In this document: positions 1 through 64,000 of the stretch, piece by piece | Layout: every line of letters starts with the position of its first letter | Numbering within the stretch: the first letter of the stretch is position 1 | IMG/VR virus record: IMGVR_UViG_3300038443_001768 | Length of the DNA stretch: 64,000 nucleotides | Origin: a virus | Reading direction: 5' to 3' (one strand) | Made by a program: the position numbers and the translations under genes | The notes under the pieces: generated by a model | Told to the model about the DNA's origin: nothing | Database searches by the model: none | Seen by the model: the letters and a program-made list of their open reading frames with translations, nothing else

Positions 1-122
1 CGTACGTTGACAGCGCTGATGGAGATCATGCGTATCGCGATGTCGAACACGCGACGCGTGGCGTACGGTTCCATCGACGATGAAGTAGAGGGGCAGGTAG
101 GATCTGTAAAGGTGAAGGTCCT

Positions 123-1323
123 GTGATCCGCTTGGAGACACGCTTCACAGTGGCACGCAAGTCAACCTACGAAGATGCGGCGGTGGAGGCCGAGAAGCGC
201 CTGAAGGGTGAGGCGTTCAAGAACGGCAACTGGGATCGAATCGAGGTTGCCTACAAGCCACAGGTCCGACACACAGACTTGAAGGGCACGTTCGTGATCG
301 ACTTTGTCCGTGATGGCGTCGCTGGTGCTCCCGGTGTACCGACTTATGAGGCCGCCTGATGGGACACATGGAGTGGGACCACCAAGGCCGGGCGAGGTGG
401 CGCGAACGCAGCACAGTTCCGTGTCCAGGGCCACCTGGTCACGGAGGTTGCATCGGTCGGTACGAGGACGACTACGGGTCAACGAAGTGGTGCCCGACTT
501 GCACGTATGGTGACGGCCAGCAGGTCGTGATCACGTGGACGCGCTGCCCGCAGTTCGACGCCCCGCGTCCGCCCAGGGGTTGGACTCCAGAGCGGTCAGC
601 GGAAGAACAGATCGACGCAATCTACGGAGGCGTGTGATGGCGAAGAAGAAGTCATACAAGGTTCCGTTCGACGACTACTCCGGCGATCAGCTTCACTATG
701 CCGACGAGCGAACAAGGCTTGTTCACTTTCCAAACGGATGGGAGGCCTACAACGACGACTGCGACAATCCCGCAAACCGAGTCGAGGCCGGCGTAGAGTG
801 GCGTGAGCCGTACGAGTTCAAGGACACGCTCAAGTACGTGACCTACCACCGTGGGCGTAGCGCCGCGTACTTTGAGTTCGTGTCGCTCAACGATGGACGT
901 CGATACACGATGTTCCTGAAGCAGTTCGACCAGGCGGTGAGTCGGATGGTCATGGGTCAGTTCACGGGCCGCTTCGGTTTTGTCAAGTACGGCCACAACT
1001 ACGGAGTTGAACTGCTCGATGCCTGACGCGAACGGTAACATCAAGGGTATCGCCATTTCCGGCAAGGCCTCCGAGTCGTGGGAGCGGATCTTTGGTGACA
1101 AGCCGCGGAATCAATGTCCGGCCGCACATGGCGCGTCATGCTGCGGTTATTACGACGAGTGTCGAGAAGCGCTCAAGGTCGGTACACGCTCCGGGCGCTT
1201 ATCCTGCGCCGGCCCCAACCGCAGCAACATCGACTGATGCGTGACGACGACATCATCGCGATGATCATGTTGATTCTTGTCGTGGTTGGTTCTCTAGCAC
1301 TTGCCTGCGCCGCATCAGCGTAA
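123..1323 (+). other. Run of small overlapping hypothetical phage genes (123-359, 359-637, 637-1026, 1019-1237, 1237-1323)
   Basis: Tightly packed + strand ORFs with overlapping stop/start codons; no recognisable motifs. Confidence 0.6.
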
Positions 1324-1359
1324 CCAGATCTACAGCCGACCGAGCGGCAATACAGACTG

Positions 1360-1737
1360 ATGCGCTGCTTAGAGTGCGGCGGTGACGCTGAAGAGAATCA
1401 CCATGTTGTACCACGCTCACGTGGCGGAACAGCTACGGTCCCTTTGTGCTCTATGTGTCATGGCTTAGCTCACGGCGTCGGCAGAAATAGCATCTCGTCG
1501 CTCACAAAGGAAGGAATTGAACGCGCACGAAGGGCAGGTATTCGGATCGGCAGGCCTCGTTCAATTCCGTTGGAGATAGTCAACCGTATTGCAGATGAGC
1601 GATCTCAAGGCGCAACGCTGGCGGCAATTGCAGACGGACTCAACAAGGATCGCATTCGAACCGCTCAGGGCGGAGCGCTGTGGTACCCAAGCACGGTAAG
1701 GCACGTACTAGCAACACCAACATCGAAAACAAGGTAG
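1360..1737 (+). CDS. HNH endonuclease fused to a recombinase-type/HTH DNA-binding domain
   Basis: CxxC...HHVVPRSRGG...LCxxCH HNH motif, then TKEGIERAR..G...GRPR and 'TLAAIADGLN..IRTAQGG..WYPSTVRHVL' as in serine-recombinase C-terminal domains; more AT-rich codons than neighbours. Confidence 0.75.
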   Translation: MRCLECGGDAEENHHVVPRSRGGTATVPLCSMCHGLAHGVGRNSISSLTKEGIERARRAGIRIGRPRSIPLEIVNRIADERSQGATLAAIADGLNKDRIRTAQGGALWYPSTVRHVLATPTSKTR

Positions 1738-1746
1738 AATCAAGCA

Positions 1747-2091
1747 ATGGGCTCTGAAGCATATTTTCCGGTAGGGACACGACTAACACACAACGAGACC
1801 GACGAGGTTCTGATCGTCACCGGCGGCGGCGATCAGTTGATCGTGTCGCCGGCCGAGTTCGGACCGACTCGAACGCTCGGCATCATTGAGGCGCGCCAGG
1901 ACTACACGGCCGATCTCCCCGAGGGCACACCAGTGGAGACGCCTCAGCAGGAGCGGGCTCGCCTCACGCCTGAGCAGATTTTCGCGAAGGCCGCTAGGGA
2001 CGCAGCCGCAGCGGGCGAGGTACCCCAGGGCCGCAGGGGACGCCGTAAGTCCGAGGGTGACGCGGAGCCGCGGCGTCAGGGCGGCGAGTAA
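1747..2091 (+). CDS. Hypothetical protein
   Basis: ORF with a TAGAAT -10 box just upstream of the ATG (leaderless). Confidence 0.6.
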   Translation: MGSEAYFPVGTRLTHNETDEVLIVTGGGDQLIVSPAEFGPTRTLGIIEARQDYTADLPEGTPVETPQQERARLTPEQIFAKAARDAAAAGEVPQGRRGRRKSEGDAEPRRQGGE

Positions 2092-2384
2092 TGGCTAAGC
2101 GTCGGATCGAGGACAAGAAGCGCGTCCGCCTCGTGAAGGCCATGCGCGTGACCCCGACACCGCTGATCGATCTCGTTGACTACGTCCGGCTACGCACGCG
2201 CTGCACGGCTGGACGCGCGCGCGCCGCGATCCTCGCTGGCGCGCTTACCGTTGACGGCCAGCCGATTGGGTTCGTAGAGGTCGACGACAAGGCTAAGAAG
2301 GACAACAAGATCAAGGTTCTGACGCAGTACGTGCGAGCCGATCTACGCGACCGGATCGTGGTGGTGAATCCTTCTGATTCGTAA
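2091..2384 (+). CDS. Putative S4-like RNA-binding domain protein
   Basis: LIDLVDYVRLRTRCTAGRARAAILAGALTVDGQPI resembles the S4 motif (RLD.YL....SR..A...I..G.V.VNG). Confidence 0.5.
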   Translation: MAKRRIEDKKRVRLVKAMRVTPTPLIDLVDYVRLRTRCTAGRARAAILAGALTVDGQPIGFVEVDDKAKKDNKIKVLTQYVRADLRDRIVVVNPSDS

Positions 2385-2439
2385 CATTCGTGCGCTGTGT
2401 TCGGCGTCATCGAGGCTGGTAGAAGAGTCACCGCAGGCG

Positions 2440-2760
2440 TTGGTGGACATGCTTGCTGGCGACGCCGCTCAGCGAGTCGGCCTGAGTGTTCGCCATTGGC
2501 GCAGCGGCGACATGGAAGACCCAGCGCCAACGCAGGGCGAGCGCGGCCTTGAGCCGGACAAGACCGGATGGGTTGACGAAGAGGAGCGCGCCATCTACGC
2601 GTCCGAACTAGGTGGACTCAGTGACACCGTCATGTTCCGTCTAGATCTTCGGCTGGACCTAGATCGTCTGCGGACGATGTCTGTGGCGCGTGCTGAGCAG
2701 CGAGCCCGCGCTCTCGCCGAGGTCAAGGCGTTGGAGTTCCTGGAAGGTTCGCTCCTGTGA
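2440..2760 (+). CDS. Hypothetical protein
   Basis: ORF overlapping the start of the resolvase gene. Confidence 0.55.
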   Translation: MVDMLAGDAAQRVGLSVRHWRSGDMEDPAPTQGERGLEPDKTGWVDEEERAIYASELGGLSDTVMFRLDLRLDLDRLRTMSVARAEQRARALAEVKALEFLEGSLL

Positions 2761-3260
2761 GGTGGCTGTCCGTCGACCCCGGCGAGGACACAGGTTGGGC
2801 TCTCTGGGAGGACGGCGACCTCGTCGATGCCGGCACAGAGAAGCTGTGGCCGTTCGGTGAGGCTGTCTACGCAGCAACGCACGAAGACGACATTGCCGTG
2901 CTGGAACTCGTCGGTGACGAGCTTGCCCTGAAGTTCAACGGCATCAAGCGTATTGTGTGCGAGGACTTTCGGATCTACCCATGGGAGGCCAAGAAGGGAA
3001 CCCTGAATTGGGACCAGGTTAGGACCGCGCGGCTTATCGGTGCACTAACCCTGATCTGTAAGGTGAAGGGCCTTGAGTGGGTTCTCCAAGGCGCAAAGAT
3101 CAAGGAACGCGCCGAGGCCGCCGGGGCGGAGTCGTTGTTCATGTCCCCGTTGAACGAAAATCGCCACGCCAATGACGCGATCCGGCACGGCGTCTACTAC
3201 TTGGCGATCGAGCGCGGCGCGCGGCCGGTCGAAATGGAGGGCGATGGTGCTAATGCGTAG
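2757..3260 (+). CDS. RuvC-like Holliday junction resolvase
   Basis: N-terminal SVDPGEDTGWA, central IVCEDF, C-terminal HANDAIRHG: the RNase H-fold RuvC catalytic D/E/D pattern. Confidence 0.8.
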   Translation: MRWLSVDPGEDTGWALWEDGDLVDAGTEKLWPFGEAVYAATHEDDIAVLELVGDELALKFNGIKRIVCEDFRIYPWEAKKGTLNWDQVRTARLIGALTLICKVKGLEWVLQGAKIKERAEAAGAESLFMSPLNENRHANDAIRHGVYYLAIERGARPVEMEGDGANA

Positions 3261-4107
3261 GGAGTACAGAAACCTCTACAGGCTGTGCCGCCCGCTGTCG
3301 TACGTCATGCCAGAGGCGGCACTGCGCTGGCTGCATCGCCATTGGAAGCTGGCCTCGGACGACACCGAGGACTGGAGTTTCTGGCTTGACGTCAGCTACG
3401 AACGCTACTGGAGAAGGAGTATCGAGCGGTGACTGAGTTTCGGTTGTGCTGGTCAGCGAGCAGTAACATCACCTTCCGCGGCGAGACCGACTGGGAGGTG
3501 TGGGACGACGAGGACGAATCTCCAGAGGTGTACTTCTACTCTCTTGATGGTCCTGGGCTCACCAACATGGCTAGAGGTCTCGGCGAGGTCTTGGAGGCCA
3601 GCGGTTTCGATTGGTGGGTGGAGACTCGATGATCTCCGGTAAGGTGCGCGGCGAATGCATTCACTTCGACTGCGCCACCGACGAAGAGATGACGTTGACG
3701 TGGATGGCGTTCTTCACCGAGGAGGCCGCCAAGGGCCTGGATTGCGACCGTTGTGGCCGGCCGCTCAACGAGGTACCTGATCCGTGATCTTCTTCGACAA
3801 CTGCGGATATGAACCAGTACCCGGCCTTGACGACTTCGTTGAGGCCGCGTACGCTCTATGTGGTGAGTCTCATCTCTTCCGACGCCGCCGGCTCGGCGGG
3901 CTGGCCGGTATTCGAATGGCCCCATCCGATATGGCAAGGTACGAACTCAACGCCGACATCTTTGATCTCAAGATCAAGGCCATCATGGACTCAGCGCCAC
4001 GCGGAGTTACCCTACTTTCGGATTACCTGTTCTGTCAGTGCGCGTGTCACAAACCAGGACTGCACGCAGTTCGCGGCGGCTGCGCTCACTGCACGATTCT
4101 GGGTTAG
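3253..4107 (+). other. Four small hypothetical genes (3253-3432, 3429-3632, 3629-3787, 3784-4107)
   Basis: Overlapping stop/start codons in a + strand operon. Confidence 0.55.
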
Positions 4108-4219
4108 TCAACGTGGCTGATCAAATCGTGTACAATACCGCTAACCCCATGCCGTTGAAGACAAACATGGAGTCAACGGTATCTCTCGACGAAGGAAGGG
4201 AGCAGAACCAGAGCCTCGG

Positions 4220-4471
4220 GTGCTGACCGAGGACGTGCAGGTAATCCTACGCCGCGTGGTCAGGCCGGATCAAGAAGATGAAGGAGATTCGGTAGCGACT
4301 ATTGCGGAGAAGGCAGACACATCGACTCGGACCGTGTATCGAGTCTTGGCCGGCACAACCAAGACCCTGTCACTAGACCTTGCGGACCGTTTGTGCATCG
4401 CCGCCGACGCGCACCTCTCAGAGTGTCGCCTGTCGTGGCCAGATGGTAGGGTCGAGCCCTACCTGTCCTGA
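4220..4471 (+). CDS. XRE/Cro-like helix-turn-helix protein
   Basis: SVATIAEKADTSTRTVYRVLAG...LSLDLADRL HTH signature. Confidence 0.7.
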   Translation: MLTEDVQVILRRVVRPDQEDEGDSVATIAEKADTSTRTVYRVLAGTTKTLSLDLADRLCIAADAHLSECRLSWPDGRVEPYLS

Positions 4472-4582
4472 TGCGGAGAGCCGACCTTTCCGAACCAACA
4501 CGGACCTCGGTAACACCGCTCCATTGCTGCGAAACAAGCCCTAATCAGGTCTTTTTGTCATTCACGGCGGTAAATTACGTGA

Positions 4583-5032
4583 ATGGCTCGAATCTCGAAG
4601 CTCGCTAACCCAGAATTCGCCAAGGCCGTCGCCGAGGCCTACGTGAACGGGATGTCTCGTGATGAGATGGCAGACGAGTTCGCCTGCCACAAGGACACCA
4701 TCACGATCTGGACGCGTGACCCACGCGTCCAGGCACACGTCTCTCGCCTCGCGCAGGAGCGCGTCAATCGCATCACGCGCAAGATCGACAAGGAGATCGA
4801 GGGCCGCCTCCAGGACGCCGAGGAGATGGACACTGAGGTTTTGCTGAAGATCCGCAAGGAGTTCCTCGGCAACGTCATCAAGCCAATCGAGGGTGCTGGC
4901 GCTGACCGTGCCGAGACTGTCTCGGAGACCATCAAGGCTGTCGAGGAATCGCCGGACCTCGCTGACGCGCTACAGCAGCTACTCCTGGGCGGCGGGCACA
5001 ACGCTACGCGCGAGCCCAACGCTGACGAGTAA
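4583..5032 (+). CDS. Putative terminase small subunit
   Basis: N-terminal HTH (GMSRDEMADEFACHKDTITIW), helical remainder, translationally coupled to the terminase large subunit. Confidence 0.6.
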   Translation: MARISKLANPEFAKAVAEAYVNGMSRDEMADEFACHKDTITIWTRDPRVQAHVSRLAQERVNRITRKIDKEIEGRLQDAEEMDTEVLLKIRKEFLGNVIKPIEGAGADRAETVSETIKAVEESPDLADALQQLLLGGGHNATREPNADE

Positions 5033-6594
5033 TGATCTCTGACGAGGGCCGGAAGAACATCCAGGAGGCGCATAAGAAGCGCTCCAAGGAGTCACGTCAG
5101 GAAAATGACGCGCGCATGGATCGACTTATTGCTCTCGCTCAGGCCGATCCGCAGGCGTTTCAGCAGCTTGTCCAGAAGGTCATGGGCAAGATGTTGGTCC
5201 CTCACTCCGAGGGACAGAAGGAAGTACTAACTGCTGAAGAGCGATTTCTTGTACTTTGTGCAGGTCGCCGGTGGGGAAAGTCGCAAATCGGGGCGGCGAA
5301 GGCGCTTCGCACGGCTCGTAAGCCGCGCCAGATCATCTGGTGGATTGCGCCGACCTACAAGGTCGTCAAGCGCGGCTACGAAGCCGTAGTCAAGCAGTGC
5401 CCGGACGAGCTTCTCCAGAAGCCTGCGCCGCCATCGTCAGGCTTTGACGCCGGCCGCGCGATTCGATTGTACTTCAAGAACGGCAGCATCATGGAGTTCT
5501 ACTCCGCCGAGCGCCCAGAGGGCATGCTCGGTGGTAGCTGCGACTTCATGATCCTTGACGAGGCAGCGACCATGCCTGAGCACGTCTGGACACAGATCGT
5601 GCGAGCAACCCTCGCAGACCGCAAGGGCAAGGCGTTGTTCATCTCCACGCCGCGCGGCAAGAACTGGTTCTACCGCATGTGGATGAACGGCCAGGACCCC
5701 CAACAGCCTGAGTATCGATCGTGGCGATTCCCGAGCCGCACGAACCCAACGATCGACCCGGCCGAGTTCGACGGCATGGAGGCCGAGCTTCCACTAGCAG
5801 TCTACGAGCAGGAGATCTTGGCGGAGTTCATCTCCAACGCCGCCAGCGTCTTTAGGTTTCCGAAAGGCCGCGACCCCGACACCGGGGAAGAGTCTAACGA
5901 TTTCCGCTCTCCGGTAATTGTCGAGCTTCAGCCGCCGCAGGGGCATGTCATTCTCGGTATCGACCTCGCCAAGCACAACGACTTCTCGGTGCTTTTCGGT
6001 GTCAGGGCCAGCGACCGGCAGCCGTGCTGGCACGATCGATTCAATCAAGTCTCGTGGCCGAAGCAGCGTGCGCTCATCAACGAAGCCGTCGATGAGATCC
6101 TCAGGACCGCCGATGGTGTAACGCTTGTCGTGGACTCCACAGGTGTCGGTGACGTCATCTACGACGACCTCGCCGAGGCCGGCTATGACGTCGTCGGCAT
6201 CAAGTTCTCGCCGCAGTGGAAGACGTCGGCGGTGCAGCTTCTGTCGGCAGACTTGGAGCGCGGCCACGCCTTCATCATCGAGGACATGTTGCCAGAGTTC
6301 GAGTCCTATTCGTACTCGATCAGCGATAGTGGTCGGTGGAAGTATGAGGCCGCCACCGGCCACGACGATGAAGTCTCCGCGGCACTACTCGCACATTGGG
6401 GCGTCGTCCATTCCGGGGTTCCCAACATCCAGACCCTCCACGGGGGCGGCGACTCGATCGTCGGGGAGTCCAGCGGCGGCTTCCTCGTCTGGGAGGACGA
6501 GGTCGACATCATTGATGATGGTGTCGCGCGAACGCGCACAGTTGCGGTCCCGACGATCGCCGATCTCATGAACAATCCCAACGCCTGGGGCTAG
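5032..6594 (+). CDS. terL: Terminase large subunit
   Basis: Walker A AGRRWGKS, Walker B ILDEAA, ISTPRGKNWFY coupling motif, nuclease domain GIDLA...VDSTGVG...HDDEV. Confidence 0.95.
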   Translation: MISDEGRKNIQEAHKKRSKESRQENDARMDRLIALAQADPQAFQQLVQKVMGKMLVPHSEGQKEVLTAEERFLVLCAGRRWGKSQIGAAKALRTARKPRQIIWWIAPTYKVVKRGYEAVVKQCPDELLQKPAPPSSGFDAGRAIRLYFKNGSIMEFYSAERPEGMLGGSCDFMILDEAATMPEHVWTQIVRATLADRKGKALFISTPRGKNWFYRMWMNGQDPQQPEYRSWRFPSRTNPTIDPAEFDGMEAELPLAVYEQEILAEFISNAASVFRFPKGRDPDTGEESNDFRSPVIVELQPPQGHVILGIDLAKHNDFSVLFGVRASDRQPCWHDRFNQVSWPKQRALINEAVDEILRTADGVTLVVDSTGVGDVIYDDLAEAGYDVVGIKFSPQWKTSAVQLLSADLERGHAFIIEDMLPEFESYSYSISDSGRWKYEAATGHDDEVSAALLAHWGVVHSGVPNIQTLHGGGDSIVGESSGGFLVWEDEVDIIDDGVARTRTVAVPTIADLMNNPNAWG

Positions 6595-6604
6595 TAGGCG
6601 AGCT

Positions 6605-6633
6605 TGACTTTGTCGGCCGCGGCGGCTAAGGTT
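6605..6633 (+). promoter_or_regulatory. SigA-type promoter of the early/accessory operon
   Basis: TTGACT-17nt-TAAGGT, with a GTG start at 6640 (leaderless). Confidence 0.55.
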
Positions 6634-6639
6634 CGCGGT

Positions 6640-9353
6640 GTGACGAATTCAGAACAAAGCGACCGCCACAGTCTCGTCGATCGCGTGGCGAAAATGCTGT
6701 GGTTGTTCGACGGGGGCGAACCCGTCGCGGCGGCCGACGCCAGTCGCACCGAGGATGCCTACCGGGCGAGGGCGGTGATGGTCGTGGAGACCGTTCGTCG
6801 CTACGACGACGGCACGGAATGGGGGCCGCTACCCGAGTTCGATCTCGACGCGATGGACGCCCGCGAGGACGAGGAGACGCGACCGTCGGTGGACCGTGAA
6901 CGTCGCTGGGCGGCGTTCTGGAGCGCCAACGATGAGATCCCATATGACTGACGCATCGGGCCAGAACAGCAGGCCGGAGAGCGAGCGGTGAGCGTCCATC
7001 CCGCACTCCGGACGTGCGCCTGCGGCCACGTTGCGAACCACCATCTCGACAAGCTCGGCTGCCAGATCGCGGGGTGCCCGTGTCGTCGCTTCGACGGCCA
7101 GAACGTGTCGCGCGAGCAGCACCGGGCGACCATCGAAGAAGCGAACCGTCGTCTGCGCAAGGCGTGGGCGCAGCGCGACCGATACCGCGCTGCGTTGGAG
7201 CGCATTGAGTCGCACGGCGCGGGCGTCGCGGTCGAAATCGCGCGTGACGCTTTGGCCGAGAAGAGTAGGCCGGAGGGCTGAGCGCGTGGCCGACGGCCTC
7301 TTTGCGTCCGACGCCCGGCCTTGACCTTCCCGCCCAGCCCTGCTAGGGTTGTCGACATGACGCCAACGCGCACCTCTCCCCTGGTCGGTAAGACTGTCTC
7401 TTCTGTGCTCTTCGATGTCTTCGTCGAGAAGGCGCTCCCGTGGATCGATCCCAAAGAAGTTGACGAGATCCGCGAGCAGCACCGCGACAGCGAGGAAGAC
7501 CTCTACGTACGCGACGGTTTAGTCTACCGGCGGGTCGTCGCTGATCTTGTCATCTCCACCGACGACGGCAACGTCTACTACGTCTCCACGTGTGGCTGCT
7601 GCGGCGGGATTGGCGGCGAACTCGGTGTGGCGGCGGCGGTCCTCTGATGTCACGCATCGCGCTGCCTGTGACGTCATGCTACGGCGGAGACCGAGCCCTA
7701 CTTGATCGCCTCGGCCTGCTCACTGACGGTTACCCATTCTCAGAGTGGATGAGGCTTGGTCGCGTGGACTTCGACAACGACGCTAAAATCACCGTCTTCG
7801 TCCTTGCGCTGCCGGCCCAGACATGGGACTTCATCATCACACGTCCAGACGAGAACGGCGGACAGCCGAAGAGCTTCAAGCTCTCGACTGGAACCGGACG
7901 CTTCACTGAGTTCTGGCCATTGGCGGCCATGCTGGCGGATAACTTGGTCTCGGTTGAGGCGCTCTGATGGCTGCGTTGACCGCCGATGAGGCCGGCGAAA
8001 TCGTCGACCTGCTAGGCGCTGTGAGGAAGATGGACAAGGTTCGTCCTGACCCGATCCTTCTCTACGACTCAAACGGCGAGTACGTCGGGCAGATCAAGTA
8101 CGACACCCACAACGGCTACATGTACTACCTGCCGGGTGATCTTGGGGTGGACGAGTGAGCACTCTTGCCTGGGATGGCTACCACGGCCGCGAAGACGACG
8201 AACGACACAAGAACCACAACAACGTGACAGTCATACTGAACCCCCGTCCGTGCGATCGTTGCGGCCTTCCGGTTCCGTCAACCAACGACGCTGTCCTGCT
8301 CGACATTACACTCGGTCACGGCGACCCGCTGAGCATGCTGCTCGGTCGCCCGCGGCACTTGCTGCCGACCAGGTACTGCGAGGGGAGTCCCAGCCGCGCA
8401 CAGTACCTTGAGGGTCAACCGCGTGACCCTCGACCCGAGTACGCCTACAACGCCGACCATGAGGCCGCCATCAGCGAGGCGCACGAGCGTATGATCGAAT
8501 GGGCCGAGTCCTACGAGGAGCGGTTCCGTTGAAGGGAACCTGCGGCTCACAGGAATGGGCGTACGGCGACAACGGCGAGGTCATCGTTTACGGCACTTGC
8601 GGGCGTGAGCCGTTCCACGAGGGGCGGCACGTCGAATACGCCGATGAGGGCCGCCCGATCGCTGGGTGGTCCGACCTCTACTGGCGGCGCGCGCCTACTG
8701 AGTGGGAGCCCCGCGCCGCTGAACTAGCACAGGCTTTGCTGGACATCGCCGAAACCGCGATGCCTTCGACGTACTTTGCGACCGATTCACGTTGCCAGAT
8801 GGCGCGTCAGACCCTGGAGGTGTTGGGCTATGTCGACGACGAAGAATGACATCATCGAGGGCGCGCTGGAGATTCTGCGCGACCCCGAGCGCTGCACGAG
8901 GGGCGGCATGAGCCGGCGCAGCGAGGGTCGTTACTGTGCGGCTGGCGCGCTGCTTGAGTCTGCGCTAAACCTCGGCGTTGACCTCGATCACCATGTCGAC
9001 CGCGCCGTAATCAATCGCGCCGTGTTGGCCTTCATGTCCGGCAACCGCGAGCGCACGGTCGAGATACTTGAGGAGGCGTTCGAGTAGTGGGCTGTGTTCT
9101 CTGTGAAAGCCTGCTTTGTCGATGCCCACAACCGCCCCCTCCAGACCCTGATCTCGTAGCCTGGGCGGCTGTTGGTCGCTCCGGCATGTGTGTCCACTCA
9201 TCGACGGTTGAGGATTGCGCGGGCTGTCAGGTTCGTAACTTTCGCGCGGCTATCCGGCGGACAGCGCAGGATCTGATCGACATCGCTCACGACTATCACG
9301 TTCTAGATCCCCGCCGCCTTAGGGCGCGTCTCATCCTGGAGGAACTCAAATGA
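6640..9353 (+). other. Array of small hypothetical genes (6640-6951, 6988-7281, 7321-7647, 7647-7967, 7967-8158, 8155-8532, 8529-8849, 8830-9087, 9087-9353)
   Basis: Dense translationally coupled ORFs, several with CxxC pairs; no function assignable. Confidence 0.6.
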
Positions 9354-10525
9354 CCAGAACTGATCCCGCAGTCTTCAACCTGCCGGTGCAGAAGCTCCGC
9401 GACGGATACTATGCGGACGCGTACTTCAACCGTGCTCGTGAACTCCTCATCGCCAACGGGCGTCATCCTCGCGTCGTGATGCAGGTCTTCCAGCGAGAGC
9501 ACAGCTTCGCTGGTGGTGTCGACGAGGCCATCGCGATGCTGAAGCTCGGCGCTGGCGGCTACTACAAGTACACAGGCTGCATGTGGGACGCGCCCGGCGA
9601 GTGCGAGCCCTCTTGCCCGTGTCCGTATCGCTGGCGGCGGGTACCGGCCGGAGGCGACGGCGTCGCTTGGCGTGACGGCTGGGGCGATCTAACCGTGAAG
9701 GCGCTTCACGAGGGCGACGAGATCTCGCCATGGGAGCCGGTGCTTCAGATCGAGGGCGACTACACGCTGTTCGCGCATCTGGAGACCACGATGCTGGGCG
9801 TGATGGCGCGCCGCAGCCTCGTGATGCGTAACGTCAAGGAGGCCATCGCGGCGGCGAACGGAAAGCCGATTTGGTTCTTCCCCGCGCGACACGACCACTG
9901 GGCAGTTCAAACCGGTGACGGAATCGCAGCGCACCAGGCCGGCATCGAAGGCGTCTCTACCGACGCCGGAGCCTCATGGTGGGGCGGACGCGGCATGGGC
10001 ACGATCCCGCACGCCTTGATTGCCGCCTATGGCGGCGACACCGTCGCGGCGGCGCGCGAGTTTGCTCAACGCTACAAGGACTCCATGAACGTCACCGTGC
10101 TCGTCGACTTCCACAACGACTCCGTGGGCACAGCGCTCCGGGTTGCGGAGGAACTTGGCGACGACTTGTGGGGCGTGCGCCTCGACACCTCCAGCAACCT
10201 CGTCGACTATTCGATCGCCAGCGATCTCGATTACGGCGAATACTCACCGACTGGCGTCAATCCTCGGCTCGTCGAGCTTGTCCGGGAGGCGCTCGACGAC
10301 GAGGGCTTCGAGCATGTCAAGATCGTCGTCTCCGGAGGCTTCAAAGCCGCCAAGATACGCGAATTCGAGCGCCTCCAGGTGCCCGTCGATGCCTACGGTG
10401 TGGGAAGTTCACTGATCCGCGGGTCCAACGACTACACCGCCGACATCGTCATGACGGACAACGAGATGTGCGCAAAGGTCGGCCGTTGGGTGCGCGATGA
10501 CTCACGCCTGGAGGCCGTGAAATGA
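9350..10525 (+). CDS. Nicotinate phosphoribosyltransferase-like enzyme (type II PRTase)
   Basis: YADAYF, FFPARHDH, GMGTIPHAL, VLVDFHND, GVRLDTS, IVVSGGF, AYGVGS, DYTADIV, CAKVGR motifs of the NAPRTase/QPRTase fold. Confidence 0.85.
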   Translation: MTRTDPAVFNLPVQKLRDGYYADAYFNRARELLIANGRHPRVVMQVFQREHSFAGGVDEAIAMLKLGAGGYYKYTGCMWDAPGECEPSCPCPYRWRRVPAGGDGVAWRDGWGDLTVKALHEGDEISPWEPVLQIEGDYTLFAHLETTMLGVMARRSLVMRNVKEAIAAANGKPIWFFPARHDHWAVQTGDGIAAHQAGIEGVSTDAGASWWGGRGMGTIPHALIAAYGGDTVAAAREFAQRYKDSMNVTVLVDFHNDSVGTALRVAEELGDDLWGVRLDTSSNLVDYSIASDLDYGEYSPTGVNPRLVELVREALDDEGFEHVKIVVSGGFKAAKIREFERLQVPVDAYGVGSSLIRGSNDYTADIVMTDNEMCAKVGRWVRDDSRLEAVK

Positions 10526-13154
10526 ATCAGCGTGTCCGAGTCAAGGTCGGCGTACCCTGCGGCGACTGGCACTACTTCCATGCGACGAGCCGCCACGAGG
10601 CCGACGAATGGGTCGACACACTGAGAGCCGAGCTTCTCGCCGTTGGCGTCGTACCAAAGATCTACATGTACGCAGATACATCACTCGGCCACATCAGAAT
10701 CGACAACAACGAATAGGACCACCAATGGGCGCATATCACCTTACTAGACACCGAACCTCTCACAATTGGCCGCGCACAGCGCCAGACGTGAGGACGTGGC
10801 GTATCCACACTAGCGCTCCTCCGGACGAGGTAATCCAGGACTGGTCCGAAGAGCACGCCGCGCTGCTACAGAAGTCCGACGTAGTGATTCTCTTTCGAGA
10901 GCACGACGGTAAGTTCTTCACAGCAACCGTGGACTCTGTCGTGGATCGACCGAGGGTGCGGTTCGTTTGAGGCCGCCGGTGAGGTCGTTGTGAAGTTAGT
11001 TATCGACATCGCACTCGTTCTACTCGCGTATCGCTGCGGGCGGCGCGATGAACGTCAAGGGCGTCGCTATTGGGGCGGTCGATGAGCTTCGTCGTCATGA
11101 TCGCCATTCACCGCGATGTGCTCCCTCCGGTGCTCGGTATGCGCGACCTCGTCAACATCAACCTACGCGGCGGCTACGATGCGCTGCTAACGTTCAACAA
11201 CCCTGCGTCGTTCGAGCGCACGGTCGACGAGGTTCGTCGGCGCACACACGAGCAGCCGTTGAGCGCCTCCCACTCTGACAACGGGTTCCGCGACGCCTCG
11301 ATGATGAGATACACGCCGTTCACTAACGGATACGACTGGTCAAAGGCGCGCGTCGATGCGATCCCTGCTGAAAAGCGTTGCTCGAAATGCAAGGGCCACG
11401 GAACCGACGTCATCCTTGCCTCCAACGGCGGCGTCGGCGAGGTCGTAGATTGCTGGCCGTGTCAGGGAACGGGAAGGAAGGCATGACCCTCTACGAGGCG
11501 ATACAGGTGTTGTTGCGATTCTACTCTTGGGATTTCGGTGACCGCAGTAACGGCCTGTACGATCAGACGTTGCGCACTGAGCTTGCTCAGCTAATCGACT
11601 CGGCGGACCTAGGCGACGTGCGGGTGACGCTCGGACGATTCGTTCGCGAAGAGTTCTTGAGCGATGAGTCTCTCAACGCAGGCTACGGACCTGAAGACGT
11701 GCTGGGTTTCCTGGACTGGTTCTACGCAGGAGATTTCAGACCGTGAGCATCTCTCACAAGGAGACACTTGACCAGATCAAGTACAACAACCCCAACATCG
11801 AGGTCAACCAGAGGTGGTCTATCTGCGATGACGGCGGTCGACCATACAGGGTGCTGAGAGTTCTCTGTCGCCACCCCGATGATGGTGAGGACGGACGACG
11901 TCGTTGGGTTTGTGAGGAGCAGCCCGCGCACTTGGGGTTCAAGGGTGTCGGTATCTGGCCCGAGTACAACCTCCGACGCTCGTTCACTCTTCAGTGACTG
12001 AGCTAGGATCGTGGTACCCAGGGAAGCGGTGTCCAAGAGAGGCAGAGCTTCCGTTGGATCTGATGGTGAGAATGCTGATGGACGACCGGCGCATGGTTGC
12101 CGGTCGCGTCGTGTATACGCCGCTTCAGGTCGCAGCCATCTACGCGAACTACAGCCACAAGTACGTCAAGGACGAGGACACGAGAGATTTGATCCGCCGC
12201 CTGCTTCAGATCCACGGCCGCGCCGTCGACCGCAACGAGCCCCTACCAGAGGAGATGGAGTTGTGAACGTAAACGAATGGATCAACCGCATCGATCGACT
12301 ACGACGCGAGGACGAGCTTCTCGCGGCCGGCGAATGGCACGGCTATCTGAGTGAATTCGGCAGCCCGCCGCCGATGCGCGGTCGGTATGTTCTCGCGCGT
12401 TGGCGACATCCGACCGTGCTGGTCTCACACGACGACCCAGACGAAGCGGTCAAGCTAGCGCGACGCATCGAACGCACGGCGATGTGGAAGTACATCGATC
12501 GAGAAGAGCGCCCCGCCGTGTGGGCGCAGGAGGTTGAATAGCGATGCCTGACTACAACGACGCCATCAAGGTCGTCGAAGACCTAGTCGCTGAGGAGATC
12601 GCATTGGCGAACAAGTTCTGCGCTGCCGATCCTCCTGGTTGGTCGCGCCTCGGTCTCAGCAGCGCGTCTGGTGCGCGTCTGCACGCGTTCCAAGAGGTCA
12701 AGCGGCGGCTCATCTGCCGCATCGAAAGTGACATCCGTGAGGAGGCTTGTATTATCGTCCAGTGGTCGGACGACGTCTCTGAGTGGTTCGCCTACTGCCG
12801 CAAGTGCGGCAAGCGAGTCAGCAACGCCTACGCTGTGCGACACGAGCTAGACGATTTTGGCAGATATGTCGACTGCGGCGTCGAGTTCAAGTTCGTAACC
12901 ACGCCCTACATTGGCGAGCTACGCGAGCAGGTCAAGCAGTTGCGCAACGACCTTACCTTCATTGATGTAGACTTTGCTGGATGAGCAATGTCCTCGACAT
13001 GAGAGGTGACGAGTTCCGCGCCCACATGGCTGAGTTGGACCGCATACTGCGTACCCACTCGTGGCTATACGGCCAAGCATCTGTTCGGTGCACAATGTGT
13101 GGTGCTAGTCGCGGCTCTGAGGAGGCGCGTAAGGAGTGCCGCTTCGGTGCGTGA
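10522..13154 (+). other. Array of small hypothetical genes (10522-10716, 10725-10970, 11083-11486, 11483-11746, 11743-11997, 11994-12266, 12263-12541, 12544-12984, 12981-13154)
   Basis: Mostly 4-bp ATGA/GTGA overlaps; 11083-11486 ends in a DnaJ-like CxxCxGxG zinc finger. Confidence 0.6.
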
Positions 13155-13473
13155 ACGAGTACTGCATCTGACGCGCGACGATTTCCGGTGGGACTACTAT
13201 CGTGCCAGCGGCGCTGGCGGCCAGAACCGCAACAAGCGCGATACCGCTGTTCGGTGTACGCATGAGCCGTCCGGCGCGGTTGGTAACGCTGCCGACGAAC
13301 GAACGCAGGGCAAGAACCGTAAGCTGGCGTTCCAGCGCTGCACCTCCGACCCTGCGTTCCGTCGCTGGCTTGCCGTCGAGCACGCAAGGGTCGTCCTGGG
13401 GCGCGAGACCTGGCTGGATCAACAAATGCGCCCCGAGAATCTCATCATCGAGTATGGACCATTCCCCGACTAG
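13147..13473 (+). CDS. Stand-alone class I peptide chain release factor (RF-1/GGQ) domain; ArfB/PrfH-like
   Basis: [25 protein letters not shown]...[12 protein letters not shown] catalytic domain-3 signature; AAGGAG SD before GTG 13147. Confidence 0.9.
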
Positions 13474-13503
13474 GGACGTGCAGTGGGTACTGATTTAGGA
13501 CGC

Positions 13504-13542
13504 AAAGAAGCCCTGAAGGCAACCACCCTCAGGGCTTTCTTG
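13504..13542. terminator. Bidirectional intrinsic terminator between convergent operons
   Basis: AAGAAGCCCTGA...TCAGGGCTTTCTT inverted repeat. Confidence 0.75.
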
Positions 13543-13547
13543 TTGCG

Positions 13548-14721
13548 CTAATTGATGATGAGCTTGCCGATGTCGGCGAGCGTTTCGACCTTGGTGTAGT
13601 TCTGTACGCCGGGTGTGCGCGAGGCCTCGATGACGATCTCGTCGGAGTCTCCGTAACCATACCTGACGCGGAACTCGATACCGTCGACCCTGAAGATGGC
13701 CTGACGCTTGAGACGGTTACCGCCCATGTGCTCGCGATCAAACTTCACCGCATCAACGTCCTCACGCGGAACGTCAAGCTCAAACATGAGAAACTCGCAA
13801 GCGGCCTTCTCAAGCTCAGCGTCCTGACGATCTAGTTCGGCGCGCTGAACCTCTACCTGAGCCTCGCGGGCTGCGACAGCACGGTCGCGAAGCGAGCCAC
13901 GGCGCGCCCCCTCGATGATGTCCTCGGGACTCAGGTTAGAAAAGTCAAAGTCTTCAACGCTCACGATGAAGTCCTCGTAGATCGAAGATCGCAGACTGTG
14001 CGATCGTTTGCTCAGAAAGTCCGCGATGCGCGTACTTGCGGTACCCAGCGTCAGCGCAGTCCCAGCAGCGAGGACCCAGCAGGCTCTTTGGATAGAACTT
14101 GCCCCAGAAGATGACCGCTGCCGGCGCATGACAGGGACTTGTCGTGTACTCAAATGTGCTCTCCTTCTCAGCCCGACAAAACTCTACGACCGGGCCGGCG
14201 GCGACCGCGTTGATTGTCATCGTTATCTGGTCGGTAAAACTAGCCAAGCCGAATCCTCTCCTTCCAGCGTCCGCACGAGCACTTACCGGGACTCTCGGTG
14301 AGTGAACCCCAACAATCCTCACCGCCGTCATCGCTGTCCCAGTCCGGGCAGCGAAATCCATCCACGGCAACCCAGTTCTGATTCAGGATGTCGAGCATGC
14401 GCTTATAGAGGATGTCTACGGCGTTGTGGTCAACGTCATCGTAGTCAACGTCAAGATGTAGGTCGCCGGGTCCTGAGATGGCAAAGCTCTTACCGTGATA
14501 GCCGCGACCGGGTTGATCAAGAAGCCTAAATGGCGGCATCAGTTGTACTGCGACCGTTCGGTCGGATAGGCACACACGATGATCTCGTGGATCGTGTGGT
14601 CGACCTTTGTGCCGTAGTTGTCGAACAGCCGCTTCGACCGAGGCACGGTATCGTCCTGGTGCTTGATCTCAGCGACCGCCTTACGCACTGTGTCTCCGTC
14701 TGGCGTGAAGTTGATCTTCAT
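13548..14721 (-). other. Small hypothetical genes (13548-13964, an ORF ending at 13954, 14240-14539, 14539-14721)
   Basis: Coupled - strand ORFs downstream of the nucleotidyltransferase. Confidence 0.55.
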
Positions 14722-15449
14722 CAGAATCCCATCCTGATTCGATAGACAAGGTCGTTGATTTTGTCAATGTCGGGCTCGTCGGGGAGCTTGGAGTCAGCGG
14801 CGGCGTTGTCGAGATTGATCAACATGGCCTCGGCGATTGACTCAACCTCGTCGAGATCCTTCTCGGCTACACCCTTGAGCCACTCCACCTGAAGTGGCTG
14901 TAAGCGCACCAAGACCTCGCCGTGCTTGAGGGCGTGGACGCCGGCCATGAGCAGCCGTAGCGTGTGAAGCTTGAACTTGGTGCGCTTATGGTGACTCGCG
15001 CCGCGAGAACCACCAGTTCCCTCACGTGCCTTACGTAGCTGCGACACGGCGTAGCCGCCGTAGGTGTGGGCGATGCGCTTCGAGAGGAAGAGGCCGCGGT
15101 TATTGATGAGTTGGCCGCCGGCCGAGTAGGCATCGATCACGGTGTCGTCGGACCACAGCATCTCCAACGCTGTTGGGTTCGCCTTCGCTGCGAGTCGAGC
15201 GAAGTGCGCTAGCTCGTAGACGACGACGTCTGCGTCCTCGGCGATGTGGTTGAGTTCGAGCGAGTCCTTAGCGCCGCCCAGGGAGAGAACCCTAGGAAGC
15301 CCAGCCACGTAGACGCCTCGAAAATCGTGATCCGAGTCGGCGTGATTGGTTCCGTAGGCCCGGCTGCCAGTGCGTGAGACGAGAGCAAGTTCGCCGCCCG
15401 CGGCCTCTGCGTGTGGCTCAATGAGAGCAAAGAAGTCGTCGGTGGTCAT
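14721..15449 (-). CDS. Pol-beta superfamily nucleotidyltransferase, RlaP/YcgL-like
   Basis: TGSRAYGTNHADSDHDFRGVY (GS..DxD), DVVVYELAHF...ANPTALEMLWS, YGGYAVSQL, HTLRLL, SKLPDEPD motifs. Confidence 0.85.
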   Translation of the reverse strand: MTTDDFFALIEPHAEAAGGELALVSRTGSRAYGTNHADSDHDFRGVYVAGLPRVLSLGGAKDSLELNHIAEDADVVVYELAHFARLAAKANPTALEMLWSDDTVIDAYSAGGQLINNRGLFLSKRIAHTYGGYAVSQLRKAREGTGGSRGASHHKRTKFKLHTLRLLMAGVHALKHGEVLVRLQPLQVEWLKGVAEKDLDEVESIAEAMLINLDNAAADSKLPDEPDIDKINDLVYRIRMGF

Positions 15450-16377
15450 AGTTCCTTGTAGGTAGTTGGCTGATCAAGCCAGCGTTGATGATCTTCGAGC
15501 GCGAGCATACGATTGCGTAGATTCTGTTCGGCCTCGTCGCGCGTGTAGCCCCAGCCGTAGTAGATATCGGTTTGCTCGCGCCGCCAGAAGAACAGACCCT
15601 TAGTCTCTAGCCAGGCGTTGTAGCCCTGGCCCATTGCTGGTTCGATGGTGATCCTCTGCATCAGTACTTCCAAAGGTCGCGGCAGCCGGTCACTAGCGTC
15701 GCTGCGAACCAGGCGATGACATCGCGCCTCTGTGCCAAGCGGCACCGCAGACGACGAGGCGTCCAGCCGCCGAACGGATACGGCTCGATCACGTAGCGCT
15801 CGCCGTCAATGTCCTCGAAGTAGCGCGAATATTCGTCGAGTCCATACCTGTAAGGATTGAAACGCGCTAGCGTTGATCGTAGTCTACGCATCGAAGACGA
15901 AACTCGACTCGGTGATGATGTCAACTACGACGTCAGCGAGTTGCCCTTCGAGATTCAGGTAAACCTCGTTGCGGAAGTCCTGCGATCCGAAGCTCTGTTC
16001 GTCCATAGCCTGCCCGATCATCTGTGCTGCGCCATAGGCGGCGTCACGGATGACGTCGTGGAGGCTGTTGGTGATTTCGACCGGCAGCGACATTCTCAGA
16101 AACCCATTTCGTCTAGTGATGGTCTCGGGTCCGAGAGCGAGACGACCTCGTCACCGCTACATCCCCAGGGTTCGGCACAAGGTACATGATGCGGACACGG
16201 CCGAGCGACACGCTTCTTGCGGCGCTTCTTGAGCAACTCGGCTGCCTTATGCGGCTCCATGAAGAGATCGAAGGCGCTCTTGCAGTCAGGGCAGAAGTCA
16301 CGATCGTCTACCTCGTACGACTCGCCATTGATTTCGTGACCGCAACGATCACACTCCGTCACGTAACGCGACGCCAT
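15446..16377 (-). other. Small hypothetical genes (incl. 15446-15661, 15884-16093, Zn-finger protein 16096-16377)
   Basis: Coupled ORFs between rtcB and the nucleotidyltransferase; 16096-16377 has CDRC...FCPDC. Confidence 0.5.
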
Positions 16378-16378
16378 G

Positions 16379-17725
16379 TCAGTCCTTGTACTTGTCGACA
16401 ACGCCGCTGCCAGCCATGGCAACGCCGATCGGTCGGAGCGAGTGCTTGACTTCGACGTAGTCGGCGTGCGCGGATAGTACCTCTGGCAGCCGCTTGTAGG
16501 CCTCGGGTGCCTCGTCGGCGTCGCCGCCGCGAAGTTCGATGCCCTGTCGGCGCAGGCGCCTCTGGACAGCCTTCCAGTCGACGCGGCCCTCGCGCTCAGT
16601 GACCCACTGCTTGCCGACGCCATCAACGGCACTGCACCCTGGACATCCGTACGTCCAGGCGGGCTCTCCACGCTGTTGCAGGTTGCCGCAGTTGTGGCAG
16701 AACCAGCGCTTGCGCTGCTTGCCCTTGGCCTCGGTGCGCGACATCACACGTCCTGCTCCGTGCGGGGCGGACCAGATGGCCGAGTATCCAGCGACCAGCA
16801 CGTCGTCATCCGGGCTGCGCGTTTCCGCGTACTTGCCCTCGATGATCACGGCGTTTTCACCCATCGAGCCGCCAACAAAGCCCTGCTGGCCTGGATACAA
16901 CGGCGTCGAGCCCTTGCGGACCACCCAACAATCCACACCGTTCACGTTTTCCAACCATGAGAAGTTGTGATGGTTGTGGACCTCATGCATCACGGCCGGT
17001 GACCCCAGGATCTCCAAGACCTTGTCGACGACGACGTCGCGGCCCGCGTAGGCGTACTCGCCCGCAAGATTCATAGCCTCGATGTAGTTGTAGCCAAGAG
17101 GCGAGTTCTTATGCAGCAGTACAGGCGGCGAGTGCATCTCGCCGCCGTCGGCGTGACCGTCGAACGACTTGCCTTGTGCGAGCGCAAGGAAGCCGGAGGC
17201 GATCTTGTGGCCGAAGCCGCGCGAGCCGAAATGAACGCCGATCCAGATACGATCGGTGCCTTCTTCGGCGAAGAGATCGACGTAGTGGTTGCCGGAACCG
17301 ACGGTGCCTAGCTGGGCGCGGGCGGTGCCGAGCAGGTTTCGGACGCCTGGCATCGGAGACTCGCGGTTGATGCGATCGAAGATCTCGTGATCGACAGGCT
17401 CGTCGTTCGGTCGTCCCATGCCGAAGCTGATGCGTCGCGCGATCTCGTCCATGATCTTCGGCATGTCAGCCTTGACATCGCCGAGGAATAGGTTCGTCGA
17501 CACGGCCTTGTTGCCGCAGCCGATGTCGTAGCCTACCGAGGACGGAGACACGTAATCCTCGTAGGCGATGACACCTCCGATGGGAGCAGAGTAGCCGAGG
17601 TGGTGGTCTGCGCAGAGGACCCCAGCGACCGCGTCGCCGGCCTCCATGCAGGTCTTGATCTGCTTGATCGCGCCCGCGTCTGGATCTAGCCCGTTGGGCG
17701 TGAAGACTGTGAGGTTGTCGAACAT
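16379..17725 (-). CDS. rtcB: RtcB RNA 3'-phosphate/5'-OH ligase
   Basis: DHHLGY.PIG, VGYDIGCG, LGTVGSGNHY, HFGSRGFG, HNHHN, RKGSTP, GSMG, PHGAGR, DEAPEAYK motifs. Confidence 0.97.
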   Translation of the reverse strand: MFDNLTVFTPNGLDPDAGAIKQIKTCMEAGDAVAGVLCADHHLGYSAPIGGVIAYEDYVSPSSVGYDIGCGNKAVSTNLFLGDVKADMPKIMDEIARRISFGMGRPNDEPVDHEIFDRINRESPMPGVRNLLGTARAQLGTVGSGNHYVDLFAEEGTDRIWIGVHFGSRGFGHKIASGFLALAQGKSFDGHADGGEMHSPPVLLHKNSPLGYNYIEAMNLAGEYAYAGRDVVVDKVLEILGSPAVMHEVHNHHNFSWLENVNGVDCWVVRKGSTPLYPGQQGFVGGSMGENAVIIEGKYAETRSPDDDVLVAGYSAIWSAPHGAGRVMSRTEAKGKQRKRWFCHNCGNLQQRGEPAWTYGCPGCSAVDGVGKQWVTEREGRVDWKAVQRRLRRQGIELRGGDADEAPEAYKRLPEVLSAHADYVEVKHSLRPIGVAMAGSGVVDKYKD

Positions 17726-17816
17726 CTGGCCTCCGTGTTGCGTTTCGAGGTTGATGAAGTTATACCGATCGCAGGCGTCTTTTGCTTCCGAATCGACGGC
17801 TAGAGAAGCCTAGCAG

Positions 17817-18191
17817 CTACTCATCGTCGGCGTCAACCGGAAGAACTGCGAGGCGCTCGACGTAGCGTTCCTGTTCGGCGACGAGACCGTCACGGAACTT
17901 GGTCAACAGATCGAGCATCGTGTTGACCTTGTGGAGGTCGTTGGCGCGCGAGTCAGGGTCAGCGATGTCGAAATCGAACGACACGCTGCGCGTGCAATCG
18001 GCGACCTGGAGCGTGATCCAGGGCCGGGCGTTCCAGCGTTGAAGTTCTTCACCTTCGCCGTTCTTGCCTTTCTTCCAACGAGATGTGTCTTCGATCTCGG
18101 CGACGAGCGCTCCGGTGGAATGGTGACCGGGCAGATTCAGCATTGCGCGCCCACCATGGAAGCGGCGGCGCTGCGAGGGGCGTCGGGCCAT
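17817..18191 (-). CDS. Hypothetical protein
   Basis: ORF with extended -10 (TGcTACTCT) just upstream of the ATG. Confidence 0.55.
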   Translation of the reverse strand: MARRPSQRRRFHGGRAMLNLPGHHSTGALVAEIEDTSRWKKGKNGEGEELQRWNARPWITLQVADCTRSVSFDFDIADPDSRANDLHKVNTMLDLLTKFRDGLVAEQERYVERLAVLPVDADDE

Positions 18192-18213
18192 CGCTGAAGA
18201 GTAGCAGAACGAC

Positions 18214-18236
18214 AAAGGCCGCCTCGTTGGGCGGCC
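18214..18236 (-). terminator. Intrinsic terminator after the lysis genes
   Basis: GGCCGCC-loop-GGCGGCC hairpin followed by TTTGTCGTT on the - strand. Confidence 0.65.
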
Positions 18237-18348
18237 AATGCCGAGATTGGGATCACCTCCAGCTAGGAACGACCACGGCGGCGTCGGTCTTCCGTCACTG
18301 GCATCACCTCCTCCCGAAGGTGTCCGGGCGCTGCCCGGCGTGGGTGGC

Positions 18349-18615
18349 CTAGGACTCTACGTGGGGAACGCCCTTCTTGGCGATACCCCGGGAGAGCACG
18401 TACGCCACCACGGCGGCAATGGAGGAAAGGTCCCCGTACTTGGACGGGAGGTGGAGGACCTGGAGTTGGGAAGCGATGACCCAGGCGATGGTGATCCAGA
18501 ACTCAGTTGTTCGGTAGCCAGCCTTGGCCTCCTTGATCACCTGCGGCAACTCAGCGATGACTTGCTGGATCGCCTCGGTGTCGGGAGCGTCGGGGGTTAC
18601 TACTGAATCGGGCAT
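18349..18615 (-). CDS. Putative holin
   Basis: Small protein with two hydrophobic segments (GYRTTEFWITIAWVIA; IAAVVAYVLSRGIAK) directly after the endolysin. Confidence 0.65.
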   Translation of the reverse strand: MPDSVVTPDAPDTEAIQQVIAELPQVIKEAKAGYRTTEFWITIAWVIASQLQVLHLPSKYGDLSSIAAVVAYVLSRGIAKKGVPHVES

Positions 18616-18663
18616 TTCGTCTCCTGATAGAAGGACTAGTACTTGATTCTATCGAATCACGTG

Positions 18664-19143
18664 CTAGATCTTGCCGCTCTTGAGGTACTTGGTTGCGGCT
18701 GCGTAGCCCTGAACGATCACGAGTCGTTCGGCGCGGCGGCGGCGCGTTAGGCCGGCCAACGGGTGCCCTCCGGCCTTGTCCCACGCTAGGATTGCCGTAG
18801 CCGCCATTCCCCAATGACCGCCGCGGAGCAGCTTACCAACCGTGGTGGACGAACTCAGCGCGCCCGTACCGACGTTATAGACAAAGCTCGTGAATCCGTC
18901 GATCTGGCGTTGTGTGAGATGTGGGTTCACCGCCAACACGGCGGGCAGATAGTCACGGTTGAGACGGCGGCGTAGCTGCCGTAGTGCTTGGAGGCGAGTC
19001 ACTCGGCGGGTATGCGGTCCCACGCCTTCGGTCTCACCAAAGCCGATCGTCCAAACGCCCACAGAGTCACGATACGGACGGGCCGAGAAGCCCTCGAAGT
19101 GCGAAACCAGCAGGACGCACTTCCAGGAAACGCGCTTGGCCAT
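18664..19143 (-). CDS. GH24 lysozyme (endolysin)
   Basis: HFEGF...YRDSVGVWTIGFGET catalytic E-x8-D-x5-T, SFVYNVG, W.KAGG..LAGLTRRR.AE. Confidence 0.92.
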   Translation of the reverse strand: MAKRVSWKCVLLVSHFEGFSARPYRDSVGVWTIGFGETEGVGPHTRRVTRLQALRQLRRRLNRDYLPAVLAVNPHLTQRQIDGFTSFVYNVGTGALSSSTTVGKLLRGGHWGMAATAILAWDKAGGHPLAGLTRRRRAERLVIVQGYAAATKYLKSGKI

Positions 19144-19679
19144 TACTTGAACCTCCTTAGATAGGCGCGAGTCAACGCAACCCGAGTTCGCGTTAGGTGC
19201 TTTCCGTCCGCGCGTGGCTGGCGGCGAAAGCCCCAATGGTGGTACTCGACAACCGAGTCGTAGGGGAAGTAGATCTCAAGCCCGTAGTGGCGCGCTGCCA
19301 TCTTCAGCCGCATACGCGTGAAATCGTTATTGACGCCTGAATCGACCCCAACCTCCCACGGTTCGAGACGCCGACCTACCGGTCCGCTCTTGGCTACACC
19401 ATCGGAACGTAGCTCGTGCATCGAGCGGCCGGCCGGGTTCGGTGTTCCCGTGATTCCCCAGGCGGCGCGCTCCGCTGGGGTCGCGTTCTCCATCTCACGC
19501 TGGGTGTGCTTGCCGTGGCGGTGGAGGATCGGCCGAGCGTCGTGGTCGTCGCCTCGATAGATACTCGACGCGGACTGGCCGGCGCGCCTCAGAATCAGAT
19601 AGATGTAGGGGGCGACATCGTAGGGGGCGGGGCAGCCATCGATGACGAGCCACTTCGGGCGGCGTCGTAGTCGTCTCAT
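19143..19679 (-). CDS. Putative Zn peptidoglycan peptidase (M15/LAS-like)
   Basis: SIYRG, PAGRSMH...VGVD, EYHHW motifs; coupled to the lysozyme gene. Confidence 0.55.
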   Translation of the reverse strand: MRRLRRRPKWLVIDGCPAPYDVAPYIYLILRRAGQSASSIYRGDDHDARPILHRHGKHTQREMENATPAERAAWGITGTPNPAGRSMHELRSDGVAKSGPVGRRLEPWEVGVDSGVNNDFTRMRLKMAARHYGLEIYFPYDSVVEYHHWGFRRQPRADGKHLTRTRVALTRAYLRRFK

Positions 19680-19913
19680 GAGGAAGTCGTCTCCGTGTTC
19701 ACTGTGGTGCTAACCGTCGTCGTGTAGATCGGGCCGCCCTGGTACCACGGATACCTCCAGGGGTTAGCGGGGATCGCGGGCGGCGTTGGGTAAACAGGCT
19801 GGGGGTTAGGACCACCGCAGTGCAAACAAGCACCGCATAGGGGACAACGCGAGGGCTGAATGACGCCATGCCAGGCAAAGCTGTGGCTACACATATCGTT
19901 TAGTGTACCTGAT

Positions 19914-22124
19914 TTAGTAGCGTGAGCGCGCCTGCGTGACCGCGGCGAGTCGAGCGAGCAGCGATTCGAAGTCATTGCGTGTGTTGTCGATCGATACAGA
20001 CGCAGTTCGCTCGTCGTGGCTGTACGAGACGGTGTCGATGATTCCATCTCGTCCGACGCCGCCAACGTCGGGGTCTACGAGATTGGAGAAGCGTACGAGT
20101 TCGCCCGAGTACAACAACACCTCGGCAGGTGAGATCGGAGCCCCAGTCAGGGCCGAACGCACGCCTCTTCCGGTGACGCTCCACGAGCCCTTGAACGGCG
20201 TCCTAGACCGCAACGCTAGGAACACGTCGCCTAGCTGCTTCGCCGCGTTCACCGTCAACGGTGAAGACACCGTTAGGGTCGCTGTGCGGTTTCGTCCAAC
20301 GCGATCCAAAAGCGTAGGAACGGCACAATAGATTACGAAGTCGTCGTACCAGCGGTGCTTGCCGGTCGTCGTGGACGTCGCCTGTTCGAAGCGGAAGTAA
20401 ACACGATCGCCTGTGTAGGTCTCAAGCGGAGTCCACTGCACCTCAAACTGCTCCCAACGATTGACTACTTGGATGTCATTTGAGGCAATGCCTGCGGTGA
20501 TATTGAGCGGCGTCCAGGCAGGAGCGAGAAGCTGCCCGTTGTAGTAGGTCTCTCCGTCGCTGTAGCGCGCAGTGGCCGCGGCGGGATCATCGATCATGAT
20601 GTGCGGCTGGCCGGCGTGGCTGGAGATCGTCATGTCGTCCTGACGAGCCCAGTAGCGGAAGACGTATGTATGGTCCTTCTCAAACGTCATACCGCTCGTG
20701 AACTGGGTGTACACGAAGTCCGCCGTGTTCGTTGTCGCCCGAAGTGACCCGCCGGGCACACTGTGCGAGACCGCGCTATCCCAGGCCCAGCCCGCGCCGC
20801 CGCCAGCGCCTGTCCAGCCGCTGATGTTAGAGGCGAACAGTCCGTTCTGAAAGCTCGGGCTCGATCGTGCCACCAACTGCGTCGACAACGCGCTCTGCTG
20901 TGTCGTTCGACGGACAAGCAGGCTATTGCCGTCCGGTCCCGTTCCGGTCACGTCGACCCTGTTGAACATCTCCTCGGCTACATTGGCTGAGGCGTCGGAG
21001 AACTCAGAACCGGGCTCGTCGCCCGTCTCCAGTGTCGGTGTCGTCGGCTGCGGGGCAAACTTCAGCGCGCCGCCGACCTTGACCTTCGTGCGGTAGGCGT
21101 GAAAGGCGTTGGCGGCCTCGATGATCTCACGTACGGTTCGTGGCTCGCCGATTACGAAGTCGGGAATCTCAAAGGCTGTCGCCGCGATATCGGAGACGTC
21201 CTGCGTCAGATACGGCTGATGAGACAGCGCATCCTTGACCACGTCATCTGCGTGGAGAACGCTATCGCCGGCCGAGGAGAAAGCGTCGTCGCTGTAGCAG
21301 CGAACGGCCTTGATCATGATGACGTCGTCGGTCGTGGCTGTATAGGTGATGCCACCGTTGAAGACAAAGACTGCAACATAGCGGCGCTTGGTAGTGACGG
21401 TTCCGGTCAGTGTGTCGAATCCCGTCGTCTGTGGCGTCACGGAGGAGGCGGCGTAACCAGAGATGAAGTCTTCATACGTACCGGCCACGCCGCTGAGTAG
21501 ATTAGCCGGGTCGTCTGCGTTGCGTACGTAGATGTCGCCGCCGGTAGACATCGTGCCGGGGCCGCGGCCAACCTCGATCGCGACGGACTCAATCCACGAT
21601 GACGGGTCTGGACCAAAATCAGCGACCACGCCAGCGGCAGTTAGTGTTGTCCACGCTGAGCCGTTCGCCGCGCCAAGCGTGATAGCTCCGTCACCGGCCG
21701 AAGCCGTCAACGCCTGCGGCCACTTCGCGAGATTTGCGGTCGGCTGCCCGCGCACATCGCTCCAAACACCGAGGTCGGTCTGGACGTAGGTACGGGCGTA
21801 TGACTCGTCGTCGAGCGAGTACTGCTTTCCGCGCGCGGTCACCGCTACTGAGACTGAACTAGCAGAAATCGTCGTTGGGGTTTCCCAAACGTAGCCGTCC
21901 CAGACCACGGCTCCATCGACCTCAAGTTCGATTGGTGCGAACGCGTTGAGATTGAACGCCCCGCCTACCCTGGGATCTCGGCGCAGAGTAAACGTCAGCG
22001 TATCCGGCCCCCACTTGTTGGACGTCGCGGTGATTGCTTCAGGCCAAAAACCAGACCACGAGCCGGTTCCGATTTGCTCCCATTGGTCGCCGAGAGACTG
22101 GATTCGAATGACCGCCGACGACAC
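19914..22124 (-). CDS. Minor tail/hub protein with carbohydrate-binding-like insert
   Basis: Position after the distal-tail-like gene; beta-rich, with FQNGLFASNISGW (CBM-like); TAGTG overlap start. Confidence 0.7.
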   Translation of the reverse strand: MSSAVIRIQSLGDQWEQIGTGSWSGFWPEAITATSNKWGPDTLTFTLRRDPRVGGAFNLNAFAPIELEVDGAVVWDGYVWETPTTISASSVSVAVTARGKQYSLDDESYARTYVQTDLGVWSDVRGQPTANLAKWPQALTASAGDGAITLGAANGSAWTTLTAAGVVADFGPDPSSWIESVAIEVGRGPGTMSTGGDIYVRNADDPANLLSGVAGTYEDFISGYAASSVTPQTTGFDTLTGTVTTKRRYVAVFVFNGGITYTATTDDVIMIKAVRCYSDDAFSSAGDSVLHADDVVKDALSHQPYLTQDVSDIAATAFEIPDFVIGEPRTVREIIEAANAFHAYRTKVKVGGALKFAPQPTTPTLETGDEPGSEFSDASANVAEEMFNRVDVTGTGPDGNSLLVRRTTQQSALSTQLVARSSPSFQNGLFASNISGWTGAGGGAGWAWDSAVSHSVPGGSLRATTNTADFVYTQFTSGMTFEKDHTYVFRYWARQDDMTISSHAGQPHIMIDDPAAATARYSDGETYYNGQLLAPAWTPLNITAGIASNDIQVVNRWEQFEVQWTPLETYTGDRVYFRFEQATSTTTGKHRWYDDFVIYCAVPTLLDRVGRNRTATLTVSSPLTVNAAKQLGDVFLALRSRTPFKGSWSVTGRGVRSALTGAPISPAEVLLYSGELVRFSNLVDPDVGGVGRDGIIDTVSYSHDERTASVSIDNTRNDFESLLARLAAVTQARSRY

Positions 22125-24337
22125 TAAGCGACCCCTCGTCCAAGGTAATAGCGGGGCTGGACGCGCATTGTCACATACATGGGCTGTCCCGCCATCCACA
22201 CGTTCTCGCCAGCGGGCAGGGACGGATCGTCGGGAACCTGATCAGACGTCAGAACCAGTACCTGCGGCTCGCTGTCGCCCGCGATAGTGATCGCCGCGCC
22301 GCTCATACCGCGCGTCTTCGCGTACAGGTTCGGCGGCGTGTTTGATCCACCCGACGCGCCGGTCAGGTTCGAGTACACGCGACGTGACATGATGTTGCCG
22401 AGGCCGCCCGGCATAAACTTCGGGTACGTCGAATCCTGCACCTTACCAGTGGGGAGAACCGCGCGTCCCCGTACCGGTACGCCGGCCACCCAATCAAGCC
22501 CGAACGTGCCGCTTGATCCGTTCCCAGCGACGAACTGAAAGCTCAGAACCCAAGGGGTGCGGCTGAGCCGATCGACAGGAATCGACAAAATACCGAGTCG
22601 ATGGATACGCCAACCCGAACCAGTCGCTAGAAGACGACCGTTGGAGCCCCACTCTGAGGTGTAGCGGTGTGAGATTTCGCCGGCCCCTAGCGGCAACGCC
22701 GACGGAGTCGAAGTCAAAGAAGTCAGGCCGCCGCTCTGATAGAGACGAGCCCACAATTCGATCCTCACCTCGTCTGTGAAGTCGTCTGGGCTGACAATGC
22801 TTGGGTCGACGAGGACGTTGAACACCCACAAATCGGGAGAGCCGACAGCACTATCCCAGAGCAGGTTGCCGCTGGAGGCGGCGACGTTAGCCGAGACGCC
22901 CGTGAATCCGATCGGCCCGATGCCGAAGTACGCCGGGTACGTCGTTGTGTCTGTGTCCCACAGGCCGAACGGCTGCGATGCCTGAGCGATTCCGTTCGAG
23001 CCCGCGTTGATCGCCAGCGGCGTCATAGCTGGGCGCTCCCACCAAGACAGCATCGCCCACCCTAGGGAACCACCCGAAACCGTCGATGAGATGTCGGCCG
23101 CGACGTCGATGTCCACCAGCGCAGGAGCCGAGCCCGGCACATGACCAAAACTGGTCTGTCCAGGAACGAAGTAGGCGGCGGGCTGAGATCCGTTGTAGTT
23201 GAAGCCAGAGACGAACGGGTCGAGCCACCAACGCCGGACCTTCTGGGTCGCGGTGTCGCCGACCGGATCGATAGCAAAGCCGTAGGCACCGTCCGCGGCG
23301 AGCGCGGCGTCGCCAGAAGACAACGTTGTTGAGATTCTAGCCGACGAGGTAGCGCCAATGTCGGTGCGGTTCGGGAACCAGTAATCTACATCAGAGTCGG
23401 CCGGCAACGGGAAGAGGTCGGCGCGCACGACGGTGCTTCCGGTCGAACCGCTAACGATTCGCGACGCCCTCAAAACGTAAGTGCCGGCCGAGATAGCAGA
23501 AGTTGTTGCGACCGCAATCTGAGAGTCGACGCCGCCGGTGACCTTACGGATCTCGACGTTGTTGGTTGCGTAGTTCCAGCGCGCGTAGATACGATCGCCG
23601 TTGGTGGCCTGGCCGAGAATCAGAGACGCCGACCCGGTGGCGCTCGCGCCGACCGTGACAGCGACGGCCGCCTCGCCCTGCCGGTAGGTGTATCCGCGCG
23701 ACCACAGGAAGGTCTTCAGTCCGCTGGCGGCAAAGACAAGATCACCGTTGGCGTCAACATAGGTCGCTGGCGGTGTATGGGCTGCGTCGGTGACCGTGTA
23801 CTCATCTAGACCATTATTGGTCGTACCGGGAACGCCTACGCGGTCGGGACGAGCCCAGTCCTCGTAAATCCATGTCTGGTCACCGACAGCTAGTGGTGCG
23901 ATTTGAAGCTGAGCAGCCATGTGGATACGCTTTGTGCCACTGAACTCGATCCAGCGATACTTCAGTGAAGGTGACTGGGCACAACGAATCTCTGAGTATC
24001 GAGAACGAACAGCGCCCTCAGGCCTCCACTCGATGAAATACGCGCCGTTTGGGTCGGTTAGTTGAGCAGAGATAGACTCCGCTAGATCAAGCGCGGCCGT
24101 GCTAGATGTTCCATCGCCGACGTACCACTCACACTCAAAGACGCCGTTGTCGTGCGTCTCCGAGACAGACTCAGCGCCTTCCCAGCGGCGGCCACTCGCT
24201 GCGGTCTGGGTGTTAGTCTGGCCGGGAGTAAAACTCAAGGCGTCACGAAGGACGGTCACGTTGACCCCGTCGTTGAGATCCTGAGCAACAATCGGTCGGC
24301 CGTTAGCGCCGAAGTAGACAAGCCTAAGTCGATCCAT
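22124..24337 (-). CDS. Minor tail (distal tail-like) protein
   Basis: Directly follows the tape measure gene; 737 aa, beta-rich. Confidence 0.7.
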   Translation of the reverse strand: MDRLRLVYFGANGRPIVAQDLNDGVNVTVLRDALSFTPGQTNTQTAASGRRWEGAESVSETHDNGVFECEWYVGDGTSSTAALDLAESISAQLTDPNGAYFIEWRPEGAVRSRYSEIRCAQSPSLKYRWIEFSGTKRIHMAAQLQIAPLAVGDQTWIYEDWARPDRVGVPGTTNNGLDEYTVTDAAHTPPATYVDANGDLVFAASGLKTFLWSRGYTYRQGEAAVAVTVGASATGSASLILGQATNGDRIYARWNYATNNVEIRKVTGGVDSQIAVATTSAISAGTYVLRASRIVSGSTGSTVVRADLFPLPADSDVDYWFPNRTDIGATSSARISTTLSSGDAALAADGAYGFAIDPVGDTATQKVRRWWLDPFVSGFNYNGSQPAAYFVPGQTSFGHVPGSAPALVDIDVAADISSTVSGGSLGWAMLSWWERPAMTPLAINAGSNGIAQASQPFGLWDTDTTTYPAYFGIGPIGFTGVSANVAASSGNLLWDSAVGSPDLWVFNVLVDPSIVSPDDFTDEVRIELWARLYQSGGLTSLTSTPSALPLGAGEISHRYTSEWGSNGRLLATGSGWRIHRLGILSIPVDRLSRTPWVLSFQFVAGNGSSGTFGLDWVAGVPVRGRAVLPTGKVQDSTYPKFMPGGLGNIMSRRVYSNLTGASGGSNTPPNLYAKTRGMSGAAITIAGDSEPQVLVLTSDQVPDDPSLPAGENVWMAGQPMYVTMRVQPRYYLGRGVA

Positions 24338-27300
24338 TAGTATCCAGCACCAAAGCGCGTAGTGGGACGGTATCCCTGAAGTGACTGACCAGCCGTCGCG
24401 GCCCGGCCGATCGCGTCAAGTGTGCGCGTATCTCCGGGGTGGAGGGTGTTGACGACGACTGTTGTTCCTCCGAGTCGAGCAAGGCCATTAGAGGCAAACG
24501 GTCCCTGGCCGCCCAGACCAAGCAACGCGCCCAGGGCTGTGTAACCGCCCCGCCCGAGGTCGCCACTGCCGGTGAACACCGACAGCAACGACTCGGCTAC
24601 CTTCTGCGCCCGCGCCGCTGTCGCAGCGTTTGTCGTAGCCTGAGCCAGCAGTGCCTGCTGGTCAGGGCTCTGTGCGGTGTCTCCGGTTCCGTTGAGGGCT
24701 GCGATTGCGGCGGTTGCGTCGTTGATCCCAGAGGTCGCCTCGGAGATCATGTTGTAGGCTTGCTCGTCGTTTCCAGGAATAGAGTCGTGTAGAAGCGCGT
24801 CTGCGGCCTTGAGTTCGTCCTTGTAGCCGGAGATCTTATCGTTGTAGCCCTGGATCTGGAGCGCCTTGTCGCCATTGAGCACGCCCTGGCCGATCTCCGC
24901 GTCGCCCTTGGCGATGCTGAGCGAGCCTGGCGTGTTATCTCCACCGCCTCCGCCAGCGCCCCCACCTCCGGAGCCGCCGACCGCGGTTCCGTCGCTACCG
25001 GCCTCGGAGGAGGCCTTGCCGGCGACACCATCGATGTCAGCCTGGGTATCAGCGATGTCTGCGCCGATGTTGCGGTAGTCGAAGCCGGCGTCCTTCTGGC
25101 GCGAACGGAAGTTGGTGAAATCCTCAACCGAGCCGTCGTGGATCTTGGTCTCGCGGCGGATCTCGCCCTTGATGGCCTTGAGTCGGCTGGTCCACTCATG
25201 GACCTTCTTCTTGTTCGGCTTTTTCTTATTGCGCTCGTTGTCGATGGCCTTCTGAAGACGCGTCTGCTCCTTCGTCAAGGCATGCAAATTCGACGACGAG
25301 TCGCGGCGGGCCTTCATCAACTCGTTCAACGCCTGAGGCAGGTACTTGACCTCTTCAGCGATCGTTGACTGGAGGTTCTCCTGCCAACCCTTTAGGGTCT
25401 TGAGCTTACCTGCGTAGGAGTTGACTAGGTCCTGGTCGACGACGTAGATATCGTTGCCGAGCCCGTCAGTCTTGCCGCTCTTCTTGAGGAACGTGTCCGG
25501 CTCCTTGATCGAGCGCTCCTGAAGATCGATCTCCTTACCTAGATCCTCCTCCTTCTCTTGAAGCTGCTTGACGTACTGAGCCTTCGGCGACGCCGTGTTG
25601 AGGCGTAGTCCCTTTCCGAATCCAGCGCCCTTGATATTGGTCTTACGCTTACCGGTCTTGTAGGAGCCGGGTTCACGCGGCGTGAACTTCGTCGGGTAGA
25701 ATCCAGGTCCAGTGGTCGGGTCGTCGGCCGTGCTGGGACGATTGGTGGGCTTGTGGATGATGCCCCTACCGCCGGCAAACATCGAGATTCCTGTGTCTCT
25801 GGCGAACTGCTTGAACAACTCGATGCCGCGCGCGCGGTGACGCGGCTCGGTTGGAATAACCGACTGAGACGGCTTCAGATCCATCATGGTAGGCCCATCC
25901 ACGCGGACAACTAGACCACTCTTGTGATCGGCGACATACTCAGGCGCACCCTGCCAACGCGAGCCCTCGCCGACCAACGCTCGCTCAGATCCTCCGGGAC
26001 CGCGTCCCGCCGCCAGGTGCGCAGGGCCTCCAGTAGCGCCGTGGAAACGCGAGTATACATCCTGATAGATCGGCTGCCCGGCCTTGGCGCGCAGCGAATT
26101 CAGCATCGCCGACGCACCGTCGTGGGCGACGATGTTGACGACCTTTGGAGGTAGCCGGAATCCAAGGATGCGAGCCAAGCGTGCAAGAACGTTGCCGCCG
26201 CCCTTTTCGAGCAACTGCTGAGTCTTCGGACCGAGCTTGATGCCCATGATCTTAGCCAGCAACGCGAGCGCCTTCGGGCCACCGGCGGTGGCGATCTGCT
26301 GCTCCTTACGGGTCAACTTGGTGCCCTTGATGCCTTGCAAGACCTCAACTGCGTGCTTGCCGCCACGCTCAGCAATCGTCAGGTTTGTGCGAATGTCTCG
26401 CACTGCGCGAAGACGACGAATCGCCTGCTCAGCGTTCTTCGAGTTGACGACAATGTCGGTGACGATCTTGGTGGGCGCTCCCGACTTGAGCGCTCGGTTC
26501 GCGTTAGACGCGACGCGGCCAGCGTCCTTAGGGTCGGCGAACTTCAACGCGACGCGCTTGGCCAAACTCTGCGAGCGTCTATAGAGATTTGCGAGCGCTG
26601 TGTTAGCAGCGCCGCTCGCGGCCACCAATCCGTGAAGCTCTCGCTGGTAGTTGAGCGCGTCGGCAATCGCCTGACGAGCAGCATGCCCCTGGGCGACCAA
26701 CGTTTGGTGATACTTGTCTTCGGCCTTAGCGGCTAGGGTCGTCGCGTCGGCTAGCTTCTTGCGCTTATCCTCAATGACATTAGCGCCCTCGCCGTCCTTG
26801 AGCGCGCGATCGAGATCCTTCTGCGCGCTGGTTACACGGTCTGTGGCCTTCTGCCAGTTTTCGAGGCTCTTCTTCTGCTTATCACGAGAGTCAATGATCG
26901 CCTGGTCGGCGTCGCGCTTCAGTGCCGCAGCCTTCCTGACGCCATCCTCATAGCTCTGTCGCTGCTGTAGAGCAGTATTGAGTTGCTGAAGCTTGTCCTT
27001 GTACTCCTGCGTTCCCTGCTTGCCCTCACGGTCGAGCTTGTTCAACTGCTTCTTCAGGGCCGCTACACGACCAAGTGCCTGCTGATAGTTGTACTGCGCC
27101 TGCCCGGCGATCAGCGTCGCCTCGGACGAAAGCGCTACGTGCGAGTTGAAGTCCTTGTTGACCTTATCTGTGTCCTTGATCGAATCCTTCAGCTTCTGAA
27201 GGCCAGTCTTCATGGTTGCGATCTTGTAGGCCGCAAACCCGCCCGCCGCGGCTAGCGCAGACAGCCCGCCAGTCAACACGATGCTTGCGCCGCTTAGCTC

Positions 27301-29832
27301 ACCGATAGCTGCTCCTGAGCCAACAGCAGCGCCGCGTAGTAGGTTCAACTCAGTTGTTGACTTACCGGCTACGCGCTCAATCGCCGAAAGCCCCTTAGCG
27401 CCGGCCGCGCCCTCTCCGACGCCGAGCGCAAGCTGCTCGCCAACATTGATAGCGGTCTTGGGCTTACGGACACGACCGAAGATGTTGCTGGCCGCGCCGC
27501 CGGTGAGGAAATCAACCGCCGCGCCTCCTAGCTTGATCGCTCCTAGCGCCTTGAACGCCGCTCCAAGTTCCTTGACAGCATCGACGACTGAGAGAACCTT
27601 ACCGGCCAGCGTACCAGCAAGGAAGATGCCGAACGCACCAACCAAGAGATCACGGACACCCTTGAACCTTGAGAGTTCGGCGATCCAACGCCCGAACGTT
27701 GCCGACACGTTCAGGATGATGTCCGAGAACGGACGCATGATGGTCGCCCACTCGACAAACACCTGAGCCAACGGCTTCAGGACACTGTAGAGGTCCTTGG
27801 TTGTGTCGATGGAGTCCCTGAAGAAGCTACCAAGACCATCGGGATTAGAGCGAATGTTGGCAGAGATCCGGTCCATGCCATCGGCGATCGAGTTGAGGAA
27901 GTCGATTCCGCCTCCTCGGCCGGCAGCGACACCGAAGAAGGTCGCCAAAAGGCGGGTCGCCGAACCAGTGATGTGGATGAGGGCCTTGAATCCGTCAACC
28001 ATCACACGGACGGCGTTCTTCGCGCCGACCGACTTCGAGGCCTTGTTGACGTTGTCGGCCCAATCGGAGAAGCCCCTTGATAGGCCAGGTAGATAGTTGG
28101 AGAAGTCAGACGCGATGTGACCGAAAGCAGCACCCAATGAGACCAAGCCGTGCAGGAGCGGCGTCAACGATCGGTTGGCGTTCTCGAAAATATTGTTGAG
28201 GGTGTCGCGTCCGCCCTTGCTGCGCAGACGCTGGAACGCCTCGGTGATGCCATCGGCGGCGCGCGTCATGAACCCACGCGTGCGAGCCGCGAATGACGGC
28301 AGCAACTTGTCAGCAGTCTTGATGCCCTCACTGAAGACCTGACCGAAAGCCTTATCGGCGGCTGGGCGTGTCGCAGACTGGAATGACTTCTTGAGCTTCT
28401 CCAGCCCCTTGAAGGCCTCCGCGGTCTGCTTCGGCATGTGAGCGAAGACAGAGTTCAACTGCTCCTGGGCAGTCTTGGCCTGCTTGGACTTACTGCCGTA
28501 CTTGGCGACCGCGTCGTTGTACTTCTTCTGCGCTGCGAACGCGAGCTTCAGGTTGTCCTTGACCGGCTTCAACGCGATCGCAGCGCCCGCGACGAGCGGA
28601 ACGAATCCGGTCAACGCCGCCGTGCCCAGCCCGACGCCCCCAGCGAGGCCAACACCGATCGCGCCAGCGAGTGCCCCAACCGCACCAGCGACGCCGATGA
28701 CGACAGGTCCGAGCAGTGTCAGTGCTCGTACAGCGCCTCCGATTGTTGACGTGAATGGGCCAAGACGCACCGTGGTATCTGAGAGCGCTGCCGCCCAACG
28801 TGACAACGCCTTTGTTCCACGTTCATCGACATCGAACGACAGGTGAGGCGGCGGATGACCGAGACGATGCAGTCGCTCTTCGAGCCGGCTTAGTTCCTCG
28901 TCGTGAGCCTCAATCTTGATGTCGATCTTGTCGCGCTCGTGCTTGTCGATGAAGATGCGGTTACGCTTGTCGACGAGCTTTTGACGGCGCTCAAGCAGAT
29001 CGACGTAGCGGACCGTGTCGCGCTTCACTGTCTGAAGCTCGCGCTCACGTCGCGCGGCGGCGTCACTGACCGCCCTCTCTTCAATCCTGGCGGCTCGTAC
29101 GGCGGCCTTGACCCGCTCATTCTCGGTCTTGATTTCCGCGGCGCGGGCACGCTCAGATGCGCGCGCGGCGCGGGCCGCAGCCTGCTCGCGGGCGCGTAGA
29201 TCCTTCGCCTCGGCGTCACGGATCGCCTTTGCGGTCTTCTCGAACTGACGCTGCTTCTCGTATTCGGCGCGCCGTGTTGCCTCAACAGCCGCGGCAAGGC
29301 GCTTCTGCTCGGCCTTGACCTCGGCCTCACGTGCCTTCTTGCCTACCTCGGCGCGCTTCTTGGCCGCATCCTCGGCGGCGCGGACCGCGTCTTGCTCGGC
29401 CTTCTTGATCGCGTCGGCGGTCTTCTTGGCCTGCGCAGTACGAAGCTGTGCGATCTTCTTCTCGTTATCCGCTACCGCCTTGACGCGATCCTCGTCAAGC
29501 TGCGCGATGCGGTTGAAGGCCTTGACGTTCTCGGCCTCGTACTGCTTGATGCGGCGCGACGCGTTCGCGAACCCAGCGTTGGCCTTACGGATATCGACGT
29601 CGAGCGTAGCTGTTGCGCGCTCGCGGTCCCAGCGCTCCTTATCAGCCTGCGCCTTGCGTAGCTTGGCGTAGAACTCAGAGGTGTTGGCACCCAGACGTAG
29701 CTCAGCTTCCTTGCGATCAAGCTTCGCCATCGTTCGGTCGAACTGAGCTTCGACCTCCTTGAGTTCACGGCCAACGTTGCTGTCGACTTCGACAACGATC
29801 TTACCGTGTCCTAGGATTTCCTCTCCTGCCAT
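24337..29832 (-). CDS. Tape measure protein
   Basis: 1831 aa, Ala/Lys coiled-coil with hydrophobic Gly/Ala segments, downstream of the tail tube and chaperone genes. Confidence 0.92.
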   Translation of the reverse strand: MAGEEILGHGKIVVEVDSNVGRELKEVEAQFDRTMAKLDRKEAELRLGANTSEFYAKLRKAQADKERWDRERATATLDVDIRKANAGFANASRRIKQYEAENVKAFNRIAQLDEDRVKAVADNEKKIAQLRTAQAKKTADAIKKAEQDAVRAAEDAAKKRAEVGKKAREAEVKAEQKRLAAAVEATRRAEYEKQRQFEKTAKAIRDAEAKDLRAREQAAARAARASERARAAEIKTENERVKAAVRAARIEERAVSDAAARRERELQTVKRDTVRYVDLLERRQKLVDKRNRIFIDKHERDKIDIKIEAHDEELSRLEERLHRLGHPPPHLSFDVDERGTKALSRWAAALSDTTVRLGPFTSTIGGAVRALTLLGPVVIGVAGAVGALAGAIGVGLAGGVGLGTAALTGFVPLVAGAAIALKPVKDNLKLAFAAQKKYNDAVAKYGSKSKQAKTAQEQLNSVFAHMPKQTAEAFKGLEKLKKSFQSATRPAADKAFGQVFSEGIKTADKLLPSFAARTRGFMTRAADGITEAFQRLRSKGGRDTLNNIFENANRSLTPLLHGLVSLGAAFGHIASDFSNYLPGLSRGFSDWADNVNKASKSVGAKNAVRVMVDGFKALIHITGSATRLLATFFGVAAGRGGGIDFLNSIADGMDRISANIRSNPDGLGSFFRDSIDTTKDLYSVLKPLAQVFVEWATIMRPFSDIILNVSATFGRWIAELSRFKGVRDLLVGAFGIFLAGTLAGKVLSVVDAVKELGAAFKALGAIKLGGAAVDFLTGGAASNIFGRVRKPKTAINVGEQLALGVGEGAAGAKGLSAIERVAGKSTTELNLLRGAAVGSGAAIGELSGASIVLTGGLSALAAAGGFAAYKIATMKTGLQKLKDSIKDTDKVNKDFNSHVALSSEATLIAGQAQYNYQQALGRVAALKKQLNKLDREGKQGTQEYKDKLQQLNTALQQRQSYEDGVRKAAALKRDADQAIIDSRDKQKKSLENWQKATDRVTSAQKDLDRALKDGEGANVIEDKRKKLADATTLAAKAEDKYHQTLVAQGHAARQAIADALNYQRELHGLVAASGAANTALANLYRRSQSLAKRVALKFADPKDAGRVASNANRALKSGAPTKIVTDIVVNSKNAEQAIRRLRAVRDIRTNLTIAERGGKHAVEVLQGIKGTKLTRKEQQIATAGGPKALALLAKIMGIKLGPKTQQLLEKGGGNVLARLARILGFRLPPKVVNIVAHDGASAMLNSLRAKAGQPIYQDVYSRFHGATGGPAHLAAGRGPGGSERALVGEGSRWQGAPEYVADHKSGLVVRVDGPTMMDLKPSQSVIPTEPRHRARGIELFKQFARDTGISMFAGGRGIIHKPTNRPSTADDPTTGPGFYPTKFTPREPGSYKTGKRKTNIKGAGFGKGLRLNTASPKAQYVKQLQEKEEDLGKEIDLQERSIKEPDTFLKKSGKTDGLGNDIYVVDQDLVNSYAGKLKTLKGWQENLQSTIAEEVKYLPQALNELMKARRDSSSNLHALTKEQTRLQKAIDNERNKKKPNKKKVHEWTSRLKAIKGEIRRETKIHDGSVEDFTNFRSRQKDAGFDYRNIGADIADTQADIDGVAGKASSEAGSDGTAVGGSGGGGAGGGGGDNTPGSLSIAKGDAEIGQGVLNGDKALQIQGYNDKISGYKDELKAADALLHDSIPGNDEQAYNMISEATSGINDATAAIAALNGTGDTAQSPDQQALLAQATTNAATAARAQKVAESLLSVFTGSGDLGRGGYTALGALLGLGGQGPFASNGLARLGGTTVVVNTLHPGDTRTLDAIGRAATAGQSLQGYRPTTRFGAGY

Positions 29833-29854
29833 CTGGGTGCCTCACCTCCTCCTA

Positions 29855-30074
29855 TTACTTAGCCGCAGCGCGCAGGCGATCCAAGCCCTCGCGGTCGTTC
29901 TTCCAATCCTCGACCTCGCGCCGCTTCTCTGCGTCCTTAGCCTCCTTCGCAACCTTCAGCGACACCGCCTCCATGATCATGTAGTCGATCACGTCGTCAG
30001 AGTCCATCTGAGGCCAAGGACGGCCTGATTCCTTGAACGTCCGCCAGAGCCTAGTCGCCGTAGTCGAGGCCACG
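29855..30074 (-). CDS. Tail assembly chaperone frameshift extension (GT-like)
   Basis: Open +1 frame overlapping the end of 30051-30485, immediately upstream of the tape measure gene. Confidence 0.65.
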
Positions 30075-30485
30075 AAATCGCCGCCACTCTGCCGAGCGGT
30101 GCAGGCCTGCGATGTGGTTTCCGAGCGCATCGAGGTCGCGCTGGCGGGTTCCAATCTCGACGAGAAGCTCGATGTCCTCGTAAGGGAGGTCGGCGACGTC
30201 GTCGGCGGTGATCGAGGGCTCCTTGACCATCGTCGTGACTAGCAGTGAGAAGAACTCAGCCTGCTCGGCGAGAAGCTCCCGCGTGATCGTCTCCTTCTGA
30301 ATCGCGCCGATTGCAGCATCGAGGAGATTGTTGGGGATCGACCCGTTCTTCACCATCTGGGGAAGGTTGGGGATCGTGATTGTGACCTCGGTACCGCTGG
30401 GAAGCGTTACCTCGTGAACGCCGGCCTTCTTCCAGGCCGATGCGTCTCTAGGCTTCGTTACTACCGTCGTGTCGCTGCTGCTCAT
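30051..30485 (-). CDS. Tail assembly chaperone (G-like)
   Basis: Between the tail tube and tape measure genes; AGGAGG SD. Confidence 0.75.
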   Translation of the reverse strand: MSSSDTTVVTKPRDASAWKKAGVHEVTLPSGTEVTITIPNLPQMVKNGSIPNNLLDAAIGAIQKETITRELLAEQAEFFSLLVTTMVKEPSITADDVADLPYEDIELLVEIGTRQRDLDALGNHIAGLHRSAEWRRFRGLDYGD

Positions 30486-30650
30486 CCTGTGCCTCCTGGG
30501 CTGTGGTTTCTGAGTCCCGCATTCTCGCGAGTGACTGGACTAGCAAGCGGGACTCCCGCTGTACTCGCTTCGCCTGCGCTAGAGCTAGCTCAAGCCGTGC
30601 GTTGTTGTCCATGTATTAGAAGAATACACAAATCAGCGGCATAAAATGAA

Positions 30651-30674
30651 GAAGGCCGCGCAGTGGCGGCCTTC
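30651..30674 (-). terminator. Terminator after the major tail gene
   Basis: GAAGGCCGC-loop-GCGGCCTTC plus U-rich tail on the - strand. Confidence 0.65.
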
Positions 30675-30704
30675 AGGTCCATGGCGGTAGCGAAGCGCCT
30701 AGGT

Positions 30705-31676
30705 TTAGTAGCTCGCTGTCTGGTTCTTCAAGGTCGCCGTGAGCAGGTCCGTGACGCCGGTTGCCTTCTGGGCGACGGCGCGAACCGAGGAAACGATCGG
30801 CCCGCCGGCCGGGTCTGGCTCAGCCGGGAACTCCTCGTAGGCGATCGACGGCAAGTCGAAGGCGATCTCATTGTTGGCGTCGAGGGTGAACGTGAAATTC
30901 GCCGCAGTGGTGAAGATGTTCGGCGAGATAGCGGTTCCCGTAGCGCCGCCGTAGTAGAACTTGTTGTACTCGGTGAGATCCTCGAAGAGCAGATCGAACG
31001 AGAGGCTGATCTCGCGCTGACCGGCGGTGATGTCGTAGGGGACGACGTCGTCGGTCTGCTGGCGCTCAAGGTTGTTCTCAACGGTGAGGCTGAACGAACG
31101 AATCAGACGAGTCGATGCCCCGCCGAGCGTGATCGCAGCGTTGTTGAAGTTGAACGGCACGTCCGAGTCAAGCGTCAGAGAGCCGAGCGGGTCGACAGTG
31201 AGACGCGTCGGAATCAAGCCCTGAACACCGACGGTGGCGGAGAGCGGCTGGCCGGCCTCGGCTGCGATCGTGATCGAACCGGCCTGGCAATCCTGGAAGC
31301 GCTCGAAGAGCGCGCCAGCGCCACCAATGTTGCGCCACAGGGTCAGCCACGGCAGCGTCTGCCCCGGCTTGATCGTGTGCGTGTAGTTCGGTGTTGAGCC
31401 AGTCGATACTGTGTTGCCGAGAACCCCTGTCAGCCAGAAGCCGAGCGACTCAGGGCGCACGTAAAGCTCGGGCGAGCCCTCGACGCCAGACGTTGTGATG
31501 TATGCGGCGGCCTGGTCGCGAGACGAGTCAGTCTCGGAGAGTCGGTCTGTTGCCAGAACAGGCGCAATGTTGCCGCCCGAGAATGCGTTGGCGAAGAGCG
31601 GCGCTGCTGCTACAGAGCCCTTGGCTGTCTGCTTTGCTCCCGCGATCCAAGCGGACTTACCGGAAAATCCTGCCAT
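30705..31676 (-). CDS. Major tail tube protein
   Basis: 323 aa, strong codon bias, typical position; 'IRSFSLTVENNLE' tail-tube motif. Confidence 0.8.
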   Translation of the reverse strand: MAGFSGKSAWIAGAKQTAKGSVAAAPLFANAFSGGNIAPVLATDRLSETDSSRDQAAAYITTSGVEGSPELYVRPESLGFWLTGVLGNTVSTGSTPNYTHTIKPGQTLPWLTLWRNIGGAGALFERFQDCQAGSITIAAEAGQPLSATVGVQGLIPTRLTVDPLGSLTLDSDVPFNFNNAAITLGGASTRLIRSFSLTVENNLERQQTDDVVPYDITAGQREISLSFDLLFEDLTEYNKFYYGGATGTAISPNIFTTAANFTFTLDANNEIAFDLPSIAYEEFPAEPDPAGGPIVSSVRAVAQKATGVTDLLTATLKNQTASY

Positions 31677-31682
31677 CGGTGA

Positions 31683-31928
31683 TTACTCCTTCCAGTCGTC
31701 CACTACTGGGGACTCAGGTTCGGTGGGCGTGACTGGCTCGACAACTACTTCGACGGCCGGTGCGTCGTCTACGACGACGAACAAGTCAGGGTACGAGGCC
31801 TTGATTGTTTCGATGACTACGCGGTCGTCGGTCGTGTACGGAGAGTTATTCACCGAGAAGGACACGGTACCAATGGACACGTTGATGTCGCCGTTGGGTG
31901 CGCTGGCAGCCTTTGAGATCTTCGCCAT
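31683..31928 (-). CDS. Small hypothetical virion-associated protein
   Basis: ORF between the neck and tail tube genes. Confidence 0.5.
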   Translation of the reverse strand: MAKISKAASAPNGDINVSIGTVSFSVNNSPYTTDDRVVIETIKASYPDLFVVVDDAPAVEVVVEPVTPTEPESPVVDDWKE

Positions 31929-31966
31929 GACCTCAAAAGATACCCCACGGCTCGCCAAAAACCCTA

Positions 31967-32419
31967 CTACGCGGTCGTTTCGATCAATGCAGAGTTGTTT
32001 CCCCGCGACTGAACAGTCATCTCAAATCGAGACTTGTTGCCCGTGGCGTCGGTTGTGTACCTGGTCATGACGACGTCGAAGTACCAAACGCCAGCATCAC
32101 CGGTGATGCGCGCCGAGGCTAGCGCACGCCGCAGGCGCTCAGCCTTGTTGGCGATGATCCGTGGATCGACCTGTTGCTGTGGGTCGATGTCGGCCTTATA
32201 GGGGTCGAAGAACTGGATCGTACATTGGCCAACAAGCTCGATTCCGCGCGTCTCCTCAACCTCTGGGTAGATACCCACGTAGGTACGCCCGTCGGTGCCG
32301 AGCGAGGCATGCAGACGATCATGACGGATGATCAAGTACTGGATGTCGCTGAATTCGGTTTGAATGACCACCTCAAGCGCGTTGGCGAGAAGCGTGTACG
32401 GGTCAGTCACTACAGTCAT
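31967..32419 (-). CDS. Putative tail terminator/neck protein
   Basis: Synteny between the HK97 gp10-like and tail tube genes. Confidence 0.55.
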   Translation of the reverse strand: MTVVTDPYTLLANALEVVIQTEFSDIQYLIIRHDRLHASLGTDGRTYVGIYPEVEETRGIELVGQCTIQFFDPYKADIDPQQQVDPRIIANKAERLRRALASARITGDAGVWYFDVVMTRYTTDATGNKSRFEMTVQSRGNNSALIETTA

Positions 32420-32922
32420 CCTGGAAACTCTTCCTTAGCGATTTGCATCATTCTGTGTCGCGCTACTTGGTCGTACGAGGGGCGAAGGAACGGCTGCGCA
32501 CGCGTGCCTGGGTGGAATACCCAAGCGCCGCTCTCGTCCCAGTTCTCATACAGTCGACCGCTACCTACGGGACCGAAATGCGGATTGTTCCAGACGAACT
32601 CGCCGCCCTTCCAGAAGAAGTGCAATCGTCCCTTGATGATGTGCGGGCTGGTTCCGAGTTCAACATATAGCGCATGTTGAGAGATAGAGTACCAGTAACC
32701 GCGAGTTCCCTCAGACGTGCTGCGCATTGAACGCCTCAGCGGAATGTCCCCCTTCTTGCGACCGCTGGCCTTACCGACGGGTGCCAAGGCGCGCGCTGCC
32801 TCCTCGCCCTCCTTGACAGTCCTCGCCACGGTGGCGACGGCGGCCTCGTCACAGCGCGCGGCGAATCGACCAAAGTTGTCGCGCGCCATAACGACGCGGG
32901 ACTTGGCCTTGATCTCAGCCAC
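32416..32922 (-). CDS. HK97 gp10-like neck protein
   Basis: ARALAPV, ALYVELGT, HPGTRAQPFLRPS motifs. Confidence 0.8.
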   Translation of the reverse strand: MAEIKAKSRVVMARDNFGRFAARCDEAAVATVARTVKEGEEAARALAPVGKASGRKKGDIPLRRSMRSTSEGTRGYWYSISQHALYVELGTSPHIIKGRLHFFWKGGEFVWNNPHFGPVGSGRLYENWDESGAWVFHPGTRAQPFLRPSYDQVARHRMMQIAKEEFPG

Positions 32923-33581
32923 TACAATCGAGGGACGATGTAGTTCTGAAGAATGGCCTGCGCGCGCAAAGGAATTGCCTCTTCAATGTCGGCGGCGGCC
33001 CTGGTTCGGGAATAGTTCTCGATTGATTCCTGTGTGTACGGACGGGTTGTCTCAGCCAATGCGTCGGCGATGATGATTGTGGCGCGCTTTACATCGTCGG
33101 GGATCTCAGGCCAGCCCCACGTTGCGGTGACGTTGACGATGTTAGGCTTCTGTGGCAACTTCCAGTACAAGGTGTCCAGGTTGTACGTGAAGCCCATCTC
33201 CGGAGAACCCACCCCGTAGGCGTTTGGTGCAAGCTGAAGCCAGCGCTTGACAGGGCTGTTGAGTGGATACGCAGACCACTCATTCACACTGAGCGTGGTC
33301 GCTGTGATCGTGTCGCCTGTCCAGCCGGACTGAACCGAAACATCCATCACGGTCTGACATTCGTCGATGTCAAGGAAGCCGCTCCCGTCGTATTCGTACT
33401 GACGCACGTCTGAGAACGGCACCTCCTCGCTGACATTGAACTCTAGACCAGTAAAATTCCTCACCATCGATGACGCAGACGCCACAGCAAGCGTGAACTT
33501 GTCATCGTCCGGAGTCTCCACAGTCGGCGGCAGACCAAGGGCCATCTTGAAGGTGGCGAGATCAATCAGCGGCGTAGCCAT
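32922..33581 (-). CDS. Head-tail adaptor/connector protein
   Basis: LATFKMALGL..DDDK, ASSMVRNFTG, VTATWGWPEIPDDVKRAT, ESIENYS motifs. Confidence 0.8.
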   Translation of the reverse strand: MATPLIDLATFKMALGLPPTVETPDDDKFTLAVASASSMVRNFTGLEFNVSEEVPFSDVRQYEYDGSGFLDIDECQTVMDVSVQSGWTGDTITATTLSVNEWSAYPLNSPVKRWLQLAPNAYGVGSPEMGFTYNLDTLYWKLPQKPNIVNVTATWGWPEIPDDVKRATIIIADALAETTRPYTQESIENYSRTRAAADIEEAIPLRAQAILQNYIVPRL

Positions 33582-33610
33582 ACTCTAAGGGTACTCGCGG
33601 CCTAGACACG

Positions 33611-33635
33611 AAAAGGGCCGCTCGGAAGCGGCCCT
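33611..33635 (-). terminator. Terminator after the capsid operon
   Basis: AGGGCCGC-loop-GCGGCCCT followed by TTT on the - strand. Confidence 0.65.
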
Positions 33636-33660
33636 CATGAGTTTCGATTCGCTCCGTGAC

Positions 33661-33999
33661 CTAGGAGAGGTCCGGAACGTGCTCCTCGCCGGAGTCCGAG
33701 CCGACAGCGCGGACGTGCTCGGAATCACTGCCCTCGCCGGCCTCCGAGGAAACCGGGAGCGGAGCGGCCGTCGTGCCAAACTTGGCCTCGACGACTCCGG
33801 TGGCGAGCGCCTCGCCCAGCGGGACTGTGATGCGGTCGCGCTTGGCGTCGGCGTCCTCAGGGATCTGAACTGCCAGCGACGAGTTCGGATCGAGGATCAC
33901 CTCATCGGCACGGAACACGGTCTCGTGGACGTGGAGGTCTCCTCCGCCCTGAGCCTCGCGAACCTCGCGGACTACTGTGTATCGGTCTTCAGTTGCCAT
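33661..33999 (-). CDS. Hypothetical protein downstream of the capsid gene
   Basis: AAGGAG SD; high-expression codon bias. Confidence 0.6.
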   Translation of the reverse strand: MATEDRYTVVREVREAQGGGDLHVHETVFRADEVILDPNSSLAVQIPEDADAKRDRITVPLGEALATGVVEAKFGTTAAPLPVSSEAGEGSDSEHVRAVGSDSGEEHVPDLS

Positions 34000-34017
34000 T
34001 GTTGATACTCCTTAGGC

Positions 34018-35328
34018 TTAGCCGTTGGCGAGTCCGACGCCGCCGATGACGTTGAAGGCCACCGGTGCGCGCGCGGCGGTGAAGCCGACTCGCTGCTCAG
34101 CGCGGAAGATCGTCTGGTTGCTGGTGAACAGGACGTGCGGCGACTCGTCGACCGTGATGCCCTGGCGGTCGAGGATCAGAGCCTCGGAGAAGTCTCCGAC
34201 GATGACGCGCGACTCGTTGGTTCCCGTACCGAGGTTGGTCGGGATGCGGTTGCTGGTGACGACCTTGAAGCCGAAGAGCGACTTGTTGGCTGCGCGACCC
34301 TGCTGGACCGAGTCCGGCCCAACCAAGTACAGACCCTGGGCATCCTTAGCCTTCAGGATGCGCGTCCAGGTGCGCGGGTGCATGACGATGGCGGTCGGCT
34401 CACCGTGGTTGTCCTGGACGTTAGCGATAGCGTCGAGGATCGAGTCAAGGAGGCCGCCGTCGTCGGTGACGGTGATGTTGGTCAGCGTGGTAGCGCCGAG
34501 ACCAGGCGTGTTGAGCAGGCCGAGCGGCTGGCCGGTGCCGGAACCGTTGAGGAACGCTGTCTCCTCAAGGGCGACAAGGCGCTTCGCAAGGTCAGAGGTG
34601 ACGAGGCGGTCGACGGCTGGGTTCGAGTCAGCAAGTAGCTGGTTCGAGATCGTGGCCAGGCCGGCTGCGGTGAAGACCGAGGCCGAGACCGTGGTCTTCG
34701 CCATGCTGGTCGACTCAGGCTTGGTCGCAAGCTCGGCGACCCATCCAGCCGACGTACCGAGCGTTAGCTGGTCAAGCTGTAGCTCGTTCGTGGTGATGTT
34801 GAGCTTCGAGCAAAGCGCGCGAAGAACGTTGTCGGACTCGCGGACCTCGACGATCTGACGCTCGATCTGCTTCTCGACGAGGTAGCCGCCCTGGTTGGCA
34901 GTTCCCTCAGTCATGGCCTTGCCGCCGGTGGCGTTCATGAGGCGCTCGCGCGCCGAACCGTCACCCTTGGAGGCTAGTCGAATGTCGTTGAAGAACGAGT
35001 ACTCGCCCGAGTCGTACGGGGTCTCGTCGTCGGTGACGGCCTTACCGTCAACGCGGCCAATGGCGAACGGGCCGATCGGCTTCTTGAGATCCTCGATGAC
35101 CTCGTCGAGCGTAGTGACCTTAGCGCGTAGCGCCTTGACCTCTTCCTCACGCTCGCGATCTGCGCGCTCAGACTTCAAGCGCTCGATCTCCGGTGTGATC
35201 TCGTTCTGAACCTGCTCGATGAAGGACTTGACGTCCTCTGCTGGTGCGCCGCTCTCAGCCTTTGAGAGAAGCTCGCTTGCACGGCTCTCTAGGGCCTCAA
35301 TCTTGGCAACGATTTCCTGAAGTTCCAT
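34018..35328 (-). CDS. Major capsid protein (HK97 fold)
   Basis: N-terminal coiled-coil delta domain, GGYLV, AFLNGSGTGQPLG, MHPRTW..I.KAKDAQG.YL, GDFS, RAEQRVG. Confidence 0.95.
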   Translation of the reverse strand: MELQEIVAKIEALESRASELLSKAESGAPAEDVKSFIEQVQNEITPEIERLKSERADREREEEVKALRAKVTTLDEVIEDLKKPIGPFAIGRVDGKAVTDDETPYDSGEYSFFNDIRLASKGDGSARERLMNATGGKAMTEGTANQGGYLVEKQIERQIVEVRESDNVLRALCSKLNITTNELQLDQLTLGTSAGWVAELATKPESTSMAKTTVSASVFTAAGLATISNQLLADSNPAVDRLVTSDLAKRLVALEETAFLNGSGTGQPLGLLNTPGLGATTLTNITVTDDGGLLDSILDAIANVQDNHGEPTAIVMHPRTWTRILKAKDAQGLYLVGPDSVQQGRAANKSLFGFKVVTSNRIPTNLGTGTNESRVIVGDFSEALILDRQGITVDESPHVLFTSNQTIFRAEQRVGFTAARAPVAFNVIGGVGLANG

Positions 35329-35428
35329 AACTAGTGAGTAATCCTAGCTCCGTGCCTGCCACTTTGTGACGTGCGTTGGTTGATTCGACTCAACAAAAAC
35401 TACACACATCAGTGACAGCGGCGGGCCA

Positions 35429-36388
35429 CTAGTAGACATGGACACCGTCAGCGCCGCCCTCAGTGTTGTCGTGGACTTCCTTGAGACCGACGTGCTCGAT
35501 AACCTGACCAAGCTTCCCGACGAGCGCATCGACGCGCGCAGCTACCTCTTCAGGAGACATACCGACGGTCTCCTTGAGTTCGCTGAATCGTGATCGAAGC
35601 TCATCAGAGAGGTGTTCAGTATTGATGGAGCCGTTGGCGATGTGCTCGGCGGTGATAGAGCCCGGCTCTACCGCCGATACGGCTGGCTCATCGACCTCAG
35701 GCTCGTCGACCTCTGGCTCGTCTGGTGTTTCCTCAGGTACCGGTGTTTCCGTCTCCGGAATTTCCTCGACCTCTGGCTCGACGACTGAGTCATCGACGAC
35801 CTCGACGGCCGGCGCTTCATCGTCCTCGGACTTGCCCTCAAGTACTGGCGCTGACTCGAACGCCTTACCGGCAACGACCGCAAATGTCGTGCGAGGATTG
35901 ACCGGGAACGGTGTGACGCTGATCTCGCCGAGGTCAACGTCGTAGATTCGCGGACCGGACTTCGTCATGCGGCGCTTGAAGATGCCGCCAACGGAGAACG
36001 CCTTGATGGTTCCGCGCTTGATCTTGTTGAAGATGTCTTCGGCCCACGAGCCAGCGGCTGGACGGTCAACGCGGCCTCGTACCCATAGTCCGTGCTCGTC
36101 AACCTTGGCGTCGGTGAATACACCAAGCGCCTTGTCGTACTGGTGGTGGTACAGCATGATCGGGTTCACCGATAGGAAGCTCTTCAGGCCGCGCTCGAAC
36201 GCGCCAGGCTCGAAGGCCTCTTCCTGTCGATCCACACCCCAATCGCTGGCGTAGCCCTCCACCCAGATGTCACCGTTCTCATCCTCTGTGACCTCATATG
36301 CCTTCTGGTCAAGGAAGAAGTCGTAGCGGAACTCCGCCTGCTGCGTTCCGTCTGGCTGAGTGGTGACTGCCTTAGTGCCGAATGACAT
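35429..36388 (-). CDS. Prohead protease (HK97 family) with acidic C-terminal extension
   Basis: EGYAS..GVD, MLYHH, GLWVRG, AFSVGG, LGEISVTPFPVNP. Confidence 0.9.
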   Translation of the reverse strand: MSFGTKAVTTQPDGTQQAEFRYDFFLDQKAYEVTEDENGDIWVEGYASDWGVDRQEEAFEPGAFERGLKSFLSVNPIMLYHHQYDKALGVFTDAKVDEHGLWVRGRVDRPAAGSWAEDIFNKIKRGTIKAFSVGGIFKRRMTKSGPRIYDVDLGEISVTPFPVNPRTTFAVVAGKAFESAPVLEGKSEDDEAPAVEVVDDSVVEPEVEEIPETETPVPEETPDEPEVDEPEVDEPAVSAVEPGSITAEHIANGSINTEHLSDELRSRFSELKETVGMSPEEVAARVDALVGKLGQVIEHVGLKEVHDNTEGGADGVHVY

Positions 36389-36472
36389 AGAGAAAATCGT
36401 ACGTATTGGCTCGCCACAAACACGAAAGGCCAGGTCAATGACCTGGCCTTGAAAGTGTTCAGCGTTGGTGGT

Positions 36473-36679
36473 CTACTTGTAGTCGGCTACGGTGTCGGCG
36501 TAGACGCGCTTACCGGTCGAGCGGCCGGCGGTGCCGGTCTTGCCTGCGACGCGGTAGTTGGGTGCCTTCTGGTCGGCCAGGTTGGTGAAGGTCTTCGCTG
36601 GCTTCGCAGAGTTGTTGCCCTGGGCCGGGCGAGCGACTGAGCGAGCGCGATTAGCGGTGGGCATAGTCTTTCGAGCCAT
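36473..36679 (-). CDS. Small basic protein in its own transcription unit
   Basis: 68 aa K/R/A/T-rich; flanked by hairpin terminators (36425-36450, 36707-36730) with its own -10 box. Confidence 0.55.
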   Translation of the reverse strand: MARKTMPTANRARSVARPAQGNNSAKPAKTFTNLADQKAPNYRVAGKTGTAGRSTGKRVYADTVADYK

Positions 36680-36769
36680 GCCAGATATAGTAGACCCCAC
36701 AACGACAAGGACCGCCCGGAGGCGGCCCTTGCGTGACTTCAACGAACCTCGAACCACACTAGAAGTGTA

Positions 36770-38689
36770 TCAGATTTCGCACGAACCAGCCATACAGGCA
36801 AGCTCCTGTGAGCCCTCTGTCATGTCGTCGCTCTCGTAGATCTCCAACAACGACCAATCAACAGCCTTGGGCATTTCCGCGAGCAGTGCCTCGTACTCAG
36901 GCTTCGAGACCTCCTCGTATGGTGCCTGGTCGTAGGTGTGCTCCGAGTACGGCAGGAACGACAGTCCGACAACGATGTCGAAGTTCTCATACACCCAGTC
37001 ACCGACTACGTCCCATTCGTCGTTGCGTACGTTGACCGTTACGGACGGGTTGTGGTCGCACCAATGCTCGGCGAAGACTTTCCAGTGTTCGAGCACATCG
37101 ATTGCTGAGAGATCAGACCTAGTAACGGCCGTCTCCGGTGCCTGCTTTGGGTACGAGAACACCCAGGTCTTATCGGGATTCATCACATCATCCTCACACG
37201 GCACGCCAGCCATGTAGAGAACATTGGCTACCGGGTCGTGCTTGTTGCCTCGATTGCGGCGGATGTAGTATCGACCGTGCGCGGCATGCATTCCGTTTCC
37301 GTGCCCACCAACGAGTTCCGTTGAGTTCCCGGCCGGCTTCATGCACGTCCTGGCCAGCGACGCATTGATGCCAATGATCTCAGCGTACTTGGAGTTCGTA
37401 ACCCTGACTACGTGGTTTAGTTGATCAAGGATGCGGGCCATCTCATCCTTATCAGCCTTAGCGTTCAGCAAGGGCGAGTCCTGGACGCCGGTCATGCCGA
37501 CACCGAGAAGGCGCTCTTCCTCAGAGTTCCTCTTCCAATCATCGCTGATGTAGCGGAAGTGTGTGAACGACGATTGGATTGTTCCGATCATCGTGGCAAC
37601 TCGAACCTTTCTGGTGAGCGAAATCAAGTCATCCTCTGGTCGAACCGTGATCTGCGAGAGGTTGCAGAACTGTCGATCACGAAGGATGATCTCGCCGCAG
37701 GGGTTGAGTCCGAACTTGTAGAACGAGCGGCCCAACTTGGTGGCCTTCGCGGCGGCGGCTGCGCGGTTGAAGAACCCGCGCTCGCCGCTGCCTGAGGCGC
37801 GCAGCGCTGCCCACTCAGCGTTGAAGACTTCTCGCGACGGTCGACCATCCCACGCCGCTGAGTTGTTAGCGAGCGCAAAGTGCTTGCGGTGGTCGTCGTT
37901 GTACCATTCGCCGGACTTGGCGTCGCGCATCATGAGGTCGTCGGGAGACGACAATGAAATCAGCGCAGAACGACGAACGCCGCCCACAACTACGACCTCG
38001 CCCACCATACACATGATGGAGTGCGCCTCGATCGGCGTCAGACGACGACCAGCGGCGTGCTCGAACACACCAATCGTGTGCAAGAACAGCCGCACCAACG
38101 GATCAGGCCCAGAGGCACGCCCGCCAAAGGTCTTGAGCTTCGCGCCGGCCTCACGCACACGCGAGACGTCAAACTCAGGGATGCGCCCCTCGTAGAGAGC
38201 GGAAATCAGGGCACGGAACGCGTATGCCCAGCCGTCCTTGGAATCCTCAACAACAATGACATCATCGACGCGTACCAAGACCGCCGGAATCTCAGGAAGC
38301 TGCTCGACCTCGTCAGGCTCGACAGAAAAACCAACTCCGGTTCCGCACATCAAGATGTGCATGGCCTCGTCAAAGGCCTCCGGGCGATTTACAGCAATAT
38401 ATGAACAGTTGTAGGCGGCTGTAGCGTCGCGCTCCAACGCTGGCCCAGCGGTCATCAATGCGCGCATCGATGGTAGGACGTCGCGCGAAAGGATAGACGA
38501 CCTGATCAGACCGTAGTCCTCTTCAGAGAGCGGTCTGTGGCGTCGCTCAAGATGACTACGAACGTAATCAACAAAACGGTCAACGGTCTCTTCCCACGTC
38601 TCGCGGCGGGCTAGATCATCGCGCCAACGAGCGTACTTGGACTGGTGGATCTGCTGCTCATAAAGCGTCGGCAGCGCGTGCGACAACAT
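36770..38689 (-). CDS. nrdJ: Class II (B12-dependent) ribonucleotide reductase
   Basis: RRETWEETVDR, LPSMRALMTAG, YNCS, GTGVGFS, GGVRRSA, GLNPCGEI, FCNLS, CMKPAGN, C-terminal ACMAGSCEI. Confidence 0.93.
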   Translation of the reverse strand: MLSHALPTLYEQQIHQSKYARWRDDLARRETWEETVDRFVDYVRSHLERRHRPLSEEDYGLIRSSILSRDVLPSMRALMTAGPALERDATAAYNCSYIAVNRPEAFDEAMHILMCGTGVGFSVEPDEVEQLPEIPAVLVRVDDVIVVEDSKDGWAYAFRALISALYEGRIPEFDVSRVREAGAKLKTFGGRASGPDPLVRLFLHTIGVFEHAAGRRLTPIEAHSIMCMVGEVVVVGGVRRSALISLSSPDDLMMRDAKSGEWYNDDHRKHFALANNSAAWDGRPSREVFNAEWAALRASGSGERGFFNRAAAAAKATKLGRSFYKFGLNPCGEIILRDRQFCNLSQITVRPEDDLISLTRKVRVATMIGTIQSSFTHFRYISDDWKRNSEEERLLGVGMTGVQDSPLLNAKADKDEMARILDQLNHVVRVTNSKYAEIIGINASLARTCMKPAGNSTELVGGHGNGMHAAHGRYYIRRNRGNKHDPVANVLYMAGVPCEDDVMNPDKTWVFSYPKQAPETAVTRSDLSAIDVLEHWKVFAEHWCDHNPSVTVNVRNDEWDVVGDWVYENFDIVVGLSFLPYSEHTYDQAPYEEVSKPEYEALLAEMPKAVDWSLLEIYESDDMTEGSQELACMAGSCEI

Positions 38690-38928
38690 GTACTCCTAGT
38701 GCTGAAAGTTATTATCTCGGTCCCGGCGGGGCGTCCGCCGGAGAGGTGCGATCGACGTAGTCGCCGTCTTCCTCAGGACCGAGAAAAGTATCAACCGCCA
38801 TGCCTACGAAGCACGCAGGTAGTCCTAGTGTTCGTACCACCTTATAGGTGGTTATCAACCCAATACCCGCGGCCAGTTTGAGGCCGCTGATCGCTAGGGT
38901 TGCTTGGACTGACGGGTGTAGGAGACGC

Positions 38929-39956
38929 CTAGCCGGCGTCGGAGAGAAGGCGGTCCGGTGAATGCGCGGCGTCCCACTTCTCATAGTACTTCTCAAAATC
39001 GAGATGCGCCTTCTGGGAGCGCGCTTCGGAAATCTCCATCGGTGTCACGTTCTTACATAGTGAGGTGCGCTCACCACAAGATGGACACAACTTGTAGACA
39101 TCCAAAACCGGCCAGTTGAGGGCGCAGATGGAACATCTACGCGCTCGCTCGATCTCGTCGTGACGGTCAGCGATCACTCTTCCTCATTCTCCGCGATACC
39201 GTAGAGAAGAGCAAAGCTGATCGCCTCGTTGAGTAGCGCGAGCGCCGCCACCGGAACGCCAGCCCACGGCGACACCGAAAACACCAGCAGCGTCGCCAGG
39301 ACCAGCAAGGTCGTCGACAGCGGGGCCGGCATCACGCGGCCTCGTCGAACGCCGACTTGAATCGCGGCCACAGCATACCTAGATCACAAACCAGGCAAAC
39401 GCGCGCAAAGCCCGCGCCGCGCTCAAGCATGCTCTTACGCTTCTTGGATGTCTCGGCGACAGGATCGTACGTCACCACCGCCATAGTCTCGTTACCGCAG
39501 CCGCAGGTGTGGGCCTCGTCGAAGCCCTTGCCGCGCGGCTTCGGAAACCGAACCAGTTGGCCCTCGCAGCGATCCGGCAGGATCGCGCCGCCTTGATGCT
39601 CGACCTCCTCAACGAGGACATTGAGGTCATCTAGTGTGAACTCAGGTCCGTTAGCACCAATATTGGGCTCTTCACTCATCGCTTTCCTCGTTTTCGATCT
39701 CTACGTGCTCTCCGCAATGCGGGCAGTCGAATTCGAGCGAACCCAGATCCAACATGAAGTCCAATTCAGGCTCGGGCCAGTCGCGTGCTACGACTTCTCG
39801 CAAGCGGTCCTTGACAACCGTGAGATAGCCGATAGCATTCTCAGGAGACATACCATCGTAGGAGAATTGCGGCGCGGTCCCGTTCTCGTTGAGCACGACC
39901 TCGATGGTGATCGTGCCCACGACGGGAAGGTCTTGCTGCTCTTGCGTCTGCTGCAT
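38929..39956 (-). other. Four small hypothetical genes (38929-39177 Zn-ribbon, 39174-39332 membrane, 39332-39679, 39672-39956)
   Basis: Coupled ORFs; CxxC pairs; extended -10 TGcTAGACT near 39970. Confidence 0.55.
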
Positions 39957-39990
39957 GGGGTGTTAGAAGTCTAGCACCCCGGCGCTTTCG

Positions 39991-40188
39991 CTACCTGCGG
40001 CGGCGGCGTCGCTTTCTGCGCGACGGCGTCGTCTTCGGCGTGTTGCGCGGCTTGCCGCGCTGGTAGGAGTCGACGACCACGCGCGTCTTGCCGCGATCCG
40101 GGCCGCGCGGCGAGCGGGTGTGCGACTTCACGGCTACGCCGGTGCGCGATCCTGGCTTGCGCTTTCTCTTCTTTCGGCCTCGGGTCAT
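39991..40188 (-). CDS. Very basic, protamine-like small protein
   Basis: 65 aa with RGRKKRKRK and RRKRRRRRR tracts, directly after the portal gene. Confidence 0.55.
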   Translation of the reverse strand: MTRGRKKRKRKPGSRTGVAVKSHTRSPRGPDRGKTRVVVDSYQRGKPRNTPKTTPSRRKRRRRRR

Positions 40189-40195
40189 GGTCGAC

Positions 40196-42475
40196 CTAGA
40201 TTACCGCCTCGGGCGGCAGCGAGATCGGCGTGAATGCCCGGCGGCAGCGCGGGTGCTCCAGGCGACGCTCGCGTGCCTCGTCAATGGTCCATACTTGTCC
40301 GTCGGCGGCAATGCAGGGCTCGTCATGGTCTCGTCCATCGTGGACGAAGACGTGCGACTCGCCGTTCATCTCGGCTACCGTGAGCACGCCCTCGTTGTAG
40401 GCATGGACAGCCTCTGTCATGGCTACGGTCTCGGCGTGTCCACTACGCCAGCGGTCCATCTCGCCGCGGATGGCGCGCTCGATATCGCTCTTGGTCTGGC
40501 CGGCGCTCAAAGCCTCGGCGACCTTACGTGCGACATCATTACGAAGGTTGTTGATGATGGCGCGGAGGCCGCCCTTGCGGTAGACGACCTCACGGGCTAC
40601 GGCCTCGTAATCGATTTCCTCGTCGGGGCGGCGTCCAACTGTTCCCTGCTGGACCACCGAGGTAGAGACGGCTCGCTTGGTGGCCTTCTCCAGCGCACGA
40701 GCCATCAAGGACTGAAAACGAGTCCAGGCCGACGACTTGCGTAGCTTACTGCGGATTCTATCGCCCGGTGCCTTTCCCTCGACGGCGCGCTCAAGCTCAT
40801 CCAACAGGTCACGCTCAAGCGAATGAATCGCTTCCTTGATCTCAGCGGTCAACTCCGCGGTGATCGCGTCCACGGCGATGTCACGATCGCTCATCAGGAC
40901 GTCGTCCGGGGGCGTGATACGCGACGCTAGATCATGACTGGCGGGTTCCATGGCCTTAGCGCCAGCGGCGATTTCCTCAAGCCGGGCGATGATCTCGTTG
41001 GCGTCGAAGGACTTGCCGGAGGCGACGGCTGTTCGCGACTTCGGCTTCGGCAGGCTGGTGTCGCGCACGCTGCGCGGGAAGGCGACCGTGTTCTCTGGGT
41101 TCGGAGGGCGGCCAGGTTCGCCCGCGAGGTTGAAGTCGGGGAAGCCGGCCGTGGTGTCGTCGGCGGTTCCATTCGGTCCGGGAAGGTTGATGACGAGGTC
41201 GTCGCGCTCGTCGCCAAGCGGGTCCAGCCCGGCGTACTTACGTACCTCGCGGATACGGACGCCCGGCAGGGCCGCGAACGCGGACGAGAGGCGGAGCTTC
41301 TCCTCCTCGGGGATGATGTACTCGTAGTCGATCTTGAAGTCCATCTCCCAAGGCGACGTGATGCCCTTGGAGATCGCCTTCTGGAGCTTGTTCAACAACG
41401 GACGCATCGTCTTGTTATCGAAGATGCGCTGATCGGCGTTGCTGGTGCCGGTCGCGGCGGGCGCTGACGCGTAGCCCAGCAGCGAGGCCGGGACGCGGAA
41501 CATGGCAAAGATCCGATCGCGTGAGAGGTTTGTGAGGTTCTCGAACGCCGCGTCGGTCGCCGACGGCGCGATCGACTGATACTTCAGTCCGGCTTCGAGC
41601 ACCATCAGCGCGCCCGCATTGCGGGGGCCTCCATACATGGCGCGTAGCTGGGTCTGGAGGCGACGCAGCACGTCCTTCGGGACGCGGCGGTCGGACTGCA
41701 CCACCATCGAAGGCTGGGCGCGCTTCTCGTAGTAGCTGGCCATCGTATCGGTGAGCGCTAGGTCCATGTCGAAGACCCGCGACCCGCCCTGGATGACGCC
41801 GAGCCCATAGTAGGGGTCGTGCGGGTTCGGCATCTTGAAGTGCATGACCTGACTCGAAGGGATCTTCAGCTTGCCGGTCCCGGGAACAGAGTATTCATAG
41901 GACTCGATCCCCCATTGGCCGGGAACGACCTTGACCAGCGGCGGGGCGAGCCGATAAATCGCCAGCGGTCGACCCGACGAGTCCGGCCGCCACTTCAGCC
42001 AATATGCGTTGCCGGTGAGCAGGTAGTCGATCAGCGTTAGCTCGATCAACTCCTCGTAGCCCATGAACGGATTCGGGTCTTCGAAGAGCTTGCCTAGCAG
42101 GTAAGGGGCGGACTTGATCTCGTCCGGCGTGTGCGGCGTGCGGCGCGACTCCGGAATGTAAGAGACGCCCTTCTGCTCGAAGTGCCACTCAGCCGATGAC
42201 GCGGTCTCCGTAATGAGGCGCACGCAGTCCATGACCCAATCGACAGCGTCCACCTTGCCTCCGTAGGCGTTGAGGTGTCGCCCAGCCTCGCGCTGCGCAA
42301 ACGGTGTCCGCGTCCGAGCAGGACCATCGACGATGATCGGCTGTGTCGGCCCGGCCATCAGGTCGGGTGTCGCAGGGAACGCCTTCTGGGCCGCGCCGGC
42401 CTGTGCTCGCATCATCGCCTTGAGGTCCACGGAGAGAATATTATGCGCCGCCGTGCCACCCCAAGTGGTACGCAT
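40196..42475 (-). CDS. HK97-type portal protein fused to a C-terminal MuF/minor-head domain
   Basis: CVRLI, PNPFM, LLTGNAYW, HFKMPNP..PYYGLG, FRVPASLLG portal motifs, then AMTEAVHAYNEG...C...DG...HPRCRR (MuF). Confidence 0.9.
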   Translation of the reverse strand: MRTTWGGTAAHNILSVDLKAMMRAQAGAAQKAFPATPDLMAGPTQPIIVDGPARTRTPFAQREAGRHLNAYGGKVDAVDWVMDCVRLITETASSAEWHFEQKGVSYIPESRRTPHTPDEIKSAPYLLGKLFEDPNPFMGYEELIELTLIDYLLTGNAYWLKWRPDSSGRPLAIYRLAPPLVKVVPGQWGIESYEYSVPGTGKLKIPSSQVMHFKMPNPHDPYYGLGVIQGGSRVFDMDLALTDTMASYYEKRAQPSMVVQSDRRVPKDVLRRLQTQLRAMYGGPRNAGALMVLEAGLKYQSIAPSATDAAFENLTNLSRDRIFAMFRVPASLLGYASAPAATGTSNADQRIFDNKTMRPLLNKLQKAISKGITSPWEMDFKIDYEYIIPEEEKLRLSSAFAALPGVRIREVRKYAGLDPLGDERDDLVINLPGPNGTADDTTAGFPDFNLAGEPGRPPNPENTVAFPRSVRDTSLPKPKSRTAVASGKSFDANEIIARLEEIAAGAKAMEPASHDLASRITPPDDVLMSDRDIAVDAITAELTAEIKEAIHSLERDLLDELERAVEGKAPGDRIRSKLRKSSAWTRFQSLMARALEKATKRAVSTSVVQQGTVGRRPDEEIDYEAVAREVVYRKGGLRAIINNLRNDVARKVAEALSAGQTKSDIERAIRGEMDRWRSGHAETVAMTEAVHAYNEGVLTVAEMNGESHVFVHDGRDHDEPCIAADGQVWTIDEARERRLEHPRCRRAFTPISLPPEAVI

Positions 42476-42692
42476 CGGTGGTGGGTATTTCGAGCCTCGC
42501 TTGGTTCATGTCCACGCCACTTGGCCCCCTCTATAGGGGGCCGAAGTGTCAAGTGGTCAATCACCGCATTCTAGAGCCAAATTTTTTACCCACATTCGAC
42601 CCACTTGAATCTGACGCCTGCGTCATCTTTGTTCCCTGAGCGCTGGTACGAAGCCCCGACGGCGGCTCTTGACATCTGGTACGCTTCCATGT

Positions 42693-44019
42693 ATGGCAGC
42701 AAGGCACCCAATCGACGACGAACTCGTCGTCGCAGAGGCCGCGGTGCGTCACGCTCAGATGGTGCGCAGGTTTCACGCCAGGAAGTCGCCGAGAGGAAGC
42801 GCTCAGCGGCAGGCCGACCTTCAAGAGGCGCGAGAACGCCTCAGGACGGCGATGAAGCCGCTGCGCTCATACCTAGGACGCGCCGCTTACAAGAATGCAA
42901 CCAACTACAACGCTGATCTACATGATCGCGTGCGCGAGACGTCAGCGGCGATGCAGAAGGAGCGCCGCAAGCTTCACAAGATGGCCGCGAGGAGCACGAA
43001 TGCTAGACCACGATGAACTAGAAGTACTTGATCAACTCGGAGACGTGGCGAGCGCGTTTGCGGCGCTGCCGCAGGAGCATGCTGCGGACATTGATGAGTT
43101 CGTGGCCGCCATCCACGCGGCGCAGAACATCGTCCTGTCACGACCCGGCATTCGCTCATATCGAAAGCTCAAGGTGCTTCCGGAGGATTGGAAGCGGCCG
43201 GTGGGCGCGTGAGCGTTACTAAGCCGTGGCTCAACGATAGCCCCTACGCGCCGTCCTATGAGACGGCAACCCTTGAGGCTGTCCGCCTGTGTGTGCAGCA
43301 GGCGGTCTCCAAGGAACTCCTAGGAGCACAGAACATCGAGTTCGTGGCCGAGGAGATGAGCCGACAGATGATCTTCAGGTTGCGCGCGATGGTCTACGAA
43401 GACCCGAAGCAGCGCCGACGCGACGTTCATCGAATTGTCGAGGAGTGTGCGCATCCTACGTGGAAGCACGCGCTGATCGCATCGCTGCCCGAGGCCGCCC
43501 TGTACCGCCGCCGCTTTCTCGGCTATCTCTGGGACATCGAACCCATGTATGCCAACACGCGCGTTGTCCACGAGGTCGCCGTAACTGCGCGGGGCCTCTT
43601 CCCCGACATGAGTATCCACTACCCGAAGGAGCTTGGAACCATTCAGTATATGACGAAGATCGAGCCGCTGGGTTCGCGACGCGAGGAGTGGTATGTCTAG
43701 TCTCGCCGCGGTCGTCGTCGGTGAGGTCATCGATGAGCTACAGAGCCGAAGCGGCTTCGACGCCTGGGCCGAGGAGATCGACGACCAGGTTTGGGAGGAA
43801 CTCGTAGATCGGCTCGTCGAGCGGGTCGACACGTTTACGGCATCGACGATCGCCGTCGGACCGAAAGCGGCTGCCGCCTTCCTGCGCGTCATCGACATTC
43901 TTCACGACAGCCTTGGTCCCGGCGATGGCGACTTCTGGGACTGGATCGAAGAAAACGACAAGCTCGCCTATGATGCCTACTACGATGTCCTAGCTCAGAT
44001 GCGAGAGGTGTCGGCGTGA
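42693..44019 (+). other. Small hypothetical genes (42693-43016, 43000-43212, 43209-43700, 43693-44019)
   Basis: Coupled + strand ORFs diverging from the portal; extended -10 TGgTACGCT upstream. Confidence 0.6.
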
Positions 44020-44957
44020 TCCTTGCCGTCATTGTCGCTGTGCTGTTTGCGTGGTATGTCGCTGTTCGCCTCTACCCGAGCCAGAACGAGCCCACCAAGG
44101 GCAACACGTTCTCCGCTGAGATCCTCGCTGACTCGCTGTCGCCCGCCGGGTATCGGCTCACGACGTTCCTGGTCACGCTACCGCGCTTCATTCTCGCCGA
44201 GTTCAACACCCATAGGCGAATCAGCCGCAACTCGGCCTCGTCGCGCGCGATCCCGATCAAGCGTCAGATCCAGCGCGTCATCAAGTACCCCTTCGTGCCT
44301 CTCGGCTTCGGCGGCGCACAGAAGGGCATGCAGGCCGCCGAGGATCTCTCTGGCTGGCGTGAACGGGTAGCTCGCCAGACGTGGCTGAAGACGCGCTACG
44401 CCGCCGTTGCGGCGGCATGGATGCTGGACCGCCTCGGCGTTCACAAGTCATTCGCGAACCGCGTACTTGAGCCGTGGCTGTGGCACACTGTGATCGCGAC
44501 CGCCACTGAGTGGGAGAACTTCTTCGCGCTGCGCACCGACGCCGCCGCCCAGCCCGAGTTCCGTCACGTGGCCGAGATGATGGAACTCTTGTACCGCGAC
44601 AACAAGCCGAAGAAGCTCGGGCCGCTGGAGTGGCATCTTCCGATGCTATCAGCGGAGGATCGTAAATTTCTCTGCCCGAGCGTACATTCGTTCGTCGACG
44701 CTGGCCGCGCCGCGCGGGTCAGTTTCGACACACACGATCGCGACGAACCGATCAGGGCTTCGTACGCGCGTGCTGAGATGCTGACCTCGAACGGTCATTG
44801 GTCGCCGACCGAGCACCAGGCCAAGGTCGGGCTGTCGGTTGAGTCAGCCGCGGGCCACAACGGCAACCTCCAGGGCGACTGGATGCAGTTCAGGAAGATG
44901 TTCGACAACGAAGACAACTACGCACTACTCAAGGAGAGCACGCATGTCGAGGCCTGA
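44016..44957 (+). CDS. thyX: Flavin-dependent thymidylate synthase (phage type)
   Basis: PRFILAEFNTHRRISRNSASSRAIP, HKSFANRVLEPW, NFFALR..AQPE, HWSPTEHQA. Confidence 0.9.
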   Translation: MILAVIVAVLFAWYVAVRLYPSQNEPTKGNTFSAEILADSLSPAGYRLTTFLVTLPRFILAEFNTHRRISRNSASSRAIPIKRQIQRVIKYPFVPLGFGGAQKGMQAAEDLSGWRERVARQTWLKTRYAAVAAAWMLDRLGVHKSFANRVLEPWLWHTVIATATEWENFFALRTDAAAQPEFRHVAEMMELLYRDNKPKKLGPLEWHLPMLSAEDRKFLCPSVHSFVDAGRAARVSFDTHDRDEPIRASYARAEMLTSNGHWSPTEHQAKVGLSVESAAGHNGNLQGDWMQFRKMFDNEDNYALLKESTHVEA

Positions 44958-46829
44958 ATACGGTGAGTACACGAACGGAACGGCGATCGATATCATCGAG
45001 AACGAGGGTCTCGGCTACGCCGTGCGTCATTACATCAGCGGCGACGCTTTCAAGGACCCTGAAACTCAAATCCGCTGGAACAACGCGGCCGGTTCCCTTG
45101 AGGCGCTCATCGAATACCTTCAGGATGAGACGGGCCGCGAGATCGATGCCTAAGTATGAACTCGACTACTCGAAGGCTGAATACCAGTGCCCTGACTGCG
45201 GAAGCGGTCAGGGCCTCTGGCAGGCCGTGAGCTTCGAGGGCTGGGTGTCCGCGACGATTAGTGTCGAATTTGTCGGTGAGCAGGCCAGACCGGCAGTTGT
45301 CCTAGAGACGACCGATCACGGGTTTCAAGGAACAGACTGGGATATCGAAGGCAGGATCACACACAATCACGGCGGCTGCGGAGAGTGTGGCTGGGAAGGC
45401 GGTTTCCCAGAGGGTCTCAAGCTTCACGCGCCGAGGAAGCTCGGCTGGGACGGCCGGCCAATTCGCGCGCAGATGGAAGGTCAGCTAGGATTGTTGGATG
45501 CCTAGATTCATTTTCGCCGACCGCGACGATGTCGAGAAGCGAGACGACGCCGAGGAATGGCTTCCGTACTCGGACTGGGAGTACCCAACGTACCTGATCG
45601 ATACGAAGACCGACAAGATCATCGCCAGCGATCAGTGCGAATCGGAGGACGCAACGTTCGGTCGCCACTACCGATTCTTGATCGACCTACTCAACGAAGT
45701 CGCTGAGGGAGACTGATGCTCGGCCGGCACTACCACATCGGACGCTCATGGCCGGGCTGCGGCACGCCAATGGAGGACGAGTGTCCGTGTCCCCAGGAAC
45801 CCTGCGGGCTCATCGATGAGAAGCGCGTAGTCGAGGGCTGCGAGCAGCACGACACGTCGTTCTGCAAGACGATGCGCTCGGGTCACCCAGCCGATTCATG
45901 CCCAGGAACGTCATCATGAGGCAGGTCGCTATCGGCGCGCCGACGCTGGCGATCGTGTCAGCGTTGATCTACGCGACCATCGCGTTGGGCGCTGGGGAAC
46001 TTCTACTTCTCGCGGCCTACGGTGTGGCTTCCGTGATTGGGTTCAGCGCGGTCTCATACATCGTAGGCGGCTTTGTCGTCGACATGATCGAGAGCGGTCA
46101 GCGAAACAGAAAGGGAGTCGATGGTTGAGTGCGCGGCGGTTCGCGTGAGTACAGGGTCACGATCGCCGACGCGTTGCGGGAGGTCATGGAGGATGTTTGG
46201 GTTCCCGTCGAAGGCGTCAAGTTGACCTTCGAAGGTGACGTCATGGAGATCATCCTGACTAACGATTTAGAGCGCGTAAAGCGCGCAGAGAAGTCGCCGA
46301 AGGTCGCCACACAGCCTAATACGGGCGAACCCGTGAGGTGGAGGTTCTGATACCGGAGAAGCTGCGTTGGGTAGTTAGATGGACACGCAGAGGCAGCAAT
46401 CTCGACGGCTACGATCTCAAGGACTGTGTCGCCGCACTTCAGGACGCGATCGAGCGCCTAGAGCCACACATCTACAAGCTTGGCGTCGACACCAAGATGC
46501 CCGAGTACCGGCGCAGGTTTTGGCGGCGCGTACCCGAGTACGTTGACACGTCTCGGCACATCAACACCGACAGGATCGAATGGAAGATCGGCTTCAACGA
46601 TGACGCGATAACGTTGTTGCTGATGTTGCCGTATTACGAAAAGACCGTTACGCGTTTGCAGTCTCCGCTTGAGTACCTTCGCTTCGGCGAGCCGCGGAGC
46701 TTCACATCGAACGACCCTGACCGTCAACAGCGCCTAGCCAGAGGAGTCATGGAGGCGTTGGCGACGATTGGGTTCCATCCAGGCGGGCCGAACCCGCCAG
46801 TTTCGATCGAGCCCAACGGCGACTACTGA
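44945..46829 (+). other. Small hypothetical genes (approx. 44945-45153, 45146-45505, 45498-45716, 45716-45919, 45916-46128, 46129-46350, 46338-46829)
   Basis: Coupled ORFs; one membrane protein, one Zn-ribbon protein. Confidence 0.55.
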
Positions 46830-46926
46830 TTGGCACTTCTCAGTGGGTCGCGGTCGGCGGGCTTGTGCTTTGGCTGCTGCTGGTTCTAGCTGTCGTCTAC
46901 GTAGGACTTAGCGAATAGAACGACAG

Positions 46927-46960
46927 AGGCCCCGTTATTCGTGAGAATAACGGGGCCTTT
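46927..46960. terminator. Bidirectional terminator
   Basis: AGGCCCCGTTATTC-GTGA-GAATAACGGGGCCT perfect 14-bp hairpin between convergent genes. Confidence 0.8.
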
Positions 46961-46995
46961 GGGCACCCCATGCCGACTGTCAGGGATGAATTCTA

Positions 46996-47388
46996 TCAGA
47001 ACTTCACGGGCCGGCGCGGCAACCTCTTCGGCTTCGAAGCGCGGTACTTCTCCCACGACCAGACATCGTCACCGGCCGAGACGATGTGCCGCTTCTCGCG
47101 CCAGCAGTTGATGCACGTCTTGACTCGAATGGTGACGACGCGCTCGCGCGCCCAGTAGCGCTTCTCTTCCACGTACTCGATGTACCACTCGTGGTGCCGG
47201 CCAGCGAGGCAGCGCTGGCTCTTCTTCTTAGCGACGCGCTTCTTGCCACGCGCCTTGCCAGTGCAGGGACCGTCCTCGATCGGAGCCTTGCGCGGATCGG
47301 GCTCGCGAGCCTCACCGATGATGCAGCAGCCGCACTGCGCGTAGAGCTTCTTGCCGTTGCGGCGGCGTGAACGACGCTTGTGGTGCAT
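46996..47388 (-). CDS. Basic Cys/His-rich hypothetical protein
   Basis: AGGAGG SD; K/R-rich with Cys/His motifs. Confidence 0.6.
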   Translation of the reverse strand: MHHKRRSRRRNGKKLYAQCGCCIIGEAREPDPRKAPIEDGPCTGKARGKKRVAKKKSQRCLAGRHHEWYIEYVEEKRYWARERVVTIRVKTCINCWREKRHIVSAGDDVWSWEKYRASKPKRLPRRPVKF

Positions 47389-47404
47389 GTGACCTCCTAG
47401 GTTG

Positions 47405-47683
47405 TTATGAACTCACATGCATGGCTTCCTCCCTCTGTTGAATGGCCTTTGCGAAGCAGCCCTGCGAGACCACATTCTTCCCGTTCTGGAGATCGGCGAC
47501 AGAACTATCGCTGCCCCACAGCGAGTTGAACGGGATCTTGTCAAGCTCTAGCGATGCTGCGATTTCTGATGCCTCGCGGTAGTCGTAGAAGTTCGTAACG
47601 CAGACCATGCATCGCAGGTAGCGTCGAAATTCAAGCGAGAAGTAGACACCTGTGTTCCAGCAGCGCGGGCAGTCGAAGGCCAT
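47405..47683 (-). CDS. Hypothetical Zn-ribbon protein
   Basis: AGGAG SD; CPRC...CMVC. Confidence 0.5.
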   Translation of the reverse strand: MAFDCPRCWNTGVYFSLEFRRYLRCMVCVTNFYDYREASEIAASLELDKIPFNSLWGSDSSVADLQNGKNVVSQGCFAKAIQQREEAMHVSS

Positions 47684-47700
47684 GAGTCTCCTCTAGAACG

Positions 47701-47740
47701 ACAAAGACCGCCGAAGCATAGCAGCAACGACGGTCTTTGT
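47701..47740 (-). terminator. Terminator of tRNA array 1
   Basis: ACAAAGACCG...CGGTCTTTGT inverted repeat right after the last tRNA. Confidence 0.7.
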
Positions 47741-47744
47741 AAAG

Positions 47745-47819
47745 TGGTAGCCCCACCGGGGATTGAACCCGGTCTAAGAGTGTGAAAGACTCTCGTGCTG
47801 ACCATTACACCATGGGGCC
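47745..47819 (-). tRNA. tRNA-Glu(UUC), with encoded CCA
   Basis: Cloverleaf; anticodon loop CTTTCAC. Confidence 0.9.
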
Positions 47820-47827
47820 GTGAAGGG

Positions 47828-47906
47828 TAGCGGAGGTAGGATTCGAACCGTTTATGACGACCTCCTGGTTATGAGCCAGGCGAGCTTCCAACTGCTCTAC
47901 TCCGCG
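47828..47906 (-). tRNA. Initiator-like tRNA-fMet(CAU) with 6-nt T-stem insertion
   Basis: CGCGGAG acceptor with C1:U72 mismatch; loop CTCATAA; T-stem 5' strand GTCATAAACGG. Confidence 0.8.
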
Positions 47907-47912
47907 TGATAG

Positions 47913-47985
47913 TAGGCCGTGCGGGATTCGAACCCGCGTTCTTCACTGTGAGAGAGTGACGAGATAACCGCTACTCCAACGGCCC
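47913..47985 (-). tRNA. tRNA-Glu(CUC)
   Basis: Cloverleaf; loop CTCTCAC. Confidence 0.9.
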
Positions 47986-48005
47986 AAGCTTTGACAAGTG
48001 TAGCA

Positions 48006-48078
48006 CGCCCCCGGCAGGATTCGAACCCGCGACCAGCCGGGTAGAAACCGGCCGCTCTGTCCACTGAGCTACAAGGGC
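48006..48078 (-). tRNA. tRNA-Arg(UCU)
   Basis: Cloverleaf; loop TTTCTAC. Confidence 0.92.
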
Positions 48079-48082
48079 AAGA

Positions 48083-48155
48083 TCGCGGCGAGGGGACTCG
48101 AACCCCATTCGGGCGCTCCTTATGAGGGAGTCCGGGTCAACCGATCCGCGCCGCA
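48083..48155 (-). tRNA. Atypical tRNA with CAU anticodon (Met or Ile2)
   Basis: Acceptor and T arm present; loop CTCATAA; reduced D arm. Confidence 0.7.
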
Positions 48156-48158
48156 TTA

Positions 48159-48230
48159 TGTCCCCGGCTGGATTCGAACCAGCGACCTACCGCTTAGGAG
48201 GCGGTCGCGCTTCCGCTGCGCCACGAGGAC
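48159..48230 (-). tRNA. tRNA-Arg(CCU)
   Basis: Cloverleaf; loop CTCCTAA. Confidence 0.9.
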
Positions 48231-48235
48231 TCAAG

Positions 48236-48306
48236 CGGGGCACCTGGGATTCGAACCCAGAAGGCGCGGTTTTGGAGACCGGCCGGCACAACCTACGCTG
48301 TACCCC
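48236..48306 (-). tRNA. Atypical tRNA-Trp(CCA)
   Basis: Loop CTCCAAA; canonical T arm; short D arm. Confidence 0.8.
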
Positions 48307-48311
48307 ATGTA

Positions 48312-48391
48312 CTGGCTGCTTACTTCCGGATCGTGGTCCGGTGTCGGCACTTAGCGGACTCTCCACGTCCACGACAGGAGAACACGGCCAA
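48312..48391 (-). ncRNA. Unknown structured RNA inside tRNA array 1
   Basis: Closing TGGC/GCCA, TGTCG/CGACA, hairpins GTGGAC-GTGGAGA-GTCCGC and CCGGA-CCACGA-TCCGG. Confidence 0.45.
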
Positions 48392-48396
48392 GTGAG

Positions 48397-48469
48397 GGTG
48401 ACCGATCAGATTCGAACTGACGCCGTCTTGGTTCACAACCAAGAGTGCTACCGCTACACCACGGTCACC
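48397..48469 (-). tRNA. tRNA-His(GUG)
   Basis: G-1:C73 pair; loop TTGTGAA. Confidence 0.92.
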
Positions 48470-48474
48470 GAGAG

Positions 48475-48547
48475 CGCCCTTGGCTGGACTCGAACCAGCG
48501 ACCCCCAGCTTCGCAAGCTGGTGCTCTATCCACTGAGCTACAAGGAC
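48475..48547 (-). tRNA. tRNA-Arg(GCG)
   Basis: Cloverleaf; loop TTGCGAA. Confidence 0.9.
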
Positions 48548-48553
48548 TTGGAG

Positions 48554-48627
48554 CGGAAGTGACGGGATTCGAACCCGCGGTCTCGTCCGTGACAGGGACG
48601 CGGGGACGGCCTCTCCCCTACACCTCC
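48554..48627 (-). tRNA. tRNA-Asp(GUC)
   Basis: Cloverleaf; loop CTGTCAC. Confidence 0.9.
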
Positions 48628-48639
48628 AAGTTACTTCAG

Positions 48640-48712
48640 CGTCCCTGGCAGGATTTGAACCCGCGACCCCCTGGTTCGAAGCCAGGTGCTCTATCCACTG
48701 AGCTACAGAGAC
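48640..48712 (-). tRNA. tRNA-Arg(UCG)
   Basis: Cloverleaf; loop CTTCGAA. Confidence 0.9.
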
Positions 48713-48716
48713 TAAG

Positions 48717-48801
48717 TGCGCGAGGTGGGACTCGAACCCACACGACCCTAAGGCCAACCGGGTTTGAGCCGGTCGTGTCTACCAATTCCTACCACTCACG
48801 C
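48717..48801 (-). tRNA. tRNA-Leu(CAA)
   Basis: Long variable arm; loop CTCAAAC. Confidence 0.9.
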
Positions 48802-48812
48802 GAAGACTGCTA

Positions 48813-48896
48813 TGACATCGAGGGGATTCGAACCCCTATGACCTCTCGGCCGGCAGGGTCTAAGCCTGCTGCGTATACCAATTCCACCACGATGCC
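48813..48896 (-). tRNA. tRNA-Leu(UAG)
   Basis: Long variable arm; loop CTTAGAC. Confidence 0.9.
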
Positions 48897-48900
48897 GGAG

Positions 48901-48984
48901 TGCGCTGAACAGGACTCGAACCTGCACGGGTTTTACCCCACAAGGCTCTCAACCTTGCGTGTCTACCAATTCCACCACCAACGC
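48901..48984 (-). tRNA. tRNA-Leu(GAG)
   Basis: Long variable arm; loop TTGAGAG. Confidence 0.9.
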
Positions 48985-48987
48985 GAA

Positions 48988-49108
48988 ATCCCATCAGAGG
49001 CCAGGGCGTCGATGGGAAGGACTACCTTGACCGCCCTCCGCCCAAGCGGCGAAGAATTCGCGTGCTGCCACACGCTTGCCCTCGGTGGCAGCCGAGGGGC
49101 GATCTCAG
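48988..49108 (-). ncRNA. Unknown ~120-nt structured RNA with kissing loops
   Basis: Adjacent hairpins with complementary loops CTGCCA and TGGCAG, plus two further hairpins and a possible pseudoknot. Confidence 0.6.
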
Positions 49109-49112
49109 TGAG

Positions 49113-49184
49113 TCGGGGACGCGGGAGTCGAACCCGCCACCACTCCGTTCCAAGCGGAGGATGCAACCGCTACACCTGACCCCG
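49113..49184 (-). tRNA. tRNA-Pro(UGG)
   Basis: Cloverleaf; loop CTTGGAA. Confidence 0.9.
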
Positions 49185-49187
49185 TAG

Positions 49188-49260
49188 TGGTCGATGCAGG
49201 TCTCGAACCTGCGACCTCATGCGTGTCGAGCATGCGCTCTACCAACTGAGCTAATCGACC
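49188..49260 (-). tRNA. tRNA-Val(GAC)
   Basis: Cloverleaf; loop TCGACAC (C33). Confidence 0.88.
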
Positions 49261-49274
49261 AAGGTACTACTAAG

Positions 49275-49347
49275 CTCCGCCGCCAGGATTCGAACCCGGA
49301 ACTCTCGGGTAACAACCGAGCACGTTCTCCGTTTACGCCACAGCGGA
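49275..49347 (-). tRNA. tRNA-Asn(GUU)
   Basis: Cloverleaf; loop TTGTTAC. Confidence 0.9.
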
Positions 49348-49352
49348 TCGTA

Positions 49353-49425
49353 TTGCAGGCCTAGGATTCGAACCCAGACTTCACGGCTTCAGAGGCCGGC
49401 GGGCTGCCAGTTACACCAGCCTGCA
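49353..49425 (-). tRNA. tRNA-Gln(CUG)
   Basis: U1-A72; loop CTCTGAA. Confidence 0.88.
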
Positions 49426-49429
49426 TTGA

Positions 49430-49501
49430 ATGCGGGACTCGGGTTCGAACCGAGCCGATGAGCTTCAAAGGCTCACGTGCTGCCAGCTACACCATCCCGC
49501 A
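49430..49501 (-). tRNA. tRNA-Gln(UUG)
   Basis: U1-A72; loop CTTTGAA. Confidence 0.88.
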
Positions 49502-49515
49502 GAGGAAGGAAAACA

Positions 49516-49537
49516 ACTCTAGCATAGTCTCGTGACA
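49516..49537 (-). promoter_or_regulatory. Promoter of tRNA array 1
   Basis: TGTCA-N8-TGCTAGAGT; same motif precedes arrays 2 and 3. Confidence 0.6.
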
Positions 49538-49539
49538 AG

Positions 49540-49970
49540 CGTGGGCCGGACAGCGATGAACGCCGCCCGGCCCACTACCCGGAGAACCATGACCACCAAC
49601 TGCTCCTGTCGCGAAACCTGCGTGCGACAAGCCTGCACTGCCGGACCGGAGAGGAGCGCCGACGACCTAGCGCTCAACTCTCCGGCCCATAAGCCCTTTC
49701 GGGGAGAGGAGGGACTCCACCCTCAACGTCACGACCCGGCGTGGGCAGCCGTTCGGTGATAGCCAATACCACCCAGGTCGATCCGTGCTCATCGACGGGC
49801 CGCCAAGCCCAACACATCGCTGACTCGGAGTGGCTGCTCCTGTCCACCGCTACGACTCCCAGGCTGATGACCCTGTCGTGCAGCTTTTCCCGACGCTTCG
49901 ATGACACTTTAGCCGCGTGCTGCTACGGCTTGTTCGGTCACTCTCTGCCGCACTGGCCGGTGCGGCGTTG
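49540..49970 (-). ncRNA. Candidate large (~430 nt) structured ncRNA
   Basis: Continuous GC-rich hairpins, no convincing ORF, upstream TTGACA/extended -10 promoter (49976-50006), strong 3' hairpin. Confidence 0.55.
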
Positions 49971-50020
49971 AAGGAACTGTAGCACATGTCGAGGGGTGTG
50001 TGTCAAGGCCGAGACGGAAA

Positions 50021-50708
50021 TCAATCTGCGCGCCCGTCGTTCAAGGCGTCGATCCGCGCCTGCGCGTCTTCAATGTCCTCCGCGCACGTCGGCCCGATCC
50101 ACTTGCCTTCCCGCGAGTCGTAGACCTCGCAGCCAGGAGGACCGTGCAGGCAAGCGACGATCGCGGCGTCCTGATCGTCGTAGCCGGTCTCCATGCCCAG
50201 CGCGAACATCCCGGCGCAGCCGACGCGGTAGCGGCTCATCGCCATCCATCCGGCCTGCTCTTTTCGGTCAACGTGGCGATCCCGACGCGCCCCCGCCAGC
50301 GCTTGTCGTCGGCATGGGGGTCGCGGAACTCGTTGCCGCTCAGCGCGCCGTGCAGCGCGTTCCTGACGCCGTGCGCCGGACGGCCTGCGAGCAGGTCGGA
50401 CCGCGCCGTATCGAGCAGATGCAGAAGATCGCGCTGCGCCGCGGTCATCGCTCCGGCGCTCCTTTCTGGCCCATCTCGGCGATCTGCGCGAGCGCTTCCA
50501 CGACCTCGCGCCAGTCGTCGCCCGGCACGCAAGCGAGCCGTGTGCCTTCGAGGTGGTCCACAATCAGATCGGGGACACCGGCCGCGCGCATCCGGCGCTG
50601 GGCGTAGTCGATGCGGTTCCACGCAGCCCCGAGCGCGTCGTAGGCGTGCTTCACGTCGGCCTGGAGATCGTCGATCGACGGGCGCCCGTTTAGTTCTGAA
50701 TTCGTCAT
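50021..50708 (-). other. Three small hypothetical genes (approx. 50021-50239, 50236-50448, 50445-50708)
   Basis: ATGA-coupled ORFs diverging from the CCA-enzyme gene. Confidence 0.55.
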
Positions 50709-50768
50709 GCCGCTAGTATGGCAGCTTCGGGCGTTGCAGTCCAGAGGACGACGTGGTACGCTCCCTCA

Positions 50769-52190
50769 ATGACCAACGTACGCGCGGCGGACGCCCTGAT
50801 GGCGGATATCTTCGGAAAGGACGCGTATCGCGTCGGCGGCAGCGTGCGTGACGAAGTTCTCGGCCGCCACATCAAGGACGCCGACTATGTCGTTCAGCAC
50901 CACACGCTGGACGCGATCAAGCGAAAGCTTCGTCGCGGCTTCGAGCATCGCGGTCAGGTCGCGATCACGAAGCTCGAACTCCGTACCGGACAACACGCCG
51001 GATGGCGCGTCGGCGCGCCTTGGAACATCGAGATCATGATGCCGCGAGGCGAGCAGAAGGTCGAGACCGACGAGGGTAACGAGCGGCACAAGTTCATCAT
51101 CACGCTCGACCCCGACATGCCTCTGGAGGTCGACGCTCTGCGGCGCGACTTCACAATGAACGCCCTGTATCGAAACGTCGTCACCGGAGAGATTGACGAC
51201 CCTCTGGGCGGCGTCGCGGCGATCGAGGACGGTGAGGTCACGACGACGGATGCGTCGTCGTTCCGCGACGACCCTCTGCGCACGCTGCGCGCTCTGCGCT
51301 TCGTGTCGCAACTTGGCTTCGATCTCGACGACGACACGTATGGACAGATGTTCGTGCACGCGAAGTCTGTCGATGGGCTCACCGACAAGGGTGTCTCTGG
51401 AACTGCGTTCGACGAACTCTGCAAGATCCTGATGGGCCGACACGTCGCGAAGGCGCTGCGGCTCGCGAGGGATTCACGGGTTCTGGAGTCGCTGCTGCCG
51501 GAGCTTGCTCCGATGCTGGGTCACGACCCGCAGAACTCGCACCATGCGTTCTCAACCGACGAGCACACCTTCGTCGCCCTCGACGTTGCGGCCGGCTTCG
51601 GGCTGCCGCTGAGGGTGCGTCTCGCGCTGCTCTTCCACGACGCGGGCAAGCCGCTCGTCGAGTGGGTCGGAAAGGACGGCATGAAGCACTACTTCGAATC
51701 CAAGGATCAGCCAGGATCGATCGATCACCAGGAGGCGTCGGCGGAGTTGTGGCTCGCCGTCGCGGACCGCCTGAACGTACCGCGTTCACTGCGGCGCGAT
51801 GTCGAGACGTTGATCCGGCGTCACATGGTACCGCTGACGCTACGTCTGAAGCCGGCGAAGGTCCGCAAGTGGCGATGCGAGCTTGGCGACGACCTGCTCG
51901 CAGACCTGCTGCGGCACCGGCTCTGCGATGTCATGGCCAAGGGCGTCATCGACTACGAGGCCATGCGCGCAGTGAATCGCATGGAGGAGATCCGCGAGGA
52001 CGCCGTCCGCGACGGGGTGCCTGTGACGGTTCGCGACCTCCCCGTCTCGGGCGGAGACATCGCCGCTATGGGCGTCAGCGGCCCTCGGATCGGTGAGATT
52101 CAGCGGCAGCTTCTCCACGAGGCGGTTTCGCAGCCCTCCAACAACACACGAGACCGCATGTACATGCGGGCGCTGAAGCTGGCTGCGTGA
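50769..52190 (+). CDS. cca: CCA-adding tRNA nucleotidyltransferase with HD domain
   Basis: YRVGGSVRDEVLG..IKDADY, DALRRDFTMNAL, FRDDPLRTLRALRF, Q..HH....EHT, LFHDAGKP; leaderless ATG after TTGCAG-17-TACGCT. Confidence 0.93.
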   Translation: MTNVRAADALMADIFGKDAYRVGGSVRDEVLGRHIKDADYVVQHHTLDAIKRKLRRGFEHRGQVAITKLELRTGQHAGWRVGAPWNIEIMMPRGEQKVETDEGNERHKFIITLDPDMPLEVDALRRDFTMNALYRNVVTGEIDDPLGGVAAIEDGEVTTTDASSFRDDPLRTLRALRFVSQLGFDLDDDTYGQMFVHAKSVDGLTDKGVSGTAFDELCKILMGRHVAKALRLARDSRVLESLLPELAPMLGHDPQNSHHAFSTDEHTFVALDVAAGFGLPLRVRLALLFHDAGKPLVEWVGKDGMKHYFESKDQPGSIDHQEASAELWLAVADRLNVPRSLRRDVETLIRRHMVPLTLRLKPAKVRKWRCELGDDLLADLLRHRLCDVMAKGVIDYEAMRAVNRMEEIREDAVRDGVPVTVRDLPVSGGDIAAMGVSGPRIGEIQRQLLHEAVSQPSNNTRDRMYMRALKLAA

Positions 52191-52597
52191 CCACCGAGCT
52201 TCTTAGCGGCGACAGGTCTGCTGTTGAGGAGGCGGCGCGGAACATAGAACAAGCCGCGCGCAACCGTTTCGATGCTGGACATGTCTACATGCTTGAGTCG
52301 TCATCAGACAGAGCATATAAAGTCGGATACTCGGTCTCACCGATTGACAGACTCTACGCAATACGCAAGCAGGCCAACGATAAGTCAATCTCCTATGTGG
52401 GCTCGATTAGGGGGGCTCTTCGTCTCGACGAATATGCGATCCACCGAGAACTTGACGAGCTTGGATTGCGCTGGAGCGGCCGCTATTTAGGCACGTTCGA
52501 GTGGTTTCATGCGACGGCGGAGCTTGATGTTTTGGCTGACGTGCTTCGCGGTCTGTCCATCGAACGTAGAAACGCGCGAGGCTTCAGCTACTCTTGA
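52187..52597 (+). CDS. GIY-YIG-like (T5orf172/Mug113) nuclease domain protein
   Basis: GHVYML...YKVGYS..P.DRL, E..IH..L, EWF motifs. Confidence 0.75.
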   Translation: MTTELLSGDRSAVEEAARNIEQAARNRFDAGHVYMLESSSDRAYKVGYSVSPIDRLYAIRKQANDKSISYVGSIRGALRLDEYAIHRELDELGLRWSGRYLGTFEWFHATAELDVLADVLRGLSIERRNARGFSYS

Positions 52598-52622
52598 CAG
52601 CGGTAGCCGGCTTCGCTAGCGT
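52594..52622 (+). promoter_or_regulatory. SigA-type promoter
   Basis: TTGACA-17nt-TAGCGT. Confidence 0.6.
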
Positions 52623-52667
52623 TGCCTTCGCATACTCATCCATCCGAAAGAAGGTTATCCCCTGTCT

Positions 52668-53333
52668 GTGATTGAGGCCAGCGCTGTCTACGGGCAGCGA
52701 CCCATCAACTTCGGAGTCTGGCCACTGGACTGGTCAGAGTACATGCATTACCTGTACTTGCCGGTCGTGATGCCAGGACATCGCGGCGTACGGCTGCCTG
52801 AGCGGTTGCAGTTTCTACGACCGATCGTCGACCTCGTCTGCGCACAGGAAGACATCGCTGTTAGTCTGCCTGACTACTATGTCTATGTGACTGCGCGGCG
52901 GGGCTGGGCGTCGCCCGACAACCCGCTCAACCGGCCCGGCTGGCACTCAGACGGCTTCGGAACCAACGACGTCAACTACATCTGGGCCGATCGCTTTCCG
53001 ACACGCTTCGCGATCCAGGAGTTCGTCGACATCAGCGACAACCACGTCGACTCTCTGCGCCAGTTCGAGGAGCAGAGCGACGAGGACTCGGTCGTCGTCT
53101 ACCCAGACTGCTCGTTGCTGCGGCTCGATCCTGAGGTCATCCACGCGACGCCGGTGGTTCCGCCGCCGGGAGGCGAGCGTAGCTTCTTCAAGATCAGCGT
53201 CTCGTCTGAGCGATACAACTTGGCCGGCAACAGCCACAACTATCTCTTCGACTACGAGTGGCGGATGTGGTCGCGATCAGAGATCCGCAATGACCCCAAC
53301 TACGCTGGCGGCGATGCCGGCCCGCAGTCATGA
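52668..53333 (+). CDS. Putative 2OG-Fe(II) dioxygenase-fold protein
   Basis: RPGWHSDG (HxD), distal VIHATP (H) and RSFFKISVS (R) of the DSBH fold. Confidence 0.65.
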   Translation: MIEASAVYGQRPINFGVWPLDWSEYMHYLYLPVVMPGHRGVRLPERLQFLRPIVDLVCAQEDIAVSLPDYYVYVTARRGWASPDNPLNRPGWHSDGFGTNDVNYIWADRFPTRFAIQEFVDISDNHVDSLRQFEEQSDEDSVVVYPDCSLLRLDPEVIHATPVVPPPGGERSFFKISVSSERYNLAGNSHNYLFDYEWRMWSRSEIRNDPNYAGGDAGPQS

Positions 53334-53505
53334 TCGACGCAGACTTTGAGGGCGAGCGACTGCTCATCGACCTTCTCGAACGCTACGAGTCCGACACTGG
53401 CCGTCAATTGCTGGAAGAGGACTATGAGAGCGTCATCATGACGCACGCATTCGAGGCCGCCAGTCTCGTCGAAAGCGTCTACAGCGAACTAGCAAAGCTT
53501 CCCAC

Positions 53506-54506
53506 ATGAGCGACGACCTAAGGAAGTTCGTCGAGGTCATGGGAGGCGTCCGTTGTATCTGTGGGCACCTACTGCGCCGGCATCGCCGACCAGACCCGAG
53601 CTTCAAGGTCGGCGCGCTGGTCGAGAAGTGCGGCGCGTGCTGGGACTGCGAATGCAAGGGCGAGGTAGGACTTCCCGATGGAGGCGAGGTATGACACTAC
53701 GCGAGGGCCGTCACCATCAGTGGCGCGTGTTCTTCACGGCCGCCGACGAGGACATGGTTGGCGTCCAGTGGCGCGACGAACCAATCTCAGATGACGAACT
53801 CGCTGAGTGGCGACATCAGTTCGTTTGCGACGTTTGGGTTGAGCGGCGCGAAATCATCTGCGGCCCTCCAGTGAGGCTTGATCGATGACGGTATGGGAGT
53901 TCTGGACCTGCGATTGGTGCAACCAGGACAACAGCGGACGCGAGCCACTCTACGAGGACCTAGCAGACGATGAAGGCTGGGTTCAGGTTGATAAGCACGA
54001 GATGAGGGACAACGGTAGCGGGGCGCTTTGGTCGTCTCACGTCGATGAGCACTTTTGTGCAAAATGTCTCACTGATCCAGAACTGTTCGAATATATCGAC
54101 AGCGAGCAATTTAGGCCTGTCTATGGCCGGGACGAAGATCGCCTCAACGCGGCGAGGGCCGCGCTGTGAGGCTGCGCGGCGTGGCGCTGTGGAGATGGAA
54201 GGCGGCGTGTCGCCTCTACCGAATCGGATGCACGGTCGGCGGTAACCATCGCTGGCCCGATCAGTTAGGCCTGGAGTTCGATGAGGTCTGGCGCGAGCAC
54301 TACTGTCCGCACTGCGGGTGGATGCCGTGAGCGTCGGTGACAACCTCGCCCGCTGGAAGGCGTTGCCGACCTGCGCGACCTGGCGCGTCTTCAGTGAGCG
54401 CTGGGGAACCGTGGACTCGATACATGTCGACCATCGCGACGCCCAGAGGCGCGCCGATGAACTCAATCAAGCGGAGGCGCTGAAGCAAGCTCACGGGGAA
54501 CTGTGA
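53506..54506 (+). other. Small hypothetical genes (53506-53694, 53691-53888, 53885-54169, 54318-54506)
   Basis: Coupled ORFs, several with CxxC. Confidence 0.5.
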
Positions 54507-54608
54507 TAGGCTTCCGCGCTCAATCCACAACAAAGGAGGTTATCCACCGGCCTAGGCCGGACCGCTGAGGAAGCGTAAGGGTCCGGAGAGTAGGCCGAGG
54601 GAGATGTT

Positions 54609-55007
54609 ATGCGGAGTACGATCCTGGGGCTCTTGGCCGCCCTCTCACTGGGAGGCCCTTCGGCCTCTGCTCAGGACCACCAGTCCTGCCACACCAAGTC
54701 TTGCACGTTGCGTGTGGAGATGAAGTTCTACAAGAAGCATCCGATGCCCTGGTGCACGTGGGGACCTGAGAGTCCAGGCCATCCTGAGTGGTCGCCGGCC
54801 CGTTACCGTGTCTGGAACACCAGCGGTAGCTCGCCAGAGCGCGCCAGCGGCAAGTTTCAGATCATCGGCCCTACTTGGCGCGCCTACGGAGGTCAGCGTA
54901 TCTCAGGTCGCCGACACGCGGCGGAGGCTGCGCCGGTCTATCAGGAGCGCATCGCGCGAAGTATCGCGCGCGCGAGGCCGTCGCTCTCAGACTGGGTAAA
55001 TTGTTGA
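54609..55007 (+). CDS. Secreted Rpf-like lytic transglycosylase
   Basis: Signal peptide (ASA-Q), C...ES, ASGKFQIIGPTWRAYGG, A.A...QERIA, C-terminal W..C. Confidence 0.8.
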   Translation: MRSTILGLLAALSLGGPSASAQDHQSCHTKSCTLRVEMKFYKKHPMPWCTWGPESPGHPEWSPARYRVWNTSGSSPERASGKFQIIGPTWRAYGGQRISGRRHAAEAAPVYQERIARSIARARPSLSDWVNC

Positions 55008-55021
55008 CCTGAAGAACGACG

Positions 55022-55045
55022 AAAGGCCGCCCTCGGGCGGCCTTT
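55022..55045. terminator. Bidirectional terminator
   Basis: AAAGGCCGCCC...GGGCGGCCTTT. Confidence 0.75.
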
Positions 55046-55051
55046 GTTGTA

Positions 55052-55136
55052 CGGAGAGACAGGGATTCGAACCCTGGAAGGTGTGACCCTTACGCGCTTT
55101 CCAGGCGCGCCCATTCGGCCTCTCTGGCACCTCTCC
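55052..55136 (-). tRNA. tRNA-Ser(GGA)
   Basis: Long variable arm; loop CTGGAAA. Confidence 0.92.
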
Positions 55137-55139
55137 TGA

Positions 55140-55211
55140 AGTCGCGGAGCGGAATCGAACCGCTGTAAACGGGGTTGCAGCCCGTTGCCTAAGCCACTCG
55201 GCCACCGCGAC
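55140..55211 (-). tRNA. tRNA-Cys(GCA)
   Basis: Loop CTGCAAC; U73. Confidence 0.92.
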
Positions 55212-55215
55212 GGAG

Positions 55216-55302
55216 CGGAGAGACAGGGATTCGAACCCTGGAGGCTTTGACACCTACTCGGCTAGCAACCGAGCGCATTCGGCCGGACTCTGCCACCTCT
55301 CC
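55216..55302 (-). tRNA. tRNA-Ser(GCU)
   Basis: Long variable arm; loop TTGCTAG. Confidence 0.92.
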
Positions 55303-55342
55303 TGGCACCCGATCGCGGCCACGTGGACGGCGTCGGGCTGAG

Positions 55343-55426
55343 CGGAAGCAGAGGGATTCGAACCCCCGACGGTGGTTAGCCGCAGCCGCTTTCAAGGCGG
55401 TGTCCTCGACCAGCCGGACTACTTCC
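55343..55426 (-). tRNA. tRNA-Ser(UGA)
   Basis: Long variable arm; loop CTTGAAA. Confidence 0.9.
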
Positions 55427-55431
55427 GTGAG

Positions 55432-55518
55432 CGGATGGTAGAGGATTCGAACCTCTGAGGGTGTTACCCCTACTCGCTTTCGAGGCGAGCGCATTCAACC
55501 AGGCTCTGCCAACCATCC
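55432..55518 (-). tRNA. tRNA-Ser(CGA)
   Basis: Long variable arm; loop CTCGAAA. Confidence 0.92.
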
Positions 55519-55522
55519 GAAA

Positions 55523-55604
55523 TGACGCGCCAAGGACTCGAACCTTGAATGCCGTGAGGCGGCCGGGTTACAGCCGGCTGGGTGCTCCCGCTCCCACACG
55601 CGCC
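55523..55604 (-). tRNA. tRNA-Tyr(GUA)
   Basis: Long variable arm; loop CTGTAAC. Confidence 0.88.
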
Positions 55605-55614
55605 GAGACAGTCA

Positions 55615-55636
55615 ACTGTAGCAGATCTACGCGACA
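55615..55636 (-). promoter_or_regulatory. Promoter of tRNA array 2
   Basis: TGTCG-N8-TGCTACAGT. Confidence 0.6.
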
Positions 55637-56157
55637 AGCGAGCAGACGCCTGTGTCTGGCTCTACGACCTCGATCTCAAAGGTGTTCAGATGCGGAGTCG
55701 CGCGAGCCTCTGCCTCCTCGCGGGCCACGCGCGCCGCTACCTGCTCGGCCGTCTCAGGAATCGGCCAGTTGCCGTTCTCGTCCTTGAGAGCGGTTAGGTC
55801 TTCGCCCAACTGCTCCAACATGAAGAACAATAGCGGTGTATGCGCCTTCTTCTGATTGCAGTCGAAACATGAGCCTGATCGATTTGTCCACGAGCCCTTT
55901 GATCCACCTAGCGCCTTCGGCTGGACGTGGTCAACGGTAGTTCCGCGCAGGCACGCGCAGTATGCACATGGGTCGCGACGGATGATGTGGTCCCAAACGG
56001 CGCGAGATGCGTGCGGCCGGCGCAGTAGGCCGCCAAGACGCGCTCCGGATGGGACGCGAGCGTGGATTAGCTCGTCACCGCACGCAGGGCAAGACTTACC
56101 GCGGAGTTCCGCAGTGAAGCCGGCCTTGCACGAGGAGCACCAGATTAGCTGTGCCAC
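55627..56157 (-). CDS. HNH endonuclease
   Basis: RRDPCAYC...TVDHVQPKALGG...N....CFDCNQKK, plus N-terminal Zn ribbon. Confidence 0.85.
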   Translation of the reverse strand: MAQLIWCSSCKAGFTAELRGKSCPACGDELIHARVPSGARLGGLLRRPHASRAVWDHIIRRDPCAYCACLRGTTVDHVQPKALGGSKGSWTNRSGSCFDCNQKKAHTPLLFFMLEQLGEDLTALKDENGNWPIPETAEQVAARVAREEAEARATPHLNTFEIEVVEPDTGVCSLVA

Positions 56158-56177
56158 CCATGCAGTGTACCAGTTCG

Positions 56178-56525
56178 TTACCCGAGGTCGGTGACGATCT
56201 TGACGGTGAGGTAGCTGTCGGCCGGGAAGGTCTGAATCTTCGACCCCGGCCAGGTGACCTCGATTTCAACGTTGTAGTCGCCTTCGATGTTTGTGTCACC
56301 GGAGATCCACGTGTACTCGACCACGCCGTTTGCGGCATCAAAGACAGTCGCCGCGGCGGCGACCTTAGGTCCTCCCGTCGTCGATGTCTTCAGCCGCATG
56401 ATGAACTTGACCGAGGTGATTCCGGACAGATCTACCGGCGTCGTGACCAACGTCTCAGGATCTGTTTGCAGCAACTGTGCGCGGTATGTGGGCAACAGGT
56501 CGTTGCGCTTCATCGTAAACGACAC
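56178..56525 (-). CDS. BppU-N-like virion protein (paralog of 56705-57037)
   Basis: KRND..P.Y...L, PVDLSG, NGVVEY.W..GDT...GDY..E.EV.W....QTFP. Confidence 0.65.
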   Translation of the reverse strand: MSFTMKRNDLLPTYRAQLLQTDPETLVTTPVDLSGITSVKFIMRLKTSTTGGPKVAAAATVFDAANGVVEYTWISGDTNIEGDYNVEIEVTWPGSKIQTFPADSYLTVKIVTDLG

Positions 56526-56705
56526 TTAGTACTCCTGGGCTGAATAGGTCTTAGGTGTATGCTCCGACGCACCAAAAGATGGACGTGCGTTCTCTACAGC
56601 GGTCACCCCAATCACCGACGGGAACTCGACCATAGTTGGGTCGATCACAGGATTCAGGATCGCATCGAGCGCGTCAATGTATTCGATGGCTTGGTCGTTC
56701 AGCAT
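56526..56705 (-). CDS. Small hypothetical protein (59 aa)
   Basis: ORF filling the gap between the two paralogs, with abutting start/stop codons. Confidence 0.5.
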   Translation of the reverse strand: MLNDQAIEYIDALDAILNPVIDPTMVEFPSVIGVTAVENARPSFGASEHTPKTYSAQEY

Positions 56706-57037
56706 TAGGCTAGATCGTTGACGATCTTACAGGTGAAGTAGCCGTACGAGGGGAATGTTTGCGGTTCGTCGCCCCACATGACCTCAAATTCAACATTGAA
56801 ATCTCCCGCAGTGGCTGTGTCCCCGTCAGCCCATGCGTATTCGACGATCCCATTGACTGGGTCTACGAAATCGGCGGCCGAGTTCACTACTACTACGCCG
56901 CTCTTTCCGGTCATGATGAAGCGAACAGACGACGCGCCTGAAAGATCTACCGGGACCTGGATTCCAGTAGAGGGGTCGCTCTGTGTGAGCTTGACCCGAT
57001 AGCGCGGACGGCGGTCGTGTCGCTTGATGACGAACAT
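56705..57037 (-). CDS. BppU-N-like virion protein
   Basis: Same motif set as 56178-56525. Confidence 0.65.
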   Translation of the reverse strand: MFVIKRHDRRPRYRVKLTQSDPSTGIQVPVDLSGASSVRFIMTGKSGVVVVNSAADFVDPVNGIVEYAWADGDTATAGDFNVEFEVMWGDEPQTFPSYGYFTCKIVNDLA

Positions 57038-57058
57038 TACTAATGAGTGTACAGCGCG

Positions 57059-60000
57059 CTACGAACCGGCCAGCAAGTCGATGACTTCGCCGCTCGCCAC
57101 GTAGGGAATCACATGTCCCGACGCGACAGCAGGAAATACGTGACCGGAGAGTGGGGGCTCATGATGAACGTACGCGATCACAACCGGCCCAGAGATAATG
57201 ATCGCATCCGACAGCACAAACGACTGAGCCAGCACACGCGCCAGCGACTGATGAAAGACCAGCGAGTCGACAAGTACATTCACCTCAGAAACAGAGAAGA
57301 CGCCGCCGCTGGTGCCGGCCACGTTGTCGACCACAACGATTGAGCCGTTCACCGAGCGCACAATCGAAACGGCCCCCGAGAGCGCATCCGCCAACGCCGC
57401 GGTCTCCGCCAGCGCGCGGCTATCAGCGATCAGCGACCCAGCCGCATCAGACAAAAACACCGATGTTGTCGCTGTTCGTCCCAGCGACAAAAGACCCAAT
57501 AGTGTGTCGGCGACGGACAATGACTCAGACGCCGGCCGCGGCAAAACCACGCCCGACGCGGTTACGTCGGCTACGACGACTGACTCATCAAGCGAGCGCG
57601 GGAATGCGCGCACAACGGCATCGCCCAGGGCTAGTGAATCAGAAAGCGATCGAGAGTCACCCACCGACCTCGACAAGCTCTCTGAGAGTGCCGCGGTCTC
57701 CGTGATAGCGAGCGAGTAGGCTCGCTGAATAGTCGCGACACCGAAGGTCTCGGCGGACGAGATCGCAGTCATGTAGAGAGTGCTCGTCGACTGCGCTACA
57801 TCGATCTGGTTGTAGTAGATCCCGTTTGAATCCGAGTACACGTACGGGATCAGTACTTCATTAGAGCGGGTGCCGTTGGTGACGTTGATGCGATTGAATG
57901 TTCCCGCATGCGCGGCCGAACCTAGCCCCAGGGCGTTTGAGAACGACCCCACACCTGGGGTTCCTGAGTAGATTCTCAGGTCGCGGTCGGAGTCCGAGAT
58001 GTGAACTACGACCTCGGTGTCGCGAGCGCCGTTCACCTCGGCGTTTGCGAGGTTCGCTAGGGTCGTGTCCGCGTATGAGTCGCCGGCCGATCCGACATTT
58101 GAACGAATCGTGAACGTCGGCGAATCCGCTGGAGCCCATTCGAGTACGTTCGTATTACCGGCGGAGGTCGTAGACGTGCCCGACGCTCTCCTCCGGTAGG
58201 CGGCGCGCATCCTGATCACTGATGACGAGTCCGCATACATGACCGGCGTCGCCATGTCTAGAGCGGCGTAGAAGTTGTTGGGGCCGTCGATTGACTGTGG
58301 GCCGGTACCACTGATACGGGCGTCGGCGGCGATGAAGGAGTCGGCCGCGCTCAAAACCCGGTAATAGAGGCCGTCGGCTGAGCCACCGGCGGTGGCCTTC
58401 TCGACGAAGAAGTAGGCGCGGTCTGAGTTGTCGATCGCGATTCCAACAACCAGGGCGTCGGCCTGGCCTGCGACTTCCTGCGCCACGAGTACGTCGCGTG
58501 TCCACGTACCGGAGTTCGTCCGCTTAGCGTAGTAGGTGCGCCAATTTCCGGTGGCCGTTTTGCCGTAGGCGATGATGGAGTCGCCGTTTGAGCGCACACC
58601 AAGATAGACACCGACGCCGGTATTGAGGCTGGAGATCCCCGAGTCCTCATCAAGTGTCCATGTGTCTGACGAGGTGTCGAAGCGCGCGTACCTGATTACG
58701 TTGTCGCTCTGTGCGTACGCGACATGAAGGATCGAGCCGACGATCTTTGTATCGACGGCGTCGATGGTCGTGCCGGCCGTGGTTACGGTGCGCTCGCCGG
58801 ACGTGTTGACCGCCGACCACGTGCCCTGCATCGGATCTGCGGCCTTATAGACCCTGACGCTGCGCGAACCCGACACGTCACGGTAGGCGGCCACATAGGT
58901 GGCTCCGTTTGGTGCAACCCACGGACCGCAAGTGCCCGGCTTCGACGACAGCTTGATCGTTGAATCACCAAAGCTGTTCGGTGGGGCAGTGACGCGCGTC
59001 GCGTAGACGTCAGACTTGGGCCGTAGCGTAAACGGTCCGCCTGAGTAATAGGCGCTGCTGTAGCTCTGTGCGGCGACCGCGTTGTCCTCGACGCAGAAGA
59101 CGAGACCGCTGCCGCGATGTCCACGCGTGCTCGTGTAGCGCACCCATTCGCCGTACACGAACGACCCCATGTTGCCGGTGCCGATGTTCTCGGTCGTCCA
59201 GCCTCCGGACGCACCCTCGGTGAACGAGAATGCCATCGTTGGCAAGCCGCTCGACGCGGAGCGGTACGCCATGCCAAGGAGCCCGGGGGCCAACTGCGTC
59301 AGCGCCGGGCGGCCCGACGCAGAGGTCAGACAACTCGAAGCGTCGGGCGTCCATGTTGAGCCGTCGTCGGTAGAGATAGCCCTGAAGAACCGAAACGGCG
59401 AAACAGTATCAGAGCGCATCATGCAGATGATGATGCGGCTGTTATCGCTGCGCGTGTAGACGCACAGGTTGGGCTCAACACGCTCGGTCGTCGCGTCCTG
59501 AGCGATCACGCCGATGTCGGTCCACGACACGCCGCCGTTGGTTGAACGGGCGAGTCGACTGTAACCAATGGTTGATGCTCCGTCGCCGCCGTAGGCGGCC
59601 AGCAGCAGCGTACCTGACCCGTCGGGGATACACACGGGAGGGCCGCTGACGTCGGTGCCCCAGGCGCTACCAGGAAGCGAGGTGTTGGGGTTGGTGGCGG
59701 TGAACGAAAACGGAACCTGGACCGGGTTGCTCCACGTGAACCCGTTGTCGTCGCTGTAGAGCGTCCACGCCGTGTACTCAAGGGTCGTCTTGCTGACGCG
59801 CGTAGCGCTGAGTACGAGCCGGTTGTCGTGCGAGCCTCCCTCGACCTTAGCGAGGCCGAGGTCGAGCCACCCATAGTTGGAATCCGAGCGAAGCTGTGTG
59901 ATCTCAACCGGACTACCCCACGTGGCGCCCTCGTTGGTTGAGCGCAGGTAGTACGAGTACTGATCGAGCGCCAGGTGATGCGTCGCATTGCCGTAGGCGG

Positions 60001-60124
60001 CCAACAGGTCGCCGTTTCCGCACTGGACGCCACCACCGAAGGCGTTGTACTGTTTGCCGGAGAGGTCCTCGTGAAGCTTTGTGTTTGCCCCCCAGCGTGT
60101 CGGGCTGACTTGCTGAACGCTCAT
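57059..60124 (-). CDS. Large virion protein with BNR/Asp-box (sialidase-like propeller) domains
   Basis: Asp boxes STNEGATW, SDDNGFTW, STNGGVSW, STDDGSTW; C-terminal ~18-aa 'R.L.ES...AD' repeats. Confidence 0.75.
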   Translation of the reverse strand: MSVQQVSPTRWGANTKLHEDLSGKQYNAFGGGVQCGNGDLLAAYGNATHHLALDQYSYYLRSTNEGATWGSPVEITQLRSDSNYGWLDLGLAKVEGGSHDNRLVLSATRVSKTTLEYTAWTLYSDDNGFTWSNPVQVPFSFTATNPNTSLPGSAWGTDVSGPPVCIPDGSGTLLLAAYGGDGASTIGYSRLARSTNGGVSWTDIGVIAQDATTERVEPNLCVYTRSDNSRIIICMMRSDTVSPFRFFRAISTDDGSTWTPDASSCLTSASGRPALTQLAPGLLGMAYRSASSGLPTMAFSFTEGASGGWTTENIGTGNMGSFVYGEWVRYTSTRGHRGSGLVFCVEDNAVAAQSYSSAYYSGGPFTLRPKSDVYATRVTAPPNSFGDSTIKLSSKPGTCGPWVAPNGATYVAAYRDVSGSRSVRVYKAADPMQGTWSAVNTSGERTVTTAGTTIDAVDTKIVGSILHVAYAQSDNVIRYARFDTSSDTWTLDEDSGISSLNTGVGVYLGVRSNGDSIIAYGKTATGNWRTYYAKRTNSGTWTRDVLVAQEVAGQADALVVGIAIDNSDRAYFFVEKATAGGSADGLYYRVLSAADSFIAADARISGTGPQSIDGPNNFYAALDMATPVMYADSSSVIRMRAAYRRRASGTSTTSAGNTNVLEWAPADSPTFTIRSNVGSAGDSYADTTLANLANAEVNGARDTEVVVHISDSDRDLRIYSGTPGVGSFSNALGLGSAAHAGTFNRINVTNGTRSNEVLIPYVYSDSNGIYYNQIDVAQSTSTLYMTAISSAETFGVATIQRAYSLAITETAALSESLSRSVGDSRSLSDSLALGDAVVRAFPRSLDESVVVADVTASGVVLPRPASESLSVADTLLGLLSLGRTATTSVFLSDAAGSLIADSRALAETAALADALSGAVSIVRSVNGSIVVVDNVAGTSGGVFSVSEVNVLVDSLVFHQSLARVLAQSFVLSDAIIISGPVVIAYVHHEPPLSGHVFPAVASGHVIPYVASGEVIDLLAGS

Positions 60125-60130
60125 CAGCGC

Positions 60131-60559
60131 TTAGAGCTTGAAGATCTTGCCGGTCGAGTTGTCCCAGGCTACGATGATGTCGCCGCCATTGGGTGTGACG
60201 GGCAGGTTCGTCATAGTGTCGACGTAGGCGATGAGGCGCTGAGCGGAAGCCGCAACATCGGCCCCGCCAGTGACGGCGGAGGCCTGATAAATGATCACGC
60301 TGGTGATTGAGGCTCCGGAGGCCACGGACGCGAACGTAGCGTCGCTGGCGTCGGCGACACCGCCGGTAATGGTCTTCGAGGTCAGCGTCACAGTGGCAAC
60401 GAGAGTGCCGCCTCCAGCGCCTGTGACGTCGGAGACGAACTTATGCGAAGAACTATATGTGTAGCCGCGAACCAGCGACACCTTGATCGTCGCTGTGTCC
60501 CAGTCGATCTCTCCAGCTAGGAAGCCCTCGCGGCCTGCGTCATAGAGCGCGTTGGCCAT
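60131..60559 (-). CDS. Conserved phage structural protein
   Basis: MANALYD...IDW...IKV.LV ... LPVTPNGGDI.V.W...IFKL pattern typical of virion accessory proteins. Confidence 0.65.
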   Translation of the reverse strand: MANALYDAGREGFLAGEIDWDTATIKVSLVRGYTYSSSHKFVSDVTGAGGGTLVATVTLTSKTITGGVADASDATFASVASGASITSVIIYQASAVTGGADVAASAQRLIAYVDTMTNLPVTPNGGDIIVAWDNSTGKIFKL

Positions 60560-60567
60560 GGGCGTGA

Positions 60568-61476
60568 TTAGCTCCTAGTCAGCGTGAAGGTGATCGTGAT
60601 GGCGTCGCCAGACGTGGTCAGCGTTGCCGTGGACGAGAGGTTCTTCTCGTATCCAAGGGTTCCAGACGACGACGCGTTGAGCGCTCCGAACTTAGCGATC
60701 GTCACAGGTAGGGAGTCTGAGCCATTGGCTGTCCACGTCGCGGTCAGCGTCGCGGTCGACGTGCCCGTCGTGTGCGCGTACGTCATCTGCTTACGCAGAA
60801 GGCCGCCACCGGCGGTGGTGATCTCGCTCGGCAGGGTCGTGTTCGCGGCCGACTCGGCGGCTGTTGAGGCGGAAAGCGCGCCGTAGTTGAAGGACGCGGG
60901 CTGGGCCGATGTCGATAGATGCTGGCCGAAGAATGCGTCCTGACCTGCGTTGGTCATCAACAGCCGCGCGTTGGCGTAGTCGACGTCAAACAAGGTGTCC
61001 CATTCGCGCGCACGGTAGCCGCGGAAGGACAAGCCGATCTCGTCACCGAAGGCGGCTGAGTACGGCCGATCGTCGCCGCCGTTGTTGAACAGCGGGTCGT
61101 CGTATGGGTGGACGCTCGGGCCGGCCCAATCGGACGGACGTCCGACCGAGCAGCCGAAGTATGCGGCTACGGCGGCGGCCAACGCAGGGTCATCAGACTC
61201 TACCCAATCAGCAGGATCGTCTGAGTGCGACTCCCACCAGGAGTCGCGGATGTCTTCGAGGTGCAGGAAGTACGGACGATGCTCGTTGCTCAGCGCGGCA
61301 AGGCGCTCTCGGCGCTCGCGCGAATCACGACCGCGGCCCTCTCCGGATGCGATGAGGGCGATGCTGGGGCTGTTTGGCTCACGAGCAAACTCGAAGCGCG
61401 TTAGCTGCTTGTCCTCATGTACGTCGCCATCGGAGGTCTTGGCGGACGAGTTTCCTAGAAGTACGACGGCTGACAT
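60568..61476 (-). CDS. Putative virion protein
   Basis: C-terminal 'LMTNAG...T.L..EI...GGL.R...TY.HT.G...TSGDAITIT' structural-protein pattern. Confidence 0.55.
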   Translation of the reverse strand: MSAVVLLGNSSAKTSDGDVHEDKQLTRFEFAREPNSPSIALIASGEGRGRDSRERRERLAALSNEHRPYFLHLEDIRDSWWESHSDDPADWVESDDPALAAAVAAYFGCSVGRPSDWAGPSVHPYDDPLFNNGGDDRPYSAAFGDEIGLSFRGYRAREWDTLFDVDYANARLLMTNAGQDAFFGQHLSTSAQPASFNYGALSASTAAESAANTTLPSEITTAGGGLLRKQMTYAHTTGTSTATLTATWTANGSDSLPVTIAKFGALNASSSGTLGYEKNLSSTATLTTSGDAITITFTLTRS

Positions 61477-61581
61477 GTCTCTGTTTCTTGTTCCTGGAAT
61501 CGACCCATTTTGCGGCGAATGTCTCATCAACAGTACCCGACGGTTCGCCATCAACGGCTCTGGATGTGGTACGCTTCCTGG

Positions 61582-62070
61582 ATGCGTCCAGTCATGTACA
61601 TCGTCGCCAACGAGGGGCTCGGCATGTCGCCAGGCAAGCTCGCTGCCCAGGCCGCCCATGCCGCCGTAGAGGCCTACCGGCTATCGTGTCCGATCCCGGT
61701 ATGGCACCCAGACCAAGACAAGCTGCGCTTCGAAGGACGCGAGGTCGTGCAGGAGTGGTACAAGGGCGGCCACTACACGAAGATCGTCCTCGGCGCTCGC
61801 GACTCTCAACACCTGTTGACGCTGGAGCGCTACATCAAGGAGCGTGGATTCAAGACCGCGTTGATCATCGATGAGGGTCGGACAGAGATCGAGCCACACT
61901 CGCCGACAGCGATCGGCGTCGAGATCGTCGACAAGGACGACGAGCACACATGGGCAACGTTTGGGTCGATCAAGCTCTTCGGGCAGGCCAGCGGTCCGCC
62001 CAAGCGAGTCGACTACGACGCCGCGACTGTGAGCCGCTACGGAAAGTTCTTCAACGCGCTCAAGAGCTAG
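61582..62070 (+). CDS. pth2: Peptidyl-tRNA hydrolase, Pth2 family
   Basis: MYIVANEGLGMSPGKLAAQAAHAA, TKIVL, IIDEGRTEIEP.SPTAIG. Confidence 0.92.
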   Translation: MRPVMYIVANEGLGMSPGKLAAQAAHAAVEAYRLSCPIPVWHPDQDKLRFEGREVVQEWYKGGHYTKIVLGARDSQHLLTLERYIKERGFKTALIIDEGRTEIEPHSPTAIGVEIVDKDDEHTWATFGSIKLFGQASGPPKRVDYDAATVSRYGKFFNALKS

Positions 62071-62072
62071 TC

Positions 62073-62201
62073 GTGCGTAGTCCGCTCTGGGCCGTTTACA
62101 GCCTCGTGATGACCAGTGTCGTGGCTGTGTACGGAGTGCTCACGATTCGATTGTTGCGTGAGTTCAGAGCAGAGTACGAGGAGTACAAGGACTTGCTGTA
62201 G
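62073..62201 (+). CDS. Small membrane protein
   Basis: 42 aa with one hydrophobic helix. Confidence 0.4.
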   Translation: MRSPLWAVYSLVMTSVVAVYGVLTIRLLREFRAEYEEYKDLL

Positions 62202-62208
62202 AACGACG

Positions 62209-62232
62209 AAAAGCCCCCATCTCAGGGGGCTT
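62209..62232. terminator. Bidirectional terminator
   Basis: AAGCCCCC-loop-GGGGGCTT. Confidence 0.7.
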
Positions 62233-62239
62233 CTCTATA

Positions 62240-62313
62240 TGGAGCCGGCTGGATTTGAACCAGCGACCTCACGGGCTTCAACCGTCCGCTCTACCGGGCT
62301 GAGCTACGACTCC
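62240..62313 (-). tRNA. tRNA-Phe(GAA)
   Basis: Cloverleaf; loop TTGAAGC. Confidence 0.88.
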
Positions 62314-62388
62314 GAGCCCCGGGCTCGCACCGGGAACCATCAGGCTCGTAGTACCTGACCTTTGGACGCCCTTGGCGTCGGTGCATTG
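62314..62388 (-). ncRNA. tRNA-sized structured element / degenerate tRNA
   Basis: GACGCC/GGCGTC, TCAGG/CCTGA and CCCGG-TGCGAGC-CCGGG hairpins; no canonical acceptor stem. Confidence 0.4.
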
Positions 62389-62390
62389 AG

Positions 62391-62462
62391 AGCAGGCGAC
62401 GGGGCTCGAACCCGCTCTTGAGGCTTGGAAGGCCGCCGTGCAACCGGTAACACTTCACCTGC
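62391..62462 (-). tRNA. tRNA-Gly(UCC)
   Basis: Loop CTTCCAA; U73. Confidence 0.88.
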
Positions 62463-62466
62463 TTGA

Positions 62467-62538
62467 AGCTCCCGCAGAGACTTGAACTCTACCATCTCGG
62501 GTACGAACCGAGCGCAACGCCATCTTTGCTTCGGGAGC
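62467..62538 (-). tRNA. tRNA-Thr(CGU)
   Basis: Loop TTCGTAC. Confidence 0.85.
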
Positions 62539-62673
62539 GAACAGGCCGGCGCTCTACCGTTGAGCTACAAGCGGGCGAACCATCAAGGAGCGACCTCGAA
62601 GTAATCCGACTCGACGTGCACGTCGAGAAGGGTTGCCGCCAGGGCGGATTCGAACCACCAACCTCCGGCCGTA
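62539..62673 (-). ncRNA. Circularly permuted tRNA(Asn)-like RNA / YrlA-like tRNA mimic
   Basis: On the - strand the tRNA 3' half (GCCGG-AGGTT-GGTGG TTCGAAT CCGCC-CTGGCGG; 62672-62635) precedes the 5' half (CCGCTTG-TA-GCTC AACGGTA GAGC-G-CCGGC-CT-GTT; 62574-62540), joined by a 60-nt linker. Confidence 0.8.
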
Positions 62674-62674
62674 A

Positions 62675-62748
62675 AGCCGACTGTGGGACTCGAACCCACG
62701 ACATTCGTCTTACAAGGACGACGCTCTAGCCATCTGAGCTAAGTCGGC
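62675..62748 (-). tRNA. tRNA-Thr(UGU)
   Basis: Loop CTTGTAA. Confidence 0.9.
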
Positions 62749-62751
62749 GGA

Positions 62752-62823
62752 AGCTGCGACCGAGAATTGAACCCGGGACTCGACCGTACCAAGGTCGCGT
62801 GTTACCACTAGCACCATCGCAGC
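62752..62823 (-). tRNA. tRNA-Thr(GGU)
   Basis: Loop TTGGTAC. Confidence 0.9.
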
Positions 62824-62827
62824 GAAG

Positions 62828-62901
62828 TGGTGCCGACAGGAATCGAACCTGCGTTCTTCGGGGTAAAAGCCCGCTGCAAGGCCAACGTTTGCTACGACAC
62901 C
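62828..62901 (-). tRNA. tRNA-Lys(UUU)
   Basis: Loop CTTTTAC. Confidence 0.88.
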
Positions 62902-62904
62902 GTA

Positions 62905-62979
62905 TGCCCCGGGCAGGAATCGAACCTGCGTGCCAGTGGGTAAGAGCCACTTTCTAAAGCCAGCTTTTGTTACCGAGGC
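62905..62979 (-). tRNA. tRNA-Lys(CUU)
   Basis: Loop CTCTTAC; weak D stem. Confidence 0.82.
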
Positions 62980-62984
62980 GAGGA

Positions 62985-63057
62985 AGTGGAAGACGGGACT
63001 CGAACCCGCGGCCTTCTCCATGGCAAGGAGACGCTCTACCAACTGAGCTACATCCAC
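62985..63057 (-). tRNA. tRNA-Gly(GCC)
   Basis: Loop TTGCCAT. Confidence 0.92.
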
Positions 63058-63062
63058 GAAAG

Positions 63063-63136
63063 TTGGCCCTCTGGGACTCGAACCCAGGACCTCCCGCGTA
63101 TCAGACGGACGCTCTAACCAACTGAGCTAAGGACCA
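63063..63136 (-). tRNA. tRNA-Ile(GAU)
   Basis: Loop CTGATAC. Confidence 0.9.
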
Positions 63137-63142
63137 TTGAAG

Positions 63143-63214
63143 TGCTCGATGTAGGATTCGAACCTACGACCCCACGCTTGTAAGGCGCGTGCTCTCCCGC
63201 TGAGCTAATCGAGC
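63143..63214 (-). tRNA. tRNA-Val(UAC)
   Basis: Loop CTTACAA. Confidence 0.92.
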
Positions 63215-63218
63215 GAAG

Positions 63219-63291
63219 TGGAGGATACGGGACTTGAACCCGTGACTTCCAGCATGCCATGCTGGCGCTCTCCCAACTGAGCTAATCCCCC
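63219..63291 (-). tRNA. tRNA-Ala(GGC)
   Basis: G3:U70; loop ATGGCAT. Confidence 0.92.
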
Positions 63292-63357
63292 ATGGCTGGT
63301 TGATAACGGTGACTAGCTCACCGAGTCCGGAGTTAGGGCCTCCGGACTAGGAACCCA
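63292..63357 (-). ncRNA. Three-way-junction structured element between the two Ala tRNAs
   Basis: GGTT/AACC closing stem; AGTCCGGAG-GCCCTAA-CTCCGGACT (9 bp) and CGGTGA-GCTAG-TCACCG (6 bp). Confidence 0.45.
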
Positions 63358-63431
63358 TGGACCAGGAGGGATTCGAACCCTCAACCCTCTGCGTGCAAAG
63401 CAGGCGCTCTACCAATTGGAGCTACAAGCCC
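63358..63431 (-). tRNA. tRNA-Ala(UGC)
   Basis: G3:U70; loop TTTGCAC. Confidence 0.9.
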
Positions 63432-63472
63432 GTGGTGCCCCGGCACAAGGCCGGAGCGCGATTGGAGAATGA

Positions 63473-63494
63473 ACTCTAGCACATCTCCATGACA
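63473..63494 (-). promoter_or_regulatory. Promoter of tRNA array 3
   Basis: TGTCA-N8-TGCTAGAGT. Confidence 0.6.
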
Positions 63495-63529
63495 GACGCA
63501 GGCGGTCGACTCAGCGACCGCCGACCATC

Positions 63530-64000
63530 TTATGTCCCCATACCGACCAGCCACGACGCGCCATGGATGTTCCCCGACGACGGAGTGATGGTCGACGGCA
63601 GCGCGGTCAGTCCGGACGAGTAGCTCGACCAACGGTAGGGCGACGTAGTCTGACCCATGTGGATCGTGAACGCGTTGGAGCCGCCACGCGACATCGTCGG
63701 GTGGGTGCCGGTCCAGTTGAACAACCACCCGACACCGTACATGAGGCCGCGGAACGCCTCGGCGTTCGCCTGTAGCGCGTAGCGGGTGTCCGTGACCGCG
63801 GCCAGGGTGCCGGTCCTGGTGGCGAGCGTGGCCGACAGGTCGGCGGTCGAGCCGATCAGGTTGCCGTCCTTGTCGTACAGCCCCAAGAAGTTCTGGCCCG
63901 ACGTCCAGGTGGTGGTGTCGCCCTTGGTCAGCGCGAGCCACAGATTGGCGATCTGCGCGCTCTTCAGGGCACGCATCCAGGAGACGTACAACGTGCCGCT
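63530..64000 (-). CDS. Partial putative virion/tail-fibre-associated protein (5' end outside window)
   Basis: Open frame to the window edge; beta-rich, 'LGLYD..GNLIGSTADL', 'TALPSTIT'. Confidence 0.55.
   Translation of the reverse strand, partial: SGTLYVSWMRALKSAQIANLWLALTKGDTTTWTSGQNFLGLYDKDGNLIGSTADLSATLATRTGTLAAVTDTRYALQANAEAFRGLMYGVGWLFNWTGTHPTMSRGGSNAFTIHMGQTTSPYRWSSYSSGLTALPSTITPSSGNIHGASWLVGMGT

Follow-up and report, generated by a model that had tools for sequence, protein, structure and literature searches.

Three tRNA arrays under a common class of promoter

The window, i.e. the whole stretch of 64,000 nucleotides analysed here, covers ~46% of a ~140 kb phage genome (60% GC) whose uncultured source looks siphovirus-like and probably infects an actinobacterium. 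ARAGORN recovered 36 tRNAs for 19 amino acids, distributed in three minus-strand arrays. Array 1 (47745-49501, −), also recovered through Rfam tRNA matches, carries 18 canonical tRNAs and a sub-threshold tRNA-Trp in an order identical to that of the close relative G002. Array 2 (55052-55604, −) encodes Tyr, four Ser and Cys tRNAs, and array 3 (62240-63431, −), found again in the close relative G001, encodes 12 tRNAs. Usual inter-tRNA spacers span 3-12 nt and each array is closed by an intrinsic terminator (a terminator-like hairpin at 47707-47728 for array 1, 55022-55045 for array 2 and 62214-62228 for array 3). The initial annotation had counted 37 tRNAs covering all 20 amino acids, of which 36 tRNAs and 19 amino acids were retrieved at the default setting; the 37th, a non-canonical tRNA-Trp(CCA) (48235-48306, −), was called only at 90% of the default threshold (-ps90). 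This element displays a 3-bp D stem and an anticodon stem mismatched at its top, and its Rfam match is limited to tRNA-Sec (25 bits, E 0.044); it is 100% conserved in G002. Altogether, the tRNA set decodes 57 of the 61 sense codons, representing 98.4% of the codon usage of 15 phage genes.

Each RNA unit is preceded by the motif TGCTASAGT, present in 4 copies in the window for 0.41 expected, every one of them with an RNA gene 11-42 nt downstream. Genome-wide in G001 (139.5 kb), the 5 copies all lie just upstream of stable-RNA genes. In the window, the first copy (TGCTACAGT, 49976-49984, −) is an extended -10 motif with TTGACA upstream and a manA-like RNA 11 nt further on, and the second (TGCTAGAGT, 49516-49524, −) precedes the tRNA-Gln of array 1 by 15 nt; motif searches placed the others ahead of array 2 (55615-55623) and array 3 (63473-63481). 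Read from sequence, these are SigA-type promoters with an extended -10 motif. The same search of the window found no copy upstream of rtcB, cca, pth2 or the GGQ gene, so that co-regulation of the proteins with the RNAs is unsupported, which counts against the translation kit proposed below.

Structured RNAs within and beside the arrays

At least five non-tRNA structured RNAs had been proposed in or next to the arrays, and the comparison with relatives agrees: five gaps of 66-165 nt and the region upstream of array 1 contain conserved hairpin elements, three of them with compensatory changes. Checked as possible degenerate tRNAs, none of the gap elements proved to be one. In array 1, the RNA at 48985-49111 (−, fold z-score -2.2) forms two hairpins with complementary loops (CUGCCA and UGGCAG) followed by two more hairpins; compared with G002, the first hairpin shows 3 compensatory pairs and the stem of the second is wholly replaced, while both loops are invariant. 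Array 3 holds a 76-nt multi-hairpin element between tRNA-Gly and tRNA-Phe (62314-62389, −, fold z-score -2.3), whose middle stem is swapped in G001 for a different pairing stem between invariant flanking helices, and a two-hairpin element between both tRNA-Ala genes (63292-63357, −, fold z-score -2.8), with hairpins essentially invariant in G001 and a variable 3' flank. The same array includes a permuted tRNA-like element (62539-62674, −), read directly from the sequence and kept in G001, in which the 3' half (T arm and acceptor strand) precedes a palindromic linker and the 5' half (acceptor strand and D arm); it received no tRNA call. The status of the 88-nt spacer between tRNA-His and tRNA-Trp (48307-48395, −) is uncertain, since its conservation in G002 reaches 99% (89% for the whole array) but its fold z-score is only -0.8, with no covariation. 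A 39-nt hairpin (55303-55341) is missing from the compared relative.

Upstream of array 1 and under its own promoter lies a divergent manA-motif RNA (RF01745-like, 49699-49965, −), detected by cmscan over the full model length with conserved core strings (35.9 bits, E 1e-7). Its orthologues in G001 and in the more distant relative G003 score 40.2 bits, all three being below the RF01745 gathering score of 55.2, and at least 4 compensatory pairs distinguish it from the G001 copy. A small RNase P-like RNA also occurs in the relatives and in the cultured Microbacterium phage Big4.

Predicted enzymes for tRNA finishing, RNA repair and peptide release

Profile searches confirmed five of the protein families proposed initially, with intact catalytic motifs. 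The class II CCA-adding enzyme with an HD domain (50718-52190, +) matches Pfam PolyA_pol (9e-18), PolyA_pol_RNAbd and HD, and displays the motifs GGSVRD, DAD, RRD and H...HD; its best NCBIfam match, the multifunctional CCA addition/repair protein (5e-35), falls under the cut-off. CCA is encoded in only ~1 of the 37 tRNAs, leaving the other ~36 as an obvious substrate pool for this enzyme. Pth2 peptidyl-tRNA hydrolase (61510-62070, +) matches Pfam PTH2 (2.8e-23) and phrog_1866, shows the DEGRT motif and scores 1.8e-19, under cut-off, against the NCBIfam Pth2 model; its true start is probably ~20-27 codons downstream of the annotated one. By contrast, the S4-like protein also listed at first, which we took to be the product of 2091-2384 (+), was not borne out: it matched nothing in Pfam, PHROG, NCBIfam or PDB, found only two homologues among 5.8 billion proteins, and gave an unusable AlphaFold model (pLDDT 48), leaving an ESM Atlas language-model lead (0.89 to S4 clusters).

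The RtcB RNA ligase (16379-17725, −; Pfam RtcB 5e-58) contains the motifs DIGCG, GSGNH, GSRGFGH and HGAGR and a CxxC...CxxC insertion near its C terminus. Its proposed operon partner, the RlaP nucleotidyltransferase (14721-15449, −; Pfam RlaP 3.7e-29, GS...DxD motif), is indeed on the same strand, with a start overlapping the preceding small ORF. Two small ORFs of 99 and 69 aa occupy the interval (15446-16093, −), neither with a Pfam or PHROG match. According to a preprint (10.64898/2025.12.29.696909), RlaP extends the 3' ends of damaged RNA by 1-2 NMP, and over-damaged tRNA cannot regain aminoacylation without it. Convergent with this unit, in G001 as in the window, is the gene for the stand-alone GGQ protein (13006-13473, +; Pfam RF-1 7.5e-17, phrog_3122 4.8e-25), whose PDB matches are restricted to domain 3 of RF1, RF2 and PrfH. 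Sequence and profile comparison revealed no basic tail like that of ArfB and no counterpart of PrfH's codon-recognition-like domain, which counts against a rescue role.

This adjacency raises the possibility that rtcB, rlaP and the GGQ gene form a PrfH-RtcB-like unit for ribosome repair, functionally apart from the tRNA arrays, in which the GGQ protein would free the peptide from ribosomes with cut rRNA and RtcB would religate the rRNA. The GGQ domain does match PrfH (PDB 7sa4 and 9mor; TIGR03072, 1e-14), RtcB also matches the PrfH-linked model TIGR03073, and an RFH-RtcB-NTase neighbourhood has been described, with RFH and RtcB linked to RNase-based conflicts (PMC6514570). However, the ~50 residues before the GGQ domain are too few for a PrfH recognition domain, the NCBIfam scores of the GGQ protein are all far under the equivalog cut-offs (54.6 vs 166.65 bits), and the general RtcB model outscores the PrfH-linked one, so we regard this reading as doubtful.

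Conservation and modularity of the kit

All five proteins and their layout are kept in G001 and G002, at ~90% nucleotide identity to the window. G003 retains the tRNAs, the CCA enzyme and Pth2 but lacks RlaP and the RF-1 protein, its RtcB match being broken or very weak, which indicates a modular set, not obligatorily integrated, whose parts can be lost separately. Across a panel of 12 phage records, the five-protein set was complete only in the lineage of the window, ten other phages carrying subsets such as RtcB with RlaP, or RlaP with RF-1 and Pth2. Of the integrated toolkit proposed initially, the joint retention of the whole protein set in G001 and G002 is supported. The kit genes are spread over at least 60 kb and at least four transcription units, which also counts against the translation kit proposed below.

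In the extreme, nothing would unite these genes: the tRNA arrays would be selfish cassettes moving with homing endonucleases and the remainder independent accessory genes of the sort gathered by large phages. An HNH endonuclease gene (55627-56157, −; PHROG HNH families, down to 3.6e-9) lies directly 5' of array 2, a putative T5orf172 (GIY-YIG-like) homing endonuclease gene (52187-52597, +; Pfam 1e-5) adjoins cca, HNH genes also sit inside the arrays of phages Skinny and Big4, homing endonucleases beside tRNA arrays are reported elsewhere (PMC8421152), and the subsets vary between phages. Such a loose accumulation is nonetheless quite improbable given the full set and layout shared with G001 and G002, the single promoter class common to all RNA genes, and a CCA enzyme that fits CCA-less tRNAs.

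A probable modular translation kit

Our results suggest that this phage combines a near-complete tRNA set with enzymes predicted to finish, mend and recycle tRNAs and to release stalled ribosomes, a fuller assortment than the piecemeal kits of large phages. A modular translation kit independent of the host tRNA pool is the best overall explanation, and one that we consider reasonably probable. The supply, legible in the sequence, comes from three terminator-bounded minus-strand operons with SigA-type promoters, providing 36 canonical tRNAs and the odd tRNA-Trp. The CCA-adding/HD enzyme would complete or restore their 3' ends. As known from the biochemistry of their families, RtcB could reseal cut tRNA, and possibly rRNA, with 2',3'-cyclic-phosphate and 5'-OH ends, with RlaP putting back one or two lost nucleotides. 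The GGQ protein may release the peptides of stalled ribosomes, and Pth2 may recycle dropped-off peptidyl-tRNA. The embedded RNAs, including the manA-motif RNA and the hairpin pair with complementary loops, would be transcribed together with the tRNAs or next to them, and set free by tRNA-processing cuts. Phage protein synthesis would thereby be shielded against the depletion or cleavage of host tRNAs or ribosomes, whether this stems from host anticodon nucleases or toxins or from the phage itself taking over the cell.

A counter-defence purpose, as first proposed, is plausible, and independence from the host tRNA pool in general fits equally well. A plainer version would dispense with defence altogether: the kit would provide translational autonomy or codon supply in hosts whose tRNA pool differs or is collapsing, the gain lying in host range and late gene expression, and the repair enzymes would handle routine RNA damage only. 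The near-complete codon coverage, unbiased towards the few known nuclease targets, the housekeeping-type promoters of the RNA genes and the repair-free kit of G003 all point that way. Yet RtcB and RlaP are typical of conflict-related RNA repair (PMC7824862, PMC6514570), RlaP prefers damaged RNA (preprint 10.64898/2025.12.29.696909), and supply alone leaves the rescue factors GGQ and Pth2 unexplained, making this version unlikely. For the modular kit preferred here, phage tRNA supply and RNA repair against tRNA-cleaving defence is a concept already in the literature (PMC7824862, PMC6514570), so that the kit represents an unusually complete variant and not a new kind. The RNAs provide the most novel leads, namely the manA-motif RNAs within phage tRNA operons and the small RNase P-like RNA.

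Comparison with known systems

The kit follows the same logic as the systems with which jumbo phages repair RNA and supply tRNAs (Iyer et al. 2021, PMC7824862; Burroughs and Aravind 2016). These combine tRNAs of their own with a CCA-adding enzyme, RlaP and RtcB/Rnl ligases, a combination that a published model ties to RNase-based conflicts and proposes as a counter to host RNase effectors (PMC7824862). The ~140 kb genome is however not that of a jumbo phage, and Pth2 and the stand-alone GGQ factor are additional. Bacterial PrfH (RFH)-RtcB operons likewise place a GGQ hydrolase gene beside rtcB and a Pol-beta nucleotidyltransferase gene (PMC6514570), but the GGQ protein of the window lacks the recognition domain and scores far under the PrfH cut-off, and its nucleotidyltransferase belongs to RlaP proper, the one linked to RFH having been described as a member of another family (PMC6514570). 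A cellular system with a long tRNA operon resembles the window through its HNH endonuclease neighbour and through being functionally tied to rtcB and to translational stress; it is stress-induced via direct-repeat promoters, whereas the RNA promoter motif of the window is not common to rtcB.

That subsets occur in large actinophages, as noted at the outset, is matched by Skinny, ScottMcG and WXIN. The siphoviral cluster M mycobacteriophages (Bongovirus, e.g. Skinny OP297551) carry a large tRNA array with HNH genes, as does the window, with RtcB at the array end and an RlaP-type nucleotidyltransferase elsewhere. Skinny has ~22 tRNAs, no match to the CCA enzyme, Pth2 or RF-1, and neither the manA-like nor the RNase P-like RNA, and the window's major capsid protein shares no more than ~30% identity with mycobacteriophage ones. 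Cluster C1 mycobacteriophages (Bixzunavirus, e.g. ScottMcG) and phage WXIN share RlaP and a PTH2-family gene with the window; their RF-1 domain 'peptide chain release factor' belongs to the same PHROG as the GGQ protein, with an alignment limited to residues 55-150 of the window ORF, and RtcB and the CCA enzyme are unmatched.

Finally, the manA-like RNA matches the manA motif (RF01745) over its full length, with the conserved core strings, the long-range pairing and most of the helices. This motif, known from cyanophages and marine bacteria, is an orphan riboswitch candidate. The RNA of the window differs by insertions of 74 and 25 nt, by its high-GC phage context, and by its own promoter followed by tRNAs rather than a protein gene. 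The motif of P-SSM2 lies upstream of purL with no tRNAs nearby, whereas the bona fide manA copies of cyanophages S-CREM1 and S-SSM7 adjoin tRNAs, as in the window.

Genomic context of the arrays

The window (GC content of 60%) encodes a terminase, a portal protein, a prohead protease, an HK97-type capsid protein, a tail tube protein and a putative tape measure protein of 1831 aa, and its terminase, portal, capsid and tail genes identify it as part of a tailed phage. As the longest contig encoding one of its proteins measured 142 kb, the window would represent slightly less than half of the genome. No close DNA relative was detected among 50,697 deposited phages, for which only tRNA genes matched: about 100 bases (roughly 1%) of a 9-kb query aligned, at 80% identity, over annotated tRNA genes. 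The capsid protein shared at most about 30% identity with mycobacteriophage capsids, and a metagenome scan with the CCA protein as query recovered no relatives. The only relatives returned by the IMG/VR scan were G001 (139,534 bp, rated 99% complete, with DNA ~85-93% identical to the window over the aligned tRNA-array region) and G002, of the same lineage as the window. Comparisons also covered G003, a more distant 160-kb relative with a Pth2 55% identical to that of the window and a tmRNA, and G004, a 56.5-kb IMG/VR fragment.

Three other genes deserve mention. A class II-like ribonucleotide reductase gene (36770-38689, minus strand) lies between the portal and prohead protease genes, an unusual site inside the structural module. 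A BNR/sialidase-like repeat domain is present in a 1021-aa protein encoded between arrays 2 and 3 (57059-60124, minus strand), possibly a tail enzyme or one involved in receptor binding. Finally, a nicotinate phosphoribosyltransferase-like gene (9350-10525, plus strand; NCBIfam NF005529, 331 bits, just below the cut-off of 378) suggests that the phage salvages NAD, which could be relevant to NAD-depleting defences.

A nearly complete tRNA set

The initial annotation had counted 37 tRNAs covering all 20 amino acids. With default settings, ARAGORN retrieved 36 of them, distributed in three minus-strand arrays of 18 (array 1, 47745-49501), 6 (array 2, 55052-55604) and 12 genes (array 3, 62240-63431), while the 37th, a 72-nt tRNA-Trp(CCA) at 48235-48306, was absent by default and called only with the threshold at 90% (-ps90). 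The Rfam tRNA model gave no match to this gene (limit E=1). Its sequence, unchanged in G002, has a defective anticodon stem and a D stem of 3 bp, the acceptor stem, anticodon loop and T arm being normal. With this caveat, the initial count of 37 tRNAs for 20 amino acids stands. Rfam supported 32 tRNAs at gathering score, and tRNA-Pro in addition at a permissive threshold. Standard wobble rules allow the set to decode 57 of the 61 sense codons, the unread ones (UUA, AUA, CCU and CCC) accounting for 1.6% of codons in 15 secure genes. An encoded CCA end is clear in tRNA-Glu(UUC) only.

Two other tRNAs are atypical. A tRNA-Arg(GCG) (48474-48547, minus strand) replaces the usual bacterial ACG species, so that A34 deamination would not be needed for CGY decoding. 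One of the two tRNA-Met(CAU) (47826-47906, minus strand) measures 81 nt owing to additional bases ahead of the T arm and obtained the second-lowest Rfam score (39.8 bits); it could be an initiator, an elongator or an Ile2 tRNA.

Predicted enzymes of RNA repair and ribosome rescue

Profile searches bore out five of the six protein families initially assigned to the tRNA supply, repair and rescue toolkit. The CCA-adding/HD enzyme (50718-52190) displays PolyA_pol head, RNA-binding and HD domains, the latter scoring exactly at the Pfam cut-off (22 bits), together with GGxVRD, DxD and RRD motifs. All NCBIfam equivalogs fell below their cut-offs, with CCA addition/repair and actinobacterial CCA models scoring best, above PcnB, and the protein is a predicted class II CCA-adding enzyme with an HD domain. 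Adjoining array 3, Pth2 (61510-62070) matched PF01981 (82.7 bits against a cut-off of 23) and carries the D-x-G-x-T motif as DEGRT; its NCBIfam equivalog matches were below cut-off.

RtcB (16379-17725, minus strand) scored 197.7 bits with PF01139 (cut-off 27) and contains the DIGCG, GSGNH, GSRGFGH, HNH and HGAGR motifs, which we take to form the metal-binding and His-GMP active site. A zinc-ribbon-like CxxC...CxxC insertion (about residues 330-375) directly follows the HGAGR motif, and the best phage relative of this protein was that of Sinorhizobium phage AP-16-3 (47% identity). The rtcB gene lies 930 nt upstream of rlaP (14721-15449; PF10127, 102.6 bits against 23), whose product harbors the Pol-beta GS...DxD motif as GSRAYGTNHADSDHD. 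The two genes share a strand and are separated by two small ORFs, the start of rlaP overlapping the stop that precedes it. Convergent with rlaP, the gene of the stand-alone GGQ/RF-1 protein (13006-13473) encodes the GGQ tripeptide and matched PF00472 at 61.8 bits (cut-off 35).

The sixth member, a candidate S4-like protein (taken as 2091-2384), could not be confirmed, with no sequence match in Pfam, PHROG, NCBIfam or PDB. The ESM Atlas gave only a lead to S4 clusters (0.89), a single-sequence AlphaFold model was not usable (pLDDT 47.7), and the homologue search returned two proteins only.

Distribution of the kit among phages

Among the 50,697 phage records, tblastn detected matches to RtcB in 646, to RlaP in 630, to the CCA enzyme in 371 and to the GGQ protein in 256, of which 205 were mycobacteriophages. 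The ten organism names listed as most frequent for the CCA enzyme did not include Mycobacterium and corresponded mostly to Gram-negative hosts. Pth2 gave no phage match at 1e-5 by tblastn; its rarity in phages was nevertheless rejected, since PTH2 HMM matches occur in ScottMcG, WXIN and CcrMagneto.

Combinations of these families were resolved by HMM searches on a panel of 12 whole phage records, which were picked from the hits and are biased accordingly. G001 encodes all five (PTH2, CCA, RtcB, RlaP and RF-1), a set encountered in this panel only in the lineage of the window. The other records carry PTH2, RlaP and RF-1 (ScottMcG and WXIN), CCA, RtcB and RlaP (Big4), CCA and RlaP (Atuin), RtcB and RlaP (Skinny and Cucurbita), RtcB with a weak RlaP match containing a stop (Weasels2), PTH2 and RtcB (CcrMagneto), PTH2 and CCA with a broken or weak RtcB (G003), RtcB alone (AP-16-3) or none of the five (S-CREM1), the families not named being absent in each case. 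Because the panel was chosen from hits, it illustrates the modularity of the kit and the rarity of the full set, not a statistical association. The sole RtcB match of G003 (136922-137086, locus L006) covers 35 model positions in a frame broken by two TGA and one TAA, and might reflect gene decay, an interrupting intein or intron, or chance similarity.

Structured RNAs embedded in the tRNA arrays

Usual spacers within the arrays measure 3-12 nt, and the additional RNAs occupy long gaps. In array 1, a pair of hairpins with mutually complementary 6-nt loops (48985-49111) was compared with G002, in which stem 1 shows three compensatory pairs and stem 2 is replaced outright while both loops are identical. 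Array 3 contains a multi-hairpin element (62314-62389), in which the middle stem gives way to another pairing stem in G001, a two-hairpin element (63292-63357), nearly invariant in G001, and a permuted tRNA-like element (62539-62674) kept in G001, made of a tRNA 3' half followed, after a palindromic linker, by a tRNA 5' half. The reading of these halves as a working tRNA-Asn was rejected: their joined ends would produce an 11-nt loop, G001 and the window disagree at the would-be U33 position, and RtcB does not use the 3'-OH and 5'-P termini that RNase P and RNase Z generate. A further gap segment (48307-48395) is highly conserved, with no structural evidence, and a 39-nt hairpin (55303-55341) is missing from G001. 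Relaxed ARAGORN searches found no further degenerate tRNA or tmRNA in any gap or flank, and none of the elements above proved to be a degenerate tRNA.

Upstream of array 1, a manA-like RNA (49699-49965) matched the whole RF01745 model (positions 1-192; 35.9 bits, E 1e-7). Its score and those of its counterparts in G001 and G003 (40.2 bits each) are below the Rfam gathering threshold of 55.2. Core strings are nonetheless kept, most helices pair, at least 4 compensatory pairs separate the window from G001, and the model yielded 0 matches in 14 control genomes. The announced count of at least five structured RNAs in or next to the arrays is accordingly a fair one. In G003, the manA-like RNA has a tRNA on either side. 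Bona fide manA RNAs directly adjoin tRNA genes in two of the three cyanophages checked: in S-CREM1 (OP535465, 10215-10429) the RNA is flanked by tRNA-Leu and tRNA-Asn, and in S-SSM7 (NC_015287, 151363-151563) it abuts tRNA-Gly, the third, in P-SSM2 (NC_006883, 142837-143034), being ahead of purL. Used as a blastn query, the S-CREM1 RNA matched only itself.

Small RNase P-like RNAs in other phages

Beyond the window, small RNase P-like RNAs (~220-325 nt) with recognisable P1-P4, CR-I and CR-V were identified in G001, G003 and Microbacterium phage Big4, at scores of 28-51 bits, below the Rfam threshold. The G001 match (locus L013, 1501-1804) is full-length and sub-threshold (28 bits with the type A model; 38 bits, E 3e-9, with type B), with CR-IV also recognisable. 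It is preceded by the TGCTAGAGT promoter that also precedes the tRNA arrays, with no tRNA close by, at a site corresponding to ~9 kb beyond the end of the window in its own genome. The G003 RNA (locus L012, 1501-1825; 39 bits) is inside a tRNA array, with a tRNA at 3 nt, and that of Big4 (ON637770, 91779-91999; 51 bits, E 5e-16) fills an unannotated gap between two tRNA-Arg genes, with rtcB 2 kb away. In G004 (locus L037, ~12390), the conserved CR-I string occurs between two tRNAs, as a motif match that was not model-scored. No report of a phage-encoded RNase P RNA was found in the open-access papers searched.

A promoter motif shared by the stable RNAs

The promoters of the arrays, missed by a generic promoter scan because of their 19-nt spacing, were recovered through k-mers shared between upstream regions. 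This comparison revealed an extended -10 element, TGCTASAGT, associated with a -35-like hexamer at constant spacing. The window holds 4 copies for 0.41 expected (0 of 100 shuffles reached four), all on the minus strand and 11-42 nt upstream of the manA-like RNA and of arrays 1, 2 and 3. G001 holds 5 copies in 139.5 kb, all on the minus strand, at the four sites of the window and directly upstream of the RNase P-like RNA. As a reversed control pattern gives 4+4 matches in this genome, it is the placement of these copies, not their count, that is informative. The motif was not found ahead of rtcB, cca, pth2 or the GGQ gene.

Strong intrinsic terminators (55022-55045 and 62214-62228, minus strand) with a common tail, TTTCGTCGTTCT, close arrays 2 and 3, and the array 3 stem shows compensatory changes relative to G001; the terminator of array 1 is weaker.

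Judging from their position and shared promoter, the extra RNAs may take part in the toolkit. We tentatively propose a dedicated stable-RNA regulon, in which promoters of the TGCTASAGT class would drive the three tRNA operons, the manA-motif RNA and also a minimised RNase P ribozyme located 9 kb outside the window. In that case, the manA-motif RNAs would have arisen within phage tRNA operons and would act in trans rather than as metabolite riboswitches, and certain phages would supply an RNase P RNA of their own for the processing of their tRNA arrays. The other gap RNAs, namely the hairpin pair with complementary loops and the permuted tRNA-like element, would likewise be functional components, acting for instance as decoys or as substrates of the ligase. 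Taken jointly, we give these proposals a little less than an even chance.

Comparison with known systems

The S4 protein excepted, the joint presence of these components in the window is real, and the proposed mechanism is the best available reading of it, with counter-defence as an inferred purpose. Phage tRNAs and RNA repair enzymes are now viewed as answers to tRNA-cleaving bacterial defences. In jumbo phages, tRNAs combined with RtcB or Rnl ligases, RlaP and CCA enzymes have been described as a response to host RNases (PMC7824862), so that the counter-defence proposed initially is a known hypothesis, of which this phage represents a new and unusually complete instance. The protein kit is in this respect a fuller version of something already known. 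By gathering supply, end repair, break repair, peptidyl-tRNA recycling and ribosome rescue, this mid-sized phage offers a compact model in which to ask which of these steps matter.

New findings are most to be expected from the RNA components. The embedded RNAs may outweigh the protein kit in importance, giving a concrete genomic context to the orphan manA motif and pointing to phage-encoded RNase P-like RNAs, testable in the cultured phage Big4 (host Microbacterium foliorum). In phages, GOLLD and ROOL RNAs often lie near tRNA genes. These large structured RNAs surfaced in the literature on tRNA arrays and phage genomes (PMC12286853), and tRNA arrays of cyanobacteria adjoin homing endonucleases and are co-regulated with rtcB (PMC8421152). 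RlaP adds 1-2 nucleotides to damaged RNA ends (preprint 10.64898/2025.12.29.696909).

The GGQ protein belongs to a phage family whose members in mycobacteriophages of clusters C1 and M bear the annotation "RF-1 peptide chain release factor", and its matches are limited to domain 3 of RF1, RF2 and PrfH. In ArfB (YaeJ), the GGQ domain is followed by a basic C-terminal tail probing the empty mRNA channel, whereas the last 45 residues here are not rich in lysine or arginine, and the ArfB model scored 36 bits (cut-off 100) over 34 residues only. The protein also differs from PrfH (RFH), since only ~50 residues precede its GGQ domain, with no codon-recognition-like domain, and the equivalog TIGR03072 gave 54.6 bits against a cut-off of 166.65. 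It does share with PrfH the rtcB neighbourhood of its gene, as in the RFH-RtcB-nucleotidyltransferase neighbourhood described in bacteria (PMC6514570).

Follow-up and report, generated by a model that had tools for sequence, protein, structure and literature searches.

A candidate family of small four-way-junction RNAs with complementary hexaloops, encoded between phage tRNA genes

The tRNA clusters of phages have long been known for non-tRNA RNAs of unknown role, such as T4 RNAC and RNAD, ROOL, GOLLD and manA. T4 RNAC and RNAD, also called species 1 and 2, are small non-tRNA RNAs that come from the phage tRNA gene cluster and whose role is unknown (PMC3014915). By position and likely biogenesis they are the nearest precedent for the element described here, which fits the same type, a non-tRNA RNA inside a phage tRNA cluster and on the tRNA strand. 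They belong to another phage lineage and host and have no known structure in common with the element, and the likeness is one of position, not of direct comparison. In the phi29-family pRNA, the CE and D loops of one molecule are complementary and pair between molecules to give multimers, and two intermolecular G-C pairs of these interlocking loops have been detected by NMR (PMC5066667). The element also carries two complementary loops on one RNA, here with all six positions matching and conserved in three members, although this likeness is at the level of sequence. pRNA has a three-way junction, is bound to the packaging motor and is encoded outside a tRNA operon, whereas the element is a four-way junction, and a comparison of the element with the pRNA model of Rfam gave no match at E ≤ 10. 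ROOL and GOLLD are phage and prophage RNAs, often located near tRNA islands, that form RNA-only multimers by means of kissing loops (PMC12286853). However, they measure 500 to more than 800 nt and contain dozens of helices, compared to 76-98 nt and four helices for the core of the element, which does not match their Rfam models. The phage-associated structured RNA manA (RF01745) has a counterpart in the same operon, a manA-like element about 600 nt upstream, but the two are distinct, and the spacer that holds the element has no manA match. A functional RNA from a bacterial tRNA-precursor spacer, the 3'ETS-leuZ sponge, was reportedly described by Lalaouna and colleagues in 2015. The element would resemble it as a by-product of tRNA-operon processing with a function of its own, but RNAs of the 3'ETS-leuZ type act by linear base-pairing with Hfq-dependent sRNAs and have neither a covarying multi-helix fold nor invariant hairpin loops. 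The element belongs to none of the T4 RNAC/RNAD, pRNA and ROOL/GOLLD families. What is new is a very small family within a known kind, the structured non-tRNA RNAs of phage tRNA clusters.

The element was found in a stretch of 64,000 nt (hereafter the window) from a large, uncultured phage with a G+C content of about 61%. Among its genes are those for a portal-MuF fusion, ThyX and a CCA-adding enzyme, the last of which is 1.2 kb from the element, and ARAGORN detected 36 tRNAs, arranged in three minus-strand arrays. Searches with the CCA enzyme, the portal and a 1,021-aa protein, and blastn against phage records, did not reveal a close cultured phage, and the relatives of the CCA enzyme in Logan are 53-66% identical. 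The spacers between the tRNAs of these arrays are mostly 2-19 nt long. A gap of 127 nt separates tRNA-Pro(UGG) (49112-49184) from tRNA-Leu(GAG) (48900-48984) on the minus strand, and this gap holds the element. When the array region was compared with 50,697 phage records by blastn, the best 30 rows were tRNAs only and none lay over the spacer. An Rfam search, proposed in the preliminary description of this DNA, found no family for the spacer, either at the gathering threshold or at E ≤ 10.

The minimum free energy (MFE) fold of the spacer is a four-way junction with an additional 3' hairpin (-59.4 kcal/mol, z = -2.2). The core of the junction (49029-49104, minus strand) is tRNA-sized and begins 7 nt past tRNA-Pro(UGG). 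It is 76 nt long in the window, and 98 nt and 82 nt long in two related phages, L002 and L134, which are introduced below. The parts of the spacer, in the direction of transcription of the tRNAs, are as follows.

49105-49111, minus strand: 7-nt trailer UCACUGA between tRNA-Pro(UGG) and the element; identical in L002, 7-8 nt in L134
49098-49104, minus strand: 5' strand of the closing stem P1, GAUCGCC, pairing with 49029-49035 in the MFE fold
49080-49097 as 6 bp or 49079-49098 as 7 bp, minus strand: hairpin 1, stem CCCUCGG/CCGAGGG, with loop L1, CUGCCA, at 49086-49091
49076-49079, minus strand: linker J12, GCAA; lengthened to 7 nt (L002) and 8 nt (L134), in each case A-rich and beginning with GC
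49060-49075, minus strand: hairpin 2, 5-bp stem GCGUG/CACGC, with loop L2, UGGCAG, at 49065-49070, the exact complement of L1
49055-49059, minus strand: linker J23, GAAUU
49036-49054, minus strand: hairpin 3, stem CUUCGCC/GGCGGAG with loop GCUUG; variable in length and sequence among the members, always canonical
49029-49035, minus strand: 3' strand of P1, GGCGGUC, directly after hairpin 3 without a linker
48985-49028, minus strand: 3' appendix, consisting of a 12-nt linker, a hairpin, and UUUC abutting tRNA-Leu(GAG)
48989-49016, minus strand: hairpin of the appendix, stem UCCCAUC/GAUGGGA with the 15-nt loop GACGCCCUGGCCUCU, 4 nt ahead of tRNA-Leu(GAG)

The preliminary description had reported hairpins 1, 2 and 3 and the 3' hairpin on the minus strand, and all four are present as described, with the hexaloops CUGCCA and UGGCAG as exact Watson-Crick complements. 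The linker between hairpins 1 and 2 had been given as AA and has to be corrected to CAA, or GCAA when hairpin 1 is counted as 6 bp. The 7-bp closing stem GAUCGCC/GGCGGUC, which makes a four-way junction of hairpins 1-3, had been overlooked. A second pseudoknot had also been put forward, between AGGGCG and CGCCCU. Both hexamers are indeed in the spacer, but their pairing would draw on P1, which covaries, for four nucleotides and on hairpin 3 for two, the partner hairpin is missing in L134, and in L002 one compensatory change is gained and one pair is lost, so that this proposal was abandoned. The 3' appendix is about 96% identical in L002, where the stem of its hairpin is unchanged and the loop has two changes. 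Its hairpin is missing in L134, which has a tRNA-Pro(CGG) at the corresponding place, and the appendix, found in the window and L002 only, lies outside the conserved core. An extension of P1 by ACU/AGU, which can be drawn for the window, is broken in L002 and was rejected.

L002 is an IMG/VR contig from an uncultured phage with a CCA enzyme that is 91% identical to that of the window, and L134 is an uncultured phage that was found by way of its portal gene (66% identical portal). In both, the array is syntenic, tRNA-Pro(UGG) is immediately followed by an oversized gap, and the element is located in this gap. The spacer of L002 is just 62% identical to that of the window, compared to 98-100% for most tRNAs, while the 7-nt trailer, both strands of P1 and both hexaloops are unchanged. 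The differences do not fall at random: the stem of hairpin 1 differs by three compensating double changes, that of hairpin 2 has a wholly different sequence with the pairing retained, and hairpin 3 is enlarged. In L134 the gap measures 101 nt, and its junction combines the same loops, CUGCCA and UGGCAG, with stems that differ again from those of the window and L002; hairpin 3 has 8 bp. P1 reads AGUCGCU/GGCGGCU in this phage, which amounts to two compensatory swaps (GA...UC to AG...CU) with the U·G pair kept. The folding z-scores of L002 and L134 are -2.8 and -3.2, respectively, and none of 200 shuffles of the L134 gap folded as well. MAFFT misaligned the diverged stems, and the comparison was based on a structure-guided alignment of the three members that was built by script. 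Its positions are distributed as follows.

P1, 7 positions: double compensatory changes at 2
Hairpin 1, 6 positions: double compensatory changes at 5
Hairpin 2, 5 positions: double compensatory changes at 5
Hairpin 3, 6-8 positions: double compensatory changes at 6
Loops L1 and L2, 6 pair positions: no changes, 12/12 nucleotides invariant

Altogether, double compensatory changes occur at 18 positions, and all pairs of P1 and the three hairpins are canonical in 3/3 members, with arm lengths of 6-7, 4-5 and 6-8 bp. With compensatory changes in each of its helices in two homologues, the element is a selected, structured RNA and not an inert spacer, in agreement with the functional RNA that had been suggested in the preliminary description. 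Judged by their sequences, the elements of the window, L002 and L134 are the three known members of a genuine RNA family that is absent from Rfam. The complementarity of the loops, which might have been lost in homologues, is kept in both L002 and L134. An alignment of homologues had also been proposed as a way to look for loop-loop covariation; here the outcome was mixed, with the complementarity kept and the loops invariant, without covariation.

The RNA is read from the tRNA strand, because the G·U pairs and the folding energies favour the sense orientation. RNAalifold recovers the junction with -46.8 in the sense compared to -37.7 in the antisense direction, each of the three cores is more stable in tRNA sense than in antisense, G·U pairs form on the tRNA strand only, and L134 folds only on that strand. 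These data bear on the idea that selection acts on the DNA, where a dimeric protein, for instance a recombinase or one of the homing endonucleases encoded between the arrays, would bind or cleave at the inverted repeat CTGCCA...TGGCAG. The motif is identical when read on either strand, genes for T5orf172-like and HNH endonucleases are located nearby, the array around the element is a mosaic, and the assemblies of two relatives break inside the array, all of which would suit such a site. However, the spacing of the half-sites varies (15, 18 and 17 nt), the stems flanking each hexamer covary, which a site in duplex DNA would not need, and the fold is canonical on the tRNA strand only, so that we consider a DNA-level signal highly improbable.

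Two adjacent hairpins with complementary hexaloops might also arise by chance. In 3.1 Mb of phage DNA, both strands included, we counted 5,394 pairs of adjacent hexaloop hairpins, of which 8 were complementary and 4 were the element itself. Roughly 0.05-0.1 adjacent pairs with complementary hexaloops are expected per 64-kb window, and a single pair is only mildly unusual. Chance is nevertheless excluded, because the same loops recur on different, compensating stems at syntenic positions in two other phages. A scan of the complete IMG/VR for the pattern of loops and P1 core gave 42 matches, and the stems were present only in the L002 and L134 contigs, in which 7/5 bp and 6/4 bp flank the hexamers, compared to 0-3 bp in the other 40. 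In GTDB genomes the same pattern matched at least 120 times, with stems in none of the matches listed. Thus, at least 160 sequence look-alikes without stems were found among the matches listed for IMG/VR and GTDB. In a metagenome scan that used both strands of P1 as anchors, the 43 matches were chance hits in coding DNA, with zero homologues among them, and a looser, loop-anchored scan of IMG/VR gave chance matches among the matches listed. A portal search of GTDB found nothing, a scan of IMG/VR by alignment of the CCA enzyme led to 80 mostly distant phages without a further element, and the contigs of L001, L132, L135, L136 and L137 do not include the region of the element. Also, no analogue with other loop sequences was present among 38 long inter-tRNA gaps.

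In several respects the element looks like a tRNA gene. It is tRNA-sized, it is spaced in the array as a tRNA gene would be, and it shares with tRNA the four-way junction, a 7-bp closing stem in 3/3 members and a 3' strand that follows directly after the third arm. In contrast to tRNA, it contains no D-loop or T-loop motifs, its loops have 6 instead of 7 nt and its third loop is variable, the first arm is 6-7 bp long and adjoins P1 directly (0 nt), and arms 1 and 2 are 4-8 nt apart. Neither ARAGORN (48985-49111) nor the tRNA model of Rfam (RF00005, E ≤ 10) detected it. The trailer has a length that is typical for the inter-tRNA spacers of the array, and the spacer contains no promoter- or terminator-like site, the only such sites being those that follow the last tRNA of the array. 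Because of this lack of an internal promoter or terminator and the tRNA-like spacing, the release by processing of the flanking tRNAs that was assumed in the preliminary description is a reasonable inference.

The tRNA-like position also raises the question whether the element is a structured spacer or processing element and nothing else, either a leader that guides or blocks nucleases at tRNA-Pro and tRNA-Leu, or a decaying former tRNA. It occupies a tRNA slot, with 7-8 nt to the preceding tRNA and, in the case of L134, 10-11 nt to the following one, its 7-bp closing stem resembles an acceptor stem, and other spacers in these arrays are structured too. On the other hand, a decaying gene would not hold four canonical helices through 18 compensatory positions together with 12 invariant loop nucleotides, and spacers of 2-19 nt suffice for the maturation of most tRNAs in these arrays, which need no such element. 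A role as spacer only therefore seems improbable to us.

Our working model, which we prefer with due hesitation, is a small structured RNA gene in a tRNA slot, the product of which is co-transcribed with the tRNAs, excised, and paired between copies through its hexaloops. The RNA would be transcribed together with the tRNAs of the polycistronic operon and excised by the maturation enzymes of the adjacent tRNAs. RNase P would act at the 5' terminus of the following tRNA, and processing behind tRNA-Pro would fall to RNase Z, RNase E or exonucleases. Hairpins 1 and 2 would then display CUGCCA and UGGCAG as active surfaces, and L1 of one copy could pair with L2 of another to give closed symmetric dimers, short chains or rings, in the manner of the loops of phi29 pRNA and the kissing loops of ROOL and GOLLD. 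A downstream role might be that of a nuclease-resistant particle, or of a scaffold or decoy in tRNA supply and repair. The more specific version, in which a tRNA-sized RNA is made in bulk and self-assembles through its hexaloops into dimers or closed rings, and in which the resulting particle, as a decoy or scaffold, acts on the tRNAs or the translation machinery of the host or the phage, is more speculative, and we rate it as rather unlikely. Of the two activities mentioned in the preliminary description, nothing speaks for ribosome binding, and only steric grounds favour multimerisation.

These steric grounds concern the linkers. The TAR-TAR* hexaloop kiss pairs each of the six bases of a loop and stacks the three helices coaxially, and in A-form geometry a base pair adds about 2.8 Å, while a linker nucleotide spans at most about 6-7 Å. 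A coaxial kiss would accordingly separate the base of hairpin 1 from that of hairpin 2 by some 45-50 Å, a distance that the 3-4-nt linker of the window should not be able to span and the 7-8-nt linker of L134 only barely. Pairing between copies is favoured, because the junction linkers of 3-8 nt are too short for an intramolecular coaxial kiss of 6 bp. The calculated free energy of the L1:L2 duplex is -8.4 kcal/mol. Nevertheless, that the loops pair is plausible but not proven, since loops without any variation offer no covariation to demonstrate it. In addition, the model comes from three members only, the linkers of L134 might just permit an intramolecular kiss, and no function follows from oligomerisation as such.

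A nested fold, in which L1 and L2 form a continuous helix within one molecule, is predicted to lie within 0-1.1 kcal/mol of the two-hairpin fold with free loops in all three members, and in this nearly iso-energetic helix an intramolecular alternative exists. The loops could make a partial side-by-side contact that shapes the junction, an 'elbow' comparable to the contact between the D- and T-loops of tRNA, or the RNA could be a two-state switch that converts to the long L1:L2 helix. Four-way junctions can set adjacent arms side by side, as in the hairpin ribozyme. Furthermore, the closing pairs of hairpins 1 and 2 shift together, from G-C/G-C in the window to A-U/A-U in L002, and this joint change would extend the L1:L2 helix to 8 bp. 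However, the closing pairs of L134, U-A and G-C, break the 8-bp extension, the short linker of the window seems incompatible with a full 6-bp kiss within one molecule, a switch has no evident trigger or output, and there is strong selection for pairing in the two hairpin stems themselves. We regard an intramolecular role of the loops as unlikely.

Pairing between copies leaves one observation to be accounted for. The loops are invariant while 10/11 of the stem pairs of hairpins 1 and 2 vary, which suggests a constraint beyond mutual pairing and points to an external partner or an exact tertiary motif. The loops might dock a partner of fixed sequence or shape, a protein or an RNA such as tRNA, with their mutual complementarity being secondary. 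Recognition by a third party would be expected to keep 12/12 loop nucleotides invariant on drifting stems, whereas mutual pairing does not require this, and tRNA elbows, with invariant loops on covarying stems, are a precedent. One variant would combine a mimic of an anticodon loop with a matching codon: L1, written C-U-GCC-A, has the Y32-U33-NNN-R37 form of tRNA-Gly(GCC), and L2, as U-GGC-A-G, carries the codon GGC, a weak lead. The anticodon loop of the phage tRNA-Gly(GCC), UUGCCAU, matches L1 at 5/6 positions, which is again a weak lead. On the other side, any hexamer holds four triplets, so that codon and anticodon readings come cheap, and the loops have 6 nt, not 7. The three phages yielded neither a conserved partner hairpin nor a neighbouring gene for an RNA-binding protein, and in the search for a partner in trans UGGCAG was displayed only by the D-loops of tRNA-Gln, likewise a weak lead. 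Finally, recognition by a third party leaves the exact 6/6 complementarity as a coincidence of about 1 in 4,096. An external partner is in our view somewhat unlikely.

Should the element indeed assemble by pairing between copies, it would be a miniature, tRNA-slot-encoded counterpart of the pRNA or ROOL/GOLLD assemblies. With about 80 nt it is simple enough for a direct test of self-association by kissing loops. More generally, a 'spacer' in a phage tRNA array can be a gene under strong selection for structure, and such spacer genes are missed by both tRNA finders and Rfam. The phage clade packs several such RNAs around genes for tRNA supply and repair.

Several other features of these arrays were noted. 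The manA-like RNA (RF01745) is located at 49699-49965 on the minus strand, at the head of tRNA array 1, and contains large insertions; the match scores 35.9 bits, which is under the gathering score of 55.2, with E = 1e-7. Inside a 165-nt gap (48231-48395) we found a sub-threshold tRNA at 48236-48306 on the minus strand (25.6 bits in Rfam versus a gathering score of 29, E = 0.0015). Its anticodon loop is CUCCAAA (Trp, CCA), its T-arm is perfect and its D-arm is aberrant. It was missed by ARAGORN, and none of the 36 tRNAs that were detected is for Trp. L002 shares the complete gap at 99% identity, together with about 90 nt ahead of the Trp-like tRNA for which there is no explanation. Between two tRNA-Thr genes, a 136-nt gap (62539-62674, minus strand) starts with a 3' half resembling a T-arm and acceptor and ends with a 5' half resembling an acceptor and D-arm, and it is 96% conserved in L001 and L002. 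The 76-nt gap from tRNA-Gly(TCC) to tRNA-Phe (62314-62389, minus strand) contains three hairpins, the middle one of which covaries (UCAGG/CCUGA in the window versus UCAUG/CAUGA in L001 and L002).

A comparison of the window (47745-49501) with L002 (7174-8961) shows that the array is a cassette-like mosaic, in which most tRNAs are 98-100% identical, whereas those for Pro (65%), Asp (75%), His (56%) and Glu-UUC (60%) have been replaced or have diverged strongly. The assemblies of two relatives, one represented by the contigs of L001 and L133 and the other by that of L132, break within this array. Between the tRNA arrays there are two genes with endonuclease domains, T5orf172 (GIY-YIG-like) at 52187-52597 on the plus strand and HNH at 55627-56157 on the minus strand. 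Homing endonucleases drive the mosaicism of tRNA cassettes in T4-type tRNA regions, and these two genes are possible drivers here. Lastly, a structured gap of 163-165 nt between tRNA-Gln and tRNA-Met was observed in three unrelated phage contigs that were reached via their CCA-enzyme gene (L021, 1126-1288; L029, 2256-2420; L038, 787-950; plus strand). The predicted loops, CUAUAA and UUAUU, are similar in the three gaps, which may contain another RNA that is embedded in a tRNA array.

What the first reader, a model, noticed from the sequence alone, without database searches (positions are those of the whole stretch)
49540..49970. Candidate ~430-nt large structured ncRNA upstream of tRNA array 1
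Seen: this is the only long stretch without a convincing gene in a densely coding genome. It has its own - strand promoter (TTGACA...TGTGcTACAGT, 49976-50006). It is filled with helices: GCCGCAC/GUGCGGC, AGCCG/CGGCU, GUCGAU/AUCGAC, GGUGGU/AUCACC, GAGGG/CCCUC, a GAAA tetraloop, nested CCGGAGAG/CUCUCCGG with GAGCGC/GCGCUC, UGUCGC/GCGACA and a 15-bp 3' hairpin. An 11-mer GACAGGAGCAG occurs twice (49834-49844, 49600-49610). A long-range pair AAGCUGCAC (49878-49886) / GUGCAGGCUU (49629-49638) is loosely reminiscent of RNase P P4. Known: large ncRNAs such as GOLLD and ROOL often sit by phage tRNA clusters. I cannot match it to a known class.
Basis: partly seen in the sequence, partly recalled or inferred. 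Interest (0 to 1): 0.78.

Follow-up and report, generated by a model that had tools for sequence, protein, structure and literature searches.

The report
Enlarged manA-type RNA heading tRNA array
The flagged stretch is a real, evolutionarily maintained folded RNA gene of an uncultured soil phage, but it is not a new class: it is an enlarged, uncatalogued relative of the known 'manA' phage RNA, sitting with its own promoter at the head of a tRNA gene array.

Summary
Window 49541-49969 (- strand) is non-coding, has a conserved promoter and folds into a multi-helix RNA. Rfam's manA model (RF01745) aligns end to end to 49699-49965 at 35.9 bits (E 1e-7, below the 55.2-bit gathering score), with 74-nt and 25-nt insertions. 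Three independent relatives from soil metagenomes carry the same RNA upstream of the same tRNA array. On these four sequences, 96.5% of cells in 78 predicted pairs are paired, against about 40% in slid controls. Twenty-five pairs show compensatory changes, against 2-6. The longest ORF is frameshifted in a relative. The extended -10 motif TGCTAnAGT occurs four times in 64 kb: before this RNA and before each of the three tRNA arrays. The last ~100 nt (49541-49643) occur only in the window and its closest relative. RNase P, tmRNA, GOLLD, ROOL, OLE, raiA and 6S give no match. Best reading: a free-standing manA-class RNA co-expressed with phage tRNAs. It possibly self-assembles, as a 2026 preprint reports for manA in vitro, but its function is untested. 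Earlier AI notes of this scan report enlarged manA-like RNAs beside tRNA arrays in other phages, so this is a new variant of a known kind.

The parts
49976..50006 (-). Promoter of the RNA: TTGACA (50001-50006), a 19-nt spacer, and the extended -10 TGTGCTACAGT (49976-49986). The inferred start is near 49968-49969, about 3 nt before P1.
   Evidence: Both elements are invariant in four relatives while the spacer varies at constant length. TGCTAnAGT occurs only 4 times in the window, always before a stable-RNA unit. The start site is inferred, not shown.
49704..49966 (-). manA-like core. P1 is 49947-49966. The closing helix pairs GAGAG (49941-49945) with CUCUC (49704-49708). P3 (49906-49938) has the conserved GUGACCGAACAA/UAAAGUG internal loop. 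The P4 domain is closed by 49899-49904 with 49789-49794 and holds four hairpins. P5 is 49727-49785. P6 is 49709-49724.
   Evidence: Rfam RF01745 hit at 49699-49965: 35.9 bits, E 1.1e-7, model positions 1-192. RNAalifold and pair counts on four sequences.
49811..49898 (-). Lineage-specific expansion inside the P4 domain (hairpins P4a, P4b, P4c). It replaces the two small hairpins and the conserved GGUGGUGCU of canonical manA. cmscan shows a 74-nt insertion here.
   Evidence: alignment (insertion of 74 nt, deleted model hairpins). Helices 6-9 are kept in four relatives, with compensatory changes.
49694..49703 (-). P7: small hairpin CCC-GAAA-GGG directly after the closing helix.
   Evidence: The GAAA tetraloop is replaced by UUCG in L170 and L171 with the stem unchanged.
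49644..49687 (-). P8: long GC-rich hairpin (GGCCGGAGAG...CUCUCCGGUC with an inner GC helix). It is the last element shared by all four relatives and is a possible terminator without a U tract.
   Evidence: Compensatory changes: GGAGAG/CUCUCC becomes GGCGAG/CUCGCC or GGAAGG/CCUUCC. The terminator role is inferred.
49541..49643 (-). 3' extension found only in the window and L002: a variable middle hairpin, an invariant GGUCAUGGUUCUCCGG block, and a 13-15-bp hairpin (49541-49575).
   Evidence: Absent from L170 and L171. Diverged, with hairpins kept, between the window and L002.
49516..49538 (-). Separate promoter-like element of tRNA array 1: TTGTCACG-N6-TGCTAGAGT. It ends 14 nt before tRNA-Gln(UUG).
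   Evidence: The same composite motif stands before arrays 2 and 3 and is conserved in L002, L170 and L171.
47745..49501 (-). tRNA array 1 (18 tRNA genes, beginning Gln-Gln-Asn-Val-Pro), the constant downstream neighbour of the RNA.
   Evidence: ARAGORN and Rfam. The array has the same order in L170 and L171.

Best explanation
Window 49644-49969 (- strand), extended in this lineage to about 49541, is a gene for a stable, intricately folded non-coding RNA. It is an enlarged, divergent relative of the manA RNA class. It is transcribed from its own extended -10 promoter of the same type that drives the phage's three tRNA arrays, so it is made together with the phage tRNAs. It most likely acts as a free RNA particle rather than as a switch for a downstream gene. 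By analogy with canonical manA RNAs, it may join with copies of itself through loop-loop contacts.

Shown here: the fold is under selection, it is homologous to manA, it does not code for protein, and the promoter motif is shared with the tRNA arrays. Inferred: the transcript ends, its existence as a free RNA, self-assembly, and any role in tRNA or translation takeover.
For: Homology to manA:
- RF01745 aligns over model positions 1-192 at 35.9 bits, E 1.1e-7.
- Relatives score 40.2 bits (L003) and 34.7 bits (L171).
- The signature GAGTGACYGAAYAA..TAARGTG retrieved more than 120 cyanophage manA loci.

Fold under selection:
- Four sequences were compared: the window, L002, L170 and L171. The adjacent CCA enzymes are 91%, 66% and 60% identical.
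- 78 pairs; 96.5% of cells are paired, against 37-44% when partners are slid.
- 25 pairs have changes on both sides, against 2-6 in slid controls. 0 of 500 shuffles reach this.
- The closing helix changes from GAGAG/CUCUC to GGAUA/UAUCC in L170.
- The tetraloop swaps from GAAA to UUCG.

Not coding:
- The 77-aa ORF is cut to 48 aa in L002 by a 2-nt indel. About 10 of the shared 48 residues differ, so most of the few base changes there alter the protein.

Promoter:
- The -35 and extended -10 are invariant in four relatives while the spacer varies.
- TGCTAnAGT occurs 4 times, only before the RNA and the three arrays. 0 of 100 shuffles reach 4.

Module linkage:
- The RNA and the array stay together while the upstream neighbour differs in the window, L170 and L171.

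Self-assembly lead:
- Ren et al. (preprint 10.64898/2026.07.01.735769) report manA 60-mer, 10-mer and 8-mer cages held by kissing loops.
- Two non-nested loop-loop pairings are possible in all four sequences here, each with one double change.
Against: The Rfam score is below the gathering threshold, and two conserved manA hairpins are replaced. L170, a clear homologue, has lost the signature letters and gives no manA hit. No RNA data cover the stretch, so a discrete transcript, its ends and its abundance are unshown. No U-tract terminator follows P8 or the 15-bp hairpin, so read-through into the array cannot be excluded. The covariation rests on only four sequences. The loop-loop pairings have one double change each and could be intramolecular. 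The cage result is an in vitro preprint on shorter canonical RNAs.
Confidence: 0.6

Rival explanations
1. It is a cis-acting leader, either a riboswitch or a processing or stability element. The manA-like fold would sense a ligand or factor and control read-through from the upstream promoter into tRNA array 1, or serve as a 5' leader that RNase P cuts off.
For: manA was originally rated a likely cis-regulator and riboswitch candidate (PMC2864571). The RNA always lies on the same strand directly upstream of the array. No canonical terminator separates them. In about 10 of 120 canonical cyanophage loci a same-strand tRNA follows manA within a few to about 16 nt, measured from approximate 3' ends.
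Against: The array has its own conserved promoter-like element of the same type as arrays 2 and 3, which have no such leader. No alternative pairing between the core and P8 covaries. A riboswitch that controls tRNA genes has no precedent known to me. The L127-type manA-like lineage is not next to tRNAs.
Confidence: 0.2
2. It encodes one or more small proteins: ORF 49674-49907(-), ORF 49532-49759(+), or the 23-codon ORF 49519-49590(-).
For: GC3 minus GC2 reaches 0.36 in the frame of ORF 49674-49907(-) over a 120-nt window, close to the value for real genes. The 23-codon ORF keeps its length in L002.
Against: The 77-aa ORF is frameshifted to 48 aa in L002. About 10 of the shared 48 residues differ, so most of the few base changes there alter the protein. 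Indels of 1, 2, 3 and 9 nt are scattered through the region. Substitutions are paired across helices instead. Whole-ORF GC1/GC2/GC3 values do not match those of real genes.
Confidence: 0.03
3. It belongs to another known large RNA class (RNase P, tmRNA, GOLLD, ROOL, raiA, OLE, 6S/Ms1), or is a wholly new class that resembles manA only by chance.
For: Its size and its position beside tRNA genes resemble GOLLD and ROOL (my own knowledge of Weinberg et al. 2009 and 2017). The manA score is below threshold.
Against: A permissive cmscan of 49480-50020 at E<=10 returned only manA, plus two noise hits at E 2.5 and 5.9. ARAGORN finds no tmRNA. The manA alignment covers the whole model, keeps the order of helices, and is repeated in two relatives.
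Confidence: 0.05

Closest known systems
manA RNA motif (Rfam RF01745; Weinberg et al. 2010, PMC2864571)
   Same: The order of elements matches: a 5' hairpin P1; a 5-bp closing helix (GGGAG/CUCCC in manA, GAGAG/CUCUC here); a hairpin flanked by GUGACYGAAYAA and UAARGUG; a multi-hairpin domain closed by a 6-bp helix whose last hairpin is kept; a long hairpin; and a 3' hairpin abutting the closing strand. It is carried by a phage, and a promoter -10 sits directly before P1, as in many cyanophage copies.
   Different: It scores 35.9 bits against a gathering score of 55.2. A 74-nt expansion replaces two hairpins and the conserved GGUGGUGCU. P5 is expanded. P7, P8 and a 100-nt tail are added. GC content is 61%, against about 37-40% for the cyanophage copies. 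It comes from a soil phage rather than marine cyanophages or Photobacterium. It heads an 18-tRNA array rather than a protein gene.
manA cages in vitro (Ren et al. 2026 preprint, 10.64898/2026.07.01.735769)
   Same: The core family is the same. Loops here can pair with each other in all four relatives, as kissing loops do in the reported pentamers.
   Different: Nothing about assembly was tested here. The peripheral helices that carry the reported contacts are the very ones that differ.
GOLLD and ROOL RNAs (large phage or prophage RNAs often beside tRNA genes; own knowledge)
   Same: It is a large, ornate RNA that is phage-borne, adjacent to tRNA genes, and of unknown function.
   Different: There is no sequence or structure match, and it is smaller (about 330-430 nt).
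Other sub-threshold manA-like lineages found here, and a plasmid manA reported in the literature
   Same: All share the signature motif and closing helix. L127-type scores 47-49 bits. L135, L138 and L148 score about 38 bits and lie 212 nt upstream of a same-strand tRNA array. L125 scores 31 bits. The L154 element lies inside a 63%-GC tRNA array. The manA copy on plasmid pMP7017 lies beside a tRNA region (PMC10832533). Sources.
   Different: Each lineage has different peripheral expansions. L127-type is not tRNA-linked. L154 is supported by motifs only, with 15.5 bits from Rfam.

Membership tests
manA RNA (RF01745) | Score at or above Rfam's gathering threshold (55.2 bits) | tested here: not met
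   35.9 bits, E 1.1e-7, over the full model length. Relatives score 40.2 and 34.7 bits.
manA RNA (RF01745) | 5' hairpin P1 followed by the closing helix GGGAG...CUCCC that encloses the rest | tested here: met
   P1 is 49947-49966. GAGAG 49941-49945 pairs with CUCUC 49704-49708. Four of the 5 pairs change on both sides in L170. The same G:C to A:U swap is seen within the L127-type lineage.
manA RNA (RF01745) | Conserved internal loop GUGACYGAAYAA / UAARGUG around a hairpin | tested here: met
   Exact match at 49906-49940. The same pattern retrieved more than 120 canonical manA loci.
manA RNA (RF01745) | Three-hairpin domain with conserved GGUGGUGCU and an ACCA loop | tested here: not met
   The domain's closing helix and last hairpin are kept. 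The first two hairpins are deleted in the cmscan alignment and replaced by a 74-nt insertion that forms three other hairpins.
manA RNA (RF01745) | Long hairpin, then a 3' hairpin abutting the closing strand | tested here: met
   P5 is 49727-49785 (expanded). P6 GAGGG/CCCUC is 49709-49724, with 3 compensatory pairs.
manA RNA (RF01745) | Homo-oligomer or cage formation (Ren et al. 2026 preprint) | not testable with these tools
   Only loop-loop complementarity could be counted.
Riboswitch / cis-regulatory leader | Expression platform (terminator or SD sequestration) coupled to a downstream ORF | tested here: not met
   No ORF lies downstream. The next unit is a tRNA array with its own promoter-like element. 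No U-tract terminator is present.
RNase P, tmRNA, GOLLD, ROOL, raiA, OLE, 6S/Ms1 | Match to the family's covariance model | tested here: not met
   No hit at E<=10 in 49480-50020. ARAGORN finds no tmRNA.

The most novel reading that the evidence does not exclude
Enlarged manA-class RNAs are a widespread, lineage-diversified class of phage RNA particles that are functionally tied to phage tRNA sets. They would be made from tRNA-type promoters, self-assemble into RNA-only shells in infected cells, and hold, protect or organise phage tRNAs or their maturation. A CCA-adding enzyme gene lies within 1 kb here. This would explain why unrelated phages, from marine cyanophages to high-GC soil phages and a Bifidobacterium megaplasmid, place them beside tRNA arrays.
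Probability: 0.12. Interest if true: 0.85.

Novelty: new variant of a known kind. Interest (0 to 1): 0.5.

Why it matters
manA was catalogued in 2010 as a marine riboswitch candidate. A 2026 preprint reports that it builds RNA-only cages in vitro, but its biological role is unknown. This locus takes the class into high-GC soil phages, whose host is probably an actinobacterium. It shows that the core tolerates large peripheral expansions. It also gives a clean genetic context: the RNA has its own promoter of the same type as the phage's tRNA arrays, it is always linked to one array, and it never precedes a protein gene. That context argues against the riboswitch reading and for a free RNA made together with the phage's tRNAs. 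It also means that Rfam's threshold misses several whole manA-like lineages.

Tried and rejected
- DNA (blastn) and protein (tblastn) searches of the 50,697 deposited phage genomes found no close relative. The capsid matched actinophages at only 28% identity.
- My own covariance model R1, built from 48 canonical cyanophage manA sequences, was too narrow. It aligned only the 18-nt signature in the window and was discarded in favour of Rfam's model.
- GC3 frame analysis could not settle whether the stretch codes for protein. The comparison with L002 settled it.
- RNA evidence. One metatranscriptome run (X12) holds a 183-nt contig over tRNA-Gln/Asn (49296-49476) and nothing over the RNA. These are contigs only, so this says nothing about expression in either direction.
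- Metagenome and genome pattern scans gave no further member of the window's own lineage.
- Contigs carrying more distant CCA-enzyme relatives either lack the array (L173, L175-L177) or carry an unrelated sequence in the slot (L172, L174).
- A switch between P8 and the conserved UUCUCCGG block was considered and dropped. P8 changes in L002 while the block does not.

Full report
**Context**

The window is part of an uncultivated phage genome with 61% GC. It encodes a portal, an HK97-type capsid, a class II ribonucleotide reductase, ThyX and a CCA-adding enzyme. It carries 36 tRNA genes in three minus-strand arrays. No whole genome is held for it. No deposited phage is close, and the capsid is 28% identical to actinophage capsids. 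A weak Rpf-type transglycosylase hit and soil or rhizosphere DNA runs holding the stretch point to a soil actinobacterial host. This is an inference.

**The observation**

The stretch folds better than shuffled sequence, with z -2.9 for 484 nt and z -5.1 for the 3' 176 nt.

**What it is**

A permissive Rfam scan gave one meaningful hit. manA (RF01745) matches 49699-49965 on the minus strand at 35.9 bits. The E-value is 1.1e-7 for the region and 1.3e-5 for the whole window. The match covers model positions 1-192, with insertions of 74 and 25 nt. This is below Rfam's 55.2-bit gathering score.

The alignment keeps these manA elements:
- P1
- the closing helix
- the hairpin flanked by GUGACCGAACAA and UAAAGUG
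- the six-pair helix that closes the multi-hairpin domain, and that domain's last hairpin
- the long hairpin
- the 3' hairpin next to the closing strand

A pattern made of the signature letters retrieved more than 120 canonical manA loci from IMG/VR, all low-GC and marine. A variant pattern found further sub-threshold lineages that Rfam also aligns end to end: L127-type at 47-49 bits, L135/L138 at about 38 bits, and L125 at 31 bits. The window RNA is therefore one of several divergent manA-like lineages, not an isolated chance hit.

**Relatives and covariation**

Two IMG/VR contigs (L001/L004 and L002/L003) are identical to each other over this region and 83% identical to the window. Homologues of the neighbouring CCA-adding enzyme led to Logan contigs L170 (66% identical protein) and L171 (60%). 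Both have the same tRNA array order and a clearly homologous RNA upstream, with nhmmer E about 1e-120.

RNAalifold on the four distinct sequences predicts 78 pairs in 15 helices. Pair counts are as follows:
- 96.5% of cells are paired, against 37-44% when the 3' partners are slid by 1-3 columns.
- 25 pairs have changes on both sides, against 2-6 in the slid controls.
- None of 500 shuffles reaches any observed measure.

Specific changes support the fold. The closing helix goes from GAGAG/CUCUC to GGAUA/UAUCC in L170, so four of five pairs are swapped. The P7 tetraloop changes from GAAA to UUCG. P8 changes from GGAGAG/CUCUCC to GGCGAG/CUCGCC or GGAAGG/CCUUCC. Helix coordinates in the window are given under parts.

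Four sequences are few and they are related, so the slid controls are the fairer comparison. The contrast is still large.

**Not coding**

The longest ORF (49674-49907, minus strand, 77 aa) is cut to 48 aa in L002 by a 2-nt indel. About 10 of the shared 48 residues differ, so most of the few base changes there alter the protein. Indels of 1, 2, 3 and 9 nt occur downstream. Codon-position GC was inconclusive.

**Transcription signals**

TTGACA and TGTGCTACAGT are invariant in all four relatives, while the 19-nt spacer varies in sequence but not in length.

The core TGCTAnAGT (TG-n-TAnnnT, an extended -10) occurs exactly four times in 64 kb, all on the minus strand:
- 49976-49984, before the RNA
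- 49516-49524, 14 nt before array 1
- 55615-55623, 10 nt before array 2
- 63473-63481, 41 nt before array 3

Shuffles give a mean of 0.87, and none of 100 reaches four. The three array sites share cTTGTCRCG-N6-TGCTAsAGTT.

The RNA therefore has a promoter of the phage's stable-RNA type, and the array has its own. A start near 49968-49969, three nucleotides before P1, is inferred. Many canonical manA copies also have a -10-like TATAnT directly before P1. No U-tract terminator follows the RNA, so some read-through into the array is possible.

**Anatomy beyond the manA core**

P7 and P8 (49644-49703) are shared by all four relatives. The last ~100 nt (49541-49643), which include the 15-bp hairpin and the second copy of the 11-mer, exist only in the window and L002 and have diverged between them. 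The conserved RNA is therefore about 326 nt.

**Link with tRNAs**

- The RNA-array module is constant while the upstream neighbour differs: small minus-strand genes in the window, a tail-fibre-like gene in L170, and the CCA enzyme in L171.
- The unrelated low-GC lineage L135/L138/L148 has its manA-like RNA 212 nt upstream of a same-strand tRNA array.
- A 63%-GC metagenome contig (L154) carries the signature, a P1 with a GACG loop and a matching closing helix in a 244-nt gap inside a tRNA array. Rfam gives it only 15.5 bits.
- About 10 of 120 canonical loci have a same-strand tRNA within a few to about 16 nt (3' ends approximate) of the manA 3' end.
- A Bifidobacterium megaplasmid has manA beside its tRNA region (PMC10832533).
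- The L127-type lineage is not tRNA-linked, so the association is frequent but not universal.

**Mechanism**

manA was proposed as a cis-regulator or riboswitch candidate (PMC2864571). A July 2026 preprint reports that canonical manA RNAs form RNA-only 60-mer, decamer and octamer cages in vitro through kissing loops and a GNRA-receptor contact. It says nothing about in vivo function or tRNAs (10.64898/2026.07.01.735769).

Two non-nested loop-loop pairings are possible in all four sequences here, each with one double change:
- the P3 loop GCAGC (49919-49923) with GCUGC (49745-49749), which becomes GCGGC/GCCGC in L170
- the P4b loop GUCA (49868-49871) with the P4d loop UGGC (49802-49805), which becomes GCUA/UGGC in L170 and GCUA/UAGC in L171

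These may be intramolecular pseudoknots or intermolecular contacts, and the data cannot tell which.

I therefore favour a free, stable manA-class RNA made together with the tRNAs and possibly self-assembling (0.6 for the free-RNA reading, much less for cages in vivo). The rivals are a cis leader of the array (0.2), another or a new RNA class (0.05) and coding (0.03).

**Expression data**

The one metatranscriptome run holding part of the stretch has only a tRNA-Gln/Asn contig. This is no evidence about the RNA in either direction.

**Novelty**

The class is known. This lineage, its expansions and its promoter context are not catalogued. Earlier AI notes of this scan report similar enlarged manA-like RNAs in or beside tRNA arrays of other phages, and they pointed me to the preprint, which I then read. 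This is a new variant of a known kind.

Noticed in passing
L172:1397-2013(-) and L174:1185-1991(-): In more distant relatives (CCA enzyme 57-60% identical, same Gln-Gln-Asn-Val-Pro array) the slot before the array holds a different gene-free stretch of 600-800 nt. The two stretches are homologous to each other (83% over 160 nt) and have their own TTGACA-N17-TAAGCT site. They have no manA signature and no Rfam hit. This may be another RNA in the same position.
   Followed up: partly
window 49516-49524, 55615-55623, 63473-63481 (-): Each of the three tRNA arrays is preceded by the composite element cTTGTCRCG-N6-TGCTAsAGTT. The 10-11-nt gap between its two halves is too short for a sigma-70 -35/-10 pair. 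The upstream half may be a factor-binding site.
   Followed up: partly
window 49519-49590 (-): A 23-codon ORF (AUG at 49588-49590, UAG at 49519-49521) keeps its length in L002, but most residues differ. It overlaps the 15-bp hairpin and ends inside the array's -10 element, so it is probably chance.
   Followed up: partly
window 55627-56157 (-); L154:1160-1500; L171:8208-8741: HNH endonuclease genes sit directly beside or inside the tRNA arrays of this phage group (precomputed Pfam; read by eye).
   Followed up: no
L138:5882-5944 (-): A freshwater-1 RNA (RF02979) hit at 71 bits, one bit below its gathering score, lies inside the tRNA array that is headed by a manA-like RNA.
   Followed up: no
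alignment A3 (canonical manA); window 49966-49971 and 49724-49729: In canonical manA, P1 (UGUUGG/CCAACA) and the 3' hairpin (GUUGG/CCAAC) use the same arm sequences, so strands could be exchanged between them. In the window lineage the leader UCAACG complements CGUUGA just before P6, but there is no covariation.
   Followed up: no
window 49815-49986: Soil and rhizosphere DNA runs X2 and X4 hold a contig with the L002-type variant of the RNA's 5' part, including the compensatory G:C to C:G swap in P3. They also hold a contig identical to the window for 49482-49844. Both strains therefore co-occur in several samples.
   Followed up: no
window 48985-49111 and 48231-48395 (-): These are unusually long spacers without tRNA genes inside array 1. 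A weak tRNA-Sec-like hit (25 bits) lies at 48236-48307. Other notes of this scan also flagged them.
   Followed up: no

What the first reader, a model, noticed from the sequence alone, without database searches (positions are those of the whole stretch)
62539..62673. Circularly permuted tRNA(Asn)-like gene inside a phage tRNA operon
Seen: between tRNA-Thr(UGU) and tRNA-Thr(CGU) the transcript reads 3' half first. It has the anticodon 3' strand (AC)GGCCGG, variable loop AGGUU, a perfect T arm GGUGG-UUCGAAU-CCGCC and acceptor strand CUGGCGG. A 60-nt linker follows, with a perfect palindrome CUCGACG-UGCA-CGUCGAG and GGUU/AACC extending the acceptor stem. Then comes the 5' half: CCGCUUG, UA, canonical D arm GCUC-AACGGUA-GAGC, G26, CCGGC, CU, GUU. 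The RNA ends therefore fall in the anticodon loop, just after a GUU (Asn) triplet. Known: permuted tRNA genes occur in some algae and archaea and mature via a circular intermediate, and bacterial YrlA Y RNAs have the same T-acceptor-D order and are linked to Rsr/RtcB. No long Ro-binding stem or Rsr gene is visible in this window. Inference: it is either (a) a permuted tRNA excised by processing of its neighbours, ligated (possibly by the phage RtcB) and matured by RNase P plus the phage CCA enzyme, or (b) a pre-nicked, elbow-preserving tRNA mimic acting as a decoy for anticodon nucleases or tRNA sensors. Simple joining gives a non-canonical loop and a normal Asn tRNA exists at 49275, so (b) is at least as plausible.
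Basis: partly seen in the sequence, partly recalled or inferred. Interest (0 to 1): 0.92.

Follow-up and report, generated by a model that had tools for sequence, protein, structure and literature searches.

The report
Inside-out tRNA mimic in phage operon
An uncultured large phage carries, between two threonine tRNA genes, a conserved 136-base RNA gene with every part of a tRNA body joined in swapped order and no anticodon loop, so it is most likely a non-decoding tRNA look-alike, not a split tRNA awaiting re-joining.

Summary
On the minus strand, 62674-62539 reads: anticodon-stem 3' strand, variable loop, T arm, acceptor 3' strand, 60-nt two-hairpin linker, acceptor 5' strand, D arm, anticodon-stem 5' strand. 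All class-I tertiary-contact bases are present. Swapping the halves makes ARAGORN call a tRNA. Of 127,728 equally built windows, only this site and one marginal hit do so.

An identical copy lies on a separate metagenome contig. A 91.5% identical copy lies between the same neighbours in two related phage contigs. Core and linker changed at 3-5% against about 20% for nearby spacers. The two single-stranded tails, which hold the "GUU", changed at 25% and look like ordinary inter-tRNA spacers.

Re-joining would give a 9-nt loop (8 nt in relatives) with U33 not kept, and a normal tRNA-Asn exists. The build matches the tRNA-like module of YrlA Y RNAs, but there is no Ro-binding handle. A 99%-complete relative has no rsr gene.

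My best reading is a stand-alone tRNA mimic released by normal tRNA processing. The phage lineage also encodes RtcB, RlaP, a CCA-adding enzyme, PTH2, an RNA ligase and an RNase P-like RNA. Its function is inferred, not shown. The scan has noted similar inside-out tRNAs in other phages.

The parts
62671..62674 (-). 5' tail UUAC. It resembles an ordinary post-tRNA spacer and is probably the 5' end left after RNase Z cuts the upstream tRNA-Thr(UGU).
   Evidence: 31 of 33 inter-tRNA spacers are U-initial and mostly 3-5 nt. The tail is UAU in relatives.
62665..62670 (-). GGCCGG, the 3' strand of the terminal ('anticodon') stem, positions 38-43.
   Evidence: It pairs perfectly with CCGGCC at 62544-62549 and is invariant in relatives.
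62660..62664 (-). Variable loop AGGUU (positions 44-48).
   Evidence: Direct reading. A44, G46 and U48 fit the G26:A44, G46 triple and A15:U48 contacts. Invariant in relatives.
62643..62659 (-). T arm GGUGG-UUCGAAU-CCGCC.
   Evidence: The only change in relatives is at loop position 59.
62635..62642 (-). Acceptor 3' strand CUGGCGG plus discriminator C73.
   Evidence: It pairs 6 of 7 with CCGCUUG and is invariant in relatives.
62575..62634 (-). 60-nt linker capping the acceptor helix. It holds AACC (62631-62634), hairpin 1 CUCGACG-UGCA-CGUCGAG (62610-62627), hairpin 2 UCGAGG-UCGCU-CCUUGA (62583-62599) and GGUU (62578-62581).
   Evidence: 3 substitutions in 60 aligned nt against the relatives, all in hairpin stems and all pair-preserving (C-G>U-G, C-G>U-G, G-U>G-C). 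Fisher p = 0.003 against neighbouring spacers.
62566..62574 (-). Acceptor 5' strand CCGCUUG plus U8 A9.
   Evidence: Rfam tRNA model positions 1-9. Invariant in relatives.
62551..62565 (-). D arm GCUC-AACGGUA-GAGC.
   Evidence: Relatives differ only in the variable part of the D loop.
62544..62550 (-). G26 plus CCGGCC, the 5' strand of the terminal ('anticodon') stem.
   Evidence: Invariant in relatives.
62539..62543 (-). 3' tail UGUUC, holding the supposed GUU. It is spacer-like and ends where RNase P would cut 5' of tRNA-Thr(CGU).
   Evidence: It is AGUUC in relatives, so U33 is not kept. It has the length and form of the other spacers.
62240..63431 (-). The tRNA operon that carries the element: Ala, Ala, Val, Ile, Gly, Lys, Lys, Thr, Thr, ELEMENT, Thr, Gly, Phe, followed by a terminator-like hairpin at 62214-62228.
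   Evidence: ARAGORN and Rfam. The pattern scan found no promoter- or terminator-like site inside the array.

Best explanation
The element is a real, selectively maintained gene for a tRNA-shaped non-coding RNA with circularly permuted connectivity. It is transcribed as one unit of the polycistronic tRNA operon (inferred).

Its ends are made by the ordinary tRNA-trimming cuts on its neighbours (inferred from established enzymology). RNase Z cuts after tRNA-Thr(UGU) and RNase P cuts before tRNA-Thr(CGU).

It folds into a complete tRNA body: elbow, acceptor helix and anticodon stem. The anticodon loop is missing, because the termini sit there. The acceptor end is capped by a conserved two-hairpin insert.

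It is therefore a stand-alone version of the tRNA-like module of YrlA-type Y RNAs, without the Ro60-binding handle. It most likely acts as a non-decoding tRNA mimic that engages proteins which recognise the tRNA body. Candidates are host tRNA-targeting nucleases or sensors, or the phage's own tRNA repair and maturation enzymes.

Whether the cap is later cut by RNase P and given CCA, as in Mycobacterium smegmatis YrlA, is open. I put it at about even odds.
For: Anatomy and specificity:
- Full tRNA body with all tertiary-contact bases (direct reading).
- ARAGORN calls a tRNA after the in-silico swap.
- The site is unique among 127,728 equal-geometry windows and in stricter variable-linker scans.
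- The proposed fold is within 0.2-0.5 kcal/mol of the minimum free energy in both lineages.

Conservation:
- Same position between the same tRNAs in a second lineage. tRNA-Lys(UUU) was gained or lost between the lineages, yet the element is present in both.
- Core: 2 of 67 substitutions. Linker: 3 of 60. Nearby non-tRNA DNA: 46 of 230. Fisher p = 2e-4 and 3e-3.
- All three stem changes in the linker keep pairing.

Against an anticodon:
- The tails change at 2 of 8 positions plus an indel.
- The joined loop would be 9 nt here and 8 nt in relatives, and U33 becomes A.
- The tails match the form of the other spacers.

Context:
- The lineage carries RtcB, RlaP, a CCA-adding enzyme and PTH2.
- A relative carries a PF09414 RNA ligase and an RNase P-like RNA.
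- RlaP and such ligases are described as tRNA-repair enzymes (bioRxiv 10.64898/2025.12.29.696909; PMC7824862).

Precedent: YrlA has the same T arm, capped acceptor stem and D arm order, and is handled by tRNA enzymes (PMC4201824).
Against: - There are no expression, end-mapping or binding data.
- Only two sequence lineages carry the element. There is therefore no double-sided covariation, and conservation rests on one pairwise comparison.
- More distant relatives (L125-L127) have contigs that stop before this part of the array.
- No partner protein was identified.
- The neutral proxies may themselves be partly constrained. That would make the test conservative, not lenient.
- A ligase able to join 5'-P and 3'-OH ends exists in a relative, so circularisation cannot be excluded.
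Confidence: 0.6

Rival explanations
1. It is a true circularly permuted tRNA gene. The ends freed by RNase Z and RNase P are ligated into a circle. RNase P and RNase Z then remove the linker, CCA is added, and the product decodes (Asn, or a longer codon via an expanded loop).
For: - The half order and a 60-nt intervening sequence fit the algal and archaeal class, whose intervening sequences span 1-74 bp (PMC3978253).
- ARAGORN accepts the joined halves.
- The triplet GUU is kept in both lineages.
- A relative encodes a PF09414/phrog_548 RNA ligase that uses 5'-P and 3'-OH ends.
- A CCA-adding enzyme and an RNase P-like RNA are present.
- An earlier scan note reports a permuted tRNA-Asn in another phage (unchecked).
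Against: - The joined loop is 9 nt here and 8 nt in relatives (6 nt if an extra A-U pair forms). It is never 7 nt.
- U33 is not conserved.
- The tails evolve at the spacer rate and resemble ordinary spacers.
- The discriminator is C73, whereas the phage's own tRNA-Asn has G73.
- A normal tRNA-Asn(GUU) exists at 49274-49347.
- No bulge-helix-bulge motif is possible, because the flanks are tRNAs.
- The linker is conserved as strongly as the body, which is unexpected for a discarded spacer.
- RtcB cannot join these ends (established enzymology).
Confidence: 0.1
2. It is a member of the YrlA Y RNA family and works with a Ro60/Rsr protein, either a divergent phage one or the host's. It would tether that protein to other factors.
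For: - Same module order as YrlA. The weak Rfam YrlA match covers model positions 23-85 (23.7 bits).
- The rsr-adjacent YrlA-like RNA of mycobacteriophage Bxz1 also scores only 32.5 bits, on the same model positions, so a low score alone does not exclude kinship.
- Phage YrlA RNAs are known (PMC4201824).
- RtcB is often linked to rsr-yrlA operons (PMC7790460).
Against: - There is no room for a Ro-binding helix. The 6-bp terminal stem is flanked within 4-5 nt by tRNAs.
- There is no GNCGAAN0-1G motif (direct reading).
- No TROVE gene occurs in the 99%-complete relative or the 74% one, although the same search finds it in Bxz1.
- No TROVE or vWA hit occurred among 93 ORFs outside the window region or among the window ORFs scanned.
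- Tandem tRNAs score as high as this element with the YrlA model.
Confidence: 0.08
3. It is a cis-acting structural unit of the operon transcript. It would serve as a folding or processing spacer that helps RNase P and RNase Z handle the neighbouring tRNAs, or as a transcript stabiliser, with no role as a free RNA.
For: - It is embedded between tRNAs with ordinary spacers.
- Other long ORF-free gaps exist in the arrays, and one (63292-63357) is also conserved at 92%.
Against: A processing spacer has no need for a complete set of tRNA tertiary-contact bases, a 7-bp acceptor helix or a Levitt pair. Most tRNAs in the arrays are separated by only 3-5 nt and evidently need no such unit.
Confidence: 0.1
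4. It is a decaying remnant of a rearrangement, such as a tandem tRNA duplication with both outer halves deleted, and has no function.
For: Array content does turn over: tRNA-Lys(UUU) is present here and absent in relatives. The body is not close to any resident tRNA, at 56 of 76 identities or fewer.
Against: - The substitution rate of core and linker is 4-6 times lower than in adjacent non-tRNA DNA.
- No stem is disrupted in either lineage.
- All tertiary-contact bases are intact.
- The junctions sit exactly where ordinary spacers would.
Confidence: 0.05

Closest known systems
YrlA-type bacterial and phage Y RNAs (Rfam RF02553; Chen et al. 2014, PMC4201824), especially the M. smegmatis and mycobacteriophage forms
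   Same: The order is T arm, acceptor-like stem closed by a loop, then D arm, with the RNA termini emerging from the 'anticodon stem' side. M. smegmatis YrlA has a 7-bp acceptor stem, is cut by RNase P and receives CCA. The Bxz1 copy (129979-130055) shares the D-arm sequence and the T loop.
   Different: Here there is no long terminal helix or GNCGAAN0-1G Ro-binding motif. No rsr/TROVE gene occurs in near-complete relatives. The element sits as one unit inside a tRNA operon, bounded by tRNAs. The acceptor cap is a conserved 60-nt two-hairpin insert, not the short cap of about 17 nt seen in the Bxz1 copy.
Circularly permuted tRNA genes of Cyanidioschyzon merolae, green algae and Thermofilum pendens (Soma 2014, PMC3978253)
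   Same: The 3' half lies upstream of the 5' half, with an intervening sequence between the acceptor ends. In the green-algal (type II) genes the junction also lies in the anticodon loop. RNase P, RNase Z and CCA addition would suffice to open the acceptor end.
   Different: Those genes re-join into canonical tRNAs via a bulge-helix-bulge motif and the splicing endonuclease. Here there is no such motif, bacteria lack that endonuclease, the joined loop is non-canonical and variable, and the matching normal tRNA already exists.
Two-piece (circularly permuted) tmRNA of alpha-proteobacteria and others (Keiler et al. 2000, cited in PMC3978253)
   Same: It is a bacterial precedent for a permuted tRNA-like domain. 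Its acceptor-end linker is excised, leaving two base-paired pieces (from my own knowledge).
   Different: Here there is no tag reading frame or pseudoknots. The D arm is full and canonical. ARAGORN calls no tmRNA.
Stable non-tRNA RNAs in the phage T4 tRNA gene cluster (species 1 and 2; from my own knowledge, not checked here)
   Same: They are small stable RNAs co-transcribed and processed with phage tRNAs, and their function has long been unknown.
   Different: As far as I recall they are not permuted tRNA bodies. No sequence comparison was made.
Inside-out tRNA mimics noted earlier in this scan (DUF7873-linked two-headed RNAs; Ro60-like-linked phage Y-like RNAs)
   Same: They are anticodon-less, back-to-front tRNA bodies, some inside phage tRNA clusters (AI notes, unchecked).
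   Different: Here there is a single head, no conserved handle and no adjacent partner gene. No DUF7873 or TROVE family appeared among the ORFs I scanned.

Membership tests
YrlA / Y RNA-like (RF02553) | Reaches the Rfam gathering score (69 bits) | tested here: not met
   23.7 bits, model positions 23-85 only. Tandem tRNAs reach 31.6 bits. Caveat: the rsr-adjacent Bxz1 copy also reaches only 32.5 bits, so this criterion discriminates poorly.
YrlA / Y RNA-like (RF02553) | tRNA-like module in the order T arm, capped acceptor stem, D arm | tested here: met
YrlA / Y RNA-like (RF02553) | Ro60-binding module: 5' GNCGAAN0-1G motif and terminal helix beyond the tRNA-like module (PMC4201824) | tested here: not met
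   Only a 6-bp stem, then 4-5 nt, then the neighbouring tRNAs. The motif is absent by direct reading. Bxz1 shows a 10-bp GGGGAGGCAG/CUGCCUCCCC helix for comparison.
YrlA / Y RNA-like (RF02553) | Encoded within about 4 kb of an rsr (TROVE) gene on the same strand | tested here: not met
   No TROVE match in G001 or G002 (99% complete). The positive control in Bxz1 scored 77.9 bits. None among the scanned window ORFs. The rest of the window's own genome could not be searched.
Circularly permuted tRNA genes | 3' half upstream of 5' half, with an intervening sequence between the acceptor ends | tested here: met
Circularly permuted tRNA genes | Joining the termini yields a canonical cloverleaf with a 7-nt anticodon loop | tested here: not met
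   The loop is 9 nt in the window and 8 nt in L005. ARAGORN must distort the arm to call the simple join.
Circularly permuted tRNA genes | Bulge-helix-bulge motif at the junction, processed by the splicing endonuclease | tested here: not met
   Leader and trailer are the adjacent tRNAs plus 4-5 nt, and no leader-trailer helix can form. That bacteria lack the endonuclease is established knowledge, not tested here.
Circularly permuted tRNA genes | Circular RNA intermediate and a mature, charged tRNA | not testable with these tools
   This needs RNA from infected cells.
Two-piece tmRNA | Tag reading frame and pseudoknots attached to the permuted tRNA-like domain | tested here: not met
   ARAGORN finds no tmRNA. 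The element is bounded by tRNAs, leaving no room.
Canonical tRNA (RF00005) | Contiguous cloverleaf that reaches the gathering score | tested here: not met
   No tRNA hit over the element in place. Only the halves match when cut out.

The most novel reading that the evidence does not exclude
The element is a Ro-independent, stand-alone tRNA-body RNA with no anticodon loop and a capped acceptor end. The phage makes it from its tRNA operon as a counter-defence tool. Because it has no loop, anticodon nucleases cannot cleave it. It could act as a decoy or inhibitor for host anticodon nucleases or tRNA-damage sensors, or as a cofactor for the phage's RtcB, RlaP and ligase repair kit. That would be a free-standing class of phage tRNA-mimic RNA distinct from Y RNAs.
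Probability: 0.25. Interest if true: 0.8.

Novelty: new variant of a known kind. Interest (0 to 1): 0.6.

Why it matters
Phage tRNA genes are now understood partly as countermeasures to host tRNA-cleaving defences (PMC10264068, PMC11464382, PMC11555353). A conserved tRNA body that cannot decode would add an RNA-mimicry layer to that conflict. Here it is encoded inside a tRNA operon by a phage that also carries RtcB, RlaP, an RNA ligase, a CCA-adding enzyme, PTH2 and an RNase P-like RNA.

It would also show that the tRNA-like module known from Ro60-bound Y RNAs can work without Ro60. That bears on the open question of what the module does.

In practice, such genes are invisible to tRNA finders, and in Rfam they are indistinguishable from tandem tRNAs.

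Tried and rejected
Searches for further relatives that led nowhere:
- Generic and specific DNA patterns in IMG/VR found only false positives or the two known contigs.
All 80 checked (two IMG/VR loci went through the same filter) are ordinary adjacent bacterial tRNA genes with no matching acceptor strands, mostly tRNA-Arg(UCU) followed by tRNA-His. My pattern was too loose.
- Protein anchors next to the array found no new lineage with this part of the array. The anchors were the 363-aa protein, the portal, the 902-aa protein and a CCA alignment.
- Homologues of the 902-aa protein lie in tail modules of unrelated phages of about 60 kb.
- CCA-enzyme homologues gave three more distant relatives with syntenic arrays (L125-L127). 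Their contigs end before the Thr block; L125 stops 128 nt past tRNA-Phe.
- PTH2 homologues gave no further array with the element.
- GenBank phages hold no close relative.

Rejected as evidence: the Rfam YrlA hit, because tandem tRNAs score the same.

Rejected on rereading: a G-1:C73 tRNA-His-like feature. Position -1 is C.

Other points:
- Thermodynamic z-score of the fold is -0.77, not significant. I believe this is usual for tRNAs (my own knowledge).
- Looking up DUF7873 by name failed. It was not among the Pfam hits of the ORFs scanned.
- No paralogue of the element exists in the window or in G002.
- No RNA family hit lies near the RtcB-RlaP genes.

Full report
**Setting**

The window is part of an uncultured tailed phage. 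It carries a large terminase, portal, prohead protease, major capsid and tail tube genes. It also carries 36 tRNA genes in three minus-strand arrays.

No whole genome is held for the window. Proteins identical to window-encoded ones are recorded on contigs of up to 142 kb. No cultured phage is close: the portal is under 30% identical to anything in GenBank phages, and other proteins gave no match.

**The observation**

The 136 nt between tRNA-Thr(UGU) and tRNA-Thr(CGU) read, on the transcribed minus strand:

UUAC / GGCCGG / AGGUU / GGUGG-UUCGAAU-CCGCC / CUGGCGG / C / 60-nt linker / CCGCUUG / UA / GCUC-AACGGUA-GAGC / G / CCGGCC / UGUUC

This is a class-I tRNA whose 3' half precedes its 5' half. 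By direct reading it keeps U8, A14, A15:U48, G18 G19, A21, G26:A44, G46, U54 U55 C56, A58 and G53:C61.

- The acceptor helix has 6 of 7 pairs: one U.U and one G.U.
- The T stem has one U.G.
- The terminal stem has six perfect G-C pairs.
- The linker holds a 7-bp hairpin with a UGCA loop and a 6-bp hairpin with a UCGCU loop.
- With the tRNA helices enforced, the fold is within 0.5 kcal/mol of the unconstrained optimum here, and within 0.2 kcal/mol in the relative.

**More than chance**

- Swapping the halves in silico makes ARAGORN call a tRNA in 30 of 31 trimming variants.
- The same swap on every 136-nt window of both strands (127,728 windows) gave calls only at this site, plus one marginal call overlapping a tRNA-Ser.
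- A scan anchored on T-loop motifs, with linkers of 0-300 nt, covered 1.0 Mb of fetched loci. It gave many hybrids of neighbouring tRNAs at default stringency. At 115% only this element, its homologue and one tRNA-Pro/Pro hybrid remained.
- Cut out alone, the 5' half aligns to Rfam tRNA positions 1-36 at 17.1 bits. The 3' half aligns to the 3' part of a tRNA-clan model (the tRNA-Sec model scored best, 12.4 bits).

**Not an artefact**

A separate JGI contig (L122) holds a 100% identical copy. Two IMG/VR contigs from other samples hold a 140-nt copy between the same two Thr tRNAs. These are G001 (103 kb) and G002 (139.5 kb, rated 99% complete).

**Conservation**

I compared the whole array with the second lineage.

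| Region | Identity or substitutions |
|---|---|
| Most bona fide tRNAs | 90-100% identical (tRNA-Phe is 76%) |
| Element | 91.5% identical |
| Upstream flank, downstream flank and one long spacer | 74-81% identical |
| Element core | 2 of 67 aligned bases changed |
| Element linker | 3 of 60 changed |
| Element tails | 2 of 8 changed, plus an indel |
| Non-tRNA neighbours | 46 of 230 changed |

tRNA-Lys(UUU) is present in only one of the two lineages, yet the element is present in both. The Fisher tests against the neighbours give p = 2e-4 for the core, 3e-3 for the linker and 0.8 for the tails.

- The two core changes lie at D-loop and T-loop positions that vary among tRNAs.
- The three linker changes all lie in hairpin stems, and all keep pairing.
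- The body and the linker therefore appear constrained, and the tails do not.
- This rests on one pairwise comparison. There are no double compensatory changes.

**Why it is probably not a tRNA-Asn awaiting re-joining**

1. A simple join gives CCGGCC-UGUUCUUAC-GGCCGG, a 9-nt loop. The relatives give AGUUCUAU, which is 8 nt, or 6 nt if an extra A-U pair forms. The universally conserved U33 has become A there.
2. The tails look like every other spacer in these arrays. Of 33 inter-tRNA spacers, 31 start with U, and most are 3-5 nt (UUC, UAC, UUUC, UCCUC and so on). UUAC and UGUUC fit that pattern. The GUU is best read as spacer sequence.
3. The discriminator is C73. The phage's real tRNA-Asn(GUU) at 49274-49347 has G73.
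4. The body is not a recent copy of any resident tRNA, at 56 of 76 identities or fewer.
5. RNase Z and RNase P leave 5'-phosphate and 3'-hydroxyl ends. RtcB joins 3'-phosphate or cyclic-phosphate ends to 5'-hydroxyl ends (established enzymology; PMC7824862).
6. A discarded intervening sequence would not be expected to be as conserved as the body.

One caveat: G002 encodes a 309-aa PF09414/phrog_548 RNA ligase outside the window region. That enzyme class uses exactly such ends. Circularisation is therefore not excluded on enzymatic grounds.

**Comparison with Y RNAs**

The order of parts is that of the YrlA tRNA-like module: T arm, capped acceptor stem, D arm, with the termini on the anticodon-stem side. 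Rfam's YrlA model matches positions 23-85 at 23.7 bits, against a gathering score of 69.

That hit is not evidence, because tandem tRNAs in the relatives score up to 31.6 bits. Chen et al. already warned of this false positive (PMC4201824).

As a control I searched mycobacteriophage Bxz1. TROVE/Rsr is found at 130313-131344. The YrlA-like RNA 258 nt upstream scores only 32.5 bits, on the same model positions. So the Rfam score neither includes nor excludes.

The other defining features are not met:
- There is no terminal helix beyond six pairs and no GNCGAAN0-1G motif. Bxz1 shows a 10-bp helix flanking its module.
- No TROVE gene occurs in G001 or G002.
- No TROVE, vWA or DUF7873 family appeared among 93 ORFs of G002 outside the window region, nor among the window ORFs I scanned.

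The element has the architecture of YrlA's tRNA-like module. By the published criteria it is not a YrlA family member.

**Processing, inferred**

The array has a terminator-like hairpin after tRNA-Phe, and the pattern scan found no internal promoter or terminator. The element is presumably co-transcribed. Cuts on its neighbours would release pUUAC-GGCCGG...CCGGCC-UGUUC-OH.

Its 7-bp acceptor helix and discriminator could allow RNase P and 3'-end cleavage followed by CCA addition. This was shown for M. smegmatis YrlA (PMC4201824). The product would be a two-piece, nicked tRNA body.

Against that, the base after C73 is A, not the U that follows nearly every real tRNA here. AACC can also pair with GGUU to extend the helix, and the linker is conserved. 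I leave this step at even odds.

**Context**

- RtcB: 16379-17725, minus strand.
- RlaP nucleotidyltransferase: 14721-15449, minus strand.
- CCA-adding enzyme with HD domain: 50718-52190, plus strand.
- PTH2 peptidyl-tRNA hydrolase: 61582-62070, plus strand. It is 50% identical to the one next to the same array in a more distant relative.
- In G002: an RNA ligase, and a 304-nt match to the full length of the bacterial RNase P RNA model. It scores 28.4 bits, has the CR-I and CR-V sequences, and is below the gathering score.

RlaP adds one or two nucleotides to damaged RNA 3' ends before ligation (bioRxiv 10.64898/2025.12.29.696909). Together these genes suggest a phage that maintains and repairs its own tRNA pool, presumably against tRNA-targeting host defences (PMC10264068, PMC7824862). 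That makes a tRNA-body mimic plausible as a decoy, sponge or cofactor. Nothing here shows which.

**Relation to earlier scan notes**

The scan has noted similar inside-out tRNA bodies on other DNA. These are unchecked AI leads.
- Some are linked to Ro60-like proteins.
- Some are two-headed RNAs next to DUF7873.
- One is a permuted tRNA-Asn that re-joins canonically.

This element differs from all three. It has a single head, no handle, no adjacent partner gene, and a join that is not canonical.

**Verdict**

This is a real, conserved, permuted tRNA-like gene. The most likely reading is a non-decoding tRNA mimic, a Ro-independent variant of the YrlA-type module that sits as a unit within a phage tRNA operon. 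Its function is inferred.

Noticed in passing
G002:C1:22521-22824 (L124:1501-1804, minus strand) and G001:C1:30467-30770. It scores 28.4 bits against a gathering score of 100, with E = 2e-6. CR-I (GAGGAAGUUCGGGG) and CR-V (ACAGAACCCCGGCU) are recognisable. This is a candidate phage-encoded, reduced RNase P RNA.
   Followed up: partly
window 14721-15449 (-), 16379-17725 (-), 50718-52190 (+), 61582-62070 (+); G002:C1:60648-61577 (+): A tRNA maintenance and repair kit: RlaP nucleotidyltransferase, RtcB ligase, CCA-adding enzyme with HD domain, and PTH2 peptidyl-tRNA hydrolase. The relative also has a PF09414/phrog_548 ATP-dependent RNA ligase with no PDB sequence match.
   Followed up: partly
window 48231-48395, 48985-49111, 55303-55341, 62314-62389, 63292-63357 (minus strand): Five other long ORF-free gaps (165, 127, 39, 76 and 66 nt) lie inside arrays whose spacers are otherwise mostly 3-5 nt (a few reach 11-19 nt). 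The 66-nt gap between the two tRNA-Ala genes is 92% identical to the relative, like a tRNA. The 76-nt gap is only 79% identical. None is a permuted tRNA by my scan.
   Followed up: partly
window 62827-62901 compared with L005:8835-8839: tRNA-Lys(UUU) is present in the window but missing as a clean whole-gene indel in the G001/G002 lineage. This shows gene-by-gene turnover of the array.
   Followed up: no
all three arrays, window 47745-63431: 31 of 33 spacers that follow a tRNA begin with U directly after the discriminator. No tRNA encodes CCA. This fits RNase Z-type 3' processing plus the phage CCA enzyme.
   Followed up: no
L002:1700-1745 and L003 (IMG/VR 3300042401_001110 and 3300042445_003528): In an unrelated AT-rich phage tRNA cluster, a T arm (GUUGGUUCGAAUCCAAC) with a following acceptor-like strand lies about 65 nt upstream of tRNA-Asn. 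It is outside any ARAGORN tRNA call. It may be an unrecognised or odd tRNA-like gene.
   Followed up: no
G002 contig ends (1-203 and 138917-139406): The 139.5-kb relative contig begins and ends inside tRNA array 1, and the His-to-Asn part is missing. The assembly seems to have broken within the tRNA repeats of a circularly permuted or circular map.
   Followed up: no
window 54609-55007 (+); L126:6768-7172: A small protein with a weak transglycosylase-like (Rpf-type) match between the arrays, conserved in a more distant relative. It hints at an actinobacterial host.
   Followed up: no
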